In this document: positions 1 through 64,000 of the stretch, piece after piece
How the letters are laid out: each line of letters opens with the position of its first letter
Position numbering within the stretch: position 1 is the first letter of the stretch
Assembly (NCBI GenBank): GCA_041500865.1
Contig: JBGQMY010000003.1
Coordinates: forward strand, 6,728 to 70,727
DNA from: Candidatus Micrarchaeia archaeon
Lineage (GTDB): Archaea > Micrarchaeota > Micrarchaeia > Anstonellales > J096
Length of the DNA stretch: 64,000 nt
Direction of reading: 5' to 3'
Notes under the pieces: generated by a model
Told to the model about the DNA's origin: nothing
Databases searched by the model: none
The model's input: only the letters and a program-made list of their open reading frames with translations
Translations under genes and position numbers: made by a program

Positions 1-120
1 GATTATTATGACACGGTCAGGTACATGGAAGAAAGCGGGGCGAAAAAGGTGACATTTTTTGACGGCGAGCCTGATTACCTGTCAAAGGCCGCAAGGAGCC
101 TTGGCATAACCGTTGTTTAA
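1..120 (+). CDS. C-terminal fragment of an unidentified protein (gene starts upstream of window)
   Basis: Open frame from window edge to TAA at 118-120 (…DYYDTVRYMEESGAKKVTFFDGEPDYLSKAARSLGITVV*); no recognisable domain. Confidence 0.3.
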   Translation, partial: DYYDTVRYMEESGAKKVTFFDGEPDYLSKAARSLGITVV

Positions 121-759
121 TCAGCCGAACCTGATTGCGAACGTTGTCCTGTAAACCCTTTTTCCCTGTTTCAGGCCCCAGAGCTTCTTGCTTATCTTGT
201 AATCCCTTATGCCCAGCTCCTTGATGACCGCAAGCGCGCCCTTGGACGAGCCGACCTTGAAGTCAACGCCTTCCCTTAATTCTTCCTCTGAAGCCACGAA
301 CGTTTCCTCGGCAAGCGCGGCTGCGAACGCCTTTCTCCATTTTGCTACGTCCCTTGGGTTCCCCCTAAGCTGGATTATGGCCTCATAATAGTTTCCTGCC
401 TTCTTGTTGCATTGCTCGCAGATGGACTTCTGGATTTCAACCCTTACGGGGACTGTTATGGGCACGTTGCCCCTGTCTGTTTCAATTTCAAACGTCAGCG
501 TTGAGCTGTTTATGCCAATGGCCACGTTTCTGGCGTCCCTGCCCTTCACTTTCGCTGTAAGCCATTTGCCGATTGCCTGTGGCTGGACAGCTATCCACTT
601 CTTGCCCCGCAGGACGGCCCCGCACCTTGGGCACAGCGTGACTGAAAAGGATTTTGGAATCTCAATGTACGGCGTGTAGCAGTCTATGCATAGCATGTCT
701 ACGAACGGCTTGCTGCCCTTTTTCGCACCGCACTTTATGCAGACGTCAATCTCGGCCAT
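121..759 (-). CDS. NMD3-family Zn-ribbon protein (archaeal short form)
   Basis: 212 aa; N-terminal CxxC…CxxC…CxxC…CxxC cluster and 'AIIQLRG' segment typical of NMD3 N-domain. Confidence 0.5.
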   Translation of the reverse strand: MAEIDVCIKCGAKKGSKPFVDMLCIDCYTPYIEIPKSFSVTLCPRCGAVLRGKKWIAVQPQAIGKWLTAKVKGRDARNVAIGINSSTLTFEIETDRGNVPITVPVRVEIQKSICEQCNKKAGNYYEAIIQLRGNPRDVAKWRKAFAAALAEETFVASEEELREGVDFKVGSSKGALAVIKELGIRDYKISKKLWGLKQGKRVYRTTFAIRFG

Positions 760-789
760 GATGGGGATAATGCTGATTCGGTTTAAAAA

Positions 790-1734
790 TCAGGCGGCAA
801 TGCAGTCGCCGAAGGATTTCATGAACGCGTTTCCGGTTATGCCCGCAAGCCATTCTATTGACTTGAGGAATGCGGCCGTTTTCTCTTTGCCGCTTGCCTT
901 GGCGATTGAGGGCGCGGTCTTGTGTTCTTTATCTTCTGCCTCGATGCTTGCGTTGTGTTCAAGCAATAAGGCGCAGGTTGGGGTGTGTCCATACATTGCG
1001 GCAAACATGAGCGCAGTCATGCCGTATTCGTTCTTTGCATTTACGTCTGCGCCCTTCTTGATTAGCAGTGCGCAGGTGTCGGTATTCTCGTTCCGTGCTG
1101 CATACATGAGCGCGGTCCTGCCGCGGTTGTCCTTTACATCGATGCTTGCTCCTTTATCGAGCAGTAAAGCGCAGGTTTGGGCGTGTCCGTTCCTTGCGGC
1201 ACACATGAACGCTGTCCAGCCGTCGTTGTCCTTTGCCTCGATGGTTGCGCCTTTTTCAAGCAGTAAAGCGCAGGTTTCGGTGCGTCCGTTCCATGCGGCA
1301 TACATGAGCGCAGTCCAGCCGTCATTGCTCTTTGCCTCGATGCTTGCGTTGTGTTCAAGCAGTAAAGCGCAGGTTGGGGTGTGTCCGTTCATTGCGGCAT
1401 GCATGAGCGCAGTCCAGCCGCCATTGCTCTTTGCCTCGGTGCTTGCTCCTTTTTCAAGCAGTAAAGCGCAGGTTGGGGTGCGTCCGTTCCATGCGGCACG
1501 CATGAGCGCGGTATCGCCGGAGTTGTCCTTTGCGTCTATGCTTGCGCCTTTCTTCAACAGCCTACTGATTTCTTCAGCATCTCCGTTTCCAGCGGCACCC
1601 AGGAGGGCGTCATTGAACTGCTTCTGCGCTTTTTCTGACAGTTTCGGCTTCTCGCTTGGCGCCGGCTCTTGCCTGCGTTTTATGATATGCATCTTCTCAA
1701 GCGCGCGCCTGAGCAAGGGCTTCCTTTCCTGCAT
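790..1734 (-). CDS. ankyrin-repeat protein (about 8 repeats) with C-terminal …FMKSFGDCIAA tail
   Basis: Repeated GxTALMxAAxxGHxxxxxLLLEKGA motifs; probable ATG at 1732-1734 preceded by conserved promoter-like 'ATTTTTATTCCCTTTGCCGCACAACAAAGCC' (track start at 1752 is TTG). Confidence 0.8.
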   Translation of the reverse strand: MQERKPLLRRALEKMHIIKRRQEPAPSEKPKLSEKAQKQFNDALLGAAGNGDAEEISRLLKKGASIDAKDNSGDTALMRAAWNGRTPTCALLLEKGASTEAKSNGGWTALMHAAMNGHTPTCALLLEHNASIEAKSNDGWTALMYAAWNGRTETCALLLEKGATIEAKDNDGWTAFMCAARNGHAQTCALLLDKGASIDVKDNRGRTALMYAARNENTDTCALLIKKGADVNAKNEYGMTALMFAAMYGHTPTCALLLEHNASIEAEDKEHKTAPSIAKASGKEKTAAFLKSIEWLAGITGNAFMKSFGDCIAA

Positions 1735-1857
1735 GGCTTTGTTGTGCGGCAAAGGGAATAAAAATGGCTCCGCGAAGCTTTTTGGAAAAAGGCTTTGGCG
1801 AAAACAGGCTTAGCGCCCAGCCTTCCTTTGTTTGGCGCTGCGGCGCCCTAATCAAAG

Positions 1858-2994
1858 TCATGCTGCAATGCATTCGTTGAATGATACCATGAACGCGTTC
1901 CCCCCAATCGCAAACAATTCCATTAATTTGAGGAACTCCGCGGTGTCGGTGTATCTGGTATATGGGTTGTTGGGGTCTGCGGCCTTGTGCAGGGCTGTCT
2001 TGCCGCGATTGTCCTTTGCGTTTATGAATTCCTTTAAGTCCCCGTCTGTTTTTGCGTATTCGTCTATTAGCAATTTGCAGAAGTTGGTTAATCCGTATTG
2101 TGCGGCCTCGTGCAGGGCTGTCTTGCCGCCTTTGTCTTTTGCGGCAATCAGTTCCTTTGCGTCCCCGCCGGCTTTTGCGTATTCCTGTATCAGCAGCAGG
2201 GCGACGTCCTGGATAAGCCCAGACCGCGGAGCATTGTGCAGGGCTGTCTTGCCGCCTTTGTCTTCTGCGGCAATCAGCTCCTTTGCGTCCCCGCCTGCCT
2301 TTGCGTATTCCTGTATCAGTAGGGAGCATAATTGTGCCTCTTTCGAAGCTGCGGCCTCGTGCAGGGCTGTATTGCCGCCCGTGTTCCTTGCGGTTATGAT
2401 TTCCTTTGCGTCTCCGCCGGCTTTTGCGTATTCGCCTATGAGCAGGATGCCGATTTCAATATGCCCTTCCCATGCGGCATGGTGCAGGGGTGTGGTGTCA
2501 TAGTAATTGTCCTTTGCGGCAATCAGTTCCTTTGCGTCCCCGCCGGCTTTTGCGTATTCGCCTATGAGCAATTTGCAGGTTTCGGCGTGTCCCTTTTCTG
2601 CGGCATCATGCAGGGCTGTACCTTTACACTTGTCCTTTGCGGCAATGAGTTCCTTTATGTCGCCGCCTGCCTTTGCGTATTCGCCTATGAGCAGGGCGCA
2701 GGTTTCGGCGTGCCCATCCAATGCGGCATGGTGCAGGGGCGTCTTGCCTTCATTGTTTCTTGCAAGGACTGAATGACGGTCCTTATCCTTTGCAGTCATG
2801 TCCGCGCCTGTCTTGATGAGCCGCAGCATCTTTGCATTGTTGCCATTCTTTGCGGCGCTGATAAGCGCATTGTCAAGCCTTCTTCCGGCAAACAGCCTCC
2901 TTATCGACCGCGCTGCCGATGCCAGCACCTCCCTTGTGCGCTCCAAATGTTTTTTGGGCTTGCTGGCCTGCCGTGGCCTATGCCGCTGCTCCAT
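1858..2994 (-). CDS. ankyrin-repeat protein with C-terminal …FMVSFNECIAA tail
   Basis: 378 aa; about 8 ANK repeats (TPLHHAAxxGH…LLI); upstream region nearly identical to that of 790..1734. Confidence 0.8.
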   Translation of the reverse strand: MEQRHRPRQASKPKKHLERTREVLASAARSIRRLFAGRRLDNALISAAKNGNNAKMLRLIKTGADMTAKDKDRHSVLARNNEGKTPLHHAALDGHAETCALLIGEYAKAGGDIKELIAAKDKCKGTALHDAAEKGHAETCKLLIGEYAKAGGDAKELIAAKDNYYDTTPLHHAAWEGHIEIGILLIGEYAKAGGDAKEIITARNTGGNTALHEAAASKEAQLCSLLIQEYAKAGGDAKELIAAEDKGGKTALHNAPRSGLIQDVALLLIQEYAKAGGDAKELIAAKDKGGKTALHEAAQYGLTNFCKLLIDEYAKTDGDLKEFINAKDNRGKTALHKAADPNNPYTRYTDTAEFLKLMELFAIGGNAFMVSFNECIAA

Positions 2995-3024
2995 GCCTTT
3001 GTTGTGCGGCGAAGGGAATAAAAA

Positions 3025-3597
3025 TCAGGAGGAAATGCACATGTCAAATGCGGAAAGGAACGTGGGGACCGGTTCTTTGCCGAATAGATTTTGCAGGCGT
3101 TCTATGCGCCCAAGATATGCCATGACCTGGTTTCTACCTACATGTCCAGCAACCATGCGCGCAGTGCGTTGGTTCTGGCTCTCTTCTATGTTGATGTCCG
3201 CGCCGCGCCCAGCCAAGAACTTGCATGCCTCAATGCGGCCCCAGATTGCCGTATATATAAGTGCCGTCCTGTTGTAATTGTCAGTTGCGTTTATATCCGC
3301 GCCTTTTTCCAGCAATAGCGCGCATGTTTCGGTGCGGCCTTCCCTTGCCGCCCACATCAAAGGAGTCATTATGCTGCTTTTTGACCTTGCCTCAATGTCT
3401 GCGCCCGCGTTGAGGAGCTGCTCGATTTTCATGGTTTCGCCATGATAAGCGGCATTGAAGAGCGCCTGGTCCAATTCATCCTGGGTTTTCGCAACGATTG
3501 CCGGCTTTTCAGGCTCTAGTTTGCGGAAGCAGATTCTGCGCAGTGTCTTGATTATTTTGGATTCCCGCATTTTTTCCAGTGCGGCCATTCCTGCCAT
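3025..3597 (-). CDS. ankyrin-repeat protein with C-terminal …FLSAFDMCISS tail
   Basis: 190 aa; 3-4 ANK repeats (TPLMWAAREGRTETCALLLEKGADINA…). Confidence 0.8.
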   Translation of the reverse strand: MAGMAALEKMRESKIIKTLRRICFRKLEPEKPAIVAKTQDELDQALFNAAYHGETMKIEQLLNAGADIEARSKSSIMTPLMWAAREGRTETCALLLEKGADINATDNYNRTALIYTAIWGRIEACKFLAGRGADINIEESQNQRTARMVAGHVGRNQVMAYLGRIERLQNLFGKEPVPTFLSAFDMCISS

Positions 3598-3672
3598 GTT
3601 CCGGGATTGCGCGATAGATTATAAAAAACCACCTAATGCGCCTTTTTAACACTTTTCATCCCAAACAAATGC

Positions 3673-5031
3673 ATGCAGGAAAAGCCAATCTTGAATAATG
3701 GCGAGCCTAAACAGGCAAGGCAGCCATTGCTGGACAAGGACGCGGCACAAAGGGCGCTGGACTGCGGCCTTATCAGCGCAGTGATGGACGGAAAAATCGA
3801 AAACGCAAAAAGCCTCGTTGAAATGGGCGCAAGCGTTGAGGCAAAGGACTATTGGGGAAAGACCGCGCTGATGTGCGCATGCATGCAGGGCCATGAGGAT
3901 GTCGCCTTGTTTCTTATTGATAACGGCGCCAGCATGAATTCAAAAGACAATGGCGGATGGACGCCGATGATGTTTGCGGCGAACAATGGATTCAACGAAA
4001 TAATAGGGATGCTTATTGACAAGGGGGCAGATGCCTATGCGGTGGACAACGCGGGGCACACTGCGCTGATGCACGCGGTTCACGAAGAGCGCATTGACGC
4101 CGCGAGGTTCATGACAAAAAAGGGATTTGGGCTGAAAACGCACAGGATAAGGTGGATTGACGACATACCTTATGCCGCAAGCGAAGGAAGGGAGCTGATG
4201 ATGAGGTTCCTTGTTGAAGAAGGGGCGAATATCGACGCAGTCGGAGGCATGTTCTCCACGACTGCGCTTGATTACGAGATAAGGTGCGGGAACTTCGGAT
4301 TGGCGAAGTTCCTTTTGGACCATGGCGCCAACATCGACAAAGGAGACAGCTTTGAAAAGACTGTGCTGATTCGCGCAGTGGAAAACCGCAACATCAAGGC
4401 GATGTCGTTCATCCTGGAAAACAAGGCAAATATTGACGCAAGGGAGCAGACCAAGAAGACTGCGCTGATGATTGCATGTGAAAATGGGCATATGGAAGCG
4501 GTCAGGCTCCTTGTCGAGAACAAGGCATCGCTGGATTTGGGGGCGATGACTGCGCTGCTGCATGCATTGCAGAATAGGCATGCTGAAGTCGCAAAATTCC
4601 TGATAAAGAGCGGCGCAGACGTGAATGCGAAGGACATCAACGGCTTGACTGCGCTCATGTGGGCGTCACCCTGGGCAGACACGAACATCGCCAGGATGCT
4701 TCTGGAAAAAGGCGCCGATGTGAATGCAAGCGACAAGGAAAGAAAGACCGCGCTGATGCACGCAGCCGAAGGCAGGAACATCGGAACCATAATGTTCCTG
4801 GTGGACAACGGGGCATGGATAAACACAAAGGACATATATGAAAGGAATGCCGTGGATTACGCGCTTAGATACGACAGCAGCAGGACGGACATGCGCGTGC
4901 CGTACACCGATTCGCAGGGCGACGGGATGGAAACTGCAAGATTCCTGAGGTTCGCCCACATGTTCCAGCCCCTTGTGGGGATAGGACCGCTGAGCGAGCT
5001 TGCGCTGGATTTCGCTGCATGCGTTTCGTAA
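3673..5031 (+). CDS. large ankyrin-repeat protein (about 12 repeats) with C-terminal …LALDFAACVS tail
   Basis: 452 aa; repeated 'KTALMxAxxxGHxExVxxLIxxGAxxNxKD' units. Confidence 0.8.
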   Translation: MQEKPILNNGEPKQARQPLLDKDAAQRALDCGLISAVMDGKIENAKSLVEMGASVEAKDYWGKTALMCACMQGHEDVALFLIDNGASMNSKDNGGWTPMMFAANNGFNEIIGMLIDKGADAYAVDNAGHTALMHAVHEERIDAARFMTKKGFGLKTHRIRWIDDIPYAASEGRELMMRFLVEEGANIDAVGGMFSTTALDYEIRCGNFGLAKFLLDHGANIDKGDSFEKTVLIRAVENRNIKAMSFILENKANIDAREQTKKTALMIACENGHMEAVRLLVENKASLDLGAMTALLHALQNRHAEVAKFLIKSGADVNAKDINGLTALMWASPWADTNIARMLLEKGADVNASDKERKTALMHAAEGRNIGTIMFLVDNGAWINTKDIYERNAVDYALRYDSSRTDMRVPYTDSQGDGMETARFLRFAHMFQPLVGIGPLSELALDFAACVS

Positions 5032-5277
5032 GGGAACCAAGGTTCCCTTGACGCTCAACCTTCCTTTTATTTGGCACTGCGGTGCCCTAAATGCTTTTTT
5101 CTTTCCCGTAGACGGCTTTCTTTTTCGCAAAAATAGCTTCTTTTTTCCCAAGTATTTTTTCTTTGCAAAGGAGAACTTTTGCGCCAGCAGGCGCCAAACA
5201 TAGCTTCTTTTGGGGTGAAGGCAAAAATAGTTTCTTTTTCTCCAAGTACTTTTTCTTTTCTAAAGAAAAAGGACTTT

Positions 5278-5413
5278 TGCCAAGGGGGGGACTCGAACCC
5301 CCGACCTCTAGATGGCCCAAAGCGTGCCTATCATCGCCGTTTTCCAACGGCTCAGCACTCACAAAAGCGTGTTTTATGAGTCTAGCGCTCTAAGCCGGCT
5401 GAGCTACCTTGGC
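5278..5413 (-). tRNA. tRNA-Met/CAT-anticodon tRNA with ~60-nt intron at canonical 37/38 position
   Basis: Minus strand reads GCCAAGG-TA-GCTCAGCCGGCTTAGAGC-G-CTAGA-CTCATAA-[intron]-TCTAG-AGGTC-GGGGGTTCGAGTCCCCC-CCTTGGC-A. Confidence 0.75.
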
Positions 5414-5815
5414 TTGCATTAGGGATAGCCATGCATTATTTTTAAAACCCTGCTGTAGCGTTCCGCCTAACGTATGTGAACGTCAAAAAACGGCAGCAAA
5501 ATAATGAGCATCCGGACAATGGGCACTCATTGGCAAGCCCAAGGACTTAGCGTTGGGCGGGGGTCGGATTCCCTCGCGGATGGCCTGCAGCGTGCGCATA
5601 AGCGCGCTATCCTGCCCCTTATCTCCAGCCGCCCCTGGGAAGGCCCCTGCCGGCTCGTTGCACCTTATATGCCAGGCCAGCTCCAGGCGGAAAGGCCCAA
5701 ACATGCCGTCAAGCCGTATCTAAGCGCCTTGCCAACGAAAACCTGCAGAAAGAGCCTTGGGACAGTGATTTTATCGTGCCTGCTGCAAGGCCGATAAAAC
5801 CCCTTTTCCAATAGG

Positions 5816-6661
5816 CTATTCGCACCTGAATGTCATGGTGTTGCAGAACATGCCGTGCGGGCAGTTGTCGTCGCTTGCGCACCTGCCCTGCTGGGGCACG
5901 CATGTGCTGTTAGGCGCGCAGTACTGCCAGTTGTCGCAGTCTGCGTTGCTGTAGCAGTTTCCGTTCATGACCGTGCACTTGTGCGTCCTGCTTGCGCAGA
6001 ACTCCAATGCATTGCAGTCGGAATGGGTGTCGCAGTATCCAAGCGCCGCCTTGCACTTGTGGGACGGCAGCTGGCACAGCTGCCACGTGCTGCATTCCTC
6101 GTCCCCGTTGCAGAAGCCGGACTTCGGCGTGCACATGTGCGTCTTCACTGTGCAGGTCTCCCACGCCTCGCAGTCGGTGTCCAGGTCGCACCTGTCGGCC
6201 ATCGGTATGCATCTTTGGAGCGTCGTGTTGCAGTACTGGTACGAGTTGCACTCCGTGTCCTTCGTGCACCTGCCCGCCTTCAGCTTGCAGACGTGGCCCT
6301 TGGTGTCGCAGGAATACAGCGGGTTTGTGCAGTCTTCCTCGACGTTGCACCTGCCTTCAGCCGCTATGCACTTGTTGGCGGTAGTGTTGCACCATTCCCA
6401 CAGGTTGCAGTCGGCGTCCTTGCCGCACAGGCCCTGCTTCGCTATGCAGGTGTGCGTCTTGCCGTCGCAGGTCTGCCAGCCCAGGCAATTGGAGGACGAG
6501 TCGCACATGCCAGGCCTTGACTCGCACGCCTTGTCCGTTATGTTGCATGACTGCCAGCTCTTGCATTGGTCGTCGCCCGTGCAGCTGCCCTGTATGCAGC
6601 CGAAAGAAAACATGAATGCCGTTGCTATTGCCGCAATCGCCAAAATTCCTATGTGCTTCAT
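5816..6661 (-). CDS. secreted cysteine-rich tandem-repeat protein (10 x ~26-aa four-Cys repeats)
   Basis: Signal peptide MKHIGILAIAAIATAFMFSFGC; repeats C-x5-C-x5-C-x6-C (CxxDxDCxxWQxCxxxxxxC); several NxS/T sequons; start chosen at Met12 of track ORF. Confidence 0.7.
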   Translation of the reverse strand: MKHIGILAIAAIATAFMFSFGCIQGSCTGDDQCKSWQSCNITDKACESRPGMCDSSSNCLGWQTCDGKTHTCIAKQGLCGKDADCNLWEWCNTTANKCIAAEGRCNVEEDCTNPLYSCDTKGHVCKLKAGRCTKDTECNSYQYCNTTLQRCIPMADRCDLDTDCEAWETCTVKTHMCTPKSGFCNGDEECSTWQLCQLPSHKCKAALGYCDTHSDCNALEFCASRTHKCTVMNGNCYSNADCDNWQYCAPNSTCVPQQGRCASDDNCPHGMFCNTMTFRCE

Positions 6662-6694
6662 CAAAAATACACCCTTGCTTAGATTTTTACACAA

Positions 6695-6955
6695 ATGTTT
6701 TTAATGGTTTGGAATGGAGTTGGTAATATGCTTTACAGGATACCCATGGATAGGGGCGCATTCAGCGGCAAACTGTTCTACCTTGATAAGGATACGGACG
6801 CGCCGTACTGCAAACAGCACGGGGCCATGAACGTCGTAACCGTCGTAAGCAAGAATGGAAAAAAGTACCTGTGGTACAGGTGCCTCGTCTGCCACATAGG
6901 GGTCGTTTACGACAAGGATAACAAGACAAACCAGGGCTGGGCCGAGGCGAGGTAG
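6695..6955 (+). CDS. small Zn-ribbon-like protein (Cys/His pairs)
   Basis: 86 aa (or 75 aa from Met at 6728); YCKQHG…CLVCH; first gene of three co-directional adjacent/overlapping ORFs. Confidence 0.4.
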   Translation: MFLMVWNGVGNMLYRIPMDRGAFSGKLFYLDKDTDAPYCKQHGAMNVVTVVSKNGKKYLWYRCLVCHIGVVYDKDNKTNQGWAEAR

Positions 6956-7354
6956 ATGGACGCTGAAGGCATGATGAAGAAGCTCGACGCTTTGAAAATC
7001 AAATTCAGCGTTGTCGGAAGCTACGCGCTCATGGCAAACGGCTACAAGGTCAAGCCCAACGACGTTGACATCATAGTTGATAAGAAAGATGTTGAAAAGG
7101 CGAAATCCGCGCTCTCGGAGTTCGGGGCAGAGGCGGAAGTCTACGAAGGGACGCCAAAATCAAGGGTATTCACTCCGCAAGAGTACAAGGAGCTGTTCCT
7201 TTCAAAGTTCACCAACGACGACCTCATGATAGAGAAGCTCGCAAGGCACGCGGTTGACGAGCCGAGGCTGCTCGCGCTTTTTGAGGGAACGGAAATTATG
7301 TTCGTACTTGAAAGCATGAAAAAGGATATTGAACGGAAGCTTGCGAAAAAATGA
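6956..7354 (+). CDS. minimal nucleotidyltransferase (Pol-beta superfamily, MNT-like)
   Basis: 132 aa; 'VVGSYALMANG…PNDVDIIV' = hG[GS] + DxD NTase signature; start abuts stop of the upstream ORF. Confidence 0.55.
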   Translation: MDAEGMMKKLDALKIKFSVVGSYALMANGYKVKPNDVDIIVDKKDVEKAKSALSEFGAEAEVYEGTPKSRVFTPQEYKELFLSKFTNDDLMIEKLARHAVDEPRLLALFEGTEIMFVLESMKKDIERKLAKK

Positions 7355-8103
7355 GCGCCCTGGACTGGATAGCTTTGGCCATTGCCGGAATATACTCCAA
7401 GCTGCTTTCACTTGTCCAGCACCTTGGCACGCCGCTGCACGAGTCATGCCATTTTGTCGCCGCGTCGCTCGCCGGCCTAAGGGTCAGTGAGTTTGTGCCG
7501 TATTACGCGCTTTCCAAGGACAGGAATGCGCTGAAGGCGCAGGGCGTACTGGGCTATGTCAGGCACGAGAAGGCAAGGGACGAGGCAGTCAACATAATAG
7601 TCGGCGCATCGCCCCTGCTTGCGCTTTGTTTCGTGATACTTCTTGCTGACGCATACCTTGCAGACATGTACGGGAAGGCGCTTGTCAGCATAGTCGCGCT
7701 CGTTTTCCTCACGCCCTCGCGTAAGGATACGTTTGAGGACTTCTCTGACGTGGGGGCCACGATCATGAACATTCCCCTCATAATATTCATAAGGCTCGTT
7801 GGCCTGCTTTTCAACTCAAACGTCTTGCTGGCGATGGCGTTCCACGTTTTGCTGGCAATAGCGGTCCTGCTCCTTGTCATTGCCATGAAAACGCTTGTCG
7901 TCGCGTTCCTGTTCGCGTCGCTCCTCACGCTGCTTTCGTACAGGATGGCAAACGGCATATTGCTGTTCATTTCCAAGATGCTGTTTTACCTGACATTTCC
8001 GCTGTCAACCATTTTCTGGGCCGCGTGCGCAATATCTTATTATTACCTTGGGACAGACTATTTCAGCGCGATAATCGGCTATGTCCACGACATCTGGCCG
8101 TAA
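7351..8103 (+). CDS. polytopic membrane protein with HExxH motif (putative membrane metalloprotease)
   Basis: 250 aa; 'LHESCHFVAASLAG' then ≥5 hydrophobic helices; ATGA start/stop overlap with the NTase gene. Confidence 0.5.
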   Translation: MSALDWIALAIAGIYSKLLSLVQHLGTPLHESCHFVAASLAGLRVSEFVPYYALSKDRNALKAQGVLGYVRHEKARDEAVNIIVGASPLLALCFVILLADAYLADMYGKALVSIVALVFLTPSRKDTFEDFSDVGATIMNIPLIIFIRLVGLLFNSNVLLAMAFHVLLAIAVLLLVIAMKTLVVAFLFASLLTLLSYRMANGILLFISKMLFYLTFPLSTIFWAACAISYYYLGTDYFSAIIGYVHDIWP

Positions 8104-8191
8104 TACCCCCTGAAGCCTTTTTGGAAAAGGCTCCAGCGAAGCTTTTTAGAAAAAAGCTTCAGCAAAAACGGGCCTTTTTTGGAAAGGCGCA

Positions 8192-9220
8192 TCAGTTCAT
8201 CTGGTCGTAATACTCCTTGAGCCTTCCGTGCATGAGGTAAGGCGCGCTCTTTAGCGACTCTATGTCCCTGCTCCCCGTAAGGAACATGCAATGCCTGAAC
8301 TGGCGCGTCCACATATTGACTGTTTCGTCAAGCCTCTTTTCCTTGTGCGCCTTGAGGAAAGGCATGGCTGCCCCGAACATGTCCGCGCCTATCGCGAATG
8401 ATTTTGCGCCGTCTATGCCGCTCCTTATGCCGCCTGTCGCGATTATCTTTGCGAACGGGGATGACATGATTATTGAAAGCGCCGTTGGTATGCCCCATTC
8501 TTCAAACCCCGGAATCTTGCCGTTTCTTAGATACTCGACCTTGCTCCAGCTTGTGCCTCCGGAACCTGCAACGTCAATCCATTCTATCCCGATTTTGCCA
8601 AGCCGGAAAGCAACGCCCTTGACTATGCCGCCGCCGACCTCCTTTACGATGACCGGTATTTTCAGTGCGTCCTTGAGCGCCGCTATTTTTTCCTGCACGC
8701 CTTCCCAGTCCTTGTCGCCTTCAGGCTGAATCAGCTCCTGGAGCGGATTGAGGTGCACGGCAATTGCATCAGCCTCTATGGATGATGCGGCCTCGTCTAT
8801 CTTCATTATTTCGTACCTTTTGAGCTGGATTCCGCCGATGTTGCCTATCACAAATGCGCCAGGATGCTCTTTCTTCACGTAATAGGTGTCCCTAAGATTT
8901 GGGTTTTCAACCATCGCCCTCTGGCTTCCGAGGCCCATCGGTATCTTGTACTTTTCCGACATTTCCGCAAACGCGAGGTTTATGGGCTTCGCGCCCTTGA
9001 ACCCGCCTGTCATCGCTGAAATCAGCAGCGGATGGCTGAACGCCTTTCCAAGGAACTTCGCCTTTGTCGATATTGAATCGTAATTGATTTCAGGCATGGC
9101 ATTGTAAAGAAGCTCAACGTCGTCCAGGCCAGTGGCCTTGGAATATTGGGATTCCTTCCTCAGCGAGGCGAGGATGTGCTCCTCCTTCCTTTTCTCTATC
9201 TGGCTCGTGTCCTTGGCCAT
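8192..9220 (-). CDS. fni: isopentenyl-diphosphate delta-isomerase, type 2 (FMN-dependent)
   Basis: ISAMTGG, GNIGG, VKEVGGG, AGSGGTSW, ATGGIRSG motifs; start placed at MAKDTSQ… (track ORF extends to 9355). Confidence 0.8.
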   Translation of the reverse strand: MAKDTSQIEKRKEEHILASLRKESQYSKATGLDDVELLYNAMPEINYDSISTKAKFLGKAFSHPLLISAMTGGFKGAKPINLAFAEMSEKYKIPMGLGSQRAMVENPNLRDTYYVKKEHPGAFVIGNIGGIQLKRYEIMKIDEAASSIEADAIAVHLNPLQELIQPEGDKDWEGVQEKIAALKDALKIPVIVKEVGGGIVKGVAFRLGKIGIEWIDVAGSGGTSWSKVEYLRNGKIPGFEEWGIPTALSIIMSSPFAKIIATGGIRSGIDGAKSFAIGADMFGAAMPFLKAHKEKRLDETVNMWTRQFRHCMFLTGSRDIESLKSAPYLMHGRLKEYYDQMN

Positions 9221-9396
9221 GTTCCTGAATCGGCTGAAAGGGTTTAAAATGCTTCCATGGCCGCGGCTTTGCCCCTGAACTTCCCTGATTAAGCGACTTT
9301 GGGTCCAGAGCCCATGGCGGCCCTGAAGCAAATGGCGGAAATGCCTTTGTTCCAATAAAAATAGGTATTAAAGCTTTCCGTTGCAATGCTAATAAG

Positions 9397-10122
9397 ATGG
9401 TCGAAAACGTAAAAATCGTGCTTTTCAAGGACATGAAGAAGATGGGGCTCAGCAGGCCCAAGTTCATAGTCGGCTTCCCGACAATCGGGCTTGTCGGCAG
9501 TATATCTCTTGCGTATCTTACCAGCACCATGGATTTTGAGTTTGTCGGAACCATAAAAAGCAGCAGGTTCGCGCCTGTAGTTGCGATACACGACCACAAG
9601 CCGATACCGCCATTAAGGATAATGGTGTCCAGCAAGAGCAACCTCGTTGCCATAGTTTCCGAAATGAGCATCCCGATGACGATGTCGCAGAGCGTGTCTG
9701 ATGCGATACTTTCGCTGTTCAAGGAGATGGACGGCGAGATGATAGTGGTCTTGGGCGGGATTTCGCTCGGGGAGAAAAAGGACGGGATTTATTACATTCC
9801 CTCGACAGACCGGGCAAAGGCCCTGTGCGAGACAAAGAAGGTCGGCGAAAGCATAAAGGAGGGCGCAACGACAGGCGTAACGGCATTATTGATTATGGAG
9901 ACCGCGATGAGGCGGATAAACGCAGTGACGCTTTTGGCAGAGGCAAACCCTGACATAAGCGACCCCAGGGCAAGCAGCAACATACTCAAGTCCCTTTCAA
10001 GGCTGATTGACCTGCCGATAAAGACGGCGGAATTGGACAGGGAGGCAAGGGAAATCAGCGAGCAGGTCAAGGAAACGGAGCTGAAGTCAGCGCCGTTCCG
10101 CGGCGGGGACATGTATCGCTAG
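9397..10122 (+). CDS. PAC2-family (proteasome-assembly-chaperone-like) protein
   Basis: 241 aa; 'FIVGFPTIGLVGSISLAYL' resembles PAC2 GxPGxGxVG motif. Confidence 0.45.
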   Translation: MVENVKIVLFKDMKKMGLSRPKFIVGFPTIGLVGSISLAYLTSTMDFEFVGTIKSSRFAPVVAIHDHKPIPPLRIMVSSKSNLVAIVSEMSIPMTMSQSVSDAILSLFKEMDGEMIVVLGGISLGEKKDGIYYIPSTDRAKALCETKKVGESIKEGATTGVTALLIMETAMRRINAVTLLAEANPDISDPRASSNILKSLSRLIDLPIKTAELDREAREISEQVKETELKSAPFRGGDMYR

Positions 10123-10154
10123 TGTCCCTTAATTCAAAGGAACTATTTTTTGCG

Positions 10155-10655
10155 CTATACGTTTATGAGCTTTAGTTGAACCTTGGCGTTTATGTTAATA
10201 CCTGACGGCACATCCAGCTTAGCCTGCACGAACCAAGGTATGGTTGAGGGATCGCGTATCTTGGATTTGAGAAAATTTGCCAATGGATTATCCGGCATAT
10301 CAATTGGGGCAAGGGAGAGCGAGGAAGGAACTGCTATGGAAAATGCGTACACATCCCCGTTGTTGTATATTTTTTCTCCCGAAATCTGTTGTGGAATCTC
10401 GTGAAAGATTTGGGGTGGTCTTCCCTTCCAAACCATCATTTCTCCATGAAAAATTATCTCCAAGCTACGGGCTTGCAGCGGTTTTGGCAGATTAAGATAA
10501 ATCTTGCCGTTGATATTCTGCCCTGGCTTGAATTCAAGGCTTTCAAGTTCAATTTTTATGCTGCCATTGTCGCCAAATCCAAACATGCTGCCACCCATTT
10601 TTATATTTACTCGGCCTGTTTTAAAATATGCCGTAATATCTAAATCAATGAGCAC
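10155..10655 (-). CDS. hypothetical protein
   Basis: 166-aa ORF in AT-richer island; no recognisable motif. Confidence 0.4.
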   Translation of the reverse strand: MLIDLDITAYFKTGRVNIKMGGSMFGFGDNGSIKIELESLEFKPGQNINGKIYLNLPKPLQARSLEIIFHGEMMVWKGRPPQIFHEIPQQISGEKIYNNGDVYAFSIAVPSSLSLAPIDMPDNPLANFLKSKIRDPSTIPWFVQAKLDVPSGININAKVQLKLINV

Positions 10656-10688
10656 ATAGTTTTTAAATAAGCGAAGATATATCTTATC

Positions 10689-11567
10689 ATGGAATTGGCA
10701 AAAGTCGATCAGATTTTGTTCGGGATAGTTTTTCTGGCAGGGAGCTTCATGTTTGTATTGATCTCCCTTTGTCTGACTTTATTACCAGGCGGCTATATCC
10801 TTAATTCGCTGCCTGAATGGGTTCTATTGGGAGCATTCTTTATTTTTTTTATCGAGGCAGTAGCATGGTGGCTAAAGGGAACCCTTGCCATGGACGAAGC
10901 AAAGCTTGAACAAAAGAGCGCCACCCTCTGGTCGCAGTTGGGCCGCTTTCGCCAATATTTGGATGCGTTTAGGGTCGTGATCACTTCAATATTACTCCTG
11001 ATAATTTTTGGCGTTGCTTTTTATTACATATTCAACAGTCTCAAATCAGGAATGGTCTTCAGAATCCAATTCTTTGTTTTGCTTGCGACATATGTCTTTT
11101 ATCTTGTCGTAAGGAGCCCGCTATTGTCATTTCTGGAAAAACTGTTTGCGCCAGCAAGCAAGATGTTCCGCGGCAACCTGCCAAGCTACACGTTGAATGG
11201 CAGTGGGCTGACAATAGATCTTAATATAAGGAATCTATGGGGCCCGTCAGAGAAATATCTGGTTAATATAAACTTTGATGAGCTTGATGAGATAAGGACA
11301 TTCACGTTCCAAGAAGCAAGCACATTCCTTAGATATAAGATAGGTCCTAATGCTGAACTACTGGCAAAGCAAGCAAAGGGCATGTACAGTTACATGAAAC
11401 ATGAGATACCGAGGCCATCAACCTATATAGTACACGCTACTTCAAGCATCGGCAAAATCGTATTGCTAAGGGGGCCTGAACTTCTTTATTTTGTCGCTTT
11501 TGACAAGGACGACGTCAGCGACCTTCTGGACGCTTTTGAAAAATACAAGAAAAAGGCAGGAAAGTAA
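10689..11567 (+). CDS. hypothetical membrane protein (4 N-terminal TM helices + soluble C-domain)
   Basis: 292 aa; hydrophobic N-terminal third; AT-richer than flanking DNA. Confidence 0.45.
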   Translation: MELAKVDQILFGIVFLAGSFMFVLISLCLTLLPGGYILNSLPEWVLLGAFFIFFIEAVAWWLKGTLAMDEAKLEQKSATLWSQLGRFRQYLDAFRVVITSILLLIIFGVAFYYIFNSLKSGMVFRIQFFVLLATYVFYLVVRSPLLSFLEKLFAPASKMFRGNLPSYTLNGSGLTIDLNIRNLWGPSEKYLVNINFDELDEIRTFTFQEASTFLRYKIGPNAELLAKQAKGMYSYMKHEIPRPSTYIVHATSSIGKIVLLRGPELLYFVAFDKDDVSDLLDAFEKYKKKAGK

Positions 11568-11675
11568 GGTTTTGCATGCAAAGCCCCAACTAGGGGACAT
11601 GTACCGTTAGGCCTTGTTTGAATCAGCTTAAAAAAGAAAGAACTGGGTATCAAGAACACCTGCTTGGTTATTCTG

Positions 11676-12779
11676 TCATACGGCTAATTCCTTGGCAAAT
11701 AGCCTATTGAATCTTTCCACGACTCTTTTCCTGAAATTATAGCTATTTGCAAATCTGGCATAAGCAAGCCAGCCTTCCAGGCTTTTCACTATTTCTTCCC
11801 TGTTCATCTCTCCTTTATCGCATTTCCGTTTGAACATGTCAAGGCGCTCCCAGATTCTTCTGGCATTGCTCTTCTTGAGAAGCCGGTACCCATGAAAAAT
11901 CCTGAAGCCAAGAAATGCTATGCCCCGTTCCAATGGAATAATGCTGGACTTTTCAGGATGGAGCCTTATCTTGAGCCGGTATGCCAGAAACTCGCTTATT
12001 TCAGCGTTCCACATTTCAAGCATTTTCCTGTCCCTGTGCAGAATCACGAAATCATCCACATAGCGGATGTAATATCTGGCCCCAAGCCGCTCCTTTGCAA
12101 AATGGTCGAATCCGTTCAGGTATAGATTGGCAAAGAATTGCGAGGTCAGGTTTCCAAGGGGCATCCCTTTCCCATGAACTTCAGCTTTGTGGTTTGCCAA
12201 TATCATTCTTACCAATTGCATAATATCCGGATCCTTTATTTTACGGCTAATCATCTCCAATAGGATTTCATGTTCAACTGTCGCAAAATAATGCAGAATG
12301 TCCGCCTTGAGGGCATATCCGCAGCAAACGGATTCTTCATCGCTAGGCTCTTTTTCTGCTTTTGGCTTGCAGAAAGAGACCGCGCGCATGAACCGCTCCA
12401 GTCTCCGTATCGCATTATGCGTTCCCTTGCCTTTCCTGTTGGCAAATGAGTCAAAGATGAAATCCTTTTCAAAAATGGGCATTATGACGTTGCATAATGC
12501 ATGGTGCACAACGCGGTCCCTGAAATGGGACGCGCTTATTTTTCTGGTCTTTGGGTCCCTTACGAGGAATACAGTTGGCGGGCGAGGCGAATAGGCAAAT
12601 GCCTTCAGCTCGGATTCCAATTGCCTGAGATTATTTTCAAGATTGGATTCGAACTCAATTACATAATCCTTCAGCGTTTTCCTTTTTCTGGCTTTCTGAA
12701 ATGCAAGCTTAAGGTTTTCATAGGAGCAAACCTGCGGATAAAGATGCCTGTAGGATTTCATGGGTTTCGCCAAGCGCAC
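11676..12779 (-). CDS. diversity-generating retroelement (DGR) reverse transcriptase
   Basis: 367 aa; RT motifs incl. DGR-specific 'LGNLTSQFFANLYLNGFD' (replaces QG of intron RTs) and 'YIRYVDDFVI' (YxDD); TR lies immediately 5'; GTG at 12779 or ATG at 12761. Confidence 0.85.
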   Translation of the reverse strand: MRLAKPMKSYRHLYPQVCSYENLKLAFQKARKRKTLKDYVIEFESNLENNLRQLESELKAFAYSPRPPTVFLVRDPKTRKISASHFRDRVVHHALCNVIMPIFEKDFIFDSFANRKGKGTHNAIRRLERFMRAVSFCKPKAEKEPSDEESVCCGYALKADILHYFATVEHEILLEMISRKIKDPDIMQLVRMILANHKAEVHGKGMPLGNLTSQFFANLYLNGFDHFAKERLGARYYIRYVDDFVILHRDRKMLEMWNAEISEFLAYRLKIRLHPEKSSIIPLERGIAFLGFRIFHGYRLLKKSNARRIWERLDMFKRKCDKGEMNREEIVKSLEGWLAYARFANSYNFRKRVVERFNRLFAKELAV

Positions 12780-12790
12780 AGATAAATGCC

Positions 12791-13050
12791 CCTAGGGTGC
12801 AAGCCCAAGTCATTCCGAACGCATTGGACGGCCTGTAGTTCGCGTTGACGTTCTGCCTGTTGTTGCCGTTGTTGTTGACGTTGCGGACCAGAAGGCCTCA
12901 AGAGTAACCCGTCTGCCACAATGGCACTTTCGTGCCAACACCGCCGCTTCACGCTTTCAATCCATGATTTACTCAATGTCGCGGCTGAATCCCATGTCTG
13001 GCTTTAACCAGCACTGCAGACAGGTGTGTGGCCTAGGCTTGCACCCTAGG
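12791..13050. repeat. 15-bp perfect inverted repeats (cctagggtgcaagcc / ggcttgcaccctagg) bracketing TR plus ~135-nt spacer
   Basis: 12791-12805 is the exact reverse complement of 13036-13050; could form a long-range stem enclosing the TR RNA. Confidence 0.5.
12809..12898 (-). repeat. DGR template repeat (TR)
   Basis: ~90 nt homologous to 13315..13404; coding-strand reads …CGC AAC GTC AAC AAC AAC GGC AAC AAC AGG CAG AAC GTC AAC GCG AAC TAC…; all differences from VR are at TR adenines. Confidence 0.75.
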
Positions 13051-13076
13051 AATAGGGAAAAGGATGGAAAGCTTAT

Positions 13077-13988
13077 TTAAAGCGCTTTCCCTACCGCATC
13101 CAGGAATTCCCTGATTGGCGCTACGATCTGGGCGTCGATTATGCCAGGCATCCTGCCAACAGCGCTTACAGCCCTATTATATGCGGCTTTCAGCTCATCA
13201 GCCGAGATGCCGGGCACTTTGATAATCGTCTCTTTTTCAGCCGGTTTTCCTGACTGAACATTAGAGGCAAGAAGCGCCTGGATTTTTTCGGTGTCCCCTT
13301 CGGGGACTTCCAACGCCACCCCGAACGCACCGGACGGCCCGAAGTACGCGTAGACGCCCTGCCTGCCGTAGCCGAGGTCGTCGACGACGCGGACCAGAAG
13401 GCCCACATATGAAGAACCATTCAGCCTCCAAAGATATCTTGCATCCGGGCTTTGCGGCACCTTGTCTCCATGCGGAACGCCTGTTTCCTTATGCGGCATG
13501 TACAAGCCATCAGGACCTGGGAATTCTGGAACCGGTATCAGCCTGTCTTTTGAAATGTCCAAAACCATTGAATCTCCGTCTTTCTGGAAATCTTTTGAGG
13601 TTAGACCCAGTGCCACAAGCGCAACGTTCTTTTCGCCCTTATAATCCCCTGTTGTCGGCAAAACTATCCTTGAACCGTCTCCTGCGGAAAAGACTATCTC
13701 CTTTCCCAGTCTAACGCCTGGCTTTTCATAGGCGATTGAGGCGTCAACAGCGAAAGGCGTCATTGGAACCAAGCTTCTCCATGTCGCTCCAACGTTAAGC
13801 GCAACATCCGCTGTGTTATGGGATATGACTAGGCAATTGGTTCCATGCACATTGTTGAATTCCTCAACTAAAGGATGGGCATCAAAAAGCTTTGTTGTTC
13901 CGCTGTTCCTTAGAATCAGTATGTTCTTCTTTTGTCCGTTAGCCTCTAACTTTATCAGTTCCTTTCCAGCAATTTGGATTTGTGACAT
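13077..13988 (-). CDS. DGR target protein (variable protein; uncharacterised family, paralog of 59364..60158)
   Basis: 303 aa; contains the VR at aa ~196-225 (…VRVVDDLGYGRQGVYAYFGPSGAFG…); adjacent to TR-RT on same strand. Confidence 0.75.
   Translation of the reverse strand: MSQIQIAGKELIKLEANGQKKNILILRNSGTTKLFDAHPLVEEFNNVHGTNCLVISHNTADVALNVGATWRSLVPMTPFAVDASIAYEKPGVRLGKEIVFSAGDGSRIVLPTTGDYKGEKNVALVALGLTSKDFQKDGDSMVLDISKDRLIPVPEFPGPDGLYMPHKETGVPHGDKVPQSPDARYLWRLNGSSYVGLLVRVVDDLGYGRQGVYAYFGPSGAFGVALEVPEGDTEKIQALLASNVQSGKPAEKETIIKVPGISADELKAAYNRAVSAVGRMPGIIDAQIVAPIREFLDAVGKAL
13293..13307 (-). promoter_or_regulatory. GC hairpin 7 nt downstream of VR 3' end (IMH-associated stem-loop)
   Basis: gtcccc-ttc-ggggac: 6-bp GC stem, 3-nt loop, positioned as in characterised DGRs. 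Confidence 0.5.
13315..13404 (-). repeat. DGR variable repeat (VR) inside target gene
   Basis: Matches TR except ~20 positions, each where TR coding strand has A (TR AAC -> VR GTC/GAC/CTC/TAC/GGC/TTC codons). Confidence 0.75.
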
Positions 13989-14097
13989 ACGATATATTGG
14001 GAACCAAAGGATTTAAAAAACACACCTTTTAACACAAGATTACACATAGATGCCGCTGTTAGAAAAACTAATAAACCTACCCCTAACATAAGCCTAT

Positions 14098-14679
14098 ATG
14101 TCCAAACCGATAAAGGGAACACAGACGGAAAAGAACCTTCTCAAGGCATTTGCCGGCGAATCCCAGGCAAGGAACAGGTACACGTTCTTCGCGTCCGAGG
14201 CAAGGAAAGCCAATTATGAGCAGATATCCGCGATATTCCTTGAGACCGCAGAAAACGAGAAGGAGCACGCAAAAGTATTTTTCAAATACCTGGAAGGCGG
14301 GGATACTAAGATAACTGCGACTTATCCTGCAGGAAGGATAGGCACGACCGCGGAGAACCTGCTTGAGGCGGCAGACGGCGAGAAGCTAGAATGGGGCACG
14401 CTATACCCGGAGTTCGAGAAAGTCGCAAGGCAGGAAGGCTTTCCGGACGTTGCAAGCTCGTTCAAGGAGATAGCCGAAGTCGAGATGCACCACGAGCAGA
14501 GGTACAGGGCGCTGCTGGACAACATCAAGACCGGCGCGGTGTTCAAGAGGAAAGGGGACGCCGTGAGGTGGAAGTGCAGGAACTGCGGCTACATCCACGA
14601 AGGGCCCGAGGCGCCAAACCAGTGCCCGGCATGCAAGCATCCGCAGGCGTATTACGAGCTGCTGTGCGACAACTTTTAG
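14098..14679 (+). CDS. rbr: rubrerythrin (ferritin-like diiron domain + C-terminal rubredoxin CxxC…CxxC)
   Basis: [11 protein letters not shown]…EHAK…EMHHEQRY diiron ligands; C-terminal CRNCGY…CPACKHP. Confidence 0.85.
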
Positions 14680-14684
14680 ATTTT

Positions 14685-15179
14685 TCAGTTTAGCAGGAAC
14701 ACTGCCGCGTTCAGCAGCGCGGCAAAAGACACCCAAGCAATGTAAGGAGCCAGCAAAAGCCCGGCCGTCTTGGACACCTTATTGAATTCATTTATCGTCA
14801 TTGCGATTGAAGCCCAAAGCGCGATGATGCACAAAAGGCCCAGAAGCGGGGAATGCATGCCGAAGAAAAGGACAGACCATAAGACGTTAAGGATTAGCTG
14901 GACTGCAAATGCCGCCATGGCGCTTTTGGTTTCACGCGTTTTCCGTTCCATGAAAACCAGGTATGCGGCAATGCCCATCAGGATATATAGGATTGTCCAA
15001 ACAGGCCCGAAGACCCAATTTGGAGGCGAGAAGAACGGCTTGTTGAGGCCGGCATACCAGCCTGTTATTGAGGGAAACGTGAAGATTGGGCCGATTGCGC
15101 CTGCAATTAAGCAAACAACAACAAAAGCAACGGCGATTGCGGTGTCCCTTGCGTCCATGGCTGGCTTTCTGCTCAGCAT
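14685..15179 (-). CDS. tspO: TspO/MBR family membrane protein
   Basis: GWYAGLNKPFFSPPNWVFGPVWTILYILMGIAAY signature; start trimmed to Met16 to avoid overlap with tRNA-Leu. Confidence 0.65.
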   Translation of the reverse strand: MLSRKPAMDARDTAIAVAFVVVCLIAGAIGPIFTFPSITGWYAGLNKPFFSPPNWVFGPVWTILYILMGIAAYLVFMERKTRETKSAMAAFAVQLILNVLWSVLFFGMHSPLLGLLCIIALWASIAMTINEFNKVSKTAGLLLAPYIAWVSFAALLNAAVFLLN

Positions 15180-15210
15180 TTTAAAATACCTTCCAAACAC
15201 CATTTGGTAC

Positions 15211-15295
15211 GCAGGGGTTGCCAAGCCCGGTCAAAGGCGCGGGACTTAAGATCCCGTCTCTCAGGAGTTCGTGGGTTCAAATCCCACCCCCTGCA
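15211..15295 (+). tRNA. tRNA-Leu (anticodon TAA), long variable arm
   Basis: GCAGGGG-TT-GCCAAGCCCGGTCAAAGGC-G-CGGGA-CTTAAGA-TCCCG-TCTCTCAGGAGTTC-GTGGGTTCAAATCCCAC-CCCCTGC-A. Confidence 0.85.
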
Positions 15296-15296
15296 T

Positions 15297-15377
15297 TCGC
15301 ACCGGCTCATGCAGTGGCTGGTTTGGAGCTTCGGCTCCAAATCCCTCCAACCGTCCGCGGTTGAAGGTCCCACCCCC
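15297..15377 (+). pseudogene. tRNA-like remnant: partial duplicate of tRNA-Leu acceptor/T-arm with a UUCG hairpin replacing D/anticodon arms
   Basis: …GCAGTGG…TTGGAGC-TTCG-GCTCCAA…GGTTGAAGGTCCCACCCCCTGCA repeats the tRNA-Leu 3' end (GGGTTCAAATCCCACCCCCTGCA) 60 nt downstream. Confidence 0.35.
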
Positions 15378-15425
15378 TGCATAATTTTTTAAACTGGTTA
15401 AACCGAAAGATTCACTGGGGATGCA

Positions 15426-16001
15426 ATGGAACTCACGCTGATGCTTTTTTTGATTGCTGTAATCGTAATCAACGCCATCCCCGCATTCATGCCGCCAACG
15501 TGGGTATTGCTGGCGTATTATTCCAGGGGCAGCGGCGTGGACCTGCTGGTGCTTGCCGTGCTTGGCGCAGTTTGCTCGACAATCGGCAGAATCGTGCTTG
15601 CCAAGTGGTCCGGCCCGGTCACGTACCGCTTCTTCAGCAAGTCCATGGCCAGAAACGCAGAATTCGCGCATGAAGAAGCGGCGAAGCATCCGGGCGCGGA
15701 ATTCGTAAGCTCCTTTGTCTATGCCCTCAGCCCATTGCCGAGCAATACGGTATTCATCGTTACAGGCGCTGCAAATCTCAGGCTTCTTCCGATTGCAGGG
15801 GGCTTTTTTGCAGGGCGCGTAATCTCGTATTACCTGATTATGAATTTGGTGCGCTTTTCAATGTACCAGCTTGGTAGGATGTTTTCATTCTACGACCCTA
15901 CCGCATGGGTTCTGGACTTTCTCGGGATTGCGCTCTCCTTGCTGGTCTTCACAATAGACTGGAGGGGCCTGCTCCAGAGAAAACCCGGAAAAAAAGCTTG
16001 A
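15426..16001 (+). CDS. DedA/SNARE-associated-like membrane protein
   Basis: 191 aa, multiple TM helices; 'VTGAANLRLLPIAGGFFAGRVISY' resembles DedA core. Confidence 0.4.
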   Translation: MELTLMLFLIAVIVINAIPAFMPPTWVLLAYYSRGSGVDLLVLAVLGAVCSTIGRIVLAKWSGPVTYRFFSKSMARNAEFAHEEAAKHPGAEFVSSFVYALSPLPSNTVFIVTGAANLRLLPIAGGFFAGRVISYYLIMNLVRFSMYQLGRMFSFYDPTAWVLDFLGIALSLLVFTIDWRGLLQRKPGKKA

Positions 16002-16084
16002 GGCTTTTTGACAGGGAAGTTAAGCCGGCAAAGGGCGTCATTACGGCAAACAGCCACAAGGAACTTGTTGAGGCGCTTGAAAAA

Positions 16085-17119
16085 TCAGGAATTGGACTCA
16101 ATCAGCGAAACCAGGTTCCGGATTCCGTTCATCTTCTTGCCCGTGCGGTAGAAGACGTCAAGGTTCCGCCTGAGCCTCCTTGCCTTCTCTATGGCCATTG
16201 AAAGGCTGTACTCGTTGAGGCTGGACTGCTCCAGGTATTCGCCGATGCCAAGCTCTTTCACCATCCTGCAGTTGTTCACCCTCTCCGGATACCTTGGATT
16301 TGGGATGCAGACCATGGGCTTGCGCGCCATTATGCTTTCCATTATGCCGGTGTGGCCGCCGTGCAGGACGTTGAGCATGCTGCCGCCTACGAACTCACGG
16401 ACGTTTTCAACGTATATCAGGTTGCCCTCGCGCGGCCTGCTGCCGCGCATGATGAAATTGTAGTCCTTCATCCGCTTCGCGACTTCAGCTATGCCGCTTT
16501 CGGTGTTGAAGCCGGCGCCCAGGTTCAGCACGATTGAGCTGTTCTTCACCTTCCTTATGCTTGAAAGGTCCACCATCGGGCCAAGGAACTCCGCCGTCTT
16601 CGGAAGGTTGTGGTGGATGTTTTTCGCGCATATGGCATAAGGCAAGGGAAAATCCGGAACTGCAACGATGTTGGAGCTTGAGAACGCGGACGAAAAGAAC
16701 TTGTCCAGCCCCTTGACAAGCGCCTTCTGCATGCCTGAAAAGAACACGGAGTTGTCCGTGTTGTTTGAAACGAAGATGACCTTCTTTTTCAGCATGGTTG
16801 ACAGCATCAGGCCGAACATTGAGGAGTCAATGACAACCAAGTCCGCGCCCTCAATCGCCTTTTTCGCTGTGTCAATCGTTTTCGGGTCAAAGCGCTTGAC
16901 GATTTCAGCTATGGAGGCTGTCACGTCCAGGCCCTCCTGGCCGAGCTTTATGTCATACGGCTGCTCGACGTCAATAACGTCCACATGGCCCTCCTTCAGG
17001 TATTCGGAGCCCTGGCCGTAGCTTAGCACGCTGCCCCCTGTCCTGCTTATGACAGGCAGCATCCTCGCGGCATGGCCGTAGCCGAGGCCTTCCACTATAA
17101 ATGAAACGTTCTTCGGCAT
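16085..17119 (-). CDS. GT-B fold glycosyltransferase (MurG/UDP-glycosyltransferase-like)
   Basis: C-terminal 'VLHGGHTGIMESIMARKPMVCIP' nucleotide-sugar binding motif; start trimmed to MPKNVSFIVEG. Confidence 0.6.
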   Translation of the reverse strand: MPKNVSFIVEGLGYGHAARMLPVISRTGGSVLSYGQGSEYLKEGHVDVIDVEQPYDIKLGQEGLDVTASIAEIVKRFDPKTIDTAKKAIEGADLVVIDSSMFGLMLSTMLKKKVIFVSNNTDNSVFFSGMQKALVKGLDKFFSSAFSSSNIVAVPDFPLPYAICAKNIHHNLPKTAEFLGPMVDLSSIRKVKNSSIVLNLGAGFNTESGIAEVAKRMKDYNFIMRGSRPREGNLIYVENVREFVGGSMLNVLHGGHTGIMESIMARKPMVCIPNPRYPERVNNCRMVKELGIGEYLEQSSLNEYSLSMAIEKARRLRRNLDVFYRTGKKMNGIRNLVSLIESNS

Positions 17120-17224
17120 GAGAAATTGACCCGTAGCCATGTCTGCCTGGTGTTTTAAAAAGAATTGCGGCATCGGATTAGGTTTTTAAATGCTTTACCC
17201 AAAATGTCCCTTAGCTGGGCTTGT

Positions 17225-17324
17225 GGGCTCGTAGCTCAGTCGGTAGAGCGACGGTCTTATATGGCGCGTTCTAGCACAAACCTAAGTTAGCCGTAGGTCC
17301 TGGGTTCAAGTCCCAGCGGGCCCA
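17225..17324 (+). tRNA. intron-containing tRNA, apparent anticodon TAT (Ile)
   Basis: GGGCTCG-TA-GCTCAGTCGGTAGAGC-G-ACGGT-CTTATA-[~27-nt intron]-A-GCCGT-AGGTC-CTGGGTTCAAGTCCCAG-CGGGCCC-A. Confidence 0.7.
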
Positions 17325-17337
17325 CTTTTTCAATTTT

Positions 17338-18345
17338 GTGGTTGCAATGCCGTGCATAAAGGTGGAAAAACTGAAGGCGGAGAAGGCCATAAGGAGCCTG
17401 GCGGCAAAGGGCCTGATTGACATGTCCTTCTCAGTCATGCATGACAAAAGCCACGTTTATATTCCTGTAAAGGAAAAAATCAGAGGATACGCATACTCAA
17501 TGAAAAGGCCAAGGCCAAGAAAAGCGGGGCCGCGCAACCTTTCAGAGGCGCTTGGATTGCAGGGCGTGAAAGCCAAGAACGCGCTGTCCTCGTTTGACCT
17601 GCTTGGCAACATTGCGGTCGTGGAGCTGCCGAAAGGCATGGACGCAAAAAAGGCAGCAAAGGCCATCATGTCAATCCATAAGAACATAGAGGCAGTTTAT
17701 GCAAAAAAAGGCGGCATGGAAGGGAAATACCGGGTAAGGAAGTTCAGGCTGATTGGGGGAAAGGGGAAGAGCGTCGCAAGATACAGGGAAAACGGCGTGG
17801 CAATGGAGTTTGACGTAAAAAAGGTGTTCTTCTCGCCAAGGCTTTCAACAGAAAGGAAAAGGGTCGCCGGCCTTGTAGGAGAAAACGAGAGCGTGCTCGT
17901 GCTTTTTGCGGGCGTCGGGCCTTTTGCGCTATGCGTGGCAAAGGAAAGGCCAGCAGCGAAAGTGATAGGCATAGAGCTTAACGCAGAGGCTGTCAAATGG
18001 TTCAAAAGGAACATCAAACTGAACAAGCTGGGCAACGTTGAAGCCGTGCTGGGCGACGTGAAAAAGGAGCTTGCCAAAAGGGAATATGCGGGATGGGCGG
18101 ACAGGATTGTCATGCCGCTGCCCAAGGATGCGGAGCGCTTCCTGAAGGATGCAGGAAAGGCGTCAAAAAAGGGGACAATAATCCATTTCTACACGTTCGT
18201 GGACGCGAAAAGGCCGCTGGAGCACGCAAAGGAAAAGATAAAGGCCAATCTGGAAAGGCCTTTCAGGATAATCCAGGCCAGGAAGGTCAGGGACTACTCG
18301 CCAAAAACCGTGCAGGTCGTGGCTGATATAGAGATCCTGGGCTAG
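17338..18345 (+). CDS. tRNA (m1G37) methyltransferase Trm5/Tyw2 family
   Basis: SAM MTase motifs 'VLVLFAGVGPFALCVAK', 'VIGIELNAEAV', 'RIVMPLP'; 13 nt downstream of a tRNA gene. Confidence 0.6.
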   Translation: MVAMPCIKVEKLKAEKAIRSLAAKGLIDMSFSVMHDKSHVYIPVKEKIRGYAYSMKRPRPRKAGPRNLSEALGLQGVKAKNALSSFDLLGNIAVVELPKGMDAKKAAKAIMSIHKNIEAVYAKKGGMEGKYRVRKFRLIGGKGKSVARYRENGVAMEFDVKKVFFSPRLSTERKRVAGLVGENESVLVLFAGVGPFALCVAKERPAAKVIGIELNAEAVKWFKRNIKLNKLGNVEAVLGDVKKELAKREYAGWADRIVMPLPKDAERFLKDAGKASKKGTIIHFYTFVDAKRPLEHAKEKIKANLERPFRIIQARKVRDYSPKTVQVVADIEILG

Positions 18346-18618
18346 TCTGGCACTGGCACCTTTTGGCTGGCATGGGGCTGGGGTGTGCGTTCAAAATGGC
18401 AGCAAACGCAAGGTTAGAAGGAAAGCGTCACGCCCTTCTTCTTTTCAACCGTTCCCTCGCATCCCATGTCCTCCAGGTCCTTCATGTCCTTGAGCGTCAT
18501 GCTTTCTATTGAAATTCTCATCATGGTCACCAATGAATGCTCCGGATTCCTTGTTTATAAAGAAGGGCAGACCTCATTGCCAGAAGCCCAGGATGATGGG
18601 CGCTATGCCGAAATGATA

Positions 18619-19743
18619 CTATTGTTCTTTATTGCCGTCGACCTCTGGATTGCGCAGCGTGGTGTTTCCGTCAAGCCCGTCTATCTCGACGCTTGCCCTG
18701 GTAGACATCCTGGCGCTCACAAAGTCACCCAGCCGCTTCAGCGGCGCCTTTTCGGCGGCTTTGAACATCTCCTGCTGTATTGCCCCGTCCACCCAGGCGT
18801 TTATCTGCTCCCAATCGCCCTTGTCAATTGCCCTGGCGATGGCAGGGGCCTCCTTTTTCACATCGTTGATATAGCGGCACTTGGCTTCTAATTCAATGAC
18901 CTTGAACCTTATGAAGGCGAGCCTCTTGTTGACTTCGCCCTCCTCCCACCCCATTATGGACTTTATCTTGTCGTTCACTGCATTCATTATCTTCCTTATT
19001 CTCCTGTTGACGAAGAAGTCCATGAGCTTCCCTGTGGTGAAAAGGACCGTGGAAACGACGAACGCCCCTGTCCCGAGGACCATGGCCACATTGCTGCTTC
19101 CGGCCACTTTCTCAACTACGTCCCTCAGGTTTGACGCGAATGCTGCGGTCGTCACGCCAAGCGAGGCGGATATTGCGCTTAGGTACGTCATTATCCTTGG
19201 CCAGGACTTTTTTGAAAGGAATTCGTTGGCATAGGCTATGTCCTTTGACTGCTGTTTCTTAAGCACGTCTATCTCGCAGTCGGCGCTTTCCCTTATGTCT
19301 TTTATAGTGTAAAGCTCGCTCATTATCATTGAGTATACCGTTGAGACAAACTTGAAGTCCTTGAGCGCATTGTATCCCATGCCGATCAGTTCGTGGTTTA
19401 TCGTCTCAAGCCCGCAAATCCTCGCGTTTATCTCCTTTAGCGCGTTTGGTATGCTGTCGCAGTTGAACACCTGGTGGGCTTCTGCCATTATGTTGGATAT
19501 GAACCACGGCGCATCGTACTTGTCCTTTGCTATTATTGAATTTAATATGATTTTCAGCTTTGTGTCATCGTCTATGAGTTTACTTATGACCTGGTTTTCC
19601 TCGCACTTGGTGTAAACGCTGAGAAGCACGTCATTGGCATTTTTCTGGAAAACGCTGCGCCTGTCCTTTGCGCTGAACTTTCTGGTGTACTTTAGCCTTC
19701 TGGGCTTTTCCTGAGGGCCCTGGTTTTCTGCCATTTGCGCCAC
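18619..19743 (-). CDS. hypothetical protein with central TM helix
   Basis: 374-aa ORF; one hydrophobic segment (VAMVLGTGAFVVSTVLF); no known domain recognised. Confidence 0.45.
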   Translation of the reverse strand: MAQMAENQGPQEKPRRLKYTRKFSAKDRRSVFQKNANDVLLSVYTKCEENQVISKLIDDDTKLKIILNSIIAKDKYDAPWFISNIMAEAHQVFNCDSIPNALKEINARICGLETINHELIGMGYNALKDFKFVSTVYSMIMSELYTIKDIRESADCEIDVLKKQQSKDIAYANEFLSKKSWPRIMTYLSAISASLGVTTAAFASNLRDVVEKVAGSSNVAMVLGTGAFVVSTVLFTTGKLMDFFVNRRIRKIMNAVNDKIKSIMGWEEGEVNKRLAFIRFKVIELEAKCRYINDVKKEAPAIARAIDKGDWEQINAWVDGAIQQEMFKAAEKAPLKRLGDFVSARMSTRASVEIDGLDGNTTLRNPEVDGNKEQ

Positions 19744-19807
19744 CTGTGATATATTGTGGTCAATAGGGTATTTAAATGGAGACTATCCGACGGAAAAAGC
19801 CCTTTGC

Positions 19808-21097
19808 CTAAGGCGAAATCCTTGTCCTGTCCCTTGGGAACAGCATGGCCTCCCTTATGTTAGGGAGGTTGAGCGCCTTCATAGTCAGCCTTTCAAGGCC
19901 AAGGCTCCAGCCTGCATGCGGCGGCGCCCCATAGCGGAATGAATCAATGTAGAACCCAAAATCCGCAGGCTCAAGGCCCCTTTTCTTTAGCTGCGTTTCA
20001 AGCATGGCAGGCACGTGAATCCTCTGCGCGCCGCTGCTTATCTCCAGGCCCTTGTACATTAGGTCAAACGACTTGCAGATTTCCGGGTTGTCCTCTTTGG
20101 GCATTGAGTAGAACGCCCTTATCGCTGTCGGGAACTCGCTTATGACATATGCGTCCTCGTTGAGTATCTCGAATATCCTCTTCTCGTGCTCCTTTGAGAA
20201 GTCCTCGCCCCATTTGATTTTAACGTTATTTTCATTGAGCAGGTCTATCGTCTCTGTGTAGGTATACTCCTTGACGTTTTTTACCTCATGGATTTCCGGG
20301 TTGACTGACTTGGCTGGCCCGAACTCGGACGCCTTCTTGATAATATACTTGAACGCGTCAACTAGGCATTTTATGGCCATCTTGTCGTCGCAGAAGCCCA
20401 TTTCGCAGTCCATCTGCACAATCTCGTTCAGGTGGTATATGGTGTTGTGCTTCTCTGCCCTGAACACGGGCATCGTCATGAACACCTTTTCAAGGCCGCC
20501 GACAACTGCCATCTGCTTGTACAGCTGCGGGCTTTGCGCAAGGAAGGCCTTGTTCTCGAAATACTGGACCTCGAACACGTCCGCCCCGCCCTCGGTGGCG
20601 GCCCCTACAAGCGTAGTCGGATGGATTTCAACGAACCCGTTTGAGAGCATGAAGTCCCTGAACGCAGTGACTATGACTGACTTTGTCCTGAATATTGAAC
20701 TTACGCCTTCGCTCCTCAGGTCTATGAACCTGTAGTTGAGCCTTGTGTCTATCTCGGACGGAACGACCCCCGTAGGGTCAACAGGCAGCTTCCTTTCCAC
20801 TTTTGAAAGCACGCTCATGTCGGAAAGGACTATTTCAACGCCGTCCGGCGCTATGCTGTTTTTTGAGACAATGCCTTCAACGAAAATTACGTCCTCCTTG
20901 TTTACGTTAGTTTTTGAAAAGACGTCATCGCCAACGTCGTTCTTCTTTGCAATGACCTGGACCTTCCCTGTCCAGTCCCTCAGAAGTATGAACGCAAGCT
21001 TGCCCATCCTCCTTGTTTCGTGCACGTAGCCGGAGACTGCAACCTTGGAACCGGGTTTCAGCTTGGCCTCGGCGACCGGGATACGGGACGACAGCAT
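19808..21097 (-). CDS. aspS: aspartyl-tRNA synthetase (archaeal type, class IIb)
   Basis: 429 aa; N-terminal OB anticodon-binding domain, class II motifs incl. 'GAPPHAGWSLGLERL'. Confidence 0.9.
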   Translation of the reverse strand: MLSSRIPVAEAKLKPGSKVAVSGYVHETRRMGKLAFILLRDWTGKVQVIAKKNDVGDDVFSKTNVNKEDVIFVEGIVSKNSIAPDGVEIVLSDMSVLSKVERKLPVDPTGVVPSEIDTRLNYRFIDLRSEGVSSIFRTKSVIVTAFRDFMLSNGFVEIHPTTLVGAATEGGADVFEVQYFENKAFLAQSPQLYKQMAVVGGLEKVFMTMPVFRAEKHNTIYHLNEIVQMDCEMGFCDDKMAIKCLVDAFKYIIKKASEFGPAKSVNPEIHEVKNVKEYTYTETIDLLNENNVKIKWGEDFSKEHEKRIFEILNEDAYVISEFPTAIRAFYSMPKEDNPEICKSFDLMYKGLEISSGAQRIHVPAMLETQLKKRGLEPADFGFYIDSFRYGAPPHAGWSLGLERLTMKALNLPNIREAMLFPRDRTRISP

Positions 21098-21101
21098 CTA
21101 A

Positions 21102-21440
21102 TCACAGCTTCTTTGGCGCTTGCCTCTTCTCCTCCTTTTTCTCCTCTTTCTTTTCCTCTTCCTTTATGAAGCCGTTCCTCTTGAGTATGTATTTCGGCTC
21201 AACGGCCATCATGATGTCCGCATCGCTGTATGCGTAGGCTATCACGGTAGCCTTCCTTTCGCCGGCATGCTGGTTTATGGACTTCAGCACAAGGGTGTCC
21301 GGAAGCACGCCAGTCTTCAGCACTATGGCCTCCTTGACCTCTTCCTTCTTTGGAGTCGTCTTCTCGTACGCTATCTCAAAGACGAATTCCTTCCTCCCGA
21401 TGACCTTGTTCTCAGATTTCGCTATTATGTCTATGTTCAT
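21102..21440 (-). CDS. rps24e: 30S ribosomal protein S24e
   Basis: 'NKVIGRKEFVFEI…TTPKKEEVKE…EPKYILKRNG' matches S24e family; Lys/Glu-rich tail. Confidence 0.75.
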   Translation of the reverse strand: MNIDIIAKSENKVIGRKEFVFEIAYEKTTPKKEEVKEAIVLKTGVLPDTLVLKSINQHAGERKATVIAYAYSDADIMMAVEPKYILKRNGFIKEEEKKEEKKEEKRQAPKKL

Positions 21441-21444
21441 GGAA

Positions 21445-21846
21445 TCAATCCCCCTTGAAGACGCGCACTATGGCCTTTCTGCCCATGGACTCCATGACTT
21501 CAACGTCCCTGCCTTCAACGACCTCTGCCTTGAGGTCTTCCGGAACGTATGCCTCGAACATCTCTAACGTGTCCTTGTTCATGAGCTGGACGGTGTCCCC
21601 GCTTACGCTTATGACCTGCGCATTGTACTTGTTTATTACGGGAACGTGGACTTCGCCGTCGCTGCTGGTAAGGAAGTTCTTCTTCTGCCCGTCAAAGATG
21701 CCTATTGCGACTATCCTCATCTTCGCCGCGCCGTGCTTGCCGGGCTTTGAGACGTCTATGCTCACGACCCTGCACGGTATGTCGTCTATTATGATATACC
21801 TGCCGGGCTTTAGGTCCTTTGCCGAGCCGAAGTTGAAATCCGACAT
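21445..21846 (-). CDS. eif5a: translation initiation factor 5A (aIF5A)
   Basis: Hypusination loop 'SKPGKHGAAK'; 133 aa. Confidence 0.85.
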   Translation of the reverse strand: MSDFNFGSAKDLKPGRYIIIDDIPCRVVSIDVSKPGKHGAAKMRIVAIGIFDGQKKNFLTSSDGEVHVPVINKYNAQVISVSGDTVQLMNKDTLEMFEAYVPEDLKAEVVEGRDVEVMESMGRKAIVRVFKGD

Positions 21847-21887
21847 CCTAACACCAGTTTTTGCTAAAAAGGAAAGGGCTGAATCTT

Positions 21888-22196
21888 TCAGCCGAAAAGG
21901 TTCGCAAGGCCTGCCGCAGCCTCCTCTTCCTTCTTTCCCTCGTCCTTCTTCTCCTCCTTCGGCTTTTCCGCCGCAGGCGCAGCCGCAGCCGCAGGCGCAG
22001 CCGCAACCGCCGTTGCCGCCTTGAGAAGATCCTCGAAGTTCACGCCCTTGCAGGCGTCCGCGAGCACCTTTGCCCTGGCCTGGTCGGCTTCTGCGCCGGC
22101 CGCCTTCAGTATTGACACTATTCCGTCAGCGCTAACGTCCTTTCCCGCCCCGTGAAGGACGAGAACCGCATGCAAATATGGATCCACTTTTGTCAT
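21888..22196 (-). CDS. rpl12: 50S ribosomal stalk protein L12/P1
   Basis: Ala/Glu/Lys-rich hinge and terminal 'GLANLFG'. Confidence 0.85.
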   Translation of the reverse strand: MTKVDPYLHAVLVLHGAGKDVSADGIVSILKAAGAEADQARAKVLADACKGVNFEDLLKAATAVAAAPAAAAAPAAEKPKEEKKDEGKKEEEAAAGLANLFG

Positions 22197-22214
22197 TTCA
22201 ATCTACCTCTTTTT

Positions 22215-23159
22215 TTAGCCACCACTCTGTTTCTCAATTGACTTGAGAGCGTTACCCTGTGAAAATGCCTTTGCCAAAAGCTCAGGCATCACCCCTTCCG
22301 AATATGCCCCTGGATTCATCCCGATGCTCCTTCCCTGCCTCATCGCGTTCGTAAGCAGGAACGCCACGTTGGATTCGGTCGGATAGCTGGCGTTTATGCT
22401 CATGCTGAAGCCCTGCGCAAGCGCCTCCTTGAGGCCTTCCGCAAGCTGCTCAGCCCCTAGCCCGAGCACGTCAGCATTGAAGATTATCTTTCCGTCAAAC
22501 GCTTTCCATATGGTCAATCCGACCTTGAACGGCTTGATGCCCAGCATCTGGAGCGCCTGCACCTTTTCTTGCGTTAGCGTTGCGCCTTCCTTGGCCAGCA
22601 CGCTGTCTGCCGAAACCGCTATCTTTCCCTTGTCGACTTTGACGTTCAGGCCGGCCTGTTTCAGCTGCGTGAGCGCAGGGCCAGGCGGCATGTCCGTCTC
22701 CCCTGCCGGTATCACTATGTCAAACGGCGCCTTGTCGCCCGGCTTTGCGGCAACGCTGAGCATGTTGCCCATGAACATGTTGCTTATCTCGTATGGCGAA
22801 AGCTCGTTCGCCGCTATCAGGGCGACCGGGAAGTTTATGTCCGCATAAAGCTCCTTGGGCGCATTGCACTGCTCGAGCGCCCTTTTCACTATCGCGAGCT
22901 TCGCTATTTTGAACAGTGCGCCGTGCTTTTCCTTCAGCTTCCTCCTTACCTGCTGCACGAGCTTGTCGGGCGTCTTGGAAAGGTTGAGCAGCACTATTAT
23001 CTTCCTTTTCTTCAGCTCGTTGGCCATGTCCTTGACAGCGTTCTGCTTGTCCCTTATGGCCTTCCTCTCCTTCTTTTCTTTTGCAATGTCTTTGACTGCG
23101 CTTTGTTTGTCCGCTTTCTTCTCCTTCGTTTCCTTTGAACTTGAGACCTTGGCTGCCAT
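22215..23159 (-). CDS. rpl10: 50S ribosomal protein L10 (P0) with Lys-rich duplicated N-terminal extension
   Basis: P0 core from '…ANELKKRKIIVLLNL…'; preceded by two copies of 'DKQxAVKDxAxExKxRK'. Confidence 0.85.
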   Translation of the reverse strand: MAAKVSSSKETKEKKADKQSAVKDIAKEKKERKAIRDKQNAVKDMANELKKRKIIVLLNLSKTPDKLVQQVRRKLKEKHGALFKIAKLAIVKRALEQCNAPKELYADINFPVALIAANELSPYEISNMFMGNMLSVAAKPGDKAPFDIVIPAGETDMPPGPALTQLKQAGLNVKVDKGKIAVSADSVLAKEGATLTQEKVQALQMLGIKPFKVGLTIWKAFDGKIIFNADVLGLGAEQLAEGLKEALAQGFSMSINASYPTESNVAFLLTNAMRQGRSIGMNPGAYSEGVMPELLAKAFSQGNALKSIEKQSGG

Positions 23160-23792
23160 CTAGACCACCTTCTGCGGCTTGCCCATGCTGAGCTTGAAGT
23201 ATACGCTCCTGACGTTGCCTGTCGGTATCTTCTTCGTGACTGCGTCGAAAATCGTCCTTGCGTTCGCCATTGCGTCATCTATCTCCATTTTCTCAGTCCC
23301 TATGGGCGCCTGCACCGTCGGCAGGTACTTCCCTTTCGTTTGGACCTGCACGTTGTTCCTCGTTCCGTCAATCGCCTTCTTCACGTCGCCCGGAATCGGT
23401 ATCGGGTTCTTTCCCCTTGGGCCCAAAATCTTTGCCCAGTTCTTGGCAACCATGCCGATGAACTTCGGCTCAACCAGGAACAGGTGGTCCTTTGCCAGCT
23501 TCTTCACTTCCTTTTTGCTGAAGGACTCAATCTGGTCTGCTGAGACCGTCGCTTCCGCGCCGGCCTTCTTTGCCTCGTGCACCGTAAGCTCGGAGCCTAT
23601 GACAACGACCTTGTTCGGCTTGCCCTTGCCTTTCGGCAGCGGCAGGTTGACGTTGAGCCTGTTTTCCGGCTTTGAGAAGTCGATTGCCCTGAAGTTTATT
23701 ATCATTTCCAGGGACTGCTCAAACTTCCGCTTGCCCTTTTCCTCGAGGGCCTTGGATATGCATTCCTTGACCTTTTCGTCTTTCCAGTCCAT
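23160..23792 (-). CDS. rpl1: 50S ribosomal protein L1
   Basis: 210 aa, L1 family; abuts P0 gene (L1-P0-L12 cluster). Confidence 0.85.
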   Translation of the reverse strand: MDWKDEKVKECISKALEEKGKRKFEQSLEMIINFRAIDFSKPENRLNVNLPLPKGKGKPNKVVVIGSELTVHEAKKAGAEATVSADQIESFSKKEVKKLAKDHLFLVEPKFIGMVAKNWAKILGPRGKNPIPIPGDVKKAIDGTRNNVQVQTKGKYLPTVQAPIGTEKMEIDDAMANARTIFDAVTKKIPTGNVRSVYFKLSMGKPQKVV

Positions 23793-23984
23793 GTTAATCT
23801 CCCTCCCACAACCCCAAAAAGAACCTCGTTCTTTTTCGCTGAAGCCTTTTTCAAAAAAAGGCTTCCTGTGGTTAAACGGGCATTAGGAGAGATTGAGCGA
23901 AAAGTTTAAAAATGGAGACGTTACCCTAGGCAGGCCCTTTTTCTTCGCAAAGAAAAAGCCCCTGGGGAAAACGACCCCTTTCCT

Positions 23985-24557
23985 TTATTCCTTGGCGCCG
24001 ACCTGCTTCAGGAGATTGACTATTTCGGCGTTCCCATCGGATTCAGCATATATAAGTATAGTGTAACCGTTTTCGTCCTTTGCGTTGACGTCCGCGCCTT
24101 TGTCTATCAGCAGGCTAACTACATCAGTATGCTTCTTTACTACAGCCCACATGAGCGCGGTGTAACCGTGATTGGTTTTTGCGTTGACGTCCGCGCCTTT
24201 GTCTATCAGCAGCTTGGTGATATTAGTGTTCCCACCATATGCAGCCTGCATGAGCGCGGTGTAACCGTTTTCGTCCTTTGTGTTAACGTCCGCGCCTTTG
24301 TCTATCAGCAGGCTAACTACATCATTATTCCCAAAAGGTGCGGCATACATGAGCGCGGTCATGCCGGAACGATCTGTTGCGTTGACGTCCGCGCCTTTGT
24401 TGATTAAACTTTTCGCAAGGGCAGTATCGTTATGTTGAGTAGCGTTCAGTAACTCTGCAGTGTAATTCTCCTGCCCTGTCGGTTGATTGTTTGTCTGTCC
24501 CAAGCACCCGAAAAGCAGTACTAATCCAAGAACGATTGCCAATATCGCAGTTCTCAT
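23985..24557 (-). CDS. secreted/lipoprotein-like ankyrin-repeat protein
   Basis: Signal peptide with lipobox-like 'LLFGC'; 4-5 ANK repeats; no Cys tail. Confidence 0.75.
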   Translation of the reverse strand: MRTAILAIVLGLVLLFGCLGQTNNQPTGQENYTAELLNATQHNDTALAKSLINKGADVNATDRSGMTALMYAAPFGNNDVVSLLIDKGADVNTKDENGYTALMQAAYGGNTNITKLLIDKGADVNAKTNHGYTALMWAVVKKHTDVVSLLIDKGADVNAKDENGYTILIYAESDGNAEIVNLLKQVGAKE

Positions 24558-24795
24558 GCTTCCTATAATCTAATATAAACATATAAATCCATTGTGCATG
24601 CCTATTTTAGCAACTTTGCGTATTTACCAAGGGCTTCCTCTTTGCTTATCAGCCTGTGCTTGCCTTCCTTGAGCTCCTGGTCCATCCTTTGCATTTTCAG
24701 GACCGCAAGGCAATCCTTACTTTCTTTATTTGACTTCTTCATCAACTCCTCTTTTTTGGCAATCCCTTTTAAACCAAAGCCGGCAATGAAAATCC

Positions 24796-27387
24796 ATGCA
24801 GGCGCCAAGTGCCGGGCAGGCTTCGCAGCTTTCGTCTGAAACGCTCATCCGGATAGCCAGTATTGATGAAGCCCAGGCACTGAAGGCGCTGAACAGCAGG
24901 CCCGAAGGCCTTACCTCAAAAGAGGCAAAGGCAAGGCTCCTAAAATACGGGGAAAACAGGCCCATTGAAAGCAAAAGGAAGGGCATGCTCTCAAGGATAA
25001 TCGACGTCCTCAAGGACCCGCTCATACTGCTTCTTTCCTTCATGGCAATCCTTTCCTTCCTGACCGGGGACATGAAAGCCGCTGCCGTAATCGCGGCCAT
25101 GGTTCTTATGAGCTCGGCATTGAGGATGTCGCAGGAGCTCAAGGCTGACAATGCGGCGGAAAAGCTCAAGGAGATGGTGAAGACGACCGCGACCGTCCAC
25201 AGGGACGGTGTAAAACAGGACATCCCCCTCCATCTTCTTGTCCCGGGCGACATCATCCACCTTTCGGCAGGCGACCTTGTGCCTGCTGACGTCAGGATGA
25301 TAAAGTCAAGGGACATCTTCGTCAACCAGTCCGCGCTTACCGGGGAGTCCCTGCCTGTGGAAAAGCACGCGCCGAAAATAACTCCGGGAAGCAACGCCCT
25401 TGAGCTTGGAAACATCTGCTTCATGGGGACAAACATCGAAAGCGGGATAGGCGACGCGGTTGTCGTTAACACCGGGACCAGGACGTATTTCAGCTCGATA
25501 GCGGAAAGCATAATGAAGGAAAGCCCAACCAGCTTCGAAACAGGCATAAGGAGCTATGCGATTTTCAACATCAAGCTCATCCTTGTCATGGCGCCGCTGG
25601 TGCTGCTGATAAACGGGATAACGAAAGGCGACTGGTTCGAGGCGTTCCTTTTCGCCCTTGCCGTGGTGATTGGGCTTGCGCCTGAAATGATGTCGATGAT
25701 AGTCAACGTCACGCTTGCGAACGGCGCGAACAGGATGGCCGAGAAGAAGGTCATAATAAAGAGGCTGCATTCCATACAGGACCTTGGCGCGATGGACGTC
25801 CTTTGCACAGACAAGACAGGGACGATAACCGAAGGGAGAATCGTCCTGGAAAAGCACCTGGATGTCGAAGGGAACGAGAACAACTTCAGGGTCCTTGAAT
25901 ACGCGTATCTCAACAGCGTCTACCAGACCGGCATGAAAAACGTGATGGACGATGCAATCCTCAAGCATGCCGAGCTTGAGCCAAAGCTGAAGGCAAGGCA
26001 GAACTTCAAAAAGATAGACGAGGTCACGTTTGACTTCGAAAGAAGAAGGATGAGCGTCATTGTCCAGGAGGGCGACAAAAACCCGCTGCTGATATGCAAG
26101 GGCGCGGTCGATGAGGTGCTAAGCGTCTGCGATTTGGCGGAAATGGGGGGGCGGAAGTTCAAGCTGGAGAAAGGGCACCTAATCAAGGCAAAGGGGATAG
26201 TGGATGGATTAAACAGCCAGGGGTTCAGGGTAATCGCGGTCGCATACAAGGAAACGGAAAAGGCGAAGAAGGCGTACAAAGTGGCGGACGAGTCCCGTCT
26301 TGTGCTTTCGGGCTTCATAGCCTTCCTTGACCCGCCCAAGGCATCGGCCATAGAGGCGATAAGGGAGCTGCATGAGCACGGGGTCCATGTGAAAATCCTG
26401 ACCGGCGACAGCGAGCTTGTCACGAAAAACATCTGCTCGAAGGTCGGGATACATGCCGAAAGGTTCCTTCTTGGAAATGACATAGAGAAGATGAACGACG
26501 AAAGGCTGGGGAAGGAGGTCGAGCATATCTCCATTTTCGCAAAGCTGCTGCCCAAGCACAAGGAGCGGATAATAAACGCTCTGAGGAAAAACGGCCACGT
26601 GGTCGGCTTCCTTGGGGACGGCATAAACGACGCGCCGGGCCTGAGGGCGTCCGACGTCGGAATCTCGGTCGATACGGCCGTGGACATAGCAAAGGAAACG
26701 TCAACAGTGATACTTCTGGAAAAGGACCTCACTGTCCTTGCCGAAGGGATAAGGCAGGGGAGGGGCGTGTTCGGGAACATCACCAAATACCTGAAGATGG
26801 CCGCAAGCTCCACGTTCGGCAACATGTTCAGCGTCGTCGGCGGAAGCATATTCCTGCCGTTCCTTCCGATGCTGCCCATACAGATACTGGTGAACAACCT
26901 ATTGTACGACTTTTCGCAGACGACGATACCAAGCGACGGGGTTGACAGGGAATGGCTCAAGAAGCCCAGGAAATGGACCCTTGACAATATCAAGAAGTTC
27001 ATCTTCATCATAGGGCCAATAAGCTCCATCTTTGACTTTCTTACGTTCTTCGCGATGTTTTACGTGTTCAACGCATGGGCCAGCCCCGCGCTTTTCCAGA
27101 CAGGGTGGTTCATAGAGTCGCTTTTCACCCAGACGCTGATAATACACGTCATAAGGACGAACAAAATACCGTTTTTGCAGAGCAGCGCAAGCTGGCAGGT
27201 GATAATCTCCACTTCGCTTGTGTGCCTTATCGGCGTTGCGCTTCCTTATTCGCCCATAGGCCCCGCATTGGGGTTCGTGCCTCTGCCAAGCGGCTATTGG
27301 GTTTTCCTTGGCATCACCATAGCGGCTTACCTGACGCTCACGCAGCTGATAAAGTCGTGGTTCGTGAAAAGGTTCGGGGAGGATTAG
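24796..27387 (+). CDS. mgtA: Mg2+-importing P-type ATPase (MgtA-like)
   Basis: 863 aa; 'CTDKTGTITEG' phosphorylation site, 'GDGINDAP', 'TGD' motifs, MgtA-type N-terminus. Confidence 0.9.
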   Translation: MQAPSAGQASQLSSETLIRIASIDEAQALKALNSRPEGLTSKEAKARLLKYGENRPIESKRKGMLSRIIDVLKDPLILLLSFMAILSFLTGDMKAAAVIAAMVLMSSALRMSQELKADNAAEKLKEMVKTTATVHRDGVKQDIPLHLLVPGDIIHLSAGDLVPADVRMIKSRDIFVNQSALTGESLPVEKHAPKITPGSNALELGNICFMGTNIESGIGDAVVVNTGTRTYFSSIAESIMKESPTSFETGIRSYAIFNIKLILVMAPLVLLINGITKGDWFEAFLFALAVVIGLAPEMMSMIVNVTLANGANRMAEKKVIIKRLHSIQDLGAMDVLCTDKTGTITEGRIVLEKHLDVEGNENNFRVLEYAYLNSVYQTGMKNVMDDAILKHAELEPKLKARQNFKKIDEVTFDFERRRMSVIVQEGDKNPLLICKGAVDEVLSVCDLAEMGGRKFKLEKGHLIKAKGIVDGLNSQGFRVIAVAYKETEKAKKAYKVADESRLVLSGFIAFLDPPKASAIEAIRELHEHGVHVKILTGDSELVTKNICSKVGIHAERFLLGNDIEKMNDERLGKEVEHISIFAKLLPKHKERIINALRKNGHVVGFLGDGINDAPGLRASDVGISVDTAVDIAKETSTVILLEKDLTVLAEGIRQGRGVFGNITKYLKMAASSTFGNMFSVVGGSIFLPFLPMLPIQILVNNLLYDFSQTTIPSDGVDREWLKKPRKWTLDNIKKFIFIIGPISSIFDFLTFFAMFYVFNAWASPALFQTGWFIESLFTQTLIIHVIRTNKIPFLQSSASWQVIISTSLVCLIGVALPYSPIGPALGFVPLPSGYWVFLGITIAAYLTLTQLIKSWFVKRFGED

Positions 27388-27870
27388 TCATTCAAACCTT
27401 TTCAGCGCATATTCCGCGCCGCTCTTTTCCAGCACGCACTCGAAATAGTGCTTGCCCCTGTTGACTATCATCCGCTCTATTATATGGACGTCGCTCGGGA
27501 TTATGCGGCCCTTCATTTCCGCCATCTTTCCAAGAGGATACCAGCCAAGCTTGCCTTCTGTTTCGGCCGATATCTCGGTTGTTTCTGGGGAAAGCTCGCA
27601 CACGTTGAGCAGGAAGTGCTGGACAACTGCGCCGTTCTCGACAAGGTGCTCCGAGACCAGGCCAAGATGGGACTTGAACACTGCCCTTATGCCGGACTCC
27701 TCGAAGATTTCCCTCACTGCGGCATCGGAAACATGCTCGCCCTTTTCCACCTTGCCTCCCGGAAGCCCGAGAAGGCCCACGTAGTCGCCCTTCTTCCTCT
27801 GGAGAAGCAGTATGTTCCTGTCATTGTCTATGAGAGCGGAAATGGCAATCGGAAGAGGATATTCTGGCAT
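27388..27870 (-). CDS. NUDIX hydrolase
   Basis: Nudix box 'GGKVEKGEHVSDAAVREIFEESG'. Confidence 0.8.
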   Translation of the reverse strand: MPEYPLPIAISALIDNDRNILLLQRKKGDYVGLLGLPGGKVEKGEHVSDAAVREIFEESGIRAVFKSHLGLVSEHLVENGAVVQHFLLNVCELSPETTEISAETEGKLGWYPLGKMAEMKGRIIPSDVHIIERMIVNRGKHYFECVLEKSGAEYALKRFE

Positions 27871-27940
27871 GATTCAGTATTGAGAATAAACAAATATAAA
27901 ACAGTATGAAAAATGGATTTTGGCAATGAAAAAATGCCCC

Positions 27941-28351
27941 TTATTTGGCGCCATGCTCTTTGAGGAAGGCAATGGCCTTTTCTAGGGATTCATATCTTGG
28001 ATTTGGAATGCGCCTGTCATCCGGCTGCTCCGAACGCAAATGCTCAAGCTCGCGCAAGTTGCCAAGCGGTGTGCCGGCAGTGCAAATGGTTTTTGGGATG
28101 TGTAACAGGGCTTCTTTTGCATTCTCCAGCACGGTCATCTCTTCTTCATCCACGGCATTGGGGTCTGCCCCTTTCCGGATGAGGCACTCGACTTCCTTAT
28201 AATCGTAATTCTGGACTGCTTTAATCAGTTTCTTGTTTCTGTGATTCTCAACTACCGCCTTGAATTTCTCTAATATGCCGCGAGGACTGGGTTTGTACTG
28301 TTCATTAACCTGCCTGCCAATCTTGCTCGGCTCGACTACTGTGCCGTTCAT
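27941..28351 (-). CDS. small hypothetical protein with a single ankyrin-like repeat
   Basis: 136 aa; 'LIKAVQNYDYKEVECLIRKGADPNAVD'. Confidence 0.4.
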   Translation of the reverse strand: MNGTVVEPSKIGRQVNEQYKPSPRGILEKFKAVVENHRNKKLIKAVQNYDYKEVECLIRKGADPNAVDEEEMTVLENAKEALLHIPKTICTAGTPLGNLRELEHLRSEQPDDRRIPNPRYESLEKAIAFLKEHGAK

Positions 28352-28504
28352 GTGATATACGATGTATGCAAATGCTTAAATACTGATAATGCGCTGACGG
28401 TTGATACAAGAGAAGAATGCCCTTTATTTGGCGTCGGTTTTTCCCTGGGCCAAAACGATTTCTTTTTCCGCAGGCGCTTTTTCTTTGCAAAGAAAAAGGG
28501 CCTT

Positions 28505-28577
28505 TGGGGTAACCCGGATTTGAACCGGGATCACAAGCTCCCAAAGCTCGCAGGCTACCAGGTTGTCCCATTACCCC
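28505..28577 (-). tRNA. tRNA-Pro (anticodon TGG)
   Basis: GGGGTAA…CGAGC-TTTGGGA-GCTTG…CCCGGTTCAAATCCGGG-TTACCCC-A on minus strand; D-stem has one mismatch. Confidence 0.65.
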
Positions 28578-28624
28578 CTGAAAGGATGGGCATGCAAGAG
28601 TTTTAAATGCCTTGTCCCCGGCTG

Positions 28625-29188
28625 TCACAAACCGGCGCATTCCGCAAAATCCAGGATAAACCGCTTATGCCCGATGCCGATTAAGCTTTCAAGCGGCTTT
28701 ATTGCATCCATGATTGCCACAACGCCCCTGTATCCGCGCGTTATCATATGACGCCTGGTTGTTTGCCAGTATTCTCTTCTTGCATTACCTTTGAAATTCG
28801 CGCCTTTGCTTAGCAGCAGCGCGAACGTTCTTGCATTCCCATGCGCAAAGGCCAGCATGAGCGCGGTTATGCCCTGGTCGTTTCTTGCATTGATTTTTGC
28901 GCCCCTTTCCAGCAGCATGGAAACCGTTTCCGTCCTTCCGTTGGATGAGGCGAACATCAGCGGGGTCGTGCCTGCAATGCTCCTTGACTCAATGCCGATT
29001 CCGGCCTTCAGCAGCCTCATTATCCTTTTGGTTTTGCCTGTCCTTGCAGATTCTCCCAGAATGTTTTCCAGCCGCTTTACCTTTGCATTTTTGGATTCCG
29101 CGTTTTCTTGGCCCAGCTTATGGGCGGCAAGAAAAGACGCAATTGACCTTGCTGCGCGGATTGCGCGCCCCGTTGCATTTATCTGCAT
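28625..29188 (-). CDS. ankyrin-repeat protein with C-terminal …FILDFAECAGL tail
   Basis: 187 aa, 3 ANK repeats. Confidence 0.75.
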   Translation of the reverse strand: MQINATGRAIRAARSIASFLAAHKLGQENAESKNAKVKRLENILGESARTGKTKRIMRLLKAGIGIESRSIAGTTPLMFASSNGRTETVSMLLERGAKINARNDQGITALMLAFAHGNARTFALLLSKGANFKGNARREYWQTTRRHMITRGYRGVVAIMDAIKPLESLIGIGHKRFILDFAECAGL

Positions 29189-29220
29189 GGCTCAACTGTT
29201 CGCAAAAAGAGGTTAAAACA

Positions 29221-30126
29221 TTATCCCTTCGTTATGGGTATGCAGCCGTCCTTCGTTACGACGACCGTTTCCTCGAACTGCGCAATCGGCTGTCCATTGG
29301 CTTCTGCAAGCACCGGATACGCAATCAGCACCCTGGCCTTCAGCATCTCTTTTATGCCTGAGTTGAGGAGCAGCCTTGACTGGAATTCCTTGTGCAGCCA
29401 CCTTTCGCAGAACGGCATTGTCTTGTAGTTTTCAATGATGTACTCAAGCATCTTCCTGCTCTGCCTCATCCTTATGTTGCCCGGTATGAAAAGGCTGTAA
29501 ATCTCCACGCGGTCCGTCTCCTTTATGTAGCCCGCGCCCTCCTTCGTGGTCACGAAGGGCTCTATGGCGAACACGTCTCCTTCCTGGAACTCGTACATCT
29601 CGTTGGCAGGGATGTTGGGAATCTCGATGCCTGCATGGAGGTTCATCCACTCTATCTTGTGTCCTGCGAGGTTGGAAATCGGCTTGCAGCCGTTGTCCTT
29701 AATCGTTTCGTATATGATTTTGCTGACGTCATTGACAGGCACGCCGGGTTTTACCGCCTTTATGGCGTTCTCAAGCGCGTCCCTTGACGCCTTCATCAGC
29801 GAACCGTATTTGTTGCCGAGGTCAACCGTCACGGACGTGTCCGTTATCGCCTGCCCTTTCACGAGCCCGAAATCAACCTTAACAAGGCCGTCTTCCGGTA
29901 TCTCAGCCTCATCGTTCGCGGACGGCGTGTAGTGCGCCGCCAATTCGTTTGTGGATATGTTGACCGGGAATGCGGGCTTCGCGCCCTCCTTCTCCATCAT
30001 CTGCTCAAGCGTTTCAGCTATGTCAAAGAGCCTCTCGCCGACTATGACAAGCTGCTCCGCGTCCTTCTTGAGCTTCGCAGTGAGCTTGCCTGCCTCCTTG
30101 AGGTCGCCAAGCTCTAGGTTTTCCAT
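29221..30126 (-). CDS. map: methionine aminopeptidase, type 2 (archaeal)
   Basis: MetAP2 fold motifs (…AAHYTP…, HKIEW…, FAIEPF…); start at MENLELGD. Confidence 0.85.
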   Translation of the reverse strand: MENLELGDLKEAGKLTAKLKKDAEQLVIVGERLFDIAETLEQMMEKEGAKPAFPVNISTNELAAHYTPSANDEAEIPEDGLVKVDFGLVKGQAITDTSVTVDLGNKYGSLMKASRDALENAIKAVKPGVPVNDVSKIIYETIKDNGCKPISNLAGHKIEWMNLHAGIEIPNIPANEMYEFQEGDVFAIEPFVTTKEGAGYIKETDRVEIYSLFIPGNIRMRQSRKMLEYIIENYKTMPFCERWLHKEFQSRLLLNSGIKEMLKARVLIAYPVLAEANGQPIAQFEETVVVTKDGCIPITKG

Positions 30127-30173
30127 AAACGAACGTTCCAATCAAAGCTTTTTTAATGGCAGGCGGTTGCCGT

Positions 30174-30848
30174 CTACTGGCCTATGCAGCGCCTGAAATC
30201 CAGCAGGAATGCGGCAAATGCCTCTTTGCCAAACGGCTTTTGCAGGGATTCCCAAAAATCCAGGAGCACAATGTTGTTCCTTTTTGTATTTAATTCCGCC
30301 AGGCCGCGGGCATTGCGGCCGTCATCGTTCCTTGTGTCCAAATCAGCGCCATGCATGAGCAGGAGCCTGGCCGTTTCAATGCGGCCATGTATTGAAGTGT
30401 ACATGAGCAGGGTGTATTCTCCATGGCTCCTTGCATTTACGTCAGCCCCTTTTTCCAGCAGGAGCCTGGCGATGGCAGTATTTCCTGAACACGATGCATA
30501 CACGAGCGCGGTATAGCCGCAAATGCCCCTGATGTTCACGTCTGTTCCCTTTTCTATAAGGAATCTGGCTACTTCCGTGCATCCGCAATCCAATGCCCAC
30601 AAGAGAGCGGTTTGGCCGTGCTTGAATAAGATATTTGGGTTTGCGCCGGCTTCAACCAGCCGCGCGGCATTTGCAATATCTTCGGGCGCGTTGTTAAATG
30701 TCAATGCGGCCATTTCCCTGTTTAGGCTTTCAATCCTGACCGCATTGTCTGGCTCAAGCTTGCATTTATCTAATTGAATTGGCATTTTCGCATTTTGCGC
30801 ATGTCCCTGCATCTGCTCCTGGGCCATGGGCTTATTGTGCAAGAACAA
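30174..30848 (-). CDS. ankyrin-repeat protein with C-terminal …FLLDFRRCIGQ tail
   Basis: 224 aa, 4-5 ANK repeats. Confidence 0.75.
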   Translation of the reverse strand: MFLHNKPMAQEQMQGHAQNAKMPIQLDKCKLEPDNAVRIESLNREMAALTFNNAPEDIANAARLVEAGANPNILFKHGQTALLWALDCGCTEVARFLIEKGTDVNIRGICGYTALVYASCSGNTAIARLLLEKGADVNARSHGEYTLLMYTSIHGRIETARLLLMHGADLDTRNDDGRNARGLAELNTKRNNIVLLDFWESLQKPFGKEAFAAFLLDFRRCIGQ

Positions 30849-30901
30849 GGTTAATAATGATACTGGTTGGATATTCGGGCCCGAGGATTTAAATCAAGGG
30901 G

Positions 30902-31165
30902 TTACAGGCCTAGCCACTTTTCATATTCTTTATGCGTCCCTACAAAATAGAGCATCTTTGTTTTTGCAGATTCGTTTATCTTGTAGACAAGCCTGTACTG
31001 CCCTATCTCAGAAACATAGAAATCAAGCCCTTGCTTCAGATGCCTGGCTTGGATATCCTGCTGCAATTGGAGGATTTTCTTTGCCACCCTTTTTTTCATG
31101 CTGTTGTCAAGCCTTGAAAAATACCTGTCCCAGTCTGCATGAAAATTAAGGGCATAGGGGCTCAT
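30902..31165 (-). CDS. RelE/ParE-family type II toxin
   Basis: 87 aa; 'YRLVYKINESAKTKMLYFVGTHKEY' typical RelE/ParE core; 4-nt overlap with upstream antitoxin ORF. Confidence 0.65.
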   Translation of the reverse strand: MSPYALNFHADWDRYFSRLDNSMKKRVAKKILQLQQDIQARHLKQGLDFYVSEIGQYRLVYKINESAKTKMLYFVGTHKEYEKWLGL

Positions 31166-31443
31166 TCAAAAGCCTCTGGATATTTCCTGCGCACGTCCGC
31201 CAATGTCAGAACCCTTTTCTTTCCTGATTTTATTTCCTCGTCCATTTTCTGTAATTTTGCGGCTGCAAGCTCATCCAGGATTTCCTCGCTGGATTTCACA
31301 ACCCGGTATTCCTTCCCAAGCTCAAGTATGCCTGCGCGGACTGCCTCCGCCTTTGTCTTGAAGAAACCGGCTTCTACCAGCCTCTTCAGCGTATCCTCCA
31401 CAGAACCGTCCAGGTGTATTAATATGTCTGCCATTTCCACCAC
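31162..31443 (-). CDS. ribbon-helix-helix antitoxin
   Basis: 93 aa; N-terminal RHH-like 'ADILIHLDGSVEDTLKRLVEAGFFKTKAEAVRAGILEL'. Confidence 0.55.
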   Translation of the reverse strand: MVEMADILIHLDGSVEDTLKRLVEAGFFKTKAEAVRAGILELGKEYRVVKSSEEILDELAAAKLQKMDEEIKSGKKRVLTLADVRRKYPEAFE

Positions 31444-31574
31444 AATGTGGAATATATCAAATGGATATATAAATATATCATTTTGATAGATTTAAAATGC
31501 AAAAACGGGCCCGGGGCAGCCATGGCCGTGCGCGTCCATTTGTCCCAGGCCCTGCGCTGCAGAAGGTGATAAAC

Positions 31575-31648
31575 GGGCCCGGGGGGATTCGGACCCCCGA
31601 CATTCCGGTCCGAAGCCGGACACTCTATCCAGGCTGAGCTACGGGCCC
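31575..31648 (-). tRNA. tRNA-Arg (anticodon TCG)
   Basis: GGGCCCG-TA-GCTCAGCCTGGATAGAGT-G-TCCGG-CTTCGGA-CCGGA-ATGTC-GGGGGTCCGAATCCCCC-CGGGCCC-G. Confidence 0.8.
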
Positions 31649-31763
31649 CTATTTTCGTCTGTCTTGGCCCGGAGCGATTTTGCCAACAGGCAAAAACGAG
31701 CTACGGGCCCGTAATGGATTAGTGCCCCAACAACTATTTAAAGAAAACAGGTGAAACCAAACC

Positions 31764-32273
31764 ATGGAGCTGGATGAGAGCGTTTCAAGGTTTCCCTCAA
31801 TCGGAAGGGAGGGGTTTGAGCTTTTTGCGCTTTGCGCGATTGCGGTCTTTGCGCCGATGCTGGTTACGCAGCAGCTATTGCTTGGAACGATAGTCAACGC
31901 AACGCTGGTATTTTCAGCATTGAGGATAAGCGGGCCAAAGGCATATGTTCCTGCGTTCATACCTTCCATAATCACTGTCATGATGGGGTTAGTGCTTGGC
32001 CAGCCTGCTGCCGCGGTCGCTGCCATGCTGCCGTTCATATGGCTCGGCAACGCAACCCTCATGTTCATAATGAGGAAAGTGAAGGATGCATACTGGAAGG
32101 CCATTGCTGCCGCGGCTGCAACAAAGGCGGCCATGCTTTTCGCGTCCTCGCTAATCCTGGTTTACTTCGCAGGCCTGCCTGCGCAAATCCTTGCGGCGTT
32201 CGGGATGATTCAATTCGTTACTGCAATGCTGGGCGGCGCGCTGGCATACGCAATGATAAAGGCCAAAAATTAA
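31764..32273 (+). CDS. hypothetical small polytopic membrane protein (possibly ECF-type S component)
   Basis: 169 aa, 5-6 hydrophobic helices; preferred over antisense ORF 31649..32134. Confidence 0.45.
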   Translation: MELDESVSRFPSIGREGFELFALCAIAVFAPMLVTQQLLLGTIVNATLVFSALRISGPKAYVPAFIPSIITVMMGLVLGQPAAAVAAMLPFIWLGNATLMFIMRKVKDAYWKAIAAAAATKAAMLFASSLILVYFAGLPAQILAAFGMIQFVTAMLGGALAYAMIKAKN

Positions 32274-32275
32274 GC

Positions 32276-32914
32276 TCAGTTGTTCCTTGCCATGCCGACC
32301 CTTGTGCTGATGCTGCTGGCAACAGAGCGGAACAGGTCAGCCCTTCCGCCTTTGCAAAGCGACGCCACCGACATGAGGGATTCCGCAAGCACGCCTGCCA
32401 TGTATGCGTCAACCGCCTCCTTTTCCAGCCTGGAGGTCTCATTGAAGACATGCGAGTCGTCGCCGTGCTCAACAAGCGCAAGCACTGCCGCCTCTGTGCG
32501 CTCCTGGTATGCCAATATCGGAACGAACTCCTTCCCGTGCGGGTGCGACCCCATTGCAGATGCTGCGGCCTTTTTCAGGCTTATGTTGGACGTCGCCTTT
32601 GCAAGCGTCTTTGCGAAAATAAGGGCCTGCGGCATTTCCCAACAGGATAATGCTGCCGCAATGATCTCCATCCCCGCGTCTCCGGAGGCGAGCATTTTTG
32701 CCAGCAATAGCGGACTATTGAACGGGGTATGTTCGTCTACGGGCCGGCGCATTAAGATTGTCTCGGATGGCCCTTGTACCAGGAAAAACGAACGCTTGGG
32801 CGAGGTATTTTCGTGTACGAACGGGGACTTTATCGCGCCAAATTTGCCAAGCCTTTTCAGCTCTCTCTTCCTTTCATTGGTGGGGATGTCTACAAACGTT
32901 TTGGTTTCTGCCAT
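32276..32914 (-). CDS. hypothetical protein co-directional with and immediately downstream of the hydrogenase-like gene
   Basis: 212 aa; helical, weak resemblance to AlkD-like HEAT proteins only. Confidence 0.4.
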   Translation of the reverse strand: MAETKTFVDIPTNERKRELKRLGKFGAIKSPFVHENTSPKRSFFLVQGPSETILMRRPVDEHTPFNSPLLLAKMLASGDAGMEIIAAALSCWEMPQALIFAKTLAKATSNISLKKAAASAMGSHPHGKEFVPILAYQERTEAAVLALVEHGDDSHVFNETSRLEKEAVDAYMAGVLAESLMSVASLCKGGRADLFRSVASSISTRVGMARNN

Positions 32915-32974
32915 CGGATTTCACCTATATACGCTAATACTTCCAAAGAAGTGTTTAAAAATGTATCATTGTGT

Positions 32975-34066
32975 TCATTCTTTCTTGGCGTTCTGCAGGA
33001 ACGCGAAGCAGCTTGCGCCCTGCAAACTCGTGAAGAAAAGCGGGTCCAGCATCTTTATGGATTTGAGTTCTGCAGGCGTCCTTTCCTTGCTTTTTTCCGC
33101 AGCCTTCCTCATGGCCTCAGCCCTTGTCCTTATTGTGTCAGTGCCGGCTTTCGGGACCGGCTGGCCAGGGCCGCCGACGCACCCATACGTGCACATCATC
33201 ACTTCAATAAAATGGTATGTGGAGCCTGACCTTATCTTCTCAAGCAGCCTTTCCAGCGAAGGAAAGCCATAAACGACGGCTGCGCGCACCTCGTGCTTCC
33301 CTATCTTGAACGTATACTCCCTCATGCTCTCATCATGCCTCAGCTCGAGCAGCTCCTTTTTCTCGCCCATGTATGCCGCAACAGTAGTCAACAGGGCCTC
33401 GGTCACGCCTCCTGTCGCCCCAAAAATGACGCCGTCCTTCGAAGGAACGCTTATCTCCGTTATCGCACTTTCCTTCATGTTGGCGATGTTGAGCCCTTCC
33501 GACCTTGCCCATTCGCCTAGCTCCCTGGTCGTGACAACGTAATCGGTGTATTTCAGGCCGTTCTGCATCTTAAACTGCGCTTCGTGCTTCTTTAATGTGC
33601 ACGGCATTATGCCGACAACGGCTATGTTCTCTGGGGTGCGCCCCCATTCCTTTGAGAAGAACAGCTTTGAGACCGCGCCTGCCATCATCATTGGCGTCAC
33701 GATCTTGGATATCCTTGGAAGCAGCTCCGGGTGCCTTTTTTCCGCATACTCCCTCCAGCCCACGCAGCAGGAGTTGAAGACCGGGAACGCGCCTGCATCC
33801 CCTTTCTCAAGCATGCCGATGAACTCCTTTGCCTCAATGTAGACAATAACGTCCGCGCCGAATGACGTGTCAATGACCTCGTCAAAGCCGAGCGCCCTTA
33901 GGAGGGAGACAAGCTTTCCCGTAAGCTCGGTGCCAGGGGCGAAGCCGAACTCCTCGCCTATGCTGACGCGCATTGCAGGCGCAATCTGCGCAACCAGGTA
34001 CTTGCCTTTCTTTTTCTCCTCCCTAAGAGCCTCAAAAAGCCCCTTGCCCGAAAGGTCCATGCTCAA
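32975..34066 (-). CDS. [FeFe]-hydrogenase-like protein, H-cluster domain only (no ferredoxin-like N-terminal clusters)
   Basis: 363 aa; motifs L1 'FNSCCVGW', L2 'MPCTLKKHE', L3 'EVMMCTYGCVGGPGQP' in canonical order/spacing; N-terminal 'VAQIAPAMRVSIGEEFG'. Confidence 0.75.
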   Translation of the reverse strand: MSMDLSGKGLFEALREEKKKGKYLVAQIAPAMRVSIGEEFGFAPGTELTGKLVSLLRALGFDEVIDTSFGADVIVYIEAKEFIGMLEKGDAGAFPVFNSCCVGWREYAEKRHPELLPRISKIVTPMMMAGAVSKLFFSKEWGRTPENIAVVGIMPCTLKKHEAQFKMQNGLKYTDYVVTTRELGEWARSEGLNIANMKESAITEISVPSKDGVIFGATGGVTEALLTTVAAYMGEKKELLELRHDESMREYTFKIGKHEVRAAVVYGFPSLERLLEKIRSGSTYHFIEVMMCTYGCVGGPGQPVPKAGTDTIRTRAEAMRKAAEKSKERTPAELKSIKMLDPLFFTSLQGASCFAFLQNAKKE

Positions 34067-34077
34067 GTTTCCGCCAT

Positions 34078-34503
34078 ATGCGTTTTAATGCTTTCTGCCA
34101 ATATCAAAGCATGGACGCCGGCGCATTCAAGAGATATATGGAGGAAAGGTTCGGCATAAGGCAAAGCGGAACCGTCTTTGAGGACAGGAACGGCATGGTC
34201 AGGGTGTTCTCAAAACAGATTATGTCATCGCCGATAAGGGGAAGCAGGGGGTTCCCGGCATATGACATGGCGACGACCCATTATTTCTCCACGATGTTCG
34301 GGCATCTTGCCATGCGCAACTTCGTTGAATTGAAAAAGGAGGATGCCGAGGCGCTTGTCTCGGGCAAGGAAATTAAGCTGGGCCTTTCGGACGGAGAATA
34401 CATTGGAAGGCTGAATGAAAGGGGCATATGCACCATTGAAATTGAAAAGGGCATTGCAAGGGCGCACCTTCCCAAGCTGCTGAAGAGAAACAAAAAAGAA
34501 TGA
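34078..34503 (+). CDS. hypothetical protein
   Basis: 141-aa ORF; no confident domain. Confidence 0.3.
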   Translation: MRFNAFCQYQSMDAGAFKRYMEERFGIRQSGTVFEDRNGMVRVFSKQIMSSPIRGSRGFPAYDMATTHYFSTMFGHLAMRNFVELKKEDAEALVSGKEIKLGLSDGEYIGRLNERGICTIEIEKGIARAHLPKLLKRNKKE

Positions 34504-34507
34504 GGAA

Positions 34508-34762
34508 TTACTGGATGAGCTCGCCTGTCGCGAAGTTCCTGCCTATCCTTGATATCCTTATCATGTACTTCTGGCCGACCTCGGTCTCGCCCTTTACGAA
34601 TATTACATAGCCGCTTATCTTGGCCACGCCGTCGCCGCTCTTTCCCTTGCCTTCTATCGTGACCTCGAGCTCCTGGCCGACTTCCACCGGCTTTGCGCCG
34701 TAGTCCCTTGGCCCTGCGCCTTCCTCGCTCCCCATTCCTGCTTCTTCATCCATGACATCCAC
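34508..34762 (-). CDS. TRAM-domain RNA-binding protein
   Basis: 84 aa; 'VGQELEVTIEGKGKSGDGVAKISGYVIFVKGETEVGQKYMIRISRIGRNFATGELI'. Confidence 0.7.
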   Translation of the reverse strand: MDVMDEEAGMGSEEGAGPRDYGAKPVEVGQELEVTIEGKGKSGDGVAKISGYVIFVKGETEVGQKYMIRISRIGRNFATGELIQ

Positions 34763-34887
34763 CTTTCCAAGACTTTGAAAAACAAGGGAGGGAAAGGTTT
34801 TTAATCAATTTCTTTTTCTGCTGCCTGTTGGAACATGCAACACAAAAAAGCCTGGCATTTGGAAATGCAAATACTGGCGGTTTCCTG

Positions 34888-35850
34888 CTACCCTTTTCCC
34901 GCAAGCATGAACTGGGCCAGCAGCGCGTCTATCTGTATCCTTTCGTTCGCGCCTTCAGCTATCCTGAAGTTGTATTCGCCTATCCTGTCTATCAAGGAGA
35001 CTTTCAGCCTCTCGTCTATCTCCAGGGAAGGCAGCTCCTTGTAGAACTGTATGACGATGTCCTCCCCGCTGAGCCCGTATTTTATCATCATCTGCTCGAC
35101 TTCCTTCCTGGCCTCCTGGAACTTCCCTGCAAGCGCCAGCTTCATTGCCTTCCGGACAGCCTCCGGCTGTGCCGTGTTGCCGATGCTGAACACAAGCTCC
35201 GCGTCTATCTTCTTTGCGTGAAAGGACGCGCCCTGCATGACGTTTATGGCCTTCCTGAGGTCCCCTTCCGAAACGTAGAATATGGCGTCTTTCCCGTCTT
35301 CAGTCACTTCAATGCCCTCGCCTTCCTCAACCCGCTTTACCATTGAAAAGACGTCCTCCCTCTTCAATTGCAGAAAGCGGAATACGGCGCACCTGCTCTG
35401 TATCGGCTCTATTATCTTGCTGGAATAGTTACAACTGAGGATGAACCTCGTCACGTCGGAATAAATCTCCATCGTCCTCCTCAGGGCCTGCTGCGCGTCG
35501 CTCGTCAACGCGTCAGCCTCGTCAAGGAAGATGATTTTGAACCCTATCTTGTTCGTCCCGATGCTGCGCGCGAACTCCTTTATCTTTCCCCTTACGACAT
35601 CTATGCCCCTCTCGTCGCTCGCGTTGAGCTCAAGAAAATTGCCCCTGGCATCCTCGCCGTAAAGCTCGTGCGCCATGGCTATGGCCATCGTGGTTTTTCC
35701 TACGCCCGGAGGCCCTGCGAACATCAGGTGCGGGAGCGTCCTTTTCTTTACAAGGGACGCAAGCGCCTCCCTCACATGGGACTGGCCTATGACGTCCTTT
35801 ATTGTTTTTGGCCTGTACTTCTCGGTCCATGGAAGGAATTCACCGTGCAT
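34888..35850 (-). CDS. rfcS: replication factor C small subunit
   Basis: Walker A 'GPPGVGKTT', 'FLDEADALT', SRC motif 'IQSRCAVFRF'. Confidence 0.9.
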   Translation of the reverse strand: MHGEFLPWTEKYRPKTIKDVIGQSHVREALASLVKKRTLPHLMFAGPPGVGKTTMAIAMAHELYGEDARGNFLELNASDERGIDVVRGKIKEFARSIGTNKIGFKIIFLDEADALTSDAQQALRRTMEIYSDVTRFILSCNYSSKIIEPIQSRCAVFRFLQLKREDVFSMVKRVEEGEGIEVTEDGKDAIFYVSEGDLRKAINVMQGASFHAKKIDAELVFSIGNTAQPEAVRKAMKLALAGKFQEARKEVEQMMIKYGLSGEDIVIQFYKELPSLEIDERLKVSLIDRIGEYNFRIAEGANERIQIDALLAQFMLAGKG

Positions 35851-35948
35851 GGCTGTGATATGGGAAGCGGGGTTTTAAAAGCTTTTTAAATACAGAAATC
35901 AACTCAAACAACCACATTTTTAATACCTTCCATATATAGCCTTTAAAT

Positions 35949-38900
35949 ATGGCAGCCCTCAAAAACAAGCTACGAAGAGCAGTCGTCTACACGATGATTG
36001 CCGCTAACGCCGGTAATGCGAGCCCGGCATGGCTGCCGCGACATGAAAGATTGGGTGAAACAATGGCTGAAACAACCGTGAAGGGCGTTGAAAAGAAGGA
36101 CGAGGATGCCAGGCTCAAGAAGGGCGCGAAAATGCTTTATGACACGTACAAGAAGCTGTATCCCAAGGTCGATGAGAAACAATACTACATGTACCTTACG
36201 GCTTTCGGCAAAAAGCTGAACATATACAACGTGGAGGCCTTTAACACAAGCATCGGGGACGTAAGGAACATAGGGAATGGCCAGATGACCTTCATGGCGA
36301 TAAAAGAACTTGAAAGGCAGCGCTTGGAGAAGAAGGAGGCTGAAAGCTCCGGAAAGAGCTTTGTCCAGATGCAGAAGGAAAAAGAAACAAGGAGAGCGGA
36401 AACTGCCGGGCAAAGGGCAAAGAAAAGGGAGGCAGTCAAAGAAGAAGTTAGTAAGGTGATTACAGGCGGCGAGATAACGCCAGAGACCAAGCCTGCAAAG
36501 GTAACGGCTCCGGCCGTCATTGCCGGAAAAGGCATATTCGGGCAGACGCAAGGCGTTTTCCAGACGGAACAGAACGTCCTCAAAGGAAGCGACGGCAACG
36601 CAATGCTTGACAGCAGGGGCGCGGTCCAATACGCATATCCTTCAAACATGGCGTCGCTGCAGTCGCTTGGAGTGGTAGATTACAGCGCGCTGAAGGAAGC
36701 CACGGGAAATGATTTCATCGACCAGCTCAGGAAGAGCGAGGCAAAGGGCGGAACGGTCGAAGAAAGGGGCCAGAGGAGCTTCGAGACAACGGCAAGGATG
36801 ATAGGCGCGATAGTGCTTTACAACTCATTCGCATTCGCGGACAAGGCCGGGACAGTCAAGAAAAACCAGCTGAAGGATTATTGCGGCGACGACGGATACG
36901 CGGAAAACCTCGGGCGCGTGCTTTCGGCAAAGCCGCTGAGGAACCAGGGGCAGTTCATAGGCGAAGTGACGTCATTCATAGGGGCATACGTAAAGAACGG
37001 AAAGCTGACCGAGATAAACGGGGAAGGCAAGGACGAGAAGGGCAAGTCCAACGTGGGCATGTATGTCTATTCAATAGCCGCAATCGGCTCCGCATACACG
37101 CAGCGCGTGATAGGCGAAACGTTCGAGAGCCAGATGTCGTACCTCCAGGAAAGGAAGAAGGCCGCGGAGACGCAGAAGGCGGGGCTGGAAGGCCAGGTCA
37201 AGGAAGAGGCAAAGAGGCCCGCTGCCGCGCAGAGAGCCAAAAAATTGGCAGGTGAGGACGCGGAGACGCAGCTGAAAAAGGCTGATGCAGAAATACAGAG
37301 CATAACCGACATGACGGACAGCATCAGCAGCTACAGCTGGTACTACAAGAAGCCCATGACCGTGTCCGAGCTTTACAAAAGGCACAGGGACGAGGACAGG
37401 AAAAGGCTGACAAGCCTGAACGACTATGTCGGGGGCCTAAACATACCGCAAAGGATAAAGAGGCCGTTCCAGGACGCGCTTGAAAACGAAAAGACGCAGA
37501 TGGTGCTGCTCCAGATGGCCATAGAGGAGGCAAACCCCGAAGGGAGGATGACGCTTGCGGAGCTCAGGGAAAAAGGCAACATCTGGAGAAACTACAAGAC
37601 GCTTGTCACGCACAAACTCAAGGAGATAGCGACTTACAAGCTCAACAAGGGCCAAAGACTGATTTACGTGATGCTCAACAACAGGTACGGGGACCTCGTT
37701 GATGCCATAGAGGCAAAGCTGGGGCCTGAGGAGACGGCCAGGTTCATAGTGGACCTTGCAGACCCGTCGCAGGCAAAGAAGCAGGGCATGAGCTACGACG
37801 ACTACATAAGGGCCACGCTCAAGGATAAATGGATAAATGGAGGCATTTCCCCTGTAAAGGATGCAAAGGGCAGCATCCTAAAGGACCCAAGGGGCAACGT
37901 CATAAAAAGAGGCAGAAGCTGCCTTGATGATTACAGGAGCGGGTTCAACAGCAGCTACGGGCAAAAATCCGGCAGCCTGGACAGCCAAAGGTTTCCGGAC
38001 AAGCTGGTTGCGTCGCTTGTCATAGACCACAGGATAACGCAGGCGGAGCTGGACTTCCTGATTGCGAACAGGGGCGACATGAAGCCGGAGGAGGCGCTCA
38101 ACGCATTCAACGCCAAGCTCAACGACGCAAAGAAGAATTTCAACGAGAAGTCATATTCCACGGTAAAGCGCATGGTGGACGAGGCGCAGGGTCTCATAGG
38201 GTTTGACAAGGCGTATTATGAGGAGTTCAGGGACATAATACTTGTGAGGCTGGCCTTGATAGACATGACAAACCGGGCAACCCAGCGCACGTCAAGCCTT
38301 ACGCTGGACGGAATAATTGAAGGCAACCTGTCCGGGGTCAGGGCATTCGGGGCAAAGACGGCGGCGCTCGTTGCCAAGGTTGACGAGATTGCGCCTTTGG
38401 AGAAGATGCCGGACAACATAACCGGCGACGCCAAAGGGGTGCTGCTCCAGAGGGCGCGCACGCAGAGAATCAACGCGTACATAGAGCTTTTCAACAACGA
38501 GTTCTTCACGCTGAACGATGAAAGATATACCAAGATAACGGTGCAGAGGCTGAACGACTTCAAGCTCAGGCTTGACACGTGGGAGGAGGTGCTCAAAACG
38601 ATGAAGGAGGACGACCCGTACCACATCGCGAAGGACACTGTGCTCAGGGCCGGATGCATCCGGACGCTTGAGTCCATGAAGCAAAGGCTTGACGCAATCA
38701 TGAAGGAGGTCGGCGACAAAGGCATTGACCTGAGCGAAATAAAGGACCCTGGCGACAGGTTCCTGCTGGACCTTGTCATAAACGGAAGGGTCATCATCGC
38801 AGGAATCAACGGGTTCAGGTATTACGACAACGTCGCAACCGTGGACAGGCAGGGCTTCATACCCGTGATATTCTACTTCCTGAACAACATACAGCTCAAC

Positions 38901-41399
38901 GCCGAGGAGAACAGGTCGTACCTTGACCATGTGCTCAAAATGCCGGAAGGCAATGGCATAGACGTGTGGGAAGCGCCTGAAACAATAGCGCAGCAGCTGG
39001 AGACGGAAAGGAGCAACCGCATAGAAAACATGAGGTCGGAAGGCTGGAAGACGATAATGGGAAGCAGCGACAAGGCAACCGAGATGTACAGGATGCTGGG
39101 GTTCCAGCAGGCGTATGACTATTACTCCTCCTACCTGAAAAAGAACAAGGACAGCACATACGATTACAGCGACGCATCAGCCCTTGACGCTGAGCTGGAG
39201 CGGATTTTCGGAAAGGACATGCTCGACAACGTGAACCTGTCTGTAAAGTTCGCCATGAACATGTACACACCCAATAGGAATGTCTCCAAATACGACCTTG
39301 ACAGGCTGTCTACCCGGTTCAAGATGGTCCTGGCATCCAACCTTGTCCTGGAGGCGCCGTACTACGACTTGAGCAACACGGCAAAGCAGGGCTCCAAGAG
39401 CATTCCCGTTTCCGTGACAAAGAAGGACGGGGCAAAGGAGAGTGTCAATATCCAGTACCACGACAACATGGTGCAGAGATGGATAGAGGGCTACCGCAGC
39501 GCAAGGATTGGCGGGATATCCGTTGACAAGGACATGATTGAGGGCTTCATAGGCAGCATAGCGCAATGCAAATGGGCAGCGACGCTCAAGCCTGGCCAGT
39601 ATTCCATAACGTTCGAGAACGACCTGCACGAATTGAGGTCTTTCGACGTCACGGTAAGCAAGGTCGGTGGCGACATGAAAGGCGCGGCAGCCAACATAAA
39701 GATAGAGCCGATGTCCACGCTTGAGGACCTGCTGAAGACGCCCGGCGGATTCAGGGCGTACGAGGGCGACAGGATAGTCATGAGGAACAAGGCCGACAAC
39801 AGCGTGGCGCTGGCAACAAAGTCCAATTTCGGGGTTTTGATGGTGGCGAGCGCAAAGGTCGGCGGAAGGGGATTCGAGAATGCCGTAAACCAGGTGTCGC
39901 TGATGAACGACAACCTCGTGCCTGACGGAAGGCTTGAGGAGGGAACGCAGCCCGCATCGTTCTGGACAGGGCTGTACTTTGCCGTTACGAAGAAGGAGGC
40001 CATGTCATTCATCTCAAACAGGCAGATGGCGCTGTACGACATCGCGGCGACCTTCAGGCCAATCCGCGACATCAGGCCCGAGGTGCCTGTCAAGGTGACA
40101 AAAGTCCTTGGCAAGGAAACGCTGGACTTTGCGGCGCTCATAGGCGCCCCAAGCGATGCCGGAATATCCACCACGTGGGTGGATGCCGGCGGAGCGGTGC
40201 ACAACTGGTTCTCGGAGATGGCTGAAGGAAAACTGACAATAGACGAGAATGGGAACCTTTCTGCGCAGATAATGTCAAGGGCGACAGGAACGCAGCTCAT
40301 GCTCGGCGAGCTCAAAACGGAGCTTGACAGGCTTGGCTACACCGACGGCACGCCGCAAAGGGCCATCATACTGCAGCACCTGTTCGGCACAGGGCCGTAC
40401 AACGACAACATGGTAATCGAGGTCGTGGCGACCCAGCAGGGCAACAGGATATTCATAGTGACTAAAGGCGCGCAGAACATGGCACAGGCGGAGATAGGCA
40501 TTGAAATAGACAGGCAGACCATATCGGAAATGAGGTACGGATACCTCACCGACAGGCTAAGGCTCTTCATAGCGACGCAGACGCAGCTGAAGCTCGGGAA
40601 CGAGATAATAAACGTAAGGGTTGAGCTTGGGAAGACCGCAGCCGATTTCCAAAGCATGAAGAGGTTCAAGGACATCAAGACTGCGATAGTGAACGCATAC
40701 CTCAGCTCGAACATATTCGGCGCGGGATGGAGCACGGTGCTTTCTGAAAGCGGGAATGCGGTGACAGTGCAGCCGTACCTTGTGGCTTACCTGGAGCACA
40801 TGATGCCCAACGACCTGCAGAGGATAATCGAGACCGGCGGCGGAGTTTCCGGAATCCTGGAGACCGCAAATGCGGAATTCGGCGCCACCCCGCAGCTGAC
40901 AGGCATAACAGTCGGGCAAGGGGGGGACTGGATGGTAACCCCGAGCCTGAACCTGTACCAGAGATGGTTCACGGGAAGGCATTTTGACCTGTACCAGAGC
41001 GCTTCGGTGCACTACAGGTTCCCCACAGCCGGTCTCGTGGACAGGGTAAGCAAGGGGCATCTTGGGGGAACCTGGGGGGGTGGGGGGAACCTCGGATTCG
41101 ACTACATAATAGACAGGAACTGGAGGATGGGCCTTGGCGGAGGGTATGAATACGCCCCAATCTCCATACAGGCGCCTGTAAGCGTGTTCAGCTCCAGCGC
41201 CAGCATATCGTTCAGGAACAGGCTTTCGCTTGAGGTGATGGCCAACTACCAGCTGGACAAGGACTGGGGAACGGAGAACCTGCCTGTGCTGGGCCGCGGA
41301 GTCGTCGCAGGCAAGGCCGCGCTTGTCTACAACATCGGAAGGCTTGACTTCACCCCAAAGGAAAAGGGAACAGCAGCGAAGAAGGGCGGTAAGAAATGA
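35949..41399 (+). CDS. giant protein (1816 aa) of unknown function; Gly-rich C-terminal region
   Basis: Single uninterrupted ORF; possible RR-containing N-terminal signal (KLRRAVVYTMIAANAGNA); C-terminal 'GGTWGGGGNLGFDYIIDRNWRMGLGGGYEY'; stop overlaps start of next gene. Confidence 0.7.
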   Translation: MAALKNKLRRAVVYTMIAANAGNASPAWLPRHERLGETMAETTVKGVEKKDEDARLKKGAKMLYDTYKKLYPKVDEKQYYMYLTAFGKKLNIYNVEAFNTSIGDVRNIGNGQMTFMAIKELERQRLEKKEAESSGKSFVQMQKEKETRRAETAGQRAKKREAVKEEVSKVITGGEITPETKPAKVTAPAVIAGKGIFGQTQGVFQTEQNVLKGSDGNAMLDSRGAVQYAYPSNMASLQSLGVVDYSALKEATGNDFIDQLRKSEAKGGTVEERGQRSFETTARMIGAIVLYNSFAFADKAGTVKKNQLKDYCGDDGYAENLGRVLSAKPLRNQGQFIGEVTSFIGAYVKNGKLTEINGEGKDEKGKSNVGMYVYSIAAIGSAYTQRVIGETFESQMSYLQERKKAAETQKAGLEGQVKEEAKRPAAAQRAKKLAGEDAETQLKKADAEIQSITDMTDSISSYSWYYKKPMTVSELYKRHRDEDRKRLTSLNDYVGGLNIPQRIKRPFQDALENEKTQMVLLQMAIEEANPEGRMTLAELREKGNIWRNYKTLVTHKLKEIATYKLNKGQRLIYVMLNNRYGDLVDAIEAKLGPEETARFIVDLADPSQAKKQGMSYDDYIRATLKDKWINGGISPVKDAKGSILKDPRGNVIKRGRSCLDDYRSGFNSSYGQKSGSLDSQRFPDKLVASLVIDHRITQAELDFLIANRGDMKPEEALNAFNAKLNDAKKNFNEKSYSTVKRMVDEAQGLIGFDKAYYEEFRDIILVRLALIDMTNRATQRTSSLTLDGIIEGNLSGVRAFGAKTAALVAKVDEIAPLEKMPDNITGDAKGVLLQRARTQRINAYIELFNNEFFTLNDERYTKITVQRLNDFKLRLDTWEEVLKTMKEDDPYHIAKDTVLRAGCIRTLESMKQRLDAIMKEVGDKGIDLSEIKDPGDRFLLDLVINGRVIIAGINGFRYYDNVATVDRQGFIPVIFYFLNNIQLNAEENRSYLDHVLKMPEGNGIDVWEAPETIAQQLETERSNRIENMRSEGWKTIMGSSDKATEMYRMLGFQQAYDYYSSYLKKNKDSTYDYSDASALDAELERIFGKDMLDNVNLSVKFAMNMYTPNRNVSKYDLDRLSTRFKMVLASNLVLEAPYYDLSNTAKQGSKSIPVSVTKKDGAKESVNIQYHDNMVQRWIEGYRSARIGGISVDKDMIEGFIGSIAQCKWAATLKPGQYSITFENDLHELRSFDVTVSKVGGDMKGAAANIKIEPMSTLEDLLKTPGGFRAYEGDRIVMRNKADNSVALATKSNFGVLMVASAKVGGRGFENAVNQVSLMNDNLVPDGRLEEGTQPASFWTGLYFAVTKKEAMSFISNRQMALYDIAATFRPIRDIRPEVPVKVTKVLGKETLDFAALIGAPSDAGISTTWVDAGGAVHNWFSEMAEGKLTIDENGNLSAQIMSRATGTQLMLGELKTELDRLGYTDGTPQRAIILQHLFGTGPYNDNMVIEVVATQQGNRIFIVTKGAQNMAQAEIGIEIDRQTISEMRYGYLTDRLRLFIATQTQLKLGNEIINVRVELGKTAADFQSMKRFKDIKTAIVNAYLSSNIFGAGWSTVLSESGNAVTVQPYLVAYLEHMMPNDLQRIIETGGGVSGILETANAEFGATPQLTGITVGQGGDWMVTPSLNLYQRWFTGRHFDLYQSASVHYRFPTAGLVDRVSKGHLGGTWGGGGNLGFDYIIDRNWRMGLGGGYEYAPISIQAPVSVFSSSASISFRNRLSLEVMANYQLDKDWGTENLPVLGRGVVAGKAALVYNIGRLDFTPKEKGTAAKKGGKK

Positions 41400-43003
41400 G
41401 AATGCTGAAACTGGCGTTTGCGATTTGCCTGCTCGCCGGCGTTTCGCTGGCGCTGCAGTGGGGGGGAAGCGCGACCAGCAACGTAAGGTACGACGGCGGA
41501 AGCATAGCGACTTCCTGCATTGGCGAGCCAAGGCAGGACCCGTTCGACCTTTACGCCAACATACTGCATACGCTAACGGTCAACGCAAGCCTGACGCAGA
41601 ACGGCGTTGAGCCGGCCGAGTTTTCCTCAGGGCCGGCAAACCTGGACATAAGGGTGACGACGAACACCAGCATAGGCGCCATACTCGCGTCCTCATCGCT
41701 TAATTTCAACCAGAATGCGCAGCCTTCTCCTGCCGCAGCGAACCTTGCGTTTGACAATGCGGAATACAGCTACATAAGCAGCAAGTATCCGGTCTGCATA
41801 AACGAGGACCCCTCAAGGCCCGACGACAGGGGCGTGCATTACCTCAACTACATTTACGGCAGCGCAACGTGCAACCATGCAATGAGTGCCGCGGACGCAG
41901 TAACCGTCAATGTCGGATACAAGCCGTGCATGGCGGGGCCTGTCAGCGGCATGGGCAAGGGATACATGTACTGCACCGGCGGAACGCTCAAGGTCAATGG
42001 GCTGAACGCAGGCACGTTTTCATCCAGCCAGCAGTCATTCAGCACGACGGTAAATCTCGCAACAGGCACGACATCCATTCCCGTGTCAGTCACATACCAG
42101 TGCTACTTCGTTTTGGAAAAATACCTCAACACCGGGGACGTCCAGCCGATTGAACACCTGATATACCAGATGCCTGGCGGAGTGCCGATAACGCAGACTG
42201 TCAACATACCCATAAACAGGGTCAATCCGCCGCAAATCAACCTCGTGCCGTTCATAACGCTGAACAACACCAACTATTATACCGGGACGCATGTAACCGT
42301 AAACAAGGTCAATACGAAATTCGACATATCGTTCTTTGTCAACAGGACGGACAATCTCGTGCTGATAGAGACGCCATACCTGAACTGGTCAATAACGTCA
42401 ACGCCGCCCGAGCTAATCACCAGGACATACAGGGACTTCAAGCTCGTCCCTCCGCTCACTGTAGGGACGCCGCACCATCTGGTTCCGTCAGGCACAACGC
42501 CGCCCATAACAATAACGGTCTGCAGGCCAGGATTTGACACTGACACTATCACGCTGAACATCAACCAATGGAGGTCAATAATAGAGAGCAGCTACGACGA
42601 CAACAGCATAACAATAACGTTTGACTGCAGCAGCCTGGACAATCCCATGTGCACGTTCAACCCAAGCACCCTGATAACGTATCCTGGCCAGACGAAGATG
42701 ACGAACATGAGCTGCTACGACAAGAGGACTATGGAGCCCATGGACTGCCCCTCATACAGCGATGCGTCAATAACCCACGCAAACGGGGAATTTTCGAGCC
42801 ATTACCTACCCCTGGCATGGACGTATGACATCAGCGAGAATGCGACCAACCTGGTCAATGTAACCGCAATAGGAGGCACGAACCCTGACGAGGGGACTTA
42901 CAGCGACACTGTCACGGCGACGTTCCCTGGCAGCTACGTCCAGCCGTTCAGTTGCAAATTCAACCTTGAATGGGGAAGGCCCGACTGCAGGTATTACATG
43001 TAG
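41396..43003 (+). CDS. secreted Cys-rich, N-glycosylation-sequon-rich protein, translationally coupled to the giant ORF
   Basis: Signal peptide MRMLKLAFAICLLAGVSLALQW; ~20 Cys; >15 NxS/T sequons; ATGA overlap with 35949..41399. Confidence 0.7.
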   Translation: MRMLKLAFAICLLAGVSLALQWGGSATSNVRYDGGSIATSCIGEPRQDPFDLYANILHTLTVNASLTQNGVEPAEFSSGPANLDIRVTTNTSIGAILASSSLNFNQNAQPSPAAANLAFDNAEYSYISSKYPVCINEDPSRPDDRGVHYLNYIYGSATCNHAMSAADAVTVNVGYKPCMAGPVSGMGKGYMYCTGGTLKVNGLNAGTFSSSQQSFSTTVNLATGTTSIPVSVTYQCYFVLEKYLNTGDVQPIEHLIYQMPGGVPITQTVNIPINRVNPPQINLVPFITLNNTNYYTGTHVTVNKVNTKFDISFFVNRTDNLVLIETPYLNWSITSTPPELITRTYRDFKLVPPLTVGTPHHLVPSGTTPPITITVCRPGFDTDTITLNINQWRSIIESSYDDNSITITFDCSSLDNPMCTFNPSTLITYPGQTKMTNMSCYDKRTMEPMDCPSYSDASITHANGEFSSHYLPLAWTYDISENATNLVNVTAIGGTNPDEGTYSDTVTATFPGSYVQPFSCKFNLEWGRPDCRYYM

Positions 43004-43464
43004 TCTGTTATTGAGCAGAACGCATCCCTGCTCTTGCCGAGCAGGAAAACCCTTTTTTTCATCCTGTTGGCCTTTTTCATCACGCTTTCGCTTGAGGTAA
43101 GTATGTCCCTGAAGCCCGGATACTTTTCCAAATCGGCTTCATTGTCCGCCTTCAGGAGGCTGAACTTTGGATTGAAATTCTCCGGGACATTGGGCGGGAT
43201 GAACGCAACCCGCACGTCCATTGCATATAGCTTGTCAAGGAAGCGGATTTTCGGCATCTCTACCTGGATGAACAGCATCCGCGTGAGCGCGTCGTATATG
43301 TCAAGGTTCTTGCTGACGCCCTTTTCAAGGTCCTTGTCAATTATATGCAGCAAATCCGCGTCTATGCTCCGCGCGACCTCTATGGCAGGGCCGACCTTCC
43401 TCAGCGAGCTGTTGAAAAACGAGTAGAACGACTTGCCCCTGAGGCAGAGCCTGTAGCCTTTCAA
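42994..43464 (-). CDS. hypothetical protein
   Basis: 156-aa ORF with 4-nt overlap to hisS; no recognisable motif. Confidence 0.35.
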   Translation of the reverse strand: MKGYRLCLRGKSFYSFFNSSLRKVGPAIEVARSIDADLLHIIDKDLEKGVSKNLDIYDALTRMLFIQVEMPKIRFLDKLYAMDVRVAFIPPNVPENFNPKFSLLKADNEADLEKYPGFRDILTSSESVMKKANRMKKRVFLLGKSRDAFCSITDYM

Positions 43465-44684
43465 GACAGCTTCCCCCCTAGCTTGGAGATTGGAACTGCC
43501 TCTTCCTTGCCGCTCTTCATGTCCCTTAAAACGGCCTTGCCTTCGGCATACTCCTTAGGCCCGACAATCACGATGAACGGCATCGCCATCTTGTTGGCAT
43601 AGTCCAGCTGCGCAGAAAGCGACCTTTTTGAATAGTTCATGTCTGCATTGATTCCTGCCTTCCTTAATGCCGAGGCCACTTCAAACGCCTCCTTTTCCAT
43701 GTCCTTGACCCAGGCGACGTATGCCTTTGCATACGTTTTGACTGAAGGCGGCTGCTCCTTTCTCAAAAGATAGTAAAGCCTCTCAAACCCGAAGCTTATG
43801 CCTGCAGCGCAGTCCGGCTGGCCATACATGCCAAGCAGGCTGTCATACCTTCCGCCTGCGCAAACAGTGCCGATTTCCTCGCTGAGCTTGAGCTCGTAGA
43901 TGGGGCCTGTGTAATAATCAAGGCCTCTGACAAGATATGGCTTTATCTCGGCGTTATTGAAACGTTCAAGGATGTACTCCAGCTCCTTCGCGCCTTCCTC
44001 GCTGAACTTGGAGAGGTAGGACAAAAGCTTCTTATTGTCGCCCTCCACGAAAACGTCGGAAACGATTTCCTTTGCCTTTTCCTTGCCAAACGCCTTGGAA
44101 AGGTCCGAAAGCACGCCATCCTTTCCGGTCCTGTCGTACTTGTCTATTATCCTCAGCGCGGAATCCCTGTCCACGTTCCATTTTGCAGCCATGCCTTCCA
44201 GTATCTTCCTGCTGTTCAGCCAGAATTTCGCCTCTGAAACGTCAAACCCTGTTGCCTTCAATCCCTCAACCGCGAGGCTGAGAAGCTCCACTTCCGCTGA
44301 CTGCTCCTTCACGCCTATGATGTCGCAGTCTGCCTGCACGAATTCGCGGTACCTTGCCTTCTGCGGCTCCTCGTTGCGCCATACCGTGCCTATCGCATAA
44401 CGCTTGAAAGGCTTGTAAAGCGAAAGGTTGGATGCGGCATAGCGCGCAAGCGGAACGGTCAGGTCGAACCTCAGGCCGATGTTTTCTCCCTCAATCTTGA
44501 AAATTTCCTCCTTCACGGCCTCCCCGCTTTTTTTCGTCAGCGTGGAAAGGAATTCCATGGAGCCTGTTTCTGCAGGGTAGAACCCGTATTTCCTGAACAC
44601 GGCCCTGAGGCTGTCTGCCATTTTTTCCCTTTGCATGCTTTCCTCCACAGTGAAATCCCTTATGCCTGTCGGGGTCTGCTCCAT
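43461..44684 (-). CDS. hisS: histidyl-tRNA synthetase
   Basis: 407 aa class IIa HisRS; motif-2 region 'FRNE…' and His-binding region. Confidence 0.9.
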   Translation of the reverse strand: MEQTPTGIRDFTVEESMQREKMADSLRAVFRKYGFYPAETGSMEFLSTLTKKSGEAVKEEIFKIEGENIGLRFDLTVPLARYAASNLSLYKPFKRYAIGTVWRNEEPQKARYREFVQADCDIIGVKEQSAEVELLSLAVEGLKATGFDVSEAKFWLNSRKILEGMAAKWNVDRDSALRIIDKYDRTGKDGVLSDLSKAFGKEKAKEIVSDVFVEGDNKKLLSYLSKFSEEGAKELEYILERFNNAEIKPYLVRGLDYYTGPIYELKLSEEIGTVCAGGRYDSLLGMYGQPDCAAGISFGFERLYYLLRKEQPPSVKTYAKAYVAWVKDMEKEAFEVASALRKAGINADMNYSKRSLSAQLDYANKMAMPFIVIVGPKEYAEGKAVLRDMKSGKEEAVPISKLGGKLS

Positions 44685-44732
44685 GAGACAGAAGAAAGCA
44701 GGAAGAGTATAAAAGATTAGCGTTTTTGCGCG

Positions 44733-46043
44733 TCAGAGGGAGTTTATCTTTCTGCTGAACTCCATCATCCTGGGGTCGCCGAGCAGGAACCCCTTCTTCA
44801 GCTCTGCCTTGATTGCCCTGAGGAACATTTTCGCCCCTGCCCTGTCCCTCCTTTTCTTTGCAAGCTCATAAGCCCTTTTTGTTATGGACTCGAAGTCCAG
44901 CGCTGGCGTTATCCTGTACATTGAGTTGCTGAGCAGGACCTTCCTTGCCGTCTTTAGCGCCTTTTTCTCCCTGCCATTGTCGGCTATCCTGAGATAGAGC
45001 GCGCGGGCGCCGGCTCCCAGGCCCAGCAAACCGATTACTGCAATGATTCCGTATGTTGCGTACCTGATTATCTTCTTTTCCGTAGCCAAGAACTTTGCAA
45101 ACCCTGAAGGCTCGGCATTCTTCGCAGGCTCTGCGGCTGCGACTGTTTGCTGGGCGGCATGGACGTGCCTTATTATTGATGCCGCATGATGCTCATGATG
45201 CTTCTTTTTGGCTTCCTTTATGATTTTTGTTATTTTTGCGGCTGCGGCATGCACCGGCCTTGGCTTCGGCTTGGCAGCAAAGGCGGGCTTGCTCGCCCTT
45301 GGCTGAGTCACCCTTGTGTTATCTGTCGGCAGGTTCTGCTTTGCAACTGCAGGCGCCTTTGGCTCTGCAATTGCAGGCTTTTGCGGAACTGCCGTCATGG
45401 AGCCGTTCCAAACGTGTTGCGTGTCGTTTGCAGTCGTGGTTGCAGGTTCTGCAGCCTGTGCGCCTGTACCTGAGCCGCAGTACTTGTCGTATGTGTTTTC
45501 AAGGCCGTCCATGACAACGAAAACCGAATTCGGGATGGACCTCAGGTTTGCGCTGGTCGAATCGCCGTTCACGTAGACCATATGAAGGACGAGGGTGCCG
45601 GGCGAAACGACCGGAACGCCCTTTCCCTTTATCTCGCCCACAACGTCACCAAGCAGAAGCAGGGACCTGCGGTTGAGGCCCTTTGCGCTGAAATAATCGT
45701 TTACCACGTCGTTTATCTGCGACGCATCGGTTGAATTGGAGAAAAGCCAGAGCAGGTTGTCCCTTGCCTTTGCCTCCCTTGCGGTGGGCTTTTGTATGCC
45801 AACGTCGCTGAAGATGGAGTCCACTGACCAGGTCCTTTCTGACTCTGATTTGGAGAAAAGCGAGGAAACGAGCTCCGCCTTGGACGTTGTGTCCGCAAGC
45901 GGCTCGGCAAAGGAAATGCTTTTTCCTATTGTCGGGCTTAGCGCAACAGCCATGCCGGTTGCTATGATTACTGATATCGGCACTCTTTTTTGGGCATATT
46001 TGCTAGCAGTGTTGTTTCTCCATACGCCTTCTGCCTTTACCAT
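44733..46043 (-). CDS. hypothetical type-I membrane protein (signal peptide, Ala-rich ectodomain, TM, conserved cytoplasmic tail)
   Basis: 436 aa; C-terminal ~70 aa similar to C-terminus of 46112..46870 (…DPRM…). Confidence 0.45.
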   Translation of the reverse strand: MVKAEGVWRNNTASKYAQKRVPISVIIATGMAVALSPTIGKSISFAEPLADTTSKAELVSSLFSKSESERTWSVDSIFSDVGIQKPTAREAKARDNLLWLFSNSTDASQINDVVNDYFSAKGLNRRSLLLLGDVVGEIKGKGVPVVSPGTLVLHMVYVNGDSTSANLRSIPNSVFVVMDGLENTYDKYCGSGTGAQAAEPATTTANDTQHVWNGSMTAVPQKPAIAEPKAPAVAKQNLPTDNTRVTQPRASKPAFAAKPKPRPVHAAAAKITKIIKEAKKKHHEHHAASIIRHVHAAQQTVAAAEPAKNAEPSGFAKFLATEKKIIRYATYGIIAVIGLLGLGAGARALYLRIADNGREKKALKTARKVLLSNSMYRITPALDFESITKRAYELAKKRRDRAGAKMFLRAIKAELKKGFLLGDPRMMEFSRKINSL

Positions 46044-46111
46044 ATTTATCCACTATTATATACACAAAAAGAGTTTTTAAACCTATCTGCCTGTCCCGCC
46101 ATTTAAAAGGC

Positions 46112-46870
46112 TCAGACGGACTTCAGCCCGGCATAAAAGTCCCTCATCCGAGGGTCATAAGTGCCGAATGCCGTGGTAAGCTCCTTTTCAACGTCCATGA
46201 GGAATGACCTGGCTTCCTTCCTGTTTTTCACTGTCCTGGCTATCGCAATGGCCCTGGCTGTTATCGCTTCAACAGTGAGCCCCGGCTTTTTCTTGGACGG
46301 AACGGCGATCAGCTTCTGGGACATGATGACATGCCTTGCCCTCCTGAGCGCGATGTTCTCCTTGAAGCGCCTTACTATGCCCTCGAACCTTGTCTTGGAC
46401 CTTGGCTTGGCACGCCTTGGCTTCTTCCGCCTGGATATTGCATATGCCGCGGCTGCAGCCCCTATAATCCCCGTGCCTGCAAGGATGCCCTTCCATGGCA
46501 GTTTCTTGGCAGGCTTTTTCCCATGCCCGGCATCATTTGAGATGGCAAGCGCGTCTCCAAGTTCATTGCTCTTTTCAGCCTTGGCGGCCATATGCATTGC
46601 CCTGGCACATCTGCATTTGGCATGCGCCTTGGCCTTGGCCAGCCCCCCTGGGCTCTTTTGTTCCTCCTTGTTTTTGCCCAAGACCTTTTTTGGGATGGCC
46701 TGCGCTGAGGAATAGCTGGAATCGTGCATCGGGCTCTGTTTTGCCGCATATGCGCATCCGCTTATGGATGACCCGAATGCCAGCGCAAGCGTAGCGGCCA
46801 ATGCAAGCGGAAAATTGATTTTCCTGGCCTGTGTTTTGGCATACGTTTTAGCATCAATTTTATTAGCCAT
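46112..46870 (-). CDS. hypothetical membrane protein, paralog (C-terminal domain) of 44733..46043
   Basis: 252 aa; signal peptide + TM 'ILAGTGIIGAAAAAYAI' + shared C-terminal '…TAFGTYDPRMRDFYAGL'. Confidence 0.45.
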   Translation of the reverse strand: MANKIDAKTYAKTQARKINFPLALAATLALAFGSSISGCAYAAKQSPMHDSSYSSAQAIPKKVLGKNKEEQKSPGGLAKAKAHAKCRCARAMHMAAKAEKSNELGDALAISNDAGHGKKPAKKLPWKGILAGTGIIGAAAAAYAISRRKKPRRAKPRSKTRFEGIVRRFKENIALRRARHVIMSQKLIAVPSKKKPGLTVEAITARAIAIARTVKNRKEARSFLMDVEKELTTAFGTYDPRMRDFYAGLKSV

Positions 46871-46908
46871 GTTTATCCATTAATATGTACCTAAAACACT
46901 TTTTAAAC

Positions 46909-47670
46909 CTATTCCTGAAGCCAGATGGGCTTTCCGTCCTTCATATCTATGGACGCGGCCTGGCTTGCAAAAAGATTAATCATGTCCGGGCTGTTGATTT
47001 GCCTGGCATAGCCAAGCGCATCCATGCCTGCCTTGTCTATTGCCTTGGCATCAGCGCCCTTGCTTACCAGGAAAGCGCATGTTTCGCTGAATCCCCTCAT
47101 TGCTGCCCAGATGAGCGCGGTCCTGCCCCATACAGTATCACTTGCGTTTATGCTTGCGCCATTTTCAATAAGCAGGCTGCATACGCCAATCCTGCCCAGG
47201 TATGCCGCCCACATGAGCGGGGTCCTGCCTGACTTGTCTGTTGCATTGACGCTTGCGCCTTTCTTTATCAGGAGTGCACAGGTGCTGGCTCTCCCACGGT
47301 ATGCTGATTCCATGAGCGGGGTGATGCCATTCACGTCAGTCGTTTCCATGTCCGCGCCATTTTCCAGCAGGAATGCGCATATCCTTTTGTTGCCTGCGCC
47401 CGCAGACCCCATGAGCGCGGTTTTGCCGCATTCGCTCTTTGCATTGACGTCCGCGCCAGCCTTGATGAGCCGCAGGATTTCTTCTGCATTTTTCGAGCCC
47501 TGCCATTGGAATTTTGCGTTCCATGCCGCATTGAGGAGTTTTTTGTCCAGTTCCTCCTGCAGGTCAGTGCGGAGCTTGCTTGGTTTGTCTGGCTCAGGCT
47601 TCATCTTTTTGTCAAAAGGCGGCTTTCTGTTAGTTGCACTGCGCCTTTGTTTCTCCGTTTTCTGCGCCAT
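46909..47670 (-). CDS. ankyrin-repeat protein
   Basis: 253 aa, about 5 ANK repeats; first of three tandem ANK genes with duplicated promoter regions. Confidence 0.75.
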   Translation of the reverse strand: MAQKTEKQRRSATNRKPPFDKKMKPEPDKPSKLRTDLQEELDKKLLNAAWNAKFQWQGSKNAEEILRLIKAGADVNAKSECGKTALMGSAGAGNKRICAFLLENGADMETTDVNGITPLMESAYRGRASTCALLIKKGASVNATDKSGRTPLMWAAYLGRIGVCSLLIENGASINASDTVWGRTALIWAAMRGFSETCAFLVSKGADAKAIDKAGMDALGYARQINSPDMINLFASQAASIDMKDGKPIWLQE

Positions 47671-47702
47671 GTGTCCGTTTATGTTAGAAAAAGATTAAAA
47701 GG

Positions 47703-48452
47703 TTATGCGGGGCCCGGCGACTGCCGCAAGCTGGCAATATAGGGCTTTCTTTTGGCCGGACCCATGGACGCGGCGCGCCTAAGCAGGTCAACCGTGCCTG
47801 TATGCTCGTTTTCCTGTGCCCATACGTATGCGGTCATGCCCCCATTGTCCTTTATGCTGATGTCTGCGCCTTTTTCAAGCAGCAGCATTGCCGTTTCCCT
47901 GTATCCGATTTCAGCGGCATATGTAAGCGCGGTCCTGCCGAAGTTGTCCCTTGCATCCACGTTTGCGCCTTTCCCAATCAGCAATGCGCAAATGCCGGCC
48001 TGTCCGCCAAATGCCGCATGCATCAGTGCAGTCCTTTCAAGGCTGTCTGTTGCGTCCACGATTGCGCCTTTCCCAATCAGCAGGGCGCATATGGCCATCA
48101 GCCCTGACGATGCGGCGTGCATGAGGGCAGTTCCGCCGACGTTGTCCTTTGCATCGATGGCTGCCGCGTTGTCAATCAGCATTATGCATGTCTCGGCATG
48201 CCTCCGCTGTGCGGAAAGCATCAGCGCGGTCATGCCCCTGCCGTCTACTGCATCTGCCTGCGCGCCCTGTTCCAGCAGCATTTTGGCCTTGCCTGTCTCG
48301 CCGTCCATGGCCGCCTGCAGAAGTTCCAAGCCCAGCCTTTTCTGCCGCCTGTTGGCGGGCCTCTTGCACCCATCCGCCTCTGGCTTGAAAAATGCCCTTT
48401 CCGGCTTTTTTTCGCTTTTTGGGATTCCGAATTTACCCAATGTGAGGAGCAT
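47703..48452 (-). CDS. ankyrin-repeat protein
   Basis: 249 aa, about 5 ANK repeats. Confidence 0.75.
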   Translation of the reverse strand: MLLTLGKFGIPKSEKKPERAFFKPEADGCKRPANRRQKRLGLELLQAAMDGETGKAKMLLEQGAQADAVDGRGMTALMLSAQRRHAETCIMLIDNAAAIDAKDNVGGTALMHAASSGLMAICALLIGKGAIVDATDSLERTALMHAAFGGQAGICALLIGKGANVDARDNFGRTALTYAAEIGYRETAMLLLEKGADISIKDNGGMTAYVWAQENEHTGTVDLLRRAASMGPAKRKPYIASLRQSPGPA

Positions 48453-48533
48453 GTGTCTGTTTATGCATAAAAAGGATTAAAAGGTTATGCCGGGCCTGGC
48501 GGTTGCCGCAAGCTGGCAAGATAGGACTTTCTT

Positions 48534-49607
48534 TTATCTGGTTGCCCACTTATAGATTTCAACGCCCAGGAGAAACTGAGGCGTTGCGCCGCTGCTATCT
48601 ATCGCGTTTTCGTCCGCCCCATTTTTCACAAGGAATTTGTATACTTTCCTGTTCATTCCAAAAACGGTTTCTGCGGCATAGTGCAGTGCTGTCCTGCCTT
48701 CCTTGTCGCCCATATCAATAAACTTTTTCACATTCCCGCCGGCTTCAGCATATTTTTGTATGAGGAGGTTGCAGATTAAAGTCCTGCCTGGCAACGCAGG
48801 AATGGCTGCGGCATGGTGCAGGGATGTCCGGCCGTCATTGCTTTTTGCGGCAATCAGCTTCTTTATGTCCCCTCCGGATTTTGCGTATTCTTTTATAAGA
48901 AACGCGCAGGTTTTTATGCTTCCGTAAGCTGCGGCATACATGAGCGGGGTGTTGCCGCAGTTGTCCGCTGCGTTCAGGTCGGCGCCATTTTCAACCAGAA
49001 TCTCGCAGGTTTCTGTGTACCCGTAGCATGTTGATGCTGCAGTTATGAGCGCGGTTTCACCGTATTCGTTTCTCGCATTCACGTCAGCGCCGTTATCAAT
49101 CAGCAGATTGCATGTCTCGGGATTACGGGCTGCAGCATATATGAGCGGAGTGTTGCCGAACTTGTCCCTTGCGTCCACATCCGCCCCGGCTTTCAGAAAA
49201 GTCTCAATCCCTGCAGAGTCACAAAAAAATGTGTTGGTTATAGCCTCATCAAGAAGCATGCTGTCCAACCGCGCCTGTTCCATCTTGGAAATCGCCGGTT
49301 TCGCATCTGCTGCGGCCTTCCTTTGGCTTTTGTTTTTCTTGGAATAGCAATTCAGGACTTTTATGCAGTTTGCCAATTTTCTCTGCGCCATTTCCAAGCT
49401 AATGTCATTCCAGCAGCCTCCGCACGCCAGCGCGGCTGCGAGAATTCCGGGCATTACCCACGCCGGAATGCGGATTCCGATTTTTTTATTGGCGGCTGTT
49501 GGGTTATCGGCTGCGTCCTTTGCCTTTCTCGTTATCATGCATATTTGATTTTCGCTGTTTTTTGCGCCATCCGCTGCCTTTGCCAAAAACGGCTTTTCTG
49601 CTGCCAT
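48534..49607 (-). CDS. ankyrin-repeat protein
   Basis: 357 aa, about 7 ANK repeats (…GNTPLMYAAAYGSIKTCAFLI…). Confidence 0.75.
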   Translation of the reverse strand: MAAEKPFLAKAADGAKNSENQICMITRKAKDAADNPTAANKKIGIRIPAWVMPGILAAALACGGCWNDISLEMAQRKLANCIKVLNCYSKKNKSQRKAAADAKPAISKMEQARLDSMLLDEAITNTFFCDSAGIETFLKAGADVDARDKFGNTPLIYAAARNPETCNLLIDNGADVNARNEYGETALITAASTCYGYTETCEILVENGADLNAADNCGNTPLMYAAAYGSIKTCAFLIKEYAKSGGDIKKLIAAKSNDGRTSLHHAAAIPALPGRTLICNLLIQKYAEAGGNVKKFIDMGDKEGRTALHYAAETVFGMNRKVYKFLVKNGADENAIDSSGATPQFLLGVEIYKWATR

Positions 49608-49801
49608 GCCTATAATATCAATATATCATTTTTAAAACACGCATATTCGCTAATTTACACCACAACGAAATCGCGGCTATTGCCGCCCTTTCTGCTCATT
49701 ATCTGATATTTAAGAGCGTTTGCATGCATCTTATGGAAAAGAATATCCATTGCCAAAATCCGGTGGGGGGTTGCCAGTTTGCGGTCGGGATGGGCCAAGG
49801 G

Positions 49802-50746
49802 CTATGCCGGGCCTGCGGCTTTCGCGCCCTCCAGCTCGCGCCTGGACTTCCAGAAGAAGAACCCTATGCAAGCGAATGTGACAATCGGGGATATATACTC
49901 GGGTATAGCCATGCCGAACGCCCCCAGCAGCATGACCAGGCCAAGGAAGAATATGGAGTACATGGCCCCGTTCTTGAGGAACACGTATTTTTTGACGTTC
50001 TCTATGTTCCTTATCGTTATGGTCCTTACGATTATGGCGCCCAGGCCGTTCCCTATCAGTATCAGGGGTATGAAAAATGTGAATGCGAACGCGCCGATAA
50101 CCCCGTCTATGGAGAACGTCGCGTCAATGACCTCCAGATAGAGCAGCTTGCTTATGTCGCCCATGCTGGAATCGGCGCTGCCGTCCATCATCTCCTTTTC
50201 CCTGGCCTCGGCGCTCTGCCTGAAGCCGTGCGTTATGAAGAACGCAGTGGAGCCTGCAACTGCCGCAAAGGCCATGAGCGGCTCCCTGTTTATCGCGAAC
50301 CATGTTATGGCCAGCAGGATAACGGAAATGGCCGCATAGAACCAAATGCCCTTGCCGTAGAAGAACCGCTCGCCTGCAAGCCCGAATTTTTTCGGTTCAA
50401 GGAACAGCCAGTGGAAAAACAGGAAAATCAGGAACACGCCGCCTGCGGAAAGCAGCAGGGGCGCGCTTTTTTCCATTGCGTCCCTTACGCTTCCGCTGTC
50501 GCTGAACATCGCCATGGCAAGGTCATAGAGGCTGAGGCCGGGATTCGCCGCCCAAAGTATGGCGACCGGAAGCGCGAACCTTACGACCACAACCGCGATT
50601 ATTATCCCGTAAAAGAGGAACCAGCGCCTCGCCCTTTCGCTTGTCTTGGAAAGGACCTCCGCGTTTATCACTGCGTTGTCGATGCTGCTTATGGACTCGA
50701 AGAGCGCAAGCCCGAGTATGGTAAGGAATATCAGCAGCAAGTCCAC
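49802..50746 (-). CDS. TerC/DUF475-family integral membrane protein
   Basis: 314 aa; paired 'SIDNAV' / 'SIDGVIGAF' motifs within hydrophobic helices; preferred over antisense ORF 49724..50932. Confidence 0.65.
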   Translation of the reverse strand: MDLLLIFLTILGLALFESISSIDNAVINAEVLSKTSERARRWFLFYGIIIAVVVVRFALPVAILWAANPGLSLYDLAMAMFSDSGSVRDAMEKSAPLLLSAGGVFLIFLFFHWLFLEPKKFGLAGERFFYGKGIWFYAAISVILLAITWFAINREPLMAFAAVAGSTAFFITHGFRQSAEAREKEMMDGSADSSMGDISKLLYLEVIDATFSIDGVIGAFAFTFFIPLILIGNGLGAIIVRTITIRNIENVKKYVFLKNGAMYSIFFLGLVMLLGAFGMAIPEYISPIVTFACIGFFFWKSRRELEGAKAAGPA

Positions 50747-50787
50747 GGAGGGCTATGCCATGCAAGGTTTAAAAACATGAAAGAAGA

Positions 50788-51429
50788 ATGGCATCCATGG
50801 ACTTCGTTGTTAAGAAAACCATGGCCCCGGAATTCGGAAAGGAGACGCTGGAGGACGCGGACAGCATATCCAGGGGATTGGACTACGACGACGACATCGG
50901 GATGGTCAGATACGTTGACGGAAGGAAGATAGGCGTGTATTTCGTGCCGTTCTCGCTCTACCTTGCGCTCAAGCGGCACGGCATGCCGGCAAGGCAGTTC
51001 GGCGTCATCGGGCTGGTGCAAAAGGGCGAAAGGTACGTGATGACGGTACAGGCAAGGAGGACGGTGGAGCCAAGGGGTATCGGCAGGGTCCTGGACGTTC
51101 CGGAAAGGAAAGGCCTCAGCTTCCAGGGCTTCGCATCCGAGTGGGAGGAAAATCCAATTGAGGCCGCATATGCGGAGCTGGAGGAGGAGCTCGGGCTGGA
51201 GGGCGACGACGTCACTGAAGCCAGAAGTGAATTGATAATGAAGGACGACGAGGTGCTCCTTGCCGTGCTTTTCAGGACCGAGCTGGAGGAGGGCGTGATG
51301 CGCAGGCTCAGGTCCCTTGCCGTTGACAGCTGGGAGGCAAAGGAGGTTATGCTGATGACAAAGGCGGATGCAAGGGAGTTTATCAAGGACAGCCCCCTGC
51401 TCGCGGTGTTTGACAGGCTGGTATCATGA
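50788..51429 (+). CDS. hypothetical protein with degenerate Nudix-box-like segment
   Basis: 213 aa; 'SEWEENPIEAAYAELEEELGL' resembles but does not match the Nudix box; ATGA coupling to nadK. Confidence 0.4.
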   Translation: MASMDFVVKKTMAPEFGKETLEDADSISRGLDYDDDIGMVRYVDGRKIGVYFVPFSLYLALKRHGMPARQFGVIGLVQKGERYVMTVQARRTVEPRGIGRVLDVPERKGLSFQGFASEWEENPIEAAYAELEEELGLEGDDVTEARSELIMKDDEVLLAVLFRTELEEGVMRRLRSLAVDSWEAKEVMLMTKADAREFIKDSPLLAVFDRLVS

Positions 51430-52112
51430 AAATAAAGATATTCCACAATCCGAAAAAGGGATGGGCAGGAAAGGCTGCCAGGGAGGTCGGGGCATACCTG
51501 GCAAAAAACGGACATGCAGCCTGCAAAAAGGGCGCTGGCGCGACAGTGATGATAGGCGGGGACGGGACCGTAATACACCACAAGAACGACATAGAGGGGA
51601 TATTGATAGGGATAGGCTCCAAAAGGTCGGGCATCTGCCAGCTCGGCAGGGACGGCTGGAAAGGCAGGATTGGGCGCATGCTGCACGCGAAGCCGGAAAA
51701 GCTGTTCATGCTGGAAGCGGACATAAGCGGAAGGAGATACGGCGTAATGAACGACATATCGATACGGTCCCCCGATTTCAGGGCCATCCACACAAGGGTT
51801 TCGTGCCCCTATGTTGACCAGGGCTTCTTCGGGGACGGCATAAACGTGTGCGGAAGGCTGGGTTCTACCGGCTACAACAGGTCGCTGTTTGGGCCGATAG
51901 TGCTCAGCAATGACGCCATTGCGATAGCGCCGATTGCGCCCATACTGCAGCAGCCCAACGCCCTTGTCATGCCTTTTTGCAGTATAAGCATAAGCTGCCT
52001 GGAGAGCGCGTGCTGTGTCATAGACGGCCAACACGTCGTTAAGATGGGCAAGTCGATTGAGGTGCGGAAAGGCAGAATGATATTGTACGGGAAGGACGGC
52101 CTAAGCCTGTAG
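51426..52112 (+). CDS. nadK: NAD+ kinase
   Basis: 'VMIGGDGTVIHH' (GGDG motif), 'NDISIRS', 'GSTGYNRSLFGPIV'. Confidence 0.75.
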   Translation: MKIKIFHNPKKGWAGKAAREVGAYLAKNGHAACKKGAGATVMIGGDGTVIHHKNDIEGILIGIGSKRSGICQLGRDGWKGRIGRMLHAKPEKLFMLEADISGRRYGVMNDISIRSPDFRAIHTRVSCPYVDQGFFGDGINVCGRLGSTGYNRSLFGPIVLSNDAIAIAPIAPILQQPNALVMPFCSISISCLESACCVIDGQHVVKMGKSIEVRKGRMILYGKDGLSL

Positions 52113-52146
52113 CCTGCCCCATAATTGTAAAGGATTGGCTATGTGC

Positions 52147-52899
52147 CTATGGCGCCGGCTCGCTGCCGGCCGCCCCCAGGATAAGCGCTGTGCCGATGAT
52201 GTCTTCAAAAAGCAGGTTCAGCCTGTACCTCAAGCCGATTACGTCGTCCATTGACGGCGAAGAATCTTTGTCGAGCATCAGCGAAAGCTTCGGCTCGCCT
52301 TCCGTTTCAACCGAAATCTCCACGCCATCGCCGGCCTGCTTCATGGTTATCCTCTTTTTCCAGTTCTTGGGCCTGTCGGTTATGGTCATCGAGGAGTCGC
52401 ATGCGTCGATAAAATAATATATTCCGTTTTCAGGCTGGATGTTCAGCGCCTCGTTCATCACCGCCTCGGCTATCAGCATGAATGCCCTGTTGGCGCTGTT
52501 TCTTTGCACGAATGAGCTCGTACGTCTCATGACTTTTACGACATCTGCCTCGTACGCCTTTTCCTTGCCTGGCTCGTTGAAGGAGGCGACTCTTTCAAGG
52601 GTCGGAAACAGGGATACCGCAGCCTCAGCGGTTTTTGCCTCTTGCTTTGGCTGGCCCGATGCCTGCTGCCCCGCAGCTACCGGAGAAACGGCCAGGAGCG
52701 AGCACAGGACGAGCCTGCCTGCAAGCCTTGCCAGCCTGCCCTGCCTTTTTTTGCATTCATTCTTGAAAATGGAGATATTGTCCTTTTTCCGCGCCTTTTT
52801 CCAAAGGGCCGCCTTCTCCAGCCTTGCCACGCTATCATCTCCCCTTTGCCACTTGTTCGCCTTCGGTCTTTGGTGCCTTCTTCCTTGCCTTTGTCTCAA
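52147..52899 (-). CDS. hypothetical secreted protein
   Basis: 250-aa ORF; internal signal-peptide-like 'LVLCSLLAVSPVAAG' suggests true start is downstream of track start. Confidence 0.35.
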   Translation of the reverse strand: MRQRQGRRHQRPKANKWQRGDDSVARLEKAALWKKARKKDNISIFKNECKKRQGRLARLAGRLVLCSLLAVSPVAAGQQASGQPKQEAKTAEAAVSLFPTLERVASFNEPGKEKAYEADVVKVMRRTSSFVQRNSANRAFMLIAEAVMNEALNIQPENGIYYFIDACDSSMTITDRPKNWKKRITMKQAGDGVEISVETEGEPKLSLMLDKDSSPSMDDVIGLRYRLNLLFEDIIGTALILGAAGSEPAP

Positions 52900-53317
52900 C
52901 CAGCCTTTCCGCGCTTATGGCATGCGCCTTTTCCGTCACTTCCCTCAATTGCGCCGGAGTCAGCTCATTGCGGACAAGCACGACGTTCTGAGCGCCTTGG
53001 CTGTTTATGACTGCGAATATGCCTGTATGGGATACCTCTTTTGCCGCCATCCGTTCCTTTTCCTTATTCAGTTTTTCCACCATCTTCATCTTGCTGAAAT
53101 TGTCGTGGTTCAGGCTTTCGCCCTTTCCAATGCCAAGGCTTTTCTTGAAATCGTCAACCGTCTTTATCTTGAAGTAAGACACGTAGTCGCGGTATTCGCT
53201 GGTTTGGATTGAGGGGAACTTTGGGCTATTTTCCTTATACAGGGACTTTGCAACATTGTCATATACTTTTTCCGGCTTTACAGCAACCTTCGTCGTGTCA
53301 GACACCATGGATTTCAC
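52900..53317 (-). CDS. hypothetical protein (Lys/Glu-rich)
   Basis: Track ORF 52835..53317 (160 aa); 3' end overlaps next ORF, so end is uncertain. Confidence 0.35.
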
Positions 53318-53390
53318 CTATAGCCATTTTGGCAGGAAAGAATTTTAAAACGCGGATGCGGATTGCTGGACAGGTGGATATGGACGCAAT

Positions 53391-53463
53391 TGGGCCCGCC
53401 CGGATTCGAACCGGGGGTTTTCTGCGTGTAAGGCAGACGTCTTGACCGCTCGACTACGGGCCC
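53391..53463 (-). tRNA. tRNA-Val (anticodon TAC)
   Basis: GGGCCCG-TA-GTC…GAC-G-TCTGC-CTTACAC-GCAGA-AAACC-CCCGGTTCGAATCCGGG-CGGGCCC-A. Confidence 0.8.
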
Positions 53464-53584
53464 TGTCTTATTCCATCTATGAGCCTGTTAGAGCCTTGGG
53501 TGCTTTTTCCAAGCCCAAGAGGACTACGGGCCCCCTCTTTTCATATGGCTAGTATTAGCCGCAATTAGAATTTAAAAGGGTTCC

Positions 53585-54088
53585 ATGCAACCAAGAACCA
53601 TGCCGATAACAACAAAGGCAGGGGACGACGGAAAGACCGGCACGCTCTCCGGCAAAAGGGTCAGCAAGTGCAGCAGCGAGATTGAGCTTTTCGGCGCCAT
53701 TGACGGGCTCATTGCGATGCTGGGCTATGCGGCCGGCGAGCTCGGAAACGATGAGCTGCTCGCCATCCAAACCGAGATGGAGAGGATTTTCCGCAATGTG
53801 GCAAGGCTTGACGACATAGGCTCATCGTACGTAAAAAGCATTGAGGGAAAAATCGCGCAGAAGGAGAAGGCAGCAAAAAGCATAAGGGGCTTTGTGAGGC
53901 CCATGGGCAAGAGCGCGCTTGCGCACCTTTGCAGGGAATGCGCAAGAAACGCGGAAAGGAAGGCTGTCTGCGCATACGAGAAAAAGGGGATGGCGAACAT
54001 AACCGTTTATTTGAACAGGCTCTCAGACTACATATTCCTGATAGCGTGCGAAGAGGCAATAAAGAGGAACGAGCTCAGCTTTTTTTAG
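53585..54088 (+). CDS. ATP:cob(I)alamin adenosyltransferase, PduO type
   Basis: 'ITTKAGDDGKTGTLSGKRVSK…EIELFGAIDGLIAMLGYA' N-terminal signature. Confidence 0.75.
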   Translation: MQPRTMPITTKAGDDGKTGTLSGKRVSKCSSEIELFGAIDGLIAMLGYAAGELGNDELLAIQTEMERIFRNVARLDDIGSSYVKSIEGKIAQKEKAAKSIRGFVRPMGKSALAHLCRECARNAERKAVCAYEKKGMANITVYLNRLSDYIFLIACEEAIKRNELSFF

Positions 54089-54350
54089 CGCTTGCCTTCT
54101 TCGGCTCAGGCGCTGCCTTCTTGGTTTCCCTGTCGACCATGTTCCTGAGGTGCTGTACCGCCCACAGTATGCCGCCGAACAGGAAAAGGTAAACCACGTT
54201 TATGTTGAGGCCGAGGAACGTGGCCCCCTGCGGGAACATTATGCCGGATGCCAAGGCGAAAAATGCGGAAACTACCGCTCCCAAGAGGCAGAGCGCGCTT
54301 ATCACGAGGAAAAAGAGCCTCGCGTCCGTTTTCTCAAACATGCTTATCAC
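54075..54350 (-). CDS. small hypothetical membrane protein
   Basis: 91 aa, two hydrophobic helices, Lys-rich tail. Confidence 0.3.
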   Translation of the reverse strand: MISMFEKTDARLFFLVISALCLLGAVVSAFFALASGIMFPQGATFLGLNINVVYLFLFGGILWAVQHLRNMVDRETKKAAPEPKKASAKKS

Positions 54351-54433
54351 TTTTTTAGTCAGAAGCTACTCCGTTCATCATTAATCAGACTGGAACGGTC
54401 TCATCATCCTGCATAATATGGGGTGCAAAGAGT

Positions 54434-54859
54434 TTATAAAGGTTGGCTGGCTTCGCCCTGCAGAATCCTCTTGTGGTCCGGCACCATGTTCATTACGTTT
54501 CCGTTGTCAAAGAACGCGCAGCCCAAAACCACGCCGTTGTGCGAAACGGCCACATAGCCGCGGGAGCACCATCCGTTTTTTGCGCTTATGTCCTTTCCGG
54601 AGCAGAAGGCCATTGCCTGCTCCCTGCCGACAAAAAGGACGTTGCGCGTGCACATCCACCCGAATGCCTGCAGGAAATCCGATGACGGTTTAAAGGCGCC
54701 GTTCTTTTTTCCGATTACTATGCCGCGCGTCTCCTCGTTCCTTGCATTAAATCCGTCAAGCGAGGACGCATAAACGACTGACTTGCCTGCGCCTGCCTCC
54801 TTTGTCGAAAGCCCTGGCACAAGGGTTATCCCGAAGCGGCTGAAAAGGTAGTCCTGCAT
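54434..54859 (-). CDS. PUA-domain RNA-binding protein (Nip7-like)
   Basis: 'GYVAVSHNGVVLGCAFFDNGNVMNMV' PUA-like C-terminus; start trimmed to Met16 to clear aIF2g stop. Confidence 0.5.
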   Translation of the reverse strand: MQDYLFSRFGITLVPGLSTKEAGAGKSVVYASSLDGFNARNEETRGIVIGKKNGAFKPSSDFLQAFGWMCTRNVLFVGREQAMAFCSGKDISAKNGWCSRGYVAVSHNGVVLGCAFFDNGNVMNMVPDHKRILQGEASQPL

Positions 54860-54864
54860 TTGGC

Positions 54865-56055
54865 TCACTTTGAAACGGCCGAGCCTATGCCGCAGAAGCG
54901 CCACCGCTGGCCTATCCTCCTGCTTATGGCGATTTTGTCGCTTCCGAAGACGATTATGGGCCGCTTTAGCGAGATGGCAGCTATGCCCTTGTTGAGCTTC
55001 GCGATTACGCCTACCGAGGTCGCGGAATGCACGTTTATCAGCAGCGGCTCCCCCATCCTGAGCGGGGCGTTGTCTATGTCCTTCCTGTCTATCAGCTCGT
55101 ATTTCATGCTTATTGAGGAAACCGGGTCGGGTATCGCGCCCTTTATGCTTATCGTGTTCCCTATCAGCGTGTCGGATTTGGTCAGCGAAGGGTCGAGGAA
55201 CGTGCCCATGCCCACAAGGCCGCCTGGCCTTGCCTCCTCTATGCTCTCCTCCCCTGCCCTAAGGCCGGATATGGAGGTCTTAAGCGGCGTGAAGCTGTCC
55301 TCAGAGCCGTATCCCGGCTTTATCTCTATCTCGTCGCCAACCTTGAACGTTCCTTTCACGATGGCGCAGCCGAGCACGCCCCCTTTCAGGTTTTTTATCT
55401 CCTCGCCAGGCCTGTTAACGTCAAAGCTCCTTACGACGTATGCGACAGGGACATCCGATTTCTCCCTTTCAGACGCAACCATGGTCTTGTCAATCTGCTC
55501 GACGAGGTATTCCAGGTTAAGCGCATGCGGGGCCGAAATGGGCACTATTGGGGCGTTCTCGGCAAACGTGCCTTTCACGAATGCCTTTATCTCATTGTAA
55601 TTTTCAATCGCCTTTTCCTTTGTCACCAGGTCTATCTTGGTCTGCACTATGATTATTTTCCTTACGCCCATCTTTTCCAGTATCATGAAATGCTCCTTTG
55701 TCTGCTCCTGCGGGCATTTTTCGCTTGCCGAAATCAGGAACAGCGCGCCGTCTATCACGCTTGATGCGGATATGGCGGTCGCCATGAGCGACTCGTGGCC
55801 CGGCGCGTCCACAAAGGAAAGTTTTCTTACGAAGCTGCACTTGCCGCCGCACTCAGGGTGCTTGTCAGAAACCCAGTATTTACCGCAGCTTTCGCACTTG
55901 TAGATGTTCAAGTCGGCGTAACCGAGCTTTATCGTGATTCCCCTTTTCAGCTCCTCGCTGTGCGTGTCGGTCCATTTTCCTGTCAATGCCTTGACAAGCG
56001 TGGTCTTGCCGTGGTCCACGTGCCCGAAGAGACCTATGTTAAGCTCAGGTTGCAA
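54865..56055 (-). CDS. eif2g: translation initiation factor 2 gamma subunit (aIF2-gamma)
   Basis: G-domain 'GHVDHGKTTL', 'DAPGH', 'QTKIDL'; Zn-ribbon insert CxxC…C…C. Confidence 0.9.
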   Translation of the reverse strand: MQPELNIGLFGHVDHGKTTLVKALTGKWTDTHSEELKRGITIKLGYADLNIYKCESCGKYWVSDKHPECGGKCSFVRKLSFVDAPGHESLMATAISASSVIDGALFLISASEKCPQEQTKEHFMILEKMGVRKIIIVQTKIDLVTKEKAIENYNEIKAFVKGTFAENAPIVPISAPHALNLEYLVEQIDKTMVASEREKSDVPVAYVVRSFDVNRPGEEIKNLKGGVLGCAIVKGTFKVGDEIEIKPGYGSEDSFTPLKTSISGLRAGEESIEEARPGGLVGMGTFLDPSLTKSDTLIGNTISIKGAIPDPVSSISMKYELIDRKDIDNAPLRMGEPLLINVHSATSVGVIAKLNKGIAAISLKRPIIVFGSDKIAISRRIGQRWRFCGIGSAVSK

Positions 56056-56061
56056 GGCAAG

Positions 56062-56457
56062 TCACTCCTTCTTGGCTTCCTTTGGCTTAGGCGGCTTTGC
56101 GACACTGTCTATCGCCACGCTGCCTTCAGTCACCGCGGTTGCGTTGACCTGGACGATTTCCTGGGTGTATGAGTCGCCCCTTACGGTCTTCTTGTGCCTC
56201 GCGCCCTTGTCCTTTGACTTGTAGCCTGGTCCAGACGAAAGCAGCGCCCTTTCCCTTCTCTGGCCGTGGATGTCATGCCTCATCGGTATTCCGCTCGTGT
56301 CGCTTCCGCCCCTGAGCCTTATTGTCCATCCCGCAAGCCCGATGAAGCCGGCGTCCAGCTCCTCGCCGACCTTCTTTCCGACAAGGAAGTGCTCCTTTTC
56401 CGCAGGAACCTCCACCTGGTATGTCTTTCCGCTTTTTGTGCCTATGTTTAATATCAT
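56062..56457 (-). CDS. rps6e: 30S ribosomal protein S6e
   Basis: 131 aa S6e family ('…GGSDTSGIPMRHD…'); classic S6e-aIF2g adjacency. Confidence 0.8.
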   Translation of the reverse strand: MILNIGTKSGKTYQVEVPAEKEHFLVGKKVGEELDAGFIGLAGWTIRLRGGSDTSGIPMRHDIHGQRRERALLSSGPGYKSKDKGARHKKTVRGDSYTQEIVQVNATAVTEGSVAIDSVAKPPKPKEAKKE

Positions 56458-56634
56458 TGAATCGCCTTTGATGAAAGCAAAGTCTATGTTGGCAGTATTG
56501 TTTAAAAAGGTATGCGCATCGCCCCTGGATTGCGGTTTTTAACCCCTTCGTAAGGGGGAAGAATCCCCCTTGACGCTCAACCCCCTCTTCATTAGGGTCT
56601 TGCTAGCCGTTTTTAATTTGTTCGCCGCATTAAT

Positions 56635-57339
56635 TTGATTATGGAACAGAGGCAGAAGCCCATCCGCGGAGCCATGCAAAAGGCGAAATCGCTGTTTTCA
56701 GGCAAGGCGAAGCCCGAAGGCGCGAGAAGGTTGAACGAGAAAGAGCAGAAGGAGTTGAATGACAGGCTCTTTGCCGCGATTTGGGATTATAAAAAATTAT
56801 TAACTGACGAAATGCAAATCGAAACCCATATTGTAGCGCGTTATACTTCAAGGTCGCGCATCAGGAGGCTGTTGAGGCTTGGCGCAGACGTGGATGCAAA
56901 GGACAGCGGCGGCGAGACCCCGCTCACGCGGGCCGCATGGAAAGGCGATATGGACATTTGCAAAATCCTGATTGAAAACGGGGCAAACCTGGAGGCAAAA
57001 GACGCGTATTGGGGAGATACGGCATTGATGCTTGCTGCCCGCAATGGCAATCAGTATTTGGTTAAATACCTTGTTTCGCGCGGGGCTGATGTGAACGCAA
57101 GGAACAATAATGGCGAAACGCCTTTGGTTCTGGCTGTTGGCGGCAGCACGACAAAGGAATGGAAGACTGTGCGTGTCCTTCTTCAGAGCGGCGCAAACCA
57201 GCTTGGAGCCGCTTTTATGCATGCCAGATTTGACGTGGCTGAATTGCTGAAAAATGCAATGATGAATCAGCTTGAAAATGTAATCGGAAAAGAAAGCTTC
57301 GCGCTGTTCATGCGCTCGTTCAGGGAATGCACTGCCTGA
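56635..57339 (+). CDS. ankyrin-repeat protein with C-terminal …FMRSFRECTA tail
   Basis: 234 aa; paralog of 58359..59093 (N-terminal 'KSLFSxKAKPExARxLNEKEQKxLND' and tail conserved). Confidence 0.75.
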   Translation: MIMEQRQKPIRGAMQKAKSLFSGKAKPEGARRLNEKEQKELNDRLFAAIWDYKKLLTDEMQIETHIVARYTSRSRIRRLLRLGADVDAKDSGGETPLTRAAWKGDMDICKILIENGANLEAKDAYWGDTALMLAARNGNQYLVKYLVSRGADVNARNNNGETPLVLAVGGSTTKEWKTVRVLLQSGANQLGAAFMHARFDVAELLKNAMMNQLENVIGKESFALFMRSFRECTA

Positions 57340-57342
57340 TGT

Positions 57343-58269
57343 TCATTCCCCTTCTGTCATGCCCGCCTTAAGCGGCAGGCCCTGCCTCGGGACAAGCGTT
57401 TGGGCGTAATTGGAAAACAGCATTACGGCGGCGATGCCTGCCAGCAGGACCGCCAAGCCAGGCATTACTCCCATGCCGAGCACGCTCCATTTGCCCAGCG
57501 CAGTTTTCATCACCGATTCGTGGAACAGGAAGAGCGCGAACGTGGATTTCCCTGCAATGGAAAATGCGCTGCGGACGGCTTTGGAGCCGAAGTCCGGGAC
57601 AAGCGAGAAAAGGAAAAACAATGCAAACGGCACTGCCATCACAGGATAGGCGATTGAAAGCAGCAATGGCGACAAAAGCCAAACGTCCCTCCTGCCGTGC
57701 GCCAGCGCGATGCCAAAGCAGAATTCAGCCATGAAGAACAGCGGCGAAAACGACGTTAGCGAACCGTCCATCAAGCGGATTGCGAGCGAAACGATTACGG
57801 CAAGCAGCAGGAAGGCAGGGAACCTCTTTGTCAGCAGGTTCAGGTAAGGATAGAGTATATACAGCCCTATCAGCGGCACCACGAACCATGATGGGCTGAT
57901 GAGCGTGTATTGCACGGCACTGTCAATCCAGTTCATGAACGAGAAATGGAGCAGGATGTCGCCAATGGCCCCGGAATATACCTGTGTGCCGAAAAGAATG
58001 GCGACAAGCAGCAAGGCAGGATAATAAAGCGAGGATATCTTCAGCCAGCGCCTGAAAATCCATCCCAAGTCAAACGAAACAAGGCCCGGATAGCGCATGG
58101 CAAGCGCGAAGCCGCTTATGATGAAGAACAGCGAGGCGCCGATGAACCCGTAAGGCCTCAGCCCGGAATCAAGCGTGAACTCGTATGCCACGTGAAAACC
58201 GATTATGAGGAGTATGGCGACAACCCTGGCGAAATCCAGCCACACTATCCTGTTATCGGGATTGGGCAT
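57343..58269 (-). CDS. acyltransferase-3 family membrane protein (OatA-like)
   Basis: 308 aa, about 10 TM helices; N-terminal 'RIVWLDFARVVAILLIIGFHVAYE'. Confidence 0.65.
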   Translation of the reverse strand: MPNPDNRIVWLDFARVVAILLIIGFHVAYEFTLDSGLRPYGFIGASLFFIISGFALAMRYPGLVSFDLGWIFRRWLKISSLYYPALLLVAILFGTQVYSGAIGDILLHFSFMNWIDSAVQYTLISPSWFVVPLIGLYILYPYLNLLTKRFPAFLLLAVIVSLAIRLMDGSLTSFSPLFFMAEFCFGIALAHGRRDVWLLSPLLLSIAYPVMAVPFALFFLFSLVPDFGSKAVRSAFSIAGKSTFALFLFHESVMKTALGKWSVLGMGVMPGLAVLLAGIAAVMLFSNYAQTLVPRQGLPLKAGMTEGE

Positions 58270-58358
58270 TGCACATATATGCGGGATAACGGTTTTATCC
58301 CTTTCCTTTTTCCAAGTGATAAAAAAGAGCCGGATTTTTAACCCCTTTTGAGCATAAT

Positions 58359-59093
58359 TTGATTATGAAGCAGAAGGAAAGGCAGGAAAGCCATGTATTC
58401 CTGCAAAAGTCGAAATCGCTGTTTTCGCGCAAGGCAAAGCCAGAATCAGCAAGAAAGCTAAACGAGAAAGAACAAAAGGATTTGAATGACATGCTCTTTG
58501 CAGTGATTTCAAAGCATAAAAAATTTACAGAGGATGCCACCTCTTATGAGCCTGCCCAAATCCACATTGTATCATATCCTATATCAATTATCCGAATCAA
58601 GAGGCTGCTTAAAGCCGGAGCGAATCTTGAAGCAAGGGACAATGAAGGCAGGACTCCGTTAATGTATGCTATATTTACTGAGCATATGGACATCTCCAAA
58701 ATTCTTGTTGAAAATGGCGCAGAGATTGAGGCAAAGAACAATGACGATATGACAGCACTGATGTTTGCTGCAGCCTCAGGTAATCATAAGATAGCTAACT
58801 ATTTAATTTCGCGGGGGGCAGACGTAAATGCAAAAGATAGAAATGGTCATACCCCATTGGTTTTGGCTGTCCATAATGACTTTGTTAGATCTGGCAGCGG
58901 CCACAACATCCTTAAAACCGCCAAGATCCTGATAAAGAACGGGGCCATAATAGGCCAGAATGCACTCATGTGCGCGGGTAGGGATAAAACGATTGAGTTT
59001 CTTAAAAAAGCAATGCTGGCCCAGCTCGAAAAACAGATGGGAAAACAAAATTTCTCGCTGTTTATGCAATCTTTTAAGGAATGCACTGCCTGA
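58359..59093 (+). CDS. ankyrin-repeat protein with C-terminal …FMQSFKECTA tail
   Basis: 244 aa; paralog of 56635..57339. Confidence 0.75.
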   Translation: MIMKQKERQESHVFLQKSKSLFSRKAKPESARKLNEKEQKDLNDMLFAVISKHKKFTEDATSYEPAQIHIVSYPISIIRIKRLLKAGANLEARDNEGRTPLMYAIFTEHMDISKILVENGAEIEAKNNDDMTALMFAAASGNHKIANYLISRGADVNAKDRNGHTPLVLAVHNDFVRSGSGHNILKTAKILIKNGAIIGQNALMCAGRDKTIEFLKKAMLAQLEKQMGKQNFSLFMQSFKECTA

Positions 59094-59124
59094 TTTTTAA
59101 AACGTTCCGGGGACAACTACAAAC

Positions 59125-59208
59125 GCCAGGGTGGCAGAATCCGGTAATGCGCCAGACTTGAGATCTGGTGCCCGCAAGGGCTCAGGGGTTCAAATCCCCT
59201 CCCTGGCG
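59125..59208 (+). tRNA. tRNA-Ser (anticodon TGA), long variable arm
   Basis: GCCAGGG…CCAGA-CTTGAGA-TCTGG-TGCCCGCAAGGGCTC-AGGGGTTCAAATCCCCT-CCCTGGC-G. Confidence 0.85.
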
Positions 59209-59363
59209 AAGCCCCTTTTCTTCGCGAAGAAAAGGTCCTTGGGTTCAAAAGAAGGCGTTTTGTAAAAGCCCAGGGAAAAACCGACGCATCAACCGTTTTT
59301 CGCCGAAGCCTTTTTTCAAAAGGCTTCGCGGAAAGAAAAGCTATTTTTGGCGCCTGTGGGCGC

Positions 59364-60158
59364 TTATTGCCTCAGCAGTTTTTCAGCAGCGTCTAGTTGC
59401 TCTTTTGTACCCCTGACTACAAGCGTGCCGTCGTCCTCTCTTGTTACTGTCATTTGTGCGGGCTTTGCTTCAAGCGCCCGCGCCCCCTTCGGGGTCCCAC
59501 CCAACGACGCCACCCCGAGAAGCGCGGACGACCCGTTGTTGAGGTTGACGTTCCTCCTGAAGTAGTAGTCGAGGAAGTTGTAGCCGCGGGCAACAGGGCC
59601 GACCCTCCCGGAACCATCAACCCGCCACAGACGGCTGGCTTGTGGGTTGCGGGAACCAATTTCCTTTCCTGTCGGTATGCCATGCTTGCCATCAAGAGGA
59701 TACCAACCGTCCTTTTCCGGGAAGTTGGGAATAATATCAATAACGTTTGATCTTATCATAATCTCCTTGCCGTCAATTTCAAGCGAGTAGTCCGGATGCT
59801 CTGAAACCAGGATGGCGTTCTTCTCGCTTCCGTAGTCTCCTATTGGGAATATCCAGCGCTCCCTTGTTTCCGGGTCTGTGTATACGATTGCCTTAAGCTC
59901 CTTGCTGAACATCTTGCTCCTGTTGAATTCAGTTCTAGGCTCGACGTATGCGGCCATCGTGCCTGTCCAGCACGGAAAAACCTCAACTATTGATTTATAT
60001 CCATCTCCTGCAAACGCCTTTTCCATCTTTGCGTTTGAGGCGATTATCATTCCCGTCTCTGCGACCCTTTGGATTGCAACTTTGGCTGAAACGCCCTCTT
60101 TGTAGGGTATGAATGCCTTTAAGCCCTTTTCACTTGTCAGTTGGACTGTTCCTGCCAT
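59364..60158 (-). CDS. paralog of the DGR target protein, with VR-like NNC-codon segment and downstream GC hairpin
   Basis: 264 aa; aligns to 13077..13988 (…DYGSEKNAILV… / …DYKGEKNVALV…); region 59515-59600 encodes 'GYNFLDYYFRRNVNLNNG' followed by GGGGTGGCG…CCCCGAAGGGG. Confidence 0.6.
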   Translation of the reverse strand: MAGTVQLTSEKGLKAFIPYKEGVSAKVAIQRVAETGMIIASNAKMEKAFAGDGYKSIVEVFPCWTGTMAAYVEPRTEFNRSKMFSKELKAIVYTDPETRERWIFPIGDYGSEKNAILVSEHPDYSLEIDGKEIMIRSNVIDIIPNFPEKDGWYPLDGKHGIPTGKEIGSRNPQASRLWRVDGSGRVGPVARGYNFLDYYFRRNVNLNNGSSALLGVASLGGTPKGARALEAKPAQMTVTREDDGTLVVRGTKEQLDAAEKLLRQ

Positions 60159-60246
60159 GGATATGGCTGTGCATCAAAGTCCTTTTAAATTTATCTTTGA
60201 ACACGTTTTACCACAGTTGGCAGGAGGTTAGCAACGTGGCATATTA

Positions 60247-61149
60247 TTATTTCGGCAGCCGTTGGGCTAGCGCATCAAGCTCTTTCAGCACCCTGTCCGG
60301 CGAATATTCCTTAAGTTTCTTGACAACGTTTTTGTCGTCCAGCATCTTCCCCTCAAGCGGGATTGCAACCCCGTCAACGGTTGAAGGGTCGTTCATGTGC
60401 AGCGAAAACGGGCAGCGGCCGAGCTTGCCTGGCGGCGTCTGCGAAGGGTCTATGATTATGCGGCCAGGCAGCTTTTCATGGCCCCCTGAAACCTCGAGGC
60501 CCGTCTTCCTTTTCACTATGGCTGTCCACCTGCCCACGAACGAGCCGAGCGGGTCGGACTTGCTGTACCCAAGGTGCCTGCTGTAGAAATCAGCCGCAAC
60601 CGGCTTTTCCAGCATCAGGTAGACGTGGAACGAGCTGCCTGTGTACATGGCAAACGGCTGGAACGGCGCCAAGGCGGAAAACTCCTTGTCTGCCTTTATG
60701 GTTTCAAGCAGTGTCTTTGCAGCAAGCTGCGCATCCTCGCCGCTCGCAGTCCCGCCCCTGTCTATGTCTATGAATATCCTGTCAATCGTTTTCCCTTTTT
60801 CGCCATTTACGGCATAGAAAAAATCGGCAAGCTTGCGCGGCGGGAAATAGCGCCATATCTTTCCCTGTAACGGAGTAATATTGTCTTTTGCGTCCTCAAG
60901 GTGCCTGCCTTCGCTTCTTTGCTTGAGAAAGGCGTCGTCAACGCCTTTTGCCAGCTCCTCGGAATACAATGGAGAAAGGTATGAGCCGCGGTTCAGGAAC
61001 GGCTTTGCGGCTTTCGGAATCAGCACCTTCGCCGCTATTTCTTTTCCCTTAAGGAAACCTGCCAATTTGGCAGCAACCCTAGAATAATAGCCAACAACGT
61101 CCAAGTCCCCGAACGGATGCAGCGCGTCTGCCATGGAAGCATAGCGCAA
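60247..61149 (-). CDS. archaeo-eukaryotic primase-polymerase, LigD polymerase-domain-like (PrimPol/PolDom)
   Basis: AEP motifs I 'FIDIDRGG', II 'TGSSFHVYLML', III 'GRIIIDPSQ…GKLGRCPFSLH'. Confidence 0.55.
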   Translation of the reverse strand: MRYASMADALHPFGDLDVVGYYSRVAAKLAGFLKGKEIAAKVLIPKAAKPFLNRGSYLSPLYSEELAKGVDDAFLKQRSEGRHLEDAKDNITPLQGKIWRYFPPRKLADFFYAVNGEKGKTIDRIFIDIDRGGTASGEDAQLAAKTLLETIKADKEFSALAPFQPFAMYTGSSFHVYLMLEKPVAADFYSRHLGYSKSDPLGSFVGRWTAIVKRKTGLEVSGGHEKLPGRIIIDPSQTPPGKLGRCPFSLHMNDPSTVDGVAIPLEGKMLDDKNVVKKLKEYSPDRVLKELDALAQRLPK

Positions 61150-61409
61150 CCAACGCTTAAAAGGCTAATTGATTGGGTGCAGATAATTCCTTGTACGCGT
61201 TTCAGCCCTGCCAGCCAAAGGAAGCGGATTTTTCGCTGATGCATTCGTCTCAAAACAAAGGGTTTCCTTCGTCATTCTGCAAAGGCAGCATAGCAAACGT
61301 TATAAACCAAGCTTCCCAAGCATAAAAAGTGGCTGAAACAATAAACGAGAACACCAGCGGCAGGCCGGTTTCCCCTGCGCGCTGCAGCGTAAGGGAAGCG
61401 AGCAGGCAG

Positions 61410-62870
61410 ATGAACGTAAGGAAGCTCAGGAAGATGGGCATTGACTTTTTTGTCGGCGTGTCAAAGGAAAGGGCGGAAATGCGAAGGCCGCTGGCAATAC
61501 CGATATCTTCCCCCACAGAAGAACAGAGGCTTGTCGGGAAGGCAATCTCCATAAAAGTTGTCGGAAGGAGCAGAAAAAGATACGGCATAATGAGCGACAG
61601 CGAAACGACAGTGAACGAAAACGGCAGGACATTCAAGGTCCTGGACGCAAAGTTCATAGACAACGGAAACATCAAGAAGATGCACCTGGAATATGACGTA
61701 ACGGAGCTTGTGCAGGCAGGGGCAAGGCCGGAAGAGATACCTATCGTGGAGTTCACTGCAGACGAAAGCGGCGTGCTGACCTACGCAAGCAGGCAATATG
61801 AGGCAAACATCGAAGAATATGGTAATAGCACAGGCTATTCGCTCGGCAGGCCAAGGGACGGCGTTGTCGGAAAATACATGATAAATTCATTCATGGAGGG
61901 CAAGGAGCGCGAGGAGATGGAAAATATATTCCGGGAGGCAAAGGGCGGATTCCACGTCTTGAAGGAGATAAACCTCCCGTTCTTCCTCATGTGCCTAAGC
62001 TGCTGCATGGGGCTGCAGTGCAAGGGCAGCAACATGACGAACGTCGCCTTGTCCTACGTCGTCAAAGGCGGCACGTTCTTTTACGGGGCAATAAACAACT
62101 CCAGGCTCAGCGAAAAGGAATGGAGGCAGGTCTGGGAGGCCATGGCAAAGGAAAAGCGCTGGTGGAAAATGCCCAGGAGACGCGAAATAAGGAAGGCTGA
62201 CAGGCGCGATATGGGCAAGGGCGGCGAAAGGCTTATCGCGCTGCTTTCGGCGGCGGCATGGGCGTCGTCATCTCCGTCAAACGGAAAAAGGCAGGACAAG
62301 GCAAAGGAAGACGCAATGATTGCCGTTCCTGTAAGTAAAGCCGCGGCAGCCGCAGAAACCCAAAAATATTTCTCGCAAAAGACATTCCGAGGCATAATGG
62401 AAAGGCTGGAAAGCAAAACAAATGCAGGGGCAAAGGCCAAAGCGCCTGTTGCGGCAGCTATGTCCATGCTTGGCATAAGCGCATTTGCAAGGATGGACAT
62501 CCGTTCTGTCAAGATTGCGTTCATGCATGCCGCGGCACAGCCCTGGCCGTTGCACCATGCGGCAATGGCGCGCACGCCATGGGCTGCAAAGGCAGTTTTC
62601 ACGTCAGCCTTGCCATCAGCTTCGCCTGCGGCGCAAAGGCGCGCAAGCCCGGCTTTTGGCAGGGCGCGCAGCAAGGCGGCAAAGGCAGCAATTGGCTATG
62701 CCATGATGATTGCGGCTGCTTTCACCAGGCATGCGAAACGCAAGAAAGCAAGGAAAAATGGCGATGCTGGCGGAATAATGCTGAACATACTGTCCTATAT
62801 CGCATCAGGCGTAAGGACATATATGCAGCTTAGGCAGGTTTCATACTACCCTTATGCCGAGCATCTTTGA
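61410..62870 (+). CDS. hypothetical protein: conserved ~250-aa N-domain plus Ala/Lys-rich low-complexity C-terminus
   Basis: Paralogous to the ORF starting at about 63056 (…GRSxxKYGIxSDxE…ENGRTxKxLxAxFIDNGNxKxMxxEYDxTELV…GVVGKY…FYGAINNS…). Confidence 0.4.
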   Translation: MNVRKLRKMGIDFFVGVSKERAEMRRPLAIPISSPTEEQRLVGKAISIKVVGRSRKRYGIMSDSETTVNENGRTFKVLDAKFIDNGNIKKMHLEYDVTELVQAGARPEEIPIVEFTADESGVLTYASRQYEANIEEYGNSTGYSLGRPRDGVVGKYMINSFMEGKEREEMENIFREAKGGFHVLKEINLPFFLMCLSCCMGLQCKGSNMTNVALSYVVKGGTFFYGAINNSRLSEKEWRQVWEAMAKEKRWWKMPRRREIRKADRRDMGKGGERLIALLSAAAWASSSPSNGKRQDKAKEDAMIAVPVSKAAAAAETQKYFSQKTFRGIMERLESKTNAGAKAKAPVAAAMSMLGISAFARMDIRSVKIAFMHAAAQPWPLHHAAMARTPWAAKAVFTSALPSASPAAQRRASPAFGRARSKAAKAAIGYAMMIAAAFTRHAKRKKARKNGDAGGIMLNILSYIASGVRTYMQLRQVSYYPYAEHL

Positions 62871-63055
62871 GGCCGTCCTCATCCGAACCCATAGCGTTAC
62901 TGTTGCGGTTTGTCATAGCCTTCGTCATTGGGCGAAGAAGCCATGGCATCATTTAAAAACCAGACTGGGCAACCGTAAAACGTGGGAATCGATATAATTG
63001 AAAACAGGAGCGGCAGCCCGAAATCGCCTGTCTCCTACCAGATACGCCAGACCGC

Positions 63056-64000
63056 AATGCAGAACAGGATGGACAGGCTGGCGTGCTACACCATAAACAA
63101 TTACGTGGGCATGTACAAGGAAATCGTCAACCCAAAAAGCTTCCTTGTGCCCATATCATCTGTCGCTGCAGGCCAGAGGCTGATAAGAAAAACGATACAT
63201 ACTGAAACGGTAGGCAGGAGCGACGAAAAATACGGCATAATAAGCGATGGCGAAAGATTCGTCTCGGAAAACGGCAGGACGCTGAAGAGGATAGAGGCAA
63301 CGTTCATAGACAACGGAAACGTAAAGAGGATGCAGGTTGAATACGACATAACGGAGCTCGTGAATGCCGGCGCAAAGCCGGAAGAGATACCCATACTGGA
63401 GTTCACGACCGACGCCAACGGCGTGCTGATATACGCAAGCAGGCAATACGACGACAACATAGACGCCTACAAGAGGAAGACGGGATATGATAAAGGAGTT
63501 TACAGGGACGGCGTCGTCGGAAAATACAACATCAAGAGCTTCATGATAGGAAGGCAGCAGCAGGAGATGGAAAACATATTCCAGGAGACAAGGTCCGGAT
63601 TCCACGTAATAAGGGAGATAAACGTTCCTTTCTTCCTGAGTTTTGGCCTGCACTGCAAGGACAGCAACATGACGAACGTCGTTGTCTCGTATATCATGCA
63701 GGACGGGATGCTTTTCTACGGCGCAATAAACAACTCCAAGCAGAGCGACAGGGAGTGGAAAAGGGTATGGATAGGCATAACCAAGAGGAAGTTCTGGAGG
63801 ATAAGGGCAAGGAAATTCAGGAGGGAAAGGATTGACCCGAGGGAAGTTGGAATTGGCGGCGCAGCCATGCTGCAGTTCGCCGCGCTGGGCCCGGCGGCAT
63901 CAATGGGATTTTCCGGAATGGAAACAAGGGAATCAAGGCTTCTGGCGCGCTTTGCAAAGGGCGGGGCGGCATTCGGGAACGCAAGGCCGCCTAAAAAAGG
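63056..64000 (+). CDS. paralog of 61410..62870 (runs off window end)
   Basis: Open frame from ATG 63056 to window edge with >50% identity to N-domain of 61410..62870. Confidence 0.4.

Follow-up and report, generated by a model that had tools for sequence, protein, structure and literature searches.

A greatly expanded family of ankyrin-repeat (ANK) proteins, built as a constant end, a variable binder and a second constant end, was found in an uncultured archaeon, in a window of 64,000 nucleotides, i.e. the whole stretch of DNA analysed here. The family is lineage-specific. Its members consist of a conserved, basic N-terminal region of ~45 aa (M[Q/E][E/Q]R..., mean charge +4.75), a middle part of 2–10 ANK repeats with hypervariable residues at the canonical target-binding positions, and a C-terminal module of ~28 aa that is constant across paralogues, with a cysteine two or three residues from the end in most members. 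As judged by sequence comparison, this tail is a real and previously undescribed element, conserved in other archaeal metagenome contigs. A preliminary description of this DNA had proposed an expanded ANK family sharing a Cys-containing C-terminal tail, which is borne out, the Cys being invariant. Its further suggestion, that the tail is a CaaX box hijacking eukaryotic prenylation, is unsupported in view of the variable spacing, the mostly non-aliphatic a2 position, the structured upstream segment and the placement of the organism with Micrarchaeota.

Ankyrin genes of the window

The 13 ankyrin genes first reported all coincide with ORF boundaries, but the count of at least 13 holds only in part. 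Twelve contain ANK repeats above the Pfam gathering threshold (Ank_2 PF12796, Ank PF00023), namely the eight tailed genes and the ORFs at 23985, 46909, 47703 and 48534; ORF 27941–28351 is not detectably ANK, with no Pfam match at E ≤ 0.01 and one degenerate repeat at most.

The tailed genes are found on both strands. On the minus strand, the gene at 790..1731 encodes 313 aa from an ATG at 1731, with ~7 repeats and a tail of the short-tail subtype (790–876) ending in SIEWLAGITGNAFMKSFGDCIAA. The gene at 1858..2994 encodes 378 aa, including 41-aa “EYAKAGGDxKELIAAKD” variant repeats, and its tail (1858–1944) ends in GGNAFMVSFNECIAA. The 190-aa product of 3025..3597 (P0001), which was chosen for the structure models, ends in RLQNLFGKEPVPTFLSAFDMCISS (tail 3025–3111). 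The same strand carries P0002 (28625..29188, 187 aa; tail 28625–28711, ending in LIGIGHKRFILDFAECAGL) and P0006 (30174..30827, 217 aa from an ATG at 30827; tail 30174–30260, ending in PFGKEAFAAFLLDFRRCIGQ). On the plus strand, the gene at 3673..5031 encodes 452 aa and a divergent tail (4945–5031) ending in LVGIGPLSELALDFAACVS, whereas P0013 (56641..57339, 232 aa; tail 57253–57339, VIGKESFALFMRSFRECTA) and P0010 (58365..59093, 242 aa; tail 59007–59093, QMGKQNFSLFMQSFKECTA) have CXX endings. The ATGs at 1731 (not 1752), 30827 (not 30848), 56641 and 58365 are likely the true starts. A TTTTTA/TTTAA box is located ~25–30 nt upstream of them, which indicates leaderless transcripts.

Four of the 12 ANK genes lack the tail. 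Three of these are in tandem on the minus strand (46909–47670, 47703–48452 and 48534–49607) and show the basic N-terminus and the promoter type of the tailed genes; a tail remnant was sought downstream of the trio and none was found. The fourth (23985..24557, minus strand) is a separate, consensus-like ANK protein that is outside the tailed family. It has a putative N-terminal signal peptide with a lipobox-like LFGC, and its sequence MRTAILAIVLGLVLLFGC fits a lipoprotein signal (n-region, hydrophobic h-region, then L-[ASTVI]-[GAS]-C) except for Phe at −2 (judged by eye). One family copy is frameshifted and followed by a tail remnant (AFYSGFKECIQ*) which, together with the intact untailed paralogues, indicates that the ANK ORF does not need the tail to stay intact.

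Conservation and predicted structure of the tail

The eight C-terminal endings quoted previously match the sequence exactly, and Gly, Phe at −3 and Cys are invariant in all of them. Strict tail patterns occurred 0 times across 50 shuffles of the window, and Cys at −3/−4 is found in 8/12 ANK ORFs versus 2/50 other ORFs (Fisher p = 5.7e-6), so chance does not explain the pattern. A 28-position tail-only HMM run against 2017 stop-to-stop ORFs from the window and related loci matched ANK ORFs only; the proposed search for the tail on non-ANK proteins thus gave none in this set. The most divergent case, the 3673 tail (LALDFAACVS), scores only 5 bits against the HMM, and a metagenome protein (P0024) carries a near-identical one. 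In the 28625 protein, as in 4/80 family members, the tail Cys is the sole Cys, so that an intramolecular partner is not needed.

Outside the window, where the tail might not have been conserved, the profile retrieved ~83 cluster representatives (50% identity) from public metagenomes, all of them short ANK-only proteins in which the match reaches the C-terminus. In Pfam, the 78 full-length members all contain ANK and no other domain. The consensus reads SMEKLQxxMGKExFxxF[ML]xSFx[E/D]C[IVTLA][SA][GASQ/none], with Cys in 83/83 representatives, F−3 in 81/83, F−7 in 79/83 and E/D−1 in 73/83. The Cys is followed by three residues in 53/83 (64%), by two (CXX) in 23/83 (28%) and by four or five in 7/83. 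Information content is 2.25–2.36 bits per column in the tail, 2.29 in the ANK scaffold, 1.57 in the N-terminus and near zero at the ANK surface positions, which makes the tail as well conserved as the scaffold and the N-terminus less so, overall identity between members being ~30–35%. Thirteen tailed genes, about one per 8 kb, are dispersed among housekeeping genes in ~104 kb of the same genome (GCA_041480205.1). No neighbouring gene proved to be conserved, and no Pfam, NCBIfam or PDB entry matches the tail.

The stacked helix-turn-helix repeats that define ankyrin proteins are present in the predicted fold of the 3025 protein (AF2 with 50 sequences, pLDDT 90.3; tail blocks 95/82/88), and its residues ~43–166 superpose on an N-cap, two repeats and a C-cap at 1.0–1.4 Å rmsd. 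In the model, helix B of the last repeat continues for two extra turns, a conserved Gly-Lys-Glu turns the chain back, and a separate 14-residue amphipathic helix follows (muH 0.46, charge −0.6), the Gly turn dividing helices 156–172 and 176–189. The hydrophobic stripe of this second helix comprises F(−10), F(−7), M/L(−6), F(−3), C(0) and I/V(+1), so the Cys would sit on the Phe stripe (pLDDT 82–95), and the protein stops two or three small residues past it. It had been considered that the tail might simply be the last ankyrin helix; only the upstream “TAxFLK” is assigned to ANK helix B, and the Cys-bearing part is predicted as a helix of its own. A PDB profile search likewise gave matches limited to positions 1–14 of the tail profile, which correspond to ANK helix B. 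The contacts of the tail are deduced from secondary structure, pLDDT and heptad pattern. In the short-tail subtype, which lacks KExF, a Trp is always present in the helix-B extension, consistent with hairpin packing.

Possible roles of the tail and its cysteine

A possible reading, and the one we tentatively favour, is that these proteins vary in what they bind but share a constant handle for docking or anchoring, with a functionally essential thiol. The architecture, its conservation, the confinement of the tail to ANK proteins and its loss from some paralogues are shown by the data; a docking role, the partner and the chemistry of the Cys we infer: the tail would be a common handle that docks every paralogue to one partner or surface, while the choice of target would differ between the ANK arrays. 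A covalent or lipid link, or metal or disulfide bridging, would require the chemistry of the invariant thiol, which would not serve mere packing. Against this, the high pLDDT of the predicted tail fits a purely intramolecular cap equally well, no neighbouring gene is conserved, the invariance of the Cys and the covariation of the Trp with the deletion may partly reflect shared descent, and both conserved termini could be due to mere recent paralogy, although members are only ~30–35% identical.

An ordinary structural C-cap, whose hairpin shields the hydrophobic face of the last repeat while the Cys packs and the shared tail reflects paralogue descent with no separate function, is a somewhat unlikely alternative. 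The heptad-like stripe does make the Cys part of the hydrophobic face, folding of the tail is predicted with confidence, the tail occurs with ANK domains only, and the Trp/deletion covariation suggests intramolecular packing of the hairpin. However, Ala, Ser or Val can normally take the place of a Cys that is buried for packing, whereas here the Cys is kept in 83/83 members at ~30% overall identity, and the number and identity of the residues after it are likewise constrained. Moreover, standard ANK domains are already capped inside the 124 aligned residues, and the untailed paralogues survive as intact ORFs.

Native archaeal lipidation is unlikely. The Cys would be S-prenylated or S-acylated by an archaeal enzyme, possibly with CPBP/Rce1-like trimming, and would anchor the protein to the membrane together with the Phe-rich helix, a CaaX-like outcome without a canonical CaaX box. 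This would fit an invariant Cys that in 92% of the family is 2–3 residues short of the C-terminus, is preceded by an amphipathic helix and is followed by small neutral residues ([IVTLA][SA][GASQ]). An HMG-CoA reductase gene in the genome means that isoprenoid donors are made, and lipidated CaaX peptides are cut in vitro by archaeal Rce1 homologues. Among prokaryotes, C-terminal signals that contain an invariant Cys and are processed by CPBP proteases exist (Haft 2023, bioRxiv 10.1101/2023.06.07.544157) and, according to two reports, FTase accepts many CXXX and some CXX sequences (PMC10320760, PMC10541624); both points also speak for lipidation. Less favourable are the variable spacing between Cys and C-terminus (2, 3 or 4–5 residues), the slightly acidic helix with E/D directly before the Cys, and the high pLDDT of the tail, unlike that of a free membrane-seeking helix. 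No prenyltransferase, CPBP or ICMT gene was found in ~104 kb of the genome or beside homologues and, to our knowledge, no archaeal cytosolic protein prenyltransferase has been described. In its most specific form, the proposal is that a C-terminal-Cys modification system native to archaea (S-prenylation or other lipidation, possibly with CPBP/Rce1-type trimming) both recognises the tail and uses it as the site of attachment, with dozens of cytosolic ANK proteins as its targets in a symbiont of the DPANN type. This we regard as more doubtful still; if true, no other family of natural substrates for CaaX-like processing would be known outside eukaryotes, and the proteins would act as a set of effectors anchored to the membrane or the host.

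It is quite improbable that the tail is a C-terminal recognition tag, either a secretion or translocation signal into the host cell or a degron-like non-polar end for an unfoldase such as PAN. The proteins look effector-like and lack a signal peptide, the organism falls with Micrarchaeota, a DPANN phylum, and the constant C-termini have small non-polar ends (-IAA, -VAA, -LAG, -VSS); archaeal PAN unfolds substrates bearing an ssrA-type ...LAA tail in vitro. Such good order is nevertheless rare in known secretion signals, no secretion-system or unfoldase gene linked to the family was found, and the invariance of the Cys would be left unexplained.

Farnesylation or geranylgeranylation of the tail as a CaaX box by a eukaryotic host prenyltransferase, as in Legionella AnkB, is very improbable. 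In 53/83 tails, Cys at −4 does go with an aliphatic residue at a1 and an X of the FTase type (A, S, Q, G), and some tails end in CASQ, the motif of farnesylated yeast Ydj1. A Cys at precisely that position is found, however, in only 5/8 window tails and those 53 family tails (the spacing is wrong in 3/8 and 30/83), and a2 is mostly Ser or Ala (62/83), small rather than aliphatic, between an a1 of I/V/T/L/A and an FTase-like X of G/A/S/Q. In CaaX substrates the box follows a flexible linker, whereas the 25 upstream residues of the tail are conserved (2.3 bits per column) and predicted to form a helical hairpin (pLDDT 82–95), not a flexible, poorly conserved linker. The genome, in addition, is Micrarchaeota-like and comes from freshwater-sediment metagenomes, with no sign of a eukaryotic host.

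Host association and comparison with known systems

A single-gene eIF2-gamma tree puts the organism among Micrarchaeota, to which it is probably related. Known hosts of Micrarchaeota are archaea; the organism looks like a symbiont of archaea, and its ankyrin content is plausibly that of a symbiont manipulating host proteins. DPANN archaea rely on host cells, and almost nothing is known of their host-interaction proteins. The gene density found here, the hypervariable binding surfaces and the constant ends make up an architecture that one would expect from an arsenal of effectors or adaptors, and the invariant near-terminal Cys offers a concrete experimental handle. Lipidation of this Cys would make the proteins candidates for the natural substrates of archaeal Rce1/ICMT-like enzymes, which have no known physiological targets; without it, the tail would remain a new and easily recognised marker at the sequence level, absent from Pfam and NCBIfam. 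As a family model, it could chart the lineage and its ANK repertoire.

The core of the 3025 protein resembles capped ANK domains (DARPins, AKR2A, gankyrin), over the superposable residues given above; the solved ANK structures retrieved contain no equivalent of the basic 40-aa N-terminal region or of the last ~24 residues, with the Cys helix. Like the tripartite C-terminal sorting signals (PGF-, CGP-, MYXO-CTERM and similar), the tail is a short, lineage-restricted, invariant-Cys signature present on many proteins per genome. Those signals combine the signature with a transmembrane helix and an Arg cluster on proteins exported by a signal peptide (Haft 2023, bioRxiv 10.1101/2023.06.07.544157), whereas the archaeal tail has two or three residues after the Cys and no transmembrane helix, basic cluster or signal peptide. 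The N-termini of the tailed proteins are basic and hydrophilic, and none of the NCBIfam CTERM models matches the tail.

The combination of a variable ANK array with a short helical C-terminal module is also found in poxvirus and Orientia ANK-PRANC/F-box proteins and in ASB ANK-SOCS-box proteins, whose modules (~30–40 aa) are, as here, common to many paralogues per genome. No Pfam match to PRANC, F-box or SOCS was obtained in the eight window proteins and 78 members (E ≤ 0.001–0.01). The BC-box spacing does not fit the tail, and the near-terminal invariant Cys has no counterpart there; we know of no Skp1 or Elongin partners in such archaea. Finally, AnkB of Legionella pneumophila, one of several bacterial CaaX effectors, is likewise an ANK protein with a Cys near the C-terminus, and about two thirds of the archaeal family end in C-aliphatic-small-(A/S/Q/G). 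AnkB, however, has a strict C-4 box used by a eukaryotic host enzyme and no conserved upstream helix, whereas the archaeal family has variable spacing, Ser/Ala at a2, a 28-aa helical module and, probably, an archaeal host.

Ankyrin-repeat genes and their constant ends

Ankyrin (ANK) repeats were confirmed by Pfam in the eight tailed open reading frames (ORFs) of the window (790–1731, 1858–2994, 3025–3597, 3673–5031, 28625–29188, 30174–30827, 56641–57339 and 58365–59093) and in four untailed ones (23985–24557, 46909–47670, 47703–48452 and 48534–49607). The preliminary description counted at least 13 such genes; all 13 of its coordinates coincide with ORF boundaries and its eight quoted C-termini are exact in the ORF translations, but ORF 27941–28351 has no match in the Pfam search, which reduces the count to 12. 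A TTTTTA/TTTAA box lies ~25–30 nt upstream of the ATG in all these genes, as in leaderless archaeal transcripts, and its position shifts four starts slightly inward, to 1731, 30827, 56641 and 58365.

The C-terminal alignment shows a module of ~35 residues common to the tailed ORFs: ‘TAxFLK’, 6–8 residues, an invariant Gly, 4–8 residues, the motif [FL][LMIA]x[SDA]FxxC, and 2–3 further residues before the stop codon. This pattern is far beyond chance: the strict tail patterns never appeared in 50 shuffles of the window, and a Cys at −3/−4 is found in 8 of the 12 ANK ORFs vs 2 of 50 other ORFs (Fisher p = 5.7e-6). Conservation extends to the N-terminus, which begins M[Q/E][E/Q]R... or MAQR..., carries a mean net charge of +4.75 over its first ~45 residues, and runs into the ANK N-cap ‘EEQKRLNxxLxxAA’. 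Between the two ends each member contains from 2 to ~10 repeats, with a conserved Cys in helix B family-wide (‘TCALLL’) and, in 1858–2994, 48534–49607, the homologous proteins P0089, P0132 and P0098 and others, a 41-residue repeat variant with an 8-residue insertion (‘LIxEYAKAGGDxKELIAAKD’). The per-column information is 2.25–2.36 bits in the tail, 2.29 bits in the ANK domain and 1.57 bits in the N-terminus, and its minimum within the repeats falls on the canonical target-binding positions. The family combines constant ends with a variable array for binding.

In the ~104 kb of the source genome that were read (the window and loci L090, L091 and L093) there are 13 tailed genes, and a tail-only HMM of 28 positions matched ANK ORFs alone among 2017 stop-to-stop ORFs. 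The same ~104 kb hold one frameshifted ANK copy, with the tail remnant AFYSGFKECIQ and its stop codon downstream in another frame; this remnant lies in the ~100 nt that follow the untailed copy at 9254–9874 of L090. A second untailed copy, at 4041–4661 of L091, is followed after its stop codon by ETAAYLKSLETKKE and a stop codon, again out of frame. Unless they are assembly errors, these remnants indicate tail loss by frameshift or truncation.

Several features accompany the ANK genes. Three of the eight tailed genes (3673–5031, 28625–29188 and 58365–59093) are followed, no more than 250 nt after the stop codon, by a tRNA gene (5278–5413, 28505–28577 and 59124–59209), where ~0.3 would be expected by chance; such adjacency was looked for beside the homologues in loci L083, L087 and L089 and was not seen. 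A membrane acyltransferase of the Acyl_transf_3 family (57343–58269, minus strand) lies between the tailed genes 56641–57339 and 58365–59093, on the strand opposite to both. Immediately upstream of the three untailed genes at 46909–49607, two adjacent minus-strand genes (44733–46043 and 46112–46870) encode products with a transmembrane segment and a common ~90-residue C-terminal domain (‘...GDPRMxxF...’), neither of which matches Pfam. A ~55-nt segment (aaaagaaag.cctat.ttgccagcttgcggca.c.gcc.ggccc.gcataacc) is repeated within 46909–49700, one copy being the 3′ coding end of 47703–48452 and the other non-coding, after 48534–49607, which shows tandem duplication of a gene plus its spacer.

The source chromosome

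The window is part of an archaeal chromosome, as indicated by its intron-containing tRNA genes together with genes for NMD3, PAC2, non-discriminating AspRS, eIF2-gamma, S6e, RFC and HisRS; a gene for HMG-CoA reductase lies just past its end. The same DNA is also present in the JGI metagenome 3300053059 and in the NCBI assembly GCA_041480205.1. Among the matches listed by a scan of genome contigs with the window eIF2-gamma there is no close relative, the best GTDB species representatives sharing only 53–55% identity with it, and none of the 80 archaeal loci among these matches has the tail. A neighbour-joining tree places the window sequence within a 12-member clade, whose other eleven sequences come from fetched loci, ten labelled Micrarchaeota and one (L054) Marsarchaeota; the nearest neighbours of the window sequence are L008 and L004. 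This single-gene placement tentatively suggests an organism related to Micrarchaeota.

The chromosome also carries a reverse-transcriptase ORF (RVT_1; 11676–12779, minus strand) with an RT-16 RNA motif directly upstream (Rfam RF03019; 12899–13050, minus strand; 62 bits vs a gathering score of 50), the pair (11676–13050) representing a reverse-transcriptase-associated structured RNA in an archaeal chromosome. Two paralogous proteins of 303 and 264 residues (13077–13988 and 59364–60158, both on the minus strand) share motifs such as ‘GDY.GEKN’ and ‘RLWR..GS..VG’ and match nothing in Pfam or NCBIfam. Equally devoid of matches in both databases is a 250-residue multi-pass membrane protein (7351–8103, plus strand) with an HExxH motif near its N-terminus (PLHESCHF), which could be an uncharacterised membrane metalloprotease. 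At 35949–43003 on the plus strand, a 1816-residue protein with no family match precedes a 535-residue one with a signal-peptide-like N-terminus, and the two may be paired large surface proteins like those described from DPANN genomes.

Conservation of the tail in other populations

The tail is conserved beyond the window. An HMM built on the C-terminal 49 residues, which took in part of the last ANK repeat and hence biased the global search towards ANK carriers, gave 164 matches (E ≤ 1e-3) among 1.84 billion public cluster representatives (50% clusters). Some 83 of these belong to short proteins (110–290 residues) in which the match reaches the C-terminus with the same tail, the rest being long generic ANK proteins aligned at profile positions 1–22 only. 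The family consensus is ...TAxFLKSMEKLQxxMGKExFxxF[M/L]xSFx[E/D]C[I/V/T/L/A][S/A][G/A/S/Q or none]. Numbered from the Cys at position 0, which is present in 83/83 and absent from no tail-like match, the most conserved residues are Phe −3 (81/83), Phe −7 (79/83), Glu/Asp −1 (73/83) and Gly −14 (58/83); the Cys is followed by three residues in 53, two in 23 and four or five in 7 members. In each of the 78 full-length members, ANK repeats are the sole Pfam domain.

No tail model exists in Pfam or NCBIfam, and PDB sequences align with the tail profile at positions 1–14 only, which correspond to ANK helix B (‘AAENGHKEVVKLL’), without any match at positions 15–42. Searches based on the tail alignment gave 121 pattern matches in genome contigs, none confirmed by tblastn, a single locus (L087) in metagenome contigs and no family member in viral contigs. 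Where the context of a locus could be read, it was that of an archaeal chromosome fragment, and at least three further populations are represented: L083 (TopoVI, ribosomal proteins, RFC), L087 (fibrillarin, a YGR210-type GTPase and two adjacent family copies) and L089 (tandem family copies). A viral or mobile origin was rejected, there being no viral matches and the genes having ordinary archaeal promoters and housekeeping genes as neighbours.

Predicted structure and possible roles of the tail

The product of 3025–3597 was modelled with AlphaFold2 at two alignment depths, 8 and 50 sequences, with pLDDT of 86.6 and 90.3, respectively. The predicted helices 146–153 and 156–172 form the last repeat, with a lengthened helix B, followed by a turn at G173-K-E and a helix (176–189) bearing F, F, F and C; the tail-block pLDDT is 95/82/88, and an N-terminal helix (residues 3–23) reaches 77–82 with the deeper alignment. 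The hydrophobic tail positions −10, −7, −6, −3, 0 and +1 have heptad spacing, so that the Cys forms part of the tail helix's hydrophobic stripe. A short-tail subtype without KExF, and hence without F−10, always has a Trp in the helix-B extension (‘EWLA’), which fits hairpin packing, although these sequences may represent one clade. Contacts of the tail are inferred from the predicted secondary structure, pLDDT and the heptad pattern. The tail Cys is the sole Cys in the 28625–29188 product and in 4 of 80 members, and therefore has no obligatory intramolecular partner; an intramolecular disulfide to the Cys conserved in ANK helix B (‘TC’) is ruled out by these same proteins. Readings as a PIP-box, HbYX or SOCS BC-box failed on inspection, due to mismatched spacing.

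The most likely reading, still a tentative one, makes the tail a handle common to the family for docking or anchoring, with a chemically required thiol. A purely structural cap is possible but rather unlikely. Native archaeal lipidation of the Cys is somewhat less probable still: Rce1 homologues of archaea cleave CaaX peptides that carry a lipid, and CPBP proteases process C-terminal signals of prokaryotes in which a Cys is invariant (Haft 2023, bioRxiv 10.1101/2023.06.07.544157), which makes a native CaaX-like pathway conceivable, but in those signals the Cys is followed by a transmembrane helix and an Arg cluster, neither of which is found in the ANK tails, and their carriers are exported proteins, unlike the ANK family. 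An export or degradation tag is improbable. Hijacking of a eukaryotic host's CaaX prenylation, a reading raised in the preliminary description, is the least credible: about two thirds of members end in CXXX and FTase is known to be permissive (PMC10320760), but the family departs from the defining CaaX features in three respects: its C-4 spacing is not fixed, a2 is mostly small (Ser or Ala in 62/83) instead of aliphatic, and the segment upstream of the Cys is predicted to be helical instead of a flexible linker. This reading also suits poorly an organism apparently related to Micrarchaeota.

No description of this family was found in the searchable literature, and it constitutes an ANK family, of moderate interest, whose terminal module had not been described before; a modification of the tail Cys, if proved, would raise that interest to high. 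Although without sequence relationship to it, the ANK-PRANC, ANK-F-box and ANK-SOCS adaptor/effector families have the same design as the archaeal family, a constant end joined to a variable binder.

Follow-up and report, generated by a model that had tools for sequence, protein, structure and literature searches.

The minus strand of the window, that is, the whole 64,000-nucleotide stretch of micrarchaeal DNA analysed here, carries a real gene that is under purifying selection and conserved across the phylum Micrarchaeota. It encodes an exported precursor whose mature part is an array of ten tandem four-cysteine units (Table 1). The protein is almost certainly surface-exposed and, judging from its N-terminus, probably lipid-anchored at Cys22. 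A structural role is most likely. With about even confidence, we propose that it forms a lipid-anchored, disulfide-stapled extracellular rod acting as an envelope stalk or spacer of Micrarchaeota.

Gene, repeat array and N-terminus

The list of open reading frames places the start codon (ATG) at 6661 and the stop codon at 5816-5818 on the minus strand, and an SRA assembly on record carries an identical 281-aa protein. The sole close relative (L042) shares 93% identity with the window protein in a gap-free alignment without any cysteine change, up to the third cysteine of unit 9 where the end of its contig cuts it. Comparison of the two genes gave a dN/dS of 0.19. The gene has a GC content of 59% (52% for the window) and a GC3 of 84%, and all 41 cysteines are encoded by TGC. 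Upstream of the gene, we found a putative Shine-Dalgarno-like GGGTG at 6670-6674 (-13 to -9) and putative TATA-like A/T-rich boxes, TAAAAAT at 6683-6689 and TTAAAAAC at about 6696-6703. This region is identical in L042 save for one substitution, AGGTG instead of GGGTG in the Shine-Dalgarno-like element, a conservation that is uninformative because L042 is too close.

Table 1. Features of the Cys-repeat gene, numbered by position in the window.
Feature	Position	Strand	Remarks
Predicted Cys-repeat lipoprotein precursor, complete CDS	5816..6661	minus	281 aa + stop; from ORF list and translation
Signal peptide, aa 1-21 (MKH + hydrophobic IGILAIAAIATAFMFSF + G)	6599..6661	minus	Read from sequence
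Cys22 codon, +1 Cys of lipobox, predicted lipidation site	6596..6598	minus	G21-C22 invariant
Array of ten four-Cys units, aa 27-280, 40 Cys	5822..6583	minus	All 40 Cys invariant in 24 species
Unit 1, aa 27-52, membrane-proximal	6506..6583	minus	Holds sequon N40-I-T42 (nt 6536-6544) at hairpin tip
Unit 2, aa 53-78	6428..6505	minus	
Unit 3, aa 79-104	6350..6427	minus	
Unit 4, aa 105-131, 27 aa	6269..6349	minus	Without Trp (CTNPLYSC); orthologues also without Trp here (CDPxFExC)
Unit 5, aa 132-157	6191..6268	minus	
Unit 6, aa 158-183	6113..6190	minus	Best conserved (CDLDxDCxxW[QE]xC..KTHxC)
Unit 7, aa 184-209	6035..6112	minus	
Unit 8, aa 210-235	5957..6034	minus	
Unit 9, aa 236-260, 25 aa (C3-x5-C4)	5882..5956	minus	Orthologues share one-residue-shorter hairpin
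Unit 10, aa 261-281, terminal	5819..5881	minus	One residue after fourth Cys, then stop
Shadow ORFs, 5855-6520, 5967-6704 and 5992-6384	5855..6704	plus	ORF list; spurious
Upstream region	6662..6704	minus	Putative regulatory elements, read from sequence

An earlier reading made from the sequence only had described, after a signal peptide, an almost perfect array of ten C-x5-C-x5-C-x6-C units with 40 cysteines. The ten-unit array was borne out. The units follow the pattern C-x5-C-x5-C-x6-C-x6, with gaps of 5, 5, 6 and 6 residues repeating and a unit length of 25-27 aa; the only deviations in spacing are found in unit 4 (C2-x6-C3) and unit 9 (C3 to C4). The precursor contains 41 cysteines instead of 40, since the lipobox Cys22 precedes the 40 cysteines of the ten units, which start at C27, and cysteine makes up 14.6% of the protein. 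In the mature part, 39 of 39 Cys-Cys gaps measure 5-6 residues, compared to a mean of 4.9 and a maximum of 14 such gaps in 20,000 shuffles. Near-perfection thus describes the cysteine spacing but not the sequence, as units share only about 15% of their non-Cys amino acids and 49% of their nucleotides. The HMM consensus of the unit, built from 240 orthologous units, is CDSDADCDSWQVCDLSTHKCVAKPGY, and the consensus proposed earlier (CxxDxDCxxWQxC...C....G.) was right. The several N-x-S/T sequons reported earlier are four in number (N40, N92, N145 and N251); N40 alone is conserved, in 19 of 24 orthologues.

In the signal peptide, a positively charged n-region precedes a hydrophobic h-region. All orthologues carry a signal peptide that can be aligned with it, and AlphaFold2 (AF2) models that of the window protein as a helix spanning residues 4-19. 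The lipobox keeps both G21 and C22 unchanged in every relative of two alignments (15/15 and 24/24). The lipobox has been defined as [L/V/I]-3 [A/S/T/V/I]-2 [G/A/S]-1 C+1 (PMC12462473). The S-F-G-C of the window protein fits this definition at -1 and +1 only, S-3 and F-2 being non-canonical. Most orthologues have L-[A/S/L/F]-G-C, and the fit is complete in about 17 of 24 (L-A-G-C or L-S-G-C; A-A-G-C comes near). A lipobox-like N-terminus was recognised in 99 of 150 representatives of the family when a crude pattern was applied. Archaeal lipoproteins are lipidated with thioether-linked archaeol in an AliA-dependent manner, and AliA (arCOG02177) occurs in DPANN archaea "with some gaps" (PMC12462473). 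A nearby 250-aa membrane protein, an AliA candidate, had no Pfam or NCBIfam match. Export, the core of the earlier label "secreted", stands, but the invariant G21-C22 suggests a protein that is probably lipid-anchored rather than free. Forty cysteines would likewise remain if signal peptidase I cut the precursor, for example after IQG25.

Relatives, family assignment and predicted fold

A word-indexed homologue search with the single protein as query returned no matches, and the same type of search with a profile returned three proteins. An exhaustive HMMER search yielded 190 representatives at E<=1e-3, of which 14 reached E<=1e-30, and a 4-sequence alignment was used in the search for related loci. 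Full-length relatives are encoded in 35 or more archaeal genomes at species level, almost all of them labelled as Micrarchaeota. The orthologues parsed into units include 25 with 10 units, 278-311 aa and 41-42 cysteines (exactly 41 in most); one clade has 12 units and 49 cysteines. Repeat number, which the sequence-only reading had suggested comparing between related genomes, therefore varies in one clade but is unchanged, as far as unit 9, in the 93% identical relative. All 41 cysteines of the window protein are invariant; they recur undisplaced in the aligned proteins of 23 other species, which share 33-39% of its residues. The four cysteines are complete in 1,110 of 1,111 units family-wide. 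The window protein has the architecture of what we define here as the Micrarchaeota 10-unit family: a signal peptide, a G-C lipobox and ten units in about 280 aa, ending 1-2 residues past the last cysteine. Orthologues end like unit 10 (..THxC-x), and R157, D161 and D163 show little or no variation among them.

In the main clade, non-Cys identity is much higher between units at the same position (0.41-0.48) than at other positions (0.19-0.21), and about 70% of units match their own position best. For the window protein, these identities are 0.26 and 0.20, respectively; 26% of its units' best matches lie at the same position (10% expected by chance), and only units 1, 6 and 9 give a clear signal. 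Unit 6 leads (0.45 vs 0.23 at other positions), followed by unit 1 (0.33 vs 0.18). Since the window protein is largely devoid of positional signal, strict orthology is unproven. This degree of position-specific identity in the main clade is greater than a passive spacer would require and may reflect specific binding surfaces.

Neighbouring genes vary between lineages. None of the window's neighbour genes adjoins orthologues elsewhere. An upstream HAD hydrolase gene is common to 22 other loci. Where neighbours are conserved at other loci, they have housekeeping roles (HAD hydrolase, AP endonuclease 2, Ser/Thr kinase and thiolase); no conserved envelope-related gene was found among the neighbours, which weighs against the envelope role proposed here. 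Beyond the full-length relatives, two proteins (P0002 and P0042) carry C-terminal transmembrane anchors with the repeats outside, and others have the repeats fused to TSP3, RCC1-propeller or vWA/metalloprotease-like regions. Furthermore, the Micrarchaeota-type unit occurs in many high-GC lipobox proteins that are presumably bacterial, the few labelled ones being from Myxococcales or Deltaproteobacteria.

The array had been described as belonging to no known repeat family, and a Pfam scan of the unit had been suggested. One curated model, DUF5885 (PF19232), is passed by the window protein (39.2 bits vs a gathering score of 33.2, E=7e-10). It also matches 24 of 24 orthologues at E<=0.01 (best E=8.2e-19); when orthologues were scanned singly, 8 of 10 reached at least 33.2 bits, with scores of 31-68 bits. 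DUF5885 evidently models the same kind of Cys repeat, but the match covers positions ~16-109 of 265, about a third of the profile; the best stretches always stay within ~13-111, with nothing beyond 111. This partial coverage and the near-cut-off scores indicate that DUF5885 was not built from the Micrarchaeota 10-unit lipoprotein. The earlier claim thus falls insofar as a Pfam family is matched above its cut-off, and holds insofar as the match is partial and the family uncharacterised, described merely as "Family of unknown function". Our results show that DUF5885 captures just one part of a far larger repeat superfamily, in which apparent bacterial surface lipoproteins also share. A literature search on DUF5885/PF19232 and on Cys-rich or surface lipoproteins of Micrarchaeota and DPANN archaea returned nothing relevant save a preprint on a different repeat, which is compared below.

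For the window protein, all other models scored below their thresholds. Dickkopf_N (PF04706) matched units 9-10 with 18.3 bits (E=0.003; gathering score 25) and 4 of 24 orthologues (best E=0.0024). DUF7107 (PF23416) scored 10.6 bits (E=0.75; gathering score 24.6) for the window protein and matched 3 of 24 orthologues, of which only L029 reached the cut-off (25.2 vs 24.6 bits). The EB module (PF01683) and furin-like repeats, both named earlier as possible matches, were absent from the Pfam results for the window protein at E<=10. Among relatives, EB appeared for P0007 only, below threshold (19.2 vs 24.3 bits), and furin-like repeats were never seen. The NCBIfam scan gave only a negligible match to TraA (NF033759; E=0.1, 11 bits vs a cut-off of 750). 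Neither the protein nor the family profile matched any sequence in the PDB, and no metallothionein or LDL-A family match was obtained for the window protein or its orthologues.

Structure prediction, also suggested by the sequence-only reading, returned an array of hairpin modules. With a 40-sequence alignment, AF2 reached a mean pLDDT of 90.2 and a pTM of 0.59, all five models scoring 89-90, and the same turn and hairpin pattern recurs in each of units 1-9; in unit 1, the hairpin strands are residues 37-40 and 45-48. A regular modular fold is therefore predicted with high confidence. The model built from the single sequence was poor (pLDDT 65) and its Foldseek matches were uninformative. Neither PDB sequence searches nor Foldseek revealed a solved structure resembling the array, so that "rigid rod" is a prediction. 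The best global Foldseek matches were of the LRP2/TNFR type (E=8e-5 to 1e-3, TM <= 0.18), and the best local match was 3fju_B (probability 0.90, 67 columns, target TM 0.38).

Exactly 40 cysteines, an even number, follow the lipobox. As the array starts with a C1 and ends with a C4, every unit can close on itself. We infer the formation of disulfides and their connectivity. An attempt to deduce the pairing from units that lose two cysteines together failed, as nearly every unit keeps its four cysteines. Many Micrarchaeota inhabit anoxic groundwater or sediment, which counts against disulfides. Nevertheless, the extracellular disulfide-rich scaffold favoured by the sequence-only reading is the most plausible one, given the even cysteine count, the near-complete retention of cysteines across units, the AF2 hairpins, and the relatives with transmembrane anchors or extracellular domains.

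Candidate functions

We propose the following sequence of events. A Sec-type signal peptide would carry the precursor across the membrane, Cys22 would be lipidated via thioether-linked archaeol, by analogy with Haloferax, and the signal peptide would be removed. The remaining 259 residues would then fold extracellularly into ten consecutive 26-residue modules. In each, a short acidic 3-10 turn (CxxDxDC) would lead into a beta-hairpin containing Trp, and two disulfides (20 in total) would staple the module. The predicted product is a stiff, protease-resistant rod projecting from the membrane, which may serve as a stalk or spacer of fixed length, either in the gap separating the membrane from the S-layer or where the cell touches its host. 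The fixed length (10 units in most species, 12 in one clade) supports a spacer. Furthermore, the module lies N-terminal to unrelated domains in many bacterial and archaeal proteins, which indicates a stalk-like usage.

A surface-anchored adhesin or recognition protein, in which unit-specific surfaces would bind S-layer protein, glycans or a host archaeon, is a possibility that we hold to be less probable. Position-specific unit sequences are kept across main-clade species, with units 4 and 6 the most conserved, while divergent lineages, including that of the window, keep the framework only, a pattern expected if each lineage had co-evolved with a partner of its own. The weak Foldseek matches are also mostly to ligand-binding, tandem Cys-rich receptors (LRP2, TNFR), but these are too poor for function transfer (TM <= 0.18). 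Moreover, Pfam and NCBIfam revealed no ligand-binding domain or known adhesin family, no conserved partner gene lies nearby, and a dN/dS of 0.19 gives no sign of diversifying selection.

A broader reading, which we find doubtful, takes the protein as the phylum-wide founder of an unsolved disulfide-rod fold. Its 10 or 12 units would act as an envelope ruler or tether of fixed length (membrane to S-layer, or symbiont to host), and its position-specific surfaces would dock defined partners. The module would also have passed between DPANN archaea and bacteria of the Myxococcota type, which would use it as the stalk of larger surface lipoproteins.

Metal binding had been offered by the sequence-only reading beside the disulfide-rich scaffold. 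The array could be a metallothionein-like thiolate scaffold or could bind Ca2+ through the acidic CxxDxDC turn, thereby buffering or sequestering metals outside the cell. The high cysteine content and the conserved Asp before C2 (D137, D161, D163 and D266 are nearly invariant) are compatible with such a role, as is the fact that the nearest global Foldseek matches are LDL-receptor-type arrays, whose modules bind Ca2+. However, cysteines are spaced uniformly by 5-6 residues without CxxC, CxC or CC clusters, their number past the lipobox is even in an exported protein, and the aromatic-containing (Trp) beta-hairpins are confidently predicted without metal. Metallothionein and LDL-A models gave no match, and we consider the proposal unsupported and metal binding improbable.

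It is very unlikely that the protein is a multi-headed, knottin-like array of inhibitors or toxins, such as protease inhibitors guarding the cell surface. The best local Foldseek matches are indeed small inhibitor-type modules, led by 3fju_B (probability 0.90, target TM 0.38), and squash trypsin inhibitors were among the matches of the weaker first model. These matches nonetheless span only about 65 columns, with an rmsd above 6 A and E-values of 0.09 or worse. No inhibitor family was matched by sequence, no reactive-site-like loop is evident in the conservation profile, and the widespread placement of the module N-terminal to unrelated domains is stalk-like.

The earlier reading had also attributed long spurious ORFs on the opposite strand to repetitive GC-rich DNA. 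These ORFs exist, and they are spurious because conserved homologues are all in the minus-strand frame. Tandem Repeats Finder, however, detected no DNA-level repeat at the array; the exclusive use of TGC for cysteine and the GC3 of 84% indicate that the shadow ORFs stem from codon bias and not from repetitive DNA. That the cysteine periodicity is a GC-rich artefact or that an opposite-strand ORF is the true gene, as three long overlapping plus-strand ORFs might suggest, is refuted by 190 homologous representatives sharing the minus-strand frame, full-length relatives in 35 species-level genomes, cysteines invariant in 24 aligned orthologues and a dN/dS of 0.19, in addition to the Pfam cut-off reached by the protein and a predicted fold with a pLDDT of 90.

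Micrarchaeota, like other DPANN archaea, live as episymbionts on the cells of other archaea, and to our knowledge very little is known of the surface molecules they use for their envelope or for host contact. Being widespread, strongly constrained and almost certainly surface-exposed, with a confident model that has no solved relative, the protein offers a practical handle. It could be used to raise antibodies for cryo-ET or immunolabelling, as a metaproteomics marker, and as a substrate with which to test, beyond haloarchaea, the archaeal lipoprotein pathway that was discovered recently. Should its role be no more than that of a stalk, it would count as an ordinary conserved hypothetical protein.

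Comparison with known systems

Dickkopf_N and Draxin share with the window protein the sub-motif C-x2-[DE]-x2-C-x5-C and an aromatic residue before the third cysteine, and Draxin (5z5k_B, probability 0.85) and Dkk4-N (5o57) were local Foldseek matches, with a target TM of only 0.23-0.37. However, Dkk_N is a single domain of ~50 aa with 10 cysteines acting in eukaryotic signalling, whereas the window protein is made of four-Cys tandem units. The likeness is a resemblance, not membership. CysRRep, described in Neocallimastix and other eukaryotes, is a Cys-rich repeat adjoining signal peptides ahead of other domains, and was also matched in Myxococcota; its pattern, Cx6-9Cx5-7Cx8-11Cx7-8CC, with six cysteines and a CC pair, is unlike the window unit, and in that study Micrarchaeota were matched to its non-repeat parts only (bioRxiv 10.64898/2026.06.07.730663). 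Each orthologue match to DUF7107 covers about two units on a 48-position profile, and this family is likewise uncharacterised.

The carboxypeptidase inhibitor of Ascaris (3fju_B) is built from a pair of small domains in tandem, each of them a beta-ribbon carrying two disulfides. It differs from the window protein by its two domains instead of ten and by being an animal inhibitor, and was matched with an E-value of 0.09, an rmsd of 6.3 A and 22% identity. Braun's lipoprotein Lpp, the lipid-anchored rod whose fixed length sets envelope spacing in bacteria, is a working analogy only, as it is a coiled coil without disulfides and bears no known sequence or fold relationship to the array. The Cys-rich stalk of myxobacterial TraA, a tandem-repeat region that holds an outer domain off the cell surface, is a functional analogue with negligible sequence match. 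Finally, the LDL-A/EGF arrays of LRP2/megalin and TNFR are built from disulfide-stapled modules of ~25-40 aa strung into elongated extracellular arrays, as the window protein is predicted to be.

The gene and its cysteine framework

The gene is a single ORF on the minus strand, initiated by an ATG at 6661 and terminated at 5816-5818, that encodes a 281-aa precursor; a TTG start 11 codons upstream only lengthens the same ORF. Translation yields the N-terminus MKHIGILAIAAIATAFMFSFGC followed by ten C-x5-C-x5-C-x6-C-x6 units, as the sequence-only reading of this DNA had proposed. Units 4 (27 aa) and 9 (25 aa) deviate by one residue, and unit 10 ends 1 residue past its fourth cysteine. The earlier count of 40 cysteines holds for the array, while the precursor contains 41, the additional one being C22. 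In the mature part each of the 39 Cys-to-Cys gaps spans 5 or 6 residues, whereas 20,000 shuffles of its residues gave a mean of 4.9 such gaps and a maximum of 14. Identity between units outside the cysteines is approximately 15%, and the regularity of the protein is confined to its cysteine framework. The description of the DNA as repetitive was wrong because the units are only 49% identical in nucleotide sequence and Tandem Repeats Finder detected no DNA-level repeat in the gene. No further copy of the Cys motif was found elsewhere within the window. The long ORFs on the opposite strand are spurious as stated, but they are shadows of the minus-strand gene resulting from its GC3 of 84% and its exclusive use of TGC for cysteine, not from repetitive DNA.

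Four lines of evidence show that this ORF is a real gene. A protein identical to the window protein is recorded in an SRA assembly; a 93%-identical copy on a metagenome contig is gap-free over 249 residues, up to the contig end, with no substitution at any cysteine and a dN/dS of 0.19; HMMER, run exhaustively against 1.84 billion representatives, returned 190 matches at E<=1e-3, 14 of them at E<=1e-30; and among genomes scanned at one per prokaryotic species, 35 archaeal ones encode a full-length relative.

Archaeal hallmarks in the window include genes for NMD3 and a PAC2 proteasome-assembly protein, and two tRNA genes presumably with long introns. The best named matches of its aspartyl-tRNA synthetase (56-64% identity) are all from Micrarchaeota (Anstonellales, Micrarchaeia, Bilamarchaeaceae), lineages that NCBI taxonomy assigns to DPANN (kingdom Nanobdellati, phylum Microcaldota, class Micrarchaeia), and closer relatives (85-97%) come from metagenome contigs only. 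Nearly all of the 35 loci are likewise labeled Micrarchaeota, Micrarchaeia or Anstonellales. Three loci (L008, L015 and L037) and some synthetase matches are labeled 'Candidatus ainarchaeum sp.', which is not listed in the NCBI taxonomy version consulted; should this be a corruption of 'Iainarchaeum', the family would reach a second DPANN phylum.

Downstream of the gene lie a directly adjacent tRNA gene and three ankyrin-repeat genes, and upstream, in divergent orientation, small unannotated genes, an FMN-dependent dehydrogenase gene and the PAC2 gene. None of these neighbors was found beside the orthologues, which at 22 loci come after a HAD hydrolase gene, with AP endonuclease, Ser/Thr kinase or thiolase genes around. 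Genomic context therefore gives no functional clue. The ankyrin-repeat cluster (Ank_2 E-values to 5e-68) is unusual for an archaeon and might have a bearing on host interaction. The window also contains a complete diversity-generating retroelement, in which 21 of the 29 mismatches between template and variable repeats replace a template A with another base in the target copy, the remaining mismatches being clustered at the 3' edge of the repeat. Around the two long ORFs at the far end of the table, purine skew is strong (AT skew up to 0.39, GC skew 0.16 at 36-38 kb).

Features of the window, with positions and strand
Feature	Position	Strand	Remarks
Three ankyrin-repeat proteins	1858-5031		378, 190 and 452 aa, adjacent
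tRNA gene, 136 nt	5278-5413	-	Rfam; missed by ARAGORN; presumably intron-containing
Cys-repeat gene	5816-6661	-	281 aa
Shadow ORF	5855-6520	+	ORF listing
Shadow ORF	5967-6704	+	ORF listing
Shadow ORF	5992-6384	+	ORF listing
Multi-pass membrane protein	7351-8103	+	250 aa; no Pfam or NCBIfam match
Retroelement, complete	11676-13988	-
Reverse transcriptase	11676-12779	-	RVT_1, E=3e-17
Template repeat	12789-12897	-
RT-16 RNA	12899-13050	-	Rfam, 62.4 bits vs cut-off 50
Target ORF	13077-13988	-	303 aa; no Pfam or NCBIfam match
Variable repeat, 109 nt	13295-13403	-	near C-terminus of target ORF
tRNA gene, 100 nt	17225-17324	+	Rfam; missed by ARAGORN; presumably intron-containing
1816-aa ORF, then 535-aa ORF	35949-43003	+	no Pfam match for either

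Lipobox and predicted fold

Wherever a relative could be aligned across its N-terminus, its hydrophobic signal peptide closes with x-x-G-C (L-A-G-C or L-S-G-C in most), in agreement with the lipobox definition of PMC12462473. In Haloferax, lipobox cysteines bear a thioether-linked archaeol that depends on AliA/AliB, and AliA is present in DPANN (PMC12462473). The odd 41st cysteine is explained as the lipobox cysteine. Since the window protein has a degenerate form, S-F-G-C, lipidation of Cys22 is probable rather than certain; signal peptidase I cleavage would likewise leave 40 cysteines. Two genes from the lipoprotein gene, the multi-pass membrane protein carries an H-E-x-x-H motif (LHESCHF); it might relate to lipoprotein processing, as AliA or as the Tiki-like protease mentioned in PMC12462473.

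AlphaFold2 gave an unconvincing model without an alignment (pLDDT 65). With 40 family sequences, mean pLDDT rose to 90.2 (pTM 0.59; all five models at 89-90), and the structure prediction called for earlier produced a regular array. Units 1-9 share a predicted 3-10/helical turn at D-x-D just before C2 and a beta-hairpin whose strands bear C3 and C4, with a bridging residue before the next C1. The array starts at C1 and ends at C4, and each unit could therefore close on itself; none of the 1,111 units detected across the family has lost a Cys pair, which would have hinted at pairing. Foldseek found no solved structure resembling the array: the best global matches were LRP2/megalin and TNFR arrays (TM-scores 0.10-0.18, rmsd of tens of angstroms), and the best local ones were small two-disulfide hairpin modules, namely Ascaris carboxypeptidase inhibitor (probability 0.90), Draxin (0.85) and Dkk4-N. 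Sequence and profile searches of the PDB returned no matches.

Use of the module and putative role

The HMM consensus of the 26-residue unit is CDSDADCDSWQVCDLSTHKCVAKPGY. In the 150 best representatives, arrays comprise 2 to 35 units, and a crude pattern match finds a lipobox-like N-terminus in 99 of these proteins. Across the family, 1,110 of the 1,111 detected units carry all four cysteines. Many representatives are large proteins of high GC, presumably bacterial, whose few taxonomic labels are Myxococcales or Deltaproteobacteria and in which RCC1 propellers, thrombospondin type 3 repeats or a vWA/zinc-protease-like region follow the array; other relatives have a terminal transmembrane anchor. 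Such usage puts the module on the outside of the cell and fits a stalk or spacer element.

A large family of lipobox-bearing high-GC proteins, presumably bacterial, also shares a recurrent C-terminal domain of ~315 aa (305-335) without Pfam match after 3-16 units (P0003, P0007, P0010, P0011, P0016, P0017, P0021, P0094, P0122 and ~40 more). A second, longer paralogue type combines a lipobox, ~7-10 units and a non-Cys C-terminal domain (P0009, 622 aa, and P0020, 381 aa, partial, labeled Micrarchaeota; loci L002, 8001-9869, and L003, 1966-3107). In either case an AXE1/alpha-beta hydrolase gene immediately precedes it, and the gene after it in L002 encodes a 1579-aa protein without Pfam match.

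The search for repeat-number variation in related genomes showed that 25 orthologues have ten units (278-311 aa, 41 or 42 cysteines, any 42nd being in the signal peptide). Twelve units (49 cysteines, 339-364 aa) characterize a clade of some six orthologues, and one orthologue each has 45 and 51 cysteines (L005, L006, L007, L017, L024, L032, also L028 and L034, for the clade and the single cases together). In an alignment of 24 ten-unit proteins, only 33-39% identical to the window protein, all 41 cysteines are invariant, as are the glycine before C22 and several Gly/Trp/Asp positions. Several NxT/S sequons had been pointed out, of which only N40, at the tip of the first hairpin, is conserved (19 of 24 orthologues). 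In the main clade of ten-unit orthologues, non-Cys identity is 0.41-0.48 at the same unit position vs 0.19-0.21 between positions, so that the array is old and collinear and has not been recently homogenized. The corresponding values for the window protein are 0.26 and 0.20, with a clear signal for units 1, 6 and 9 only, and three further divergent lineages likewise keep the framework with a slight positional signal. We class the window protein as a divergent family member and do not claim one-to-one orthology as proven.

We propose that the protein is a lipid-anchored extracellular rod, stapled by disulfides, that provides the Micrarchaeota envelope with a stalk or spacer of fixed length. An extracytoplasmic location is highly probable, disulfide formation is quite probable, and a lipid anchor is slightly less so. 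That its role is structural, as a spacer, and not one of specific binding is a tentative choice, at or a little below an even chance. The main rival, an adhesin or docking function, is favored by the way units of the main clade are conserved position by position. Weak alternatives are metal binding and an array of inhibitors.

Relation to known families

The repeat had been taken for an unrecognized family; yet the window protein passes Pfam DUF5885 (39.2 vs cut-off 33.2 bits), and 24 of 24 orthologues match it (best E=8.2e-19), always over profile positions ~16-109 of 265 only. DUF5885 is catalogued as a family of unknown function, and we found no mention of it in the literature searched. The match to a described Cys-repeat family that was to make the protein unremarkable therefore exists only formally, as a catalogue entry that explains nothing. 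Dickkopf_N and EB module matches were below threshold, DUF7107 reached its cut-off in a single orthologue (25.2 vs 24.6 bits; window protein, 10.6 bits), and the sole NCBIfam match, TraA, was negligible. Apart from its interest for work on DPANN envelopes and on lipoproteins of archaea, the protein is a conserved hypothetical one. The 'CysRReps' of a 2026 preprint (bioRxiv 10.64898/2026.06.07.730663) have a six-Cys pattern with a CC pair, in contrast to the four-Cys unit of the window protein, which represents a phylum-wide, well-defined new subfamily of a catalogued, uncharacterized repeat type rather than a new kind of system.

Follow-up and report, generated by a model that had tools for sequence, protein, structure and literature searches.

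The first descriptions of diversity-generating retroelements (DGRs) in DPANN archaea concern Nanoarchaeota SCGC AAA011-G17 and its relatives (Paul et al. 2015, PMC4372165), where TGGGGT/TGGAAT was reported as the IMH contrast and a GRA-triloop hairpin is known to follow the variable repeat (VR) (PMC4372165). The variable protein AvpA corresponds to PDB entry 5IOO (PMC5006420). In the catalogue of Wu et al. 2018, 29% of the DGRs have no accessory gene (PMC5758913). Among structured RNAs found with reverse transcriptases (RTs), Weinberg et al. 2017 assigned RT-10 alone to a DGR and left RT-16 among the motifs given no role (PMC5737381), and in the literature searched we found no paper linking RT-16 to DGRs.

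The 64-kb window, i.e. the whole stretch of DNA that was analysed, harbours an element with the order target gene (VR) - RT-16 RNA - template repeat (TR) - RT (Table 1). We consider it to be a real, intact, chromosomal DGR of the DPANN-archaeal type with a probability of roughly 85%. Its anatomy and the family memberships of its parts are established, as are its RNA pairings, by thermodynamics and covariation. The preliminary description had claimed a complete DGR (target, VR, hairpin, TR and RT) in an archaeal genome, and the repeat pattern, the RT match and the fold of the target all agree with this; none of the refuting checks that it had named spoke against a DGR. The presence of a DGR in an archaeon thus stands, while its being unusual does not: over 7,800 homologues of the RT exist, most of them in DPANN archaea and including those of SCGC AAA011-G17, and Nanoarchaeota elements were already described in 2015. 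The element is a further member of a known DPANN DGR class and, the clade being known as DGR-rich, matters chiefly as a clean and complete example. Because DGRs in DPANN archaea are well known, the main added value lies in RT-16 as a probable part of the template RNA. The window is archaeal, as marked by two intron-containing tRNAs, ribosomal proteins S6e and S24e, aIF5A and PAC2, and the host is a DPANN archaeon, probably one of the Micrarchaeota.

Table 1. Features of the element in window coordinates.
Feature	Position	Strand	Remarks
DGR-type RT, 361 aa	11676..12761	-	starts 47 nt after TR; Pfam RVT_1 E 3e-17
Closing helix 3' strand CUUGGGCUUGCACCCUAGGGG	12789..12809	-	last TR base into TR-RT spacer
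TR	12809..12898	-	28 adenines; 9 AAC and 1 AAT codons in target frame
IMH*-like TR 3' end CGGAATGAC	12817-12809	-	from the TR/VR alignment
RF03019 'RT-16' structured RNA	12899..13050	-	between target stop codon and first TR base; 62.4 bits
RT-16 junction 8-mer CUAGGCCA	13029..13036	-	consensus ..GGCYA then CAC; partner TR tail 12805-12812
Closing helix 5' strand UUCCUAGGGUGCAAGCCUAGG	13032..13052	-	partner 12789-12809
TATA-like box TTTAAATA	13074..13081	-	overlaps target stop codon, ~27 nt upstream of RT-16; predicted template-RNA promoter
Target gene, 303 aa	13077..13988	-	N-terminal domain, C-type lectin-fold domain with VR, optional C-terminal helical extension
GC hairpin GTCCCC-GAA-GGGGAC, GRA triloop	13293..13307	-	inside target CDS, encodes VPEGD
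IMH-like VR 3' end CGGGGTGGC	13315..13323	-	TR counterpart CGGAATGAC
VR	13315..13404	-	codons 195-225 of target; 13 codons differ from TR-encoded sequence

The closest described systems are the AAA011-G17 DGRs, whose RTs (loci L019 and L073) fall into the same clade as the RT of the window and share 52% identity with it. Like these, the element has the TR directly upstream of the RT, the contrast between IMH GGGGU and IMH* GGAAU, a GRA-triloop hairpin within the target gene, a target with a C-type lectin fold and RT-16 upstream of the TR (82 bits for RT-16 of L019). It differs in its host, probably one of the Micrarchaeota, and in its target, which is only 9% identical to AvpA in a structural alignment, belongs to another family and can carry a helical tail at its C-terminus. 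We compared 80 related DPANN loci, including those of AAA011-G17. In 49 of these a TR immediately precedes the RT and the VR is mostly located another 300-600 nt upstream; likewise, in 49 of the 80 the same RT family adjoins TR/VR pairs that mismatch at TR adenines only.

With the DGR of Bordetella phage BPP-1 (mtd-avd-TR-Sp-brt) the element shares the adenine-specific signature, a homologous RT (E 7e-48), a C-type lectin-fold target, and an IMH with a downstream hairpin. In both systems duplexes engage the 3' end of the TR together with a segment that lies upstream of it (TR:Sp and avd:Sp in Bordetella). However, Bordetella has its 140-nt Sp (Rfam RT-10) 3' of the TR, whereas in the window RT-16 is located on the 5' side of the TR, the TR-RT spacer measures only 47 nt, and the partner strand of the TR 3' tail is supplied from upstream and not by Sp. 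In contrast to BPP-1, there is no avd next to the element or elsewhere in the window, and the target is a cellular, chromosomally encoded protein instead of a phage tail fibre. The target-TR-RT core without an accessory gene resembles architecture A1 (TR-RT) of Wu et al. 2018 (PMC5758913), although 90% of their CPR/DPANN set is TR-(avd)-RT (PMC5758913).

On the minus strand the VR (13404..13315) aligns with the TR (12898..12809) without gaps over 90 nt at an offset of 506. Each of the 21 mismatches coincides with an adenine of the TR (A->G 14, A->T 6, A->C 1), i.e. 21 of the 28 TR adenines are changed and there is no non-adenine difference; for 21 randomly placed mismatches the probability of all landing on the 28 TR adenines is ~7e-15. 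Position 13404, the first mismatch, probably belongs to the flank; without it there are 20 mismatches in 89 nt. The adenine-only pattern that had been read by eye, with about 20 mismatches, is thereby borne out, and the TR and VR codon strings quoted with it are correct. Nearly all mismatches occupy the first or second position of AAC/AAT codons, read in the frame of the ORF 13077..13988. The preliminary description had correctly placed the VR in the target frame but counted about 12 variable codons; the alignment gives 13, spanning codons 201-224. No stop codon is created and, since the TR uses AAY codons, mutagenesis yields none. The repeat homology had also been said to end abruptly on both sides; this does not hold at the 3' end, where an imperfect tail runs on (GGAATGAC-TTGG vs GGGGTGGCGTTGG). 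A second VR for this TR was not found in the 64-kb window.

The contrast between GGGGU in the VR and GGAAU in the TR is repeated in related loci. The 6-bp GC hairpin is found as first described, starting 7 nt beyond the VR end (13307..13293), and GRA-triloop hairpins downstream of the VR are also present in related loci. It is retained in the closest relative, L083, and absent in L084, an orphan homologue with no RT or TR nearby. The element thus has both the IMH and the downstream hairpin expected of a DGR, to which we assign a putative role in homing.

The target matches no Pfam family. Variable proteins of DGRs display the VR on a C-type lectin or Ig fold, and the predicted structure of the target adopts a C-type lectin fold like known examples; the structure prediction that had been proposed to distinguish such a scaffold from a novel surface therefore indicates that the scaffold of the VR is not novel. 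The family, a new and unnamed lectin-fold family, comprises 46 members and appears confined to the Micrarchaeota. Most homologues stop about 20-25 aa after the VR. The 75-aa tail of the window protein, initially regarded as atypical, is an optional helical extension, and in the family alignment the VR has a typical position. By-eye inspection of the target sequence revealed no evident signal peptide or membrane segment.

In the 46-member family alignment the hypervariability is limited to the TR-adenine codons. Twelve of the 13 have entropies of 2.6-3.5 bits (codon 224: 0.45 bits) compared to ~1.2 bits for the scaffold, and the TR-adenine codons are more variable than the scaffold (Mann-Whitney p 2e-7). 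Two alleles of an orthologue (58% identical) from two assemblies, L087 and L088, differ by 13 nt, all on TR adenines, and are identical in the rest of the gene and in 640 nt downstream, with no other difference in 1.5 kb. This shows DGR activity within the family. The window target itself is the only sequence in its 90% cluster, and an exact look-up finds the identical protein on two contigs (JGI 3300053059 and GCA_041480205.1). A search of JGI metagenome contigs for VR variants, using the TR pattern with adenines replaced by N, gave no match; as it also missed the source contig, this result has no bearing on activity. The TR of L087 carries a 48-nt insertion, for which we considered an archaeal bulge-helix-bulge intron; this was rejected, as the flanking exons are non-complementary and the fold z-score is -0.4.

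Avd is found in about 74% of DGRs and is essential in Bordetella, where bRT without Avd is inactive; about a quarter of DGRs do without it. The 64-kb window has 127 ORFs of 85-175 aa, and in a Pfam scan none of them matched the Avd family (PF05635, PF22296), in line with the Avd-like ORF reported missing in the preliminary description. In L083 an Avd-family gene lies next to the target, 570 nt upstream. In 77 of the 80 related loci no Avd-family ORF is detectable within ~4 kb of the RT (some flanks being shortened by contig ends), and the absence of a nearby Avd is therefore the norm in this clade. We relied on Pfam scans because Avd proteins are poorly conserved; with the L083 Avd as query, phmmer and an iterated HMM search against all ORFs of L001-L086 and the window retrieved only the query itself. 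A 72-aa ORF (12758-12976) considered as an Avd-like candidate was rejected, since it matches no family and is the TR in another frame.

The main alternative is a recently inactivated DGR that has lost, for example, an essential Avd, so that the VR is the frozen record of the last homing event. We regard this as unlikely. The presence of an Avd-family ORF in the closest relative and its absence from the 64-kb window would fit such a loss, but the same absence near the RT in 77 of 80 loci does not single out the window, and Wu et al. detected no avd at other sites of genomes with avd-less DGRs (PMC5758913). Decay is common in the target family: four of five further target homologues (P0013, P0022, P0037 and P0046) have no RT within 3 kb, and no TR was found in L084, L085 and L086, the three RT-less homologue loci with DNA. 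L084 also has neither hairpin nor IMH, and the RT of L087 is truncated. The window copy, however, retains a full-length RT ORF with all catalytic motifs, and its IMH, hairpin, RT-16, closing helix and TATA-like box are intact. Identical VRs in seven cluster pairs that differ in scaffold or termini would also be expected of inactive elements, and VR variants of the window target are not on record; against this, the 89 nt of TR/VR contain no non-adenine difference. We favour an intact DGR, the copy in the window presumably being active at present.

The 152 nt from the target stop codon to the TR, which had been passed over initially, are RT-16. The match extends over model positions 1-158 of 158 with 62.4 bits compared to a gathering score of 50 (Rfam), and the CUACAC-type junction and the AGUA/GAA internal loop are kept. 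RT-16 is present in 49 of 58 related loci, and in 37 of the 39 cases with a detected TR the TR starts -6 to +33 nt from the RT-16 3' end. The closing helix comprises 21 bp including G-U pairs, with 15 nt of exact complement, and appears in the MFE fold of 12765-13060 as well as in the centroid fold. Equivalent helices in related loci exceed those in control windows (Fisher combined p 1.3e-12). The pairing between the junction and the TR tail is supported by covariation in 49 loci, where 72% of cells are paired compared to 61% in shuffles and 23-43% in slid controls; the covariation score is 0.373 vs 0.203 when shuffled, and none of 500 shuffles scored as high. The fold z-score of the whole RNA is modest (-2.6). 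In the Rfam model the first 33 nt of RT-16 form a local hairpin in competition with the long-range pairing. In the window this hairpin has only 6 bp, and its strands instead pair with the tail of the TR and with the spacer downstream. TATA-like motifs occur 23 times at -31 to -28 from the RT-16 start in the 49 loci, compared to at most three at any other position, and from its sequence and position we infer that the TATA-like box is the promoter of the template RNA. A scan for bacterial promoters and terminators showed no enrichment, these models being unsuited to an archaeon. Taken together, these data support the view that RT-16 makes up the 5' domain of the DGR's template RNA, which would give a role to an orphan Rfam motif that pairs with the TR 3' end.

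Transcription would start from the TATA-like promoter over the target stop codon, giving a template RNA of RT-16, TR and the short spacer that probably extends into the RT message. Its first ~21 nt would pair with the last TR base and the following 20 nt, and the RT-16 junction (between ..GGCCA and CAC) would pair with the TR tail immediately 3' of the IMH* GGAA. Both pairings together would thereby close the TR into a loop and place the TR 3' end in a primer:template-like duplex. The RT would then make cDNA from the TR, misincorporating opposite adenines, and the cDNA would substitute for the VR in homing guided by the IMH (GGGGU) and by the hairpin with a GAA loop that follows shortly downstream. 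This would bring new amino acids to some 13 positions of the face with which the target, a protein with a C-type lectin fold, binds its ligand. We propose tentatively, at rather less than even odds, that DPANN-type DGRs use a permuted template RNA in which RT-16 5' of the TR both positions it and primes cDNA synthesis, and would do so without Avd in most members. The junction (between ..GGCYA and CAC; A13029) would then end the duplex next to IMH* and may supply the priming hydroxyl. Of this proposal, the pairings and the linkage of RT-16 to the TR are supported by the data. RT-16 as a replacement for Avd is a weaker idea, since L021, L037 and L083 carry both RT-16 and Avd-family genes. A compact unit of RNA and RT would provide a concrete model of cDNA priming without Avd that is open to mutational testing.

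RT-16 could instead act as a regulatory 5' leader of the RT gene and lie outside the template RNA, the complementarity to the TR being an inverted repeat at the DNA level. RT-16 mostly precedes the RT gene. The 3' strand of the closing helix stops 5-30 nt short of the RT start codon and could therefore affect translation. However, in six loci (L014, L015, L048, L049, L050 and L052) RT-16 is on the strand opposite to the RT and the TR still follows directly. Because the helices contain G-U pairs and covary, RNA pairing fits and DNA repeats do not, and the partner in the pairing is the 3' tail of the TR itself, adjoining IMH*. A leader function is thus very improbable, and we retain RT-16 as a domain of the template RNA.

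The RT contains the motifs LGNLTSQFFANLY and YVDD, in agreement with the [L/I]GxxxSQ and YxDD signatures of DGR RTs. Its best match among solved structures is Bordetella bRT (8ub7_A, E 7e-48, residues 8-355), with IGSLTSQLFANVY opposite LGNLTSQFFANLY and YMDD opposite YVDD, compared to E 6e-20 for group II intron RTs and 2e-18 for a retron-type RT. The enzyme is thus far closer to bRT than to either, as its initial classification as a DGR-type RT on these two motifs implied. An assignment of the RT to a group II intron, a retron or a defence system, with the 90-nt repeat arising from an unrelated duplication, has a negligible probability and is contradicted by the data: homologues are annotated at source as 'group II intron' or 'retron-type' RT and there are weak matches to TIGR04416 (group II intron RT/maturase, NCBIfam; 149 vs a cut-off of 300 bits), Retron St85 (43.5 vs 235 bits) and Drt2-5 (18-64 bits vs cut-offs of 200-550), but all of these scores are far below cut-off, bRT leads the solved homologues by 28 orders of magnitude in E-value, mismatches restricted to TR adenines are not expected by chance, the same RT family is tied to TR/VR pairs in dozens of loci, and no group II intron RNA family matches anywhere in the window, RT-16 being the sole RNA adjoining the RT. 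Based on homologue starts, translation of the RT begins at the ATG at 12761 and not at the GTG at 12779.

The minus strand between 11400 and 14300 was inspected and the template repeat (TR) and variable repeat (VR) were tabulated position by position. They differ at 21 of 90 positions, and at all 21 the TR base is an adenine. The changes are A to G (14), A to T (six) and A to C (one), so that 21 of the 28 TR adenines are altered and no other TR base is. For 21 randomly placed mismatches, the probability of all landing on adenines is ~7e-15. The outermost mismatch (13404) is probably flank, leaving 89 nt and 20 mismatches. The mismatches are in frame with ORF 13077..13988, which encodes the 303-aa target. 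They affect the first and second positions of codons (nine AAC, one AAT and a few of other sequence), and 13 target codons in the range 201-224 are changed. When both window strands were searched for further TR copies, tolerating any base at adenines plus 12 or fewer mismatches elsewhere, only the TR itself and this VR came up. The adenine-only substitutions and the GC hairpin behind the VR had both been reported in the preliminary description, whose observation is correct in all essentials.

Features of the retroelement and tRNA genes in the window
Feature	Position	Strand	Basis and remarks
RT gene	11676..12761	minus	RVT_1 and 8ub7_A matches; start from homologues; 361 aa
TR	12898..12809	minus	ungapped alignment to VR, offset 506
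RT-16 (RF03019)	12899-13050	minus	full-model Rfam match, 62.4 bits (threshold 50)
TATA-like box TTTAAATA	13081-13074	minus	~27 nt upstream of RT-16
Hairpin GTCCCC-GAA-GGGGAC	13307-13293	minus	sequence inspection
VR	13404..13315	minus	ungapped alignment to TR, offset 506
tRNA gene	5278-5413	minus	Rfam; 136 nt
tRNA gene	17225-17324	plus	Rfam; 100 nt

The reverse transcriptase (RT) is encoded in ORF 11676..12779, which carries a Pfam RVT_1 domain and the motifs LGNLTSQFFANLY and YVDD. RT homologues number more than 7,800, and since the closest of them begin at the ATG at 12761 we place the start of the gene there. Against all PDB sequences the best match by far is the 328-aa RT of the Bordetella phage diversity-generating retroelement (DGR) (8ub7_A, E 7e-48, residues 8-355 aligned), followed by group II intron RTs (6e-20) and a retron-type RT (2e-18). 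None of the NCBIfam models for group II intron, retron or defence RTs comes near its cut-off. The enzyme is therefore of the DGR type, as had been proposed.

Scanning the RT alignment against one genome per species yielded 80 related loci, nearly all labelled as DPANN (Micrarchaeota, Nanoarchaeota, Woesearchaeota, Aenigmatarchaeota and Pacearchaeota). A scan for repeats with mismatches confined to adenines detected a TR directly upstream of the RT in 49 of these 80 loci, and the VR mostly lay another 300-600 nt upstream. The set includes two loci (L019 and L073, 52% identity) of Nanoarchaeota SCGC AAA011-G17, the genome of the first description of a cellular archaeal DGR (PMC4372165). In nanoarchaeal DGRs the motif at the VR 3' end (IMH) has TGGGGT and its TR counterpart (IMH*) TGGAAT, and hairpins with a GRA triloop are located within the target gene (PMC4372165). 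The window element likewise has CGGGGT in the VR and CGGAAT in the TR, and its GAA triloop lies inside the codons for VPEGD. As this contrast and the triloop hairpin recur across the related loci, the element belongs to the DGR class already known from DPANN. The earlier interpretation as a DGR is thus right and the element is new, but its occurrence in an archaeon is no surprise, the class being well populated in DPANN. Among the 80 loci, about ten (L007, L010, L013, L016 and others) are labelled 'uncultured Methanosarcinales archaeon', at odds with a DPANN-only distribution, and one (L055, DAIQOR010000001.1) is labelled 'bacterium' with the same RT, RT-16 and TR/VR layout; the labels may reflect mistakes in binning or labelling.

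What merits further work is the assignment of the structured RNA RT-16 to the template RNA, with a covariation-supported pairing to the TR 3' end. RT-16, overlooked in the preliminary description, makes up the 152 nt separating the target stop codon from the first TR base. Weinberg et al. (PMC5737381) described 19 motifs in the vicinity of RT genes, RT-16 among them, and assigned just one to a DGR, RT-10, which is the Bordetella spacer; we found no paper linking RT-16 to DGRs in the literature searched. RT-16 is present in 49 of 58 related loci scanned, and in 39 cases, the window included, an adenine-mismatch TR is detectable after it. Relative to the RT-16 3' end, the first TR base falls between -6 and +33 nt in 37 of these 39, and no more than 4 nt away in 26. 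Six loci whose RT and RT-16-TR unit are on opposite strands keep this adjacency, which ties RT-16 to the TR and not to the RT gene. Such opposite-strand units (L014, L015, L048, L049, L050 and L052, also L010 and L038) are located 1-2 kb from the RT with their own VR upstream, and represent either a different cassette architecture in the same RT clade or a nearby second DGR. A GGCAC-GAAA-GUGCC hairpin with a GNRA tetraloop (12923-12936, minus) occupies a region that is an insertion in the Rfam model; at this site the related loci L083 and L087 have GGUAC-GAAA-GUACC, a compensatory change.

Two pairings connect RT-16 to the end of the TR. The first 15 nt of RT-16 (CCUAGGGUGCAAGCC, 13050-13036) are exactly complementary to GGCUUGCACCCUAGG (12805-12791), just past the TR. 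Including G-U pairs, this closing helix comprises 21 bp (13052-13032 with 12809-12789), and the minimum-energy and centroid folds of the 296-nt RNA both contain it. In related loci the stretch 8-65 nt past the TR contains a complement of the RT-16 5' end (GUCCYRGC and variants) more often than control windows taken from that locus do (16 of 39 loci individually at p<0.05; Fisher combined p 1.3e-12), and the pairing is kept although the sequences vary from locus to locus. TATA-like boxes of related loci cluster at the same distance upstream of RT-16 as in the window, a fixed spacing which suggests that the template RNA may start at the closing helix. The second pairing joins the conserved RT-16 junction (GGCYA, then CAC) to the TR tail (URGCC), whose first base comes right after the GGAA of IMH*. 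With both strands chosen independently by regular expressions in 49 loci, 72% of cells are paired, compared to 61% in shuffles and 23-43% in slid controls. The covariation score is 0.373 vs 0.203 in shuffles, none of 500 shuffles being as high, and compensatory pairs include GGCUA:UAGCC, GGCCA:UGGCU, GACUA:UAGUC and GGUUA:UAACC.

In Bordetella the spacer follows the TR and takes part in two neighbouring duplexes: pairing with the TR 3' end places the priming adenosine, and the other partner is a stretch that precedes the TR. The window element shares this two-duplex logic, but its TR-RT spacer is only 47 nt, and it is the 5' end of the upstream structured domain that supplies the strand paired to the TR tail and to the downstream segment. 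Sarcin-ricin-like loops have been reported in both RT-10 and RT-16. From these similarities we infer that RT-16 takes over the function of the Bordetella spacer from the opposite side of the TR. Priming from the RT-16 junction is put forward as a hypothesis only.

The Bordetella RT requires the accessory protein Avd. In agreement with the preliminary description, none of 127 ORFs of 85-175 aa in the 64-kb window belongs to the Avd family. Of 118 small free-standing ORFs in the 80 related loci, which reach at most 4 kb from the RT on each side, just 3 match PF05635. The closest relative, L083, which has the same target-RT-16-TR-RT layout (target 58% and RT N-terminus 74% identical, RT-16 at 49.7 bits), carries an Avd-family gene. 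This 124-aa gene (PF05635, E 1.5e-14, 2049-2423, minus) lies divergently on the other strand, 570 nt upstream of the target, a position occupied by rubrerythrin (14098-14679) in the window. The element is locally Avd-less at the 64-kb scale, as is most of its clade, and in this resembles architecture A1 of Wu et al. (PMC5758913). A basic 72-aa ORF (12758-12976, minus) running through the RT-16 3' part and the TR has no family match and is most likely the TR in another frame; ORFs in this position were called Avd-like in 2015 on pI and size alone.

The target matches no Pfam or NCBIfam family and has 46 homologues, the named ones all from Candidatus Micrarchaeota. A confident AlphaFold model from the family alignment (pLDDT 91.8) has the C-type lectin fold usual for DGR targets; the target is a new sequence family on this fold. 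No signal peptide or membrane segment was seen on inspection by eye. The scaffold is conserved (column entropy ~1.2 bits). Of the 13 TR-adenine codons, all but codon 224 (0.45 bits) have values of 2.6-3.5 bits, and as a set the 13 include the columns that vary most in the folded part (p 2e-7). The 75-residue tail after the VR is present, but most homologues end 20-25 residues past the VR, so that what had been read as atypical is an optional helical extension.

No variants of the window's exact target gene are on record. In the family, the cluster mates P0008 and P0167 differ only in the VR. At the DNA level their loci in the two assemblies, L088 and L087, show 13 differences in the 906-nt target gene, all 13 on TR adenines, and none over 640 nt downstream; mutagenic homing is thus directly evidenced in a 58%-identical orthologue. 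In seven other cluster pairs the VRs are identical and differences occur only outside them. Five further homologues were examined. Four of them (L084, L085, L086 and the P0013 contig) lack an RT up to a distance of 3 kb, and the three with DNA (L084, L085 and L086) yielded no TR. L084 has lost the post-VR hairpin and the IMH (GGGGU) and keeps a 'variable-looking' VR. These four look like frozen former targets. With VR-only alleles on one side, and identical-VR pairs and RT-less orphans on the other, the family is a mix of live and frozen copies. The intactness of the window copy argues that it may be active. The TR of L087 (GCA_043816005.1, TR region 1513-1645) is split by a 48-nt insertion (1551-1598) flanked by an AGG repeat and missing from the VR, and the 13 differences from L088 (ENA ERZ928008) fall on adenines in each half of the TR. 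Either the insertion is removed by splicing or skipped by the RT, or it does not matter because another TR acts in trans. The L087 RT (1696-2298) is truncated at about residue 200, before LGNLTSQ and YVDD, and followed by an opposite-strand gene, so that the local element looks dead despite VR alleles differing between assemblies.

The window is archaeal, as it encodes ribosomal proteins S6e and S24e, aIF5A and PAC2, and two tRNA genes detected by Rfam and absent from the ARAGORN listing (bacterial setting), presumably intron-containing archaeal tRNAs. Housekeeping genes surround the element (rubrerythrin, TspO, a glycosyltransferase and a type-2 IPP-isomerase-like gene), which places it in the chromosome, outside any provirus. 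A Pfam scan of small ORFs also detected HigB-like and ParE-like toxin domains in the window, suggesting a toxin-antitoxin pair.
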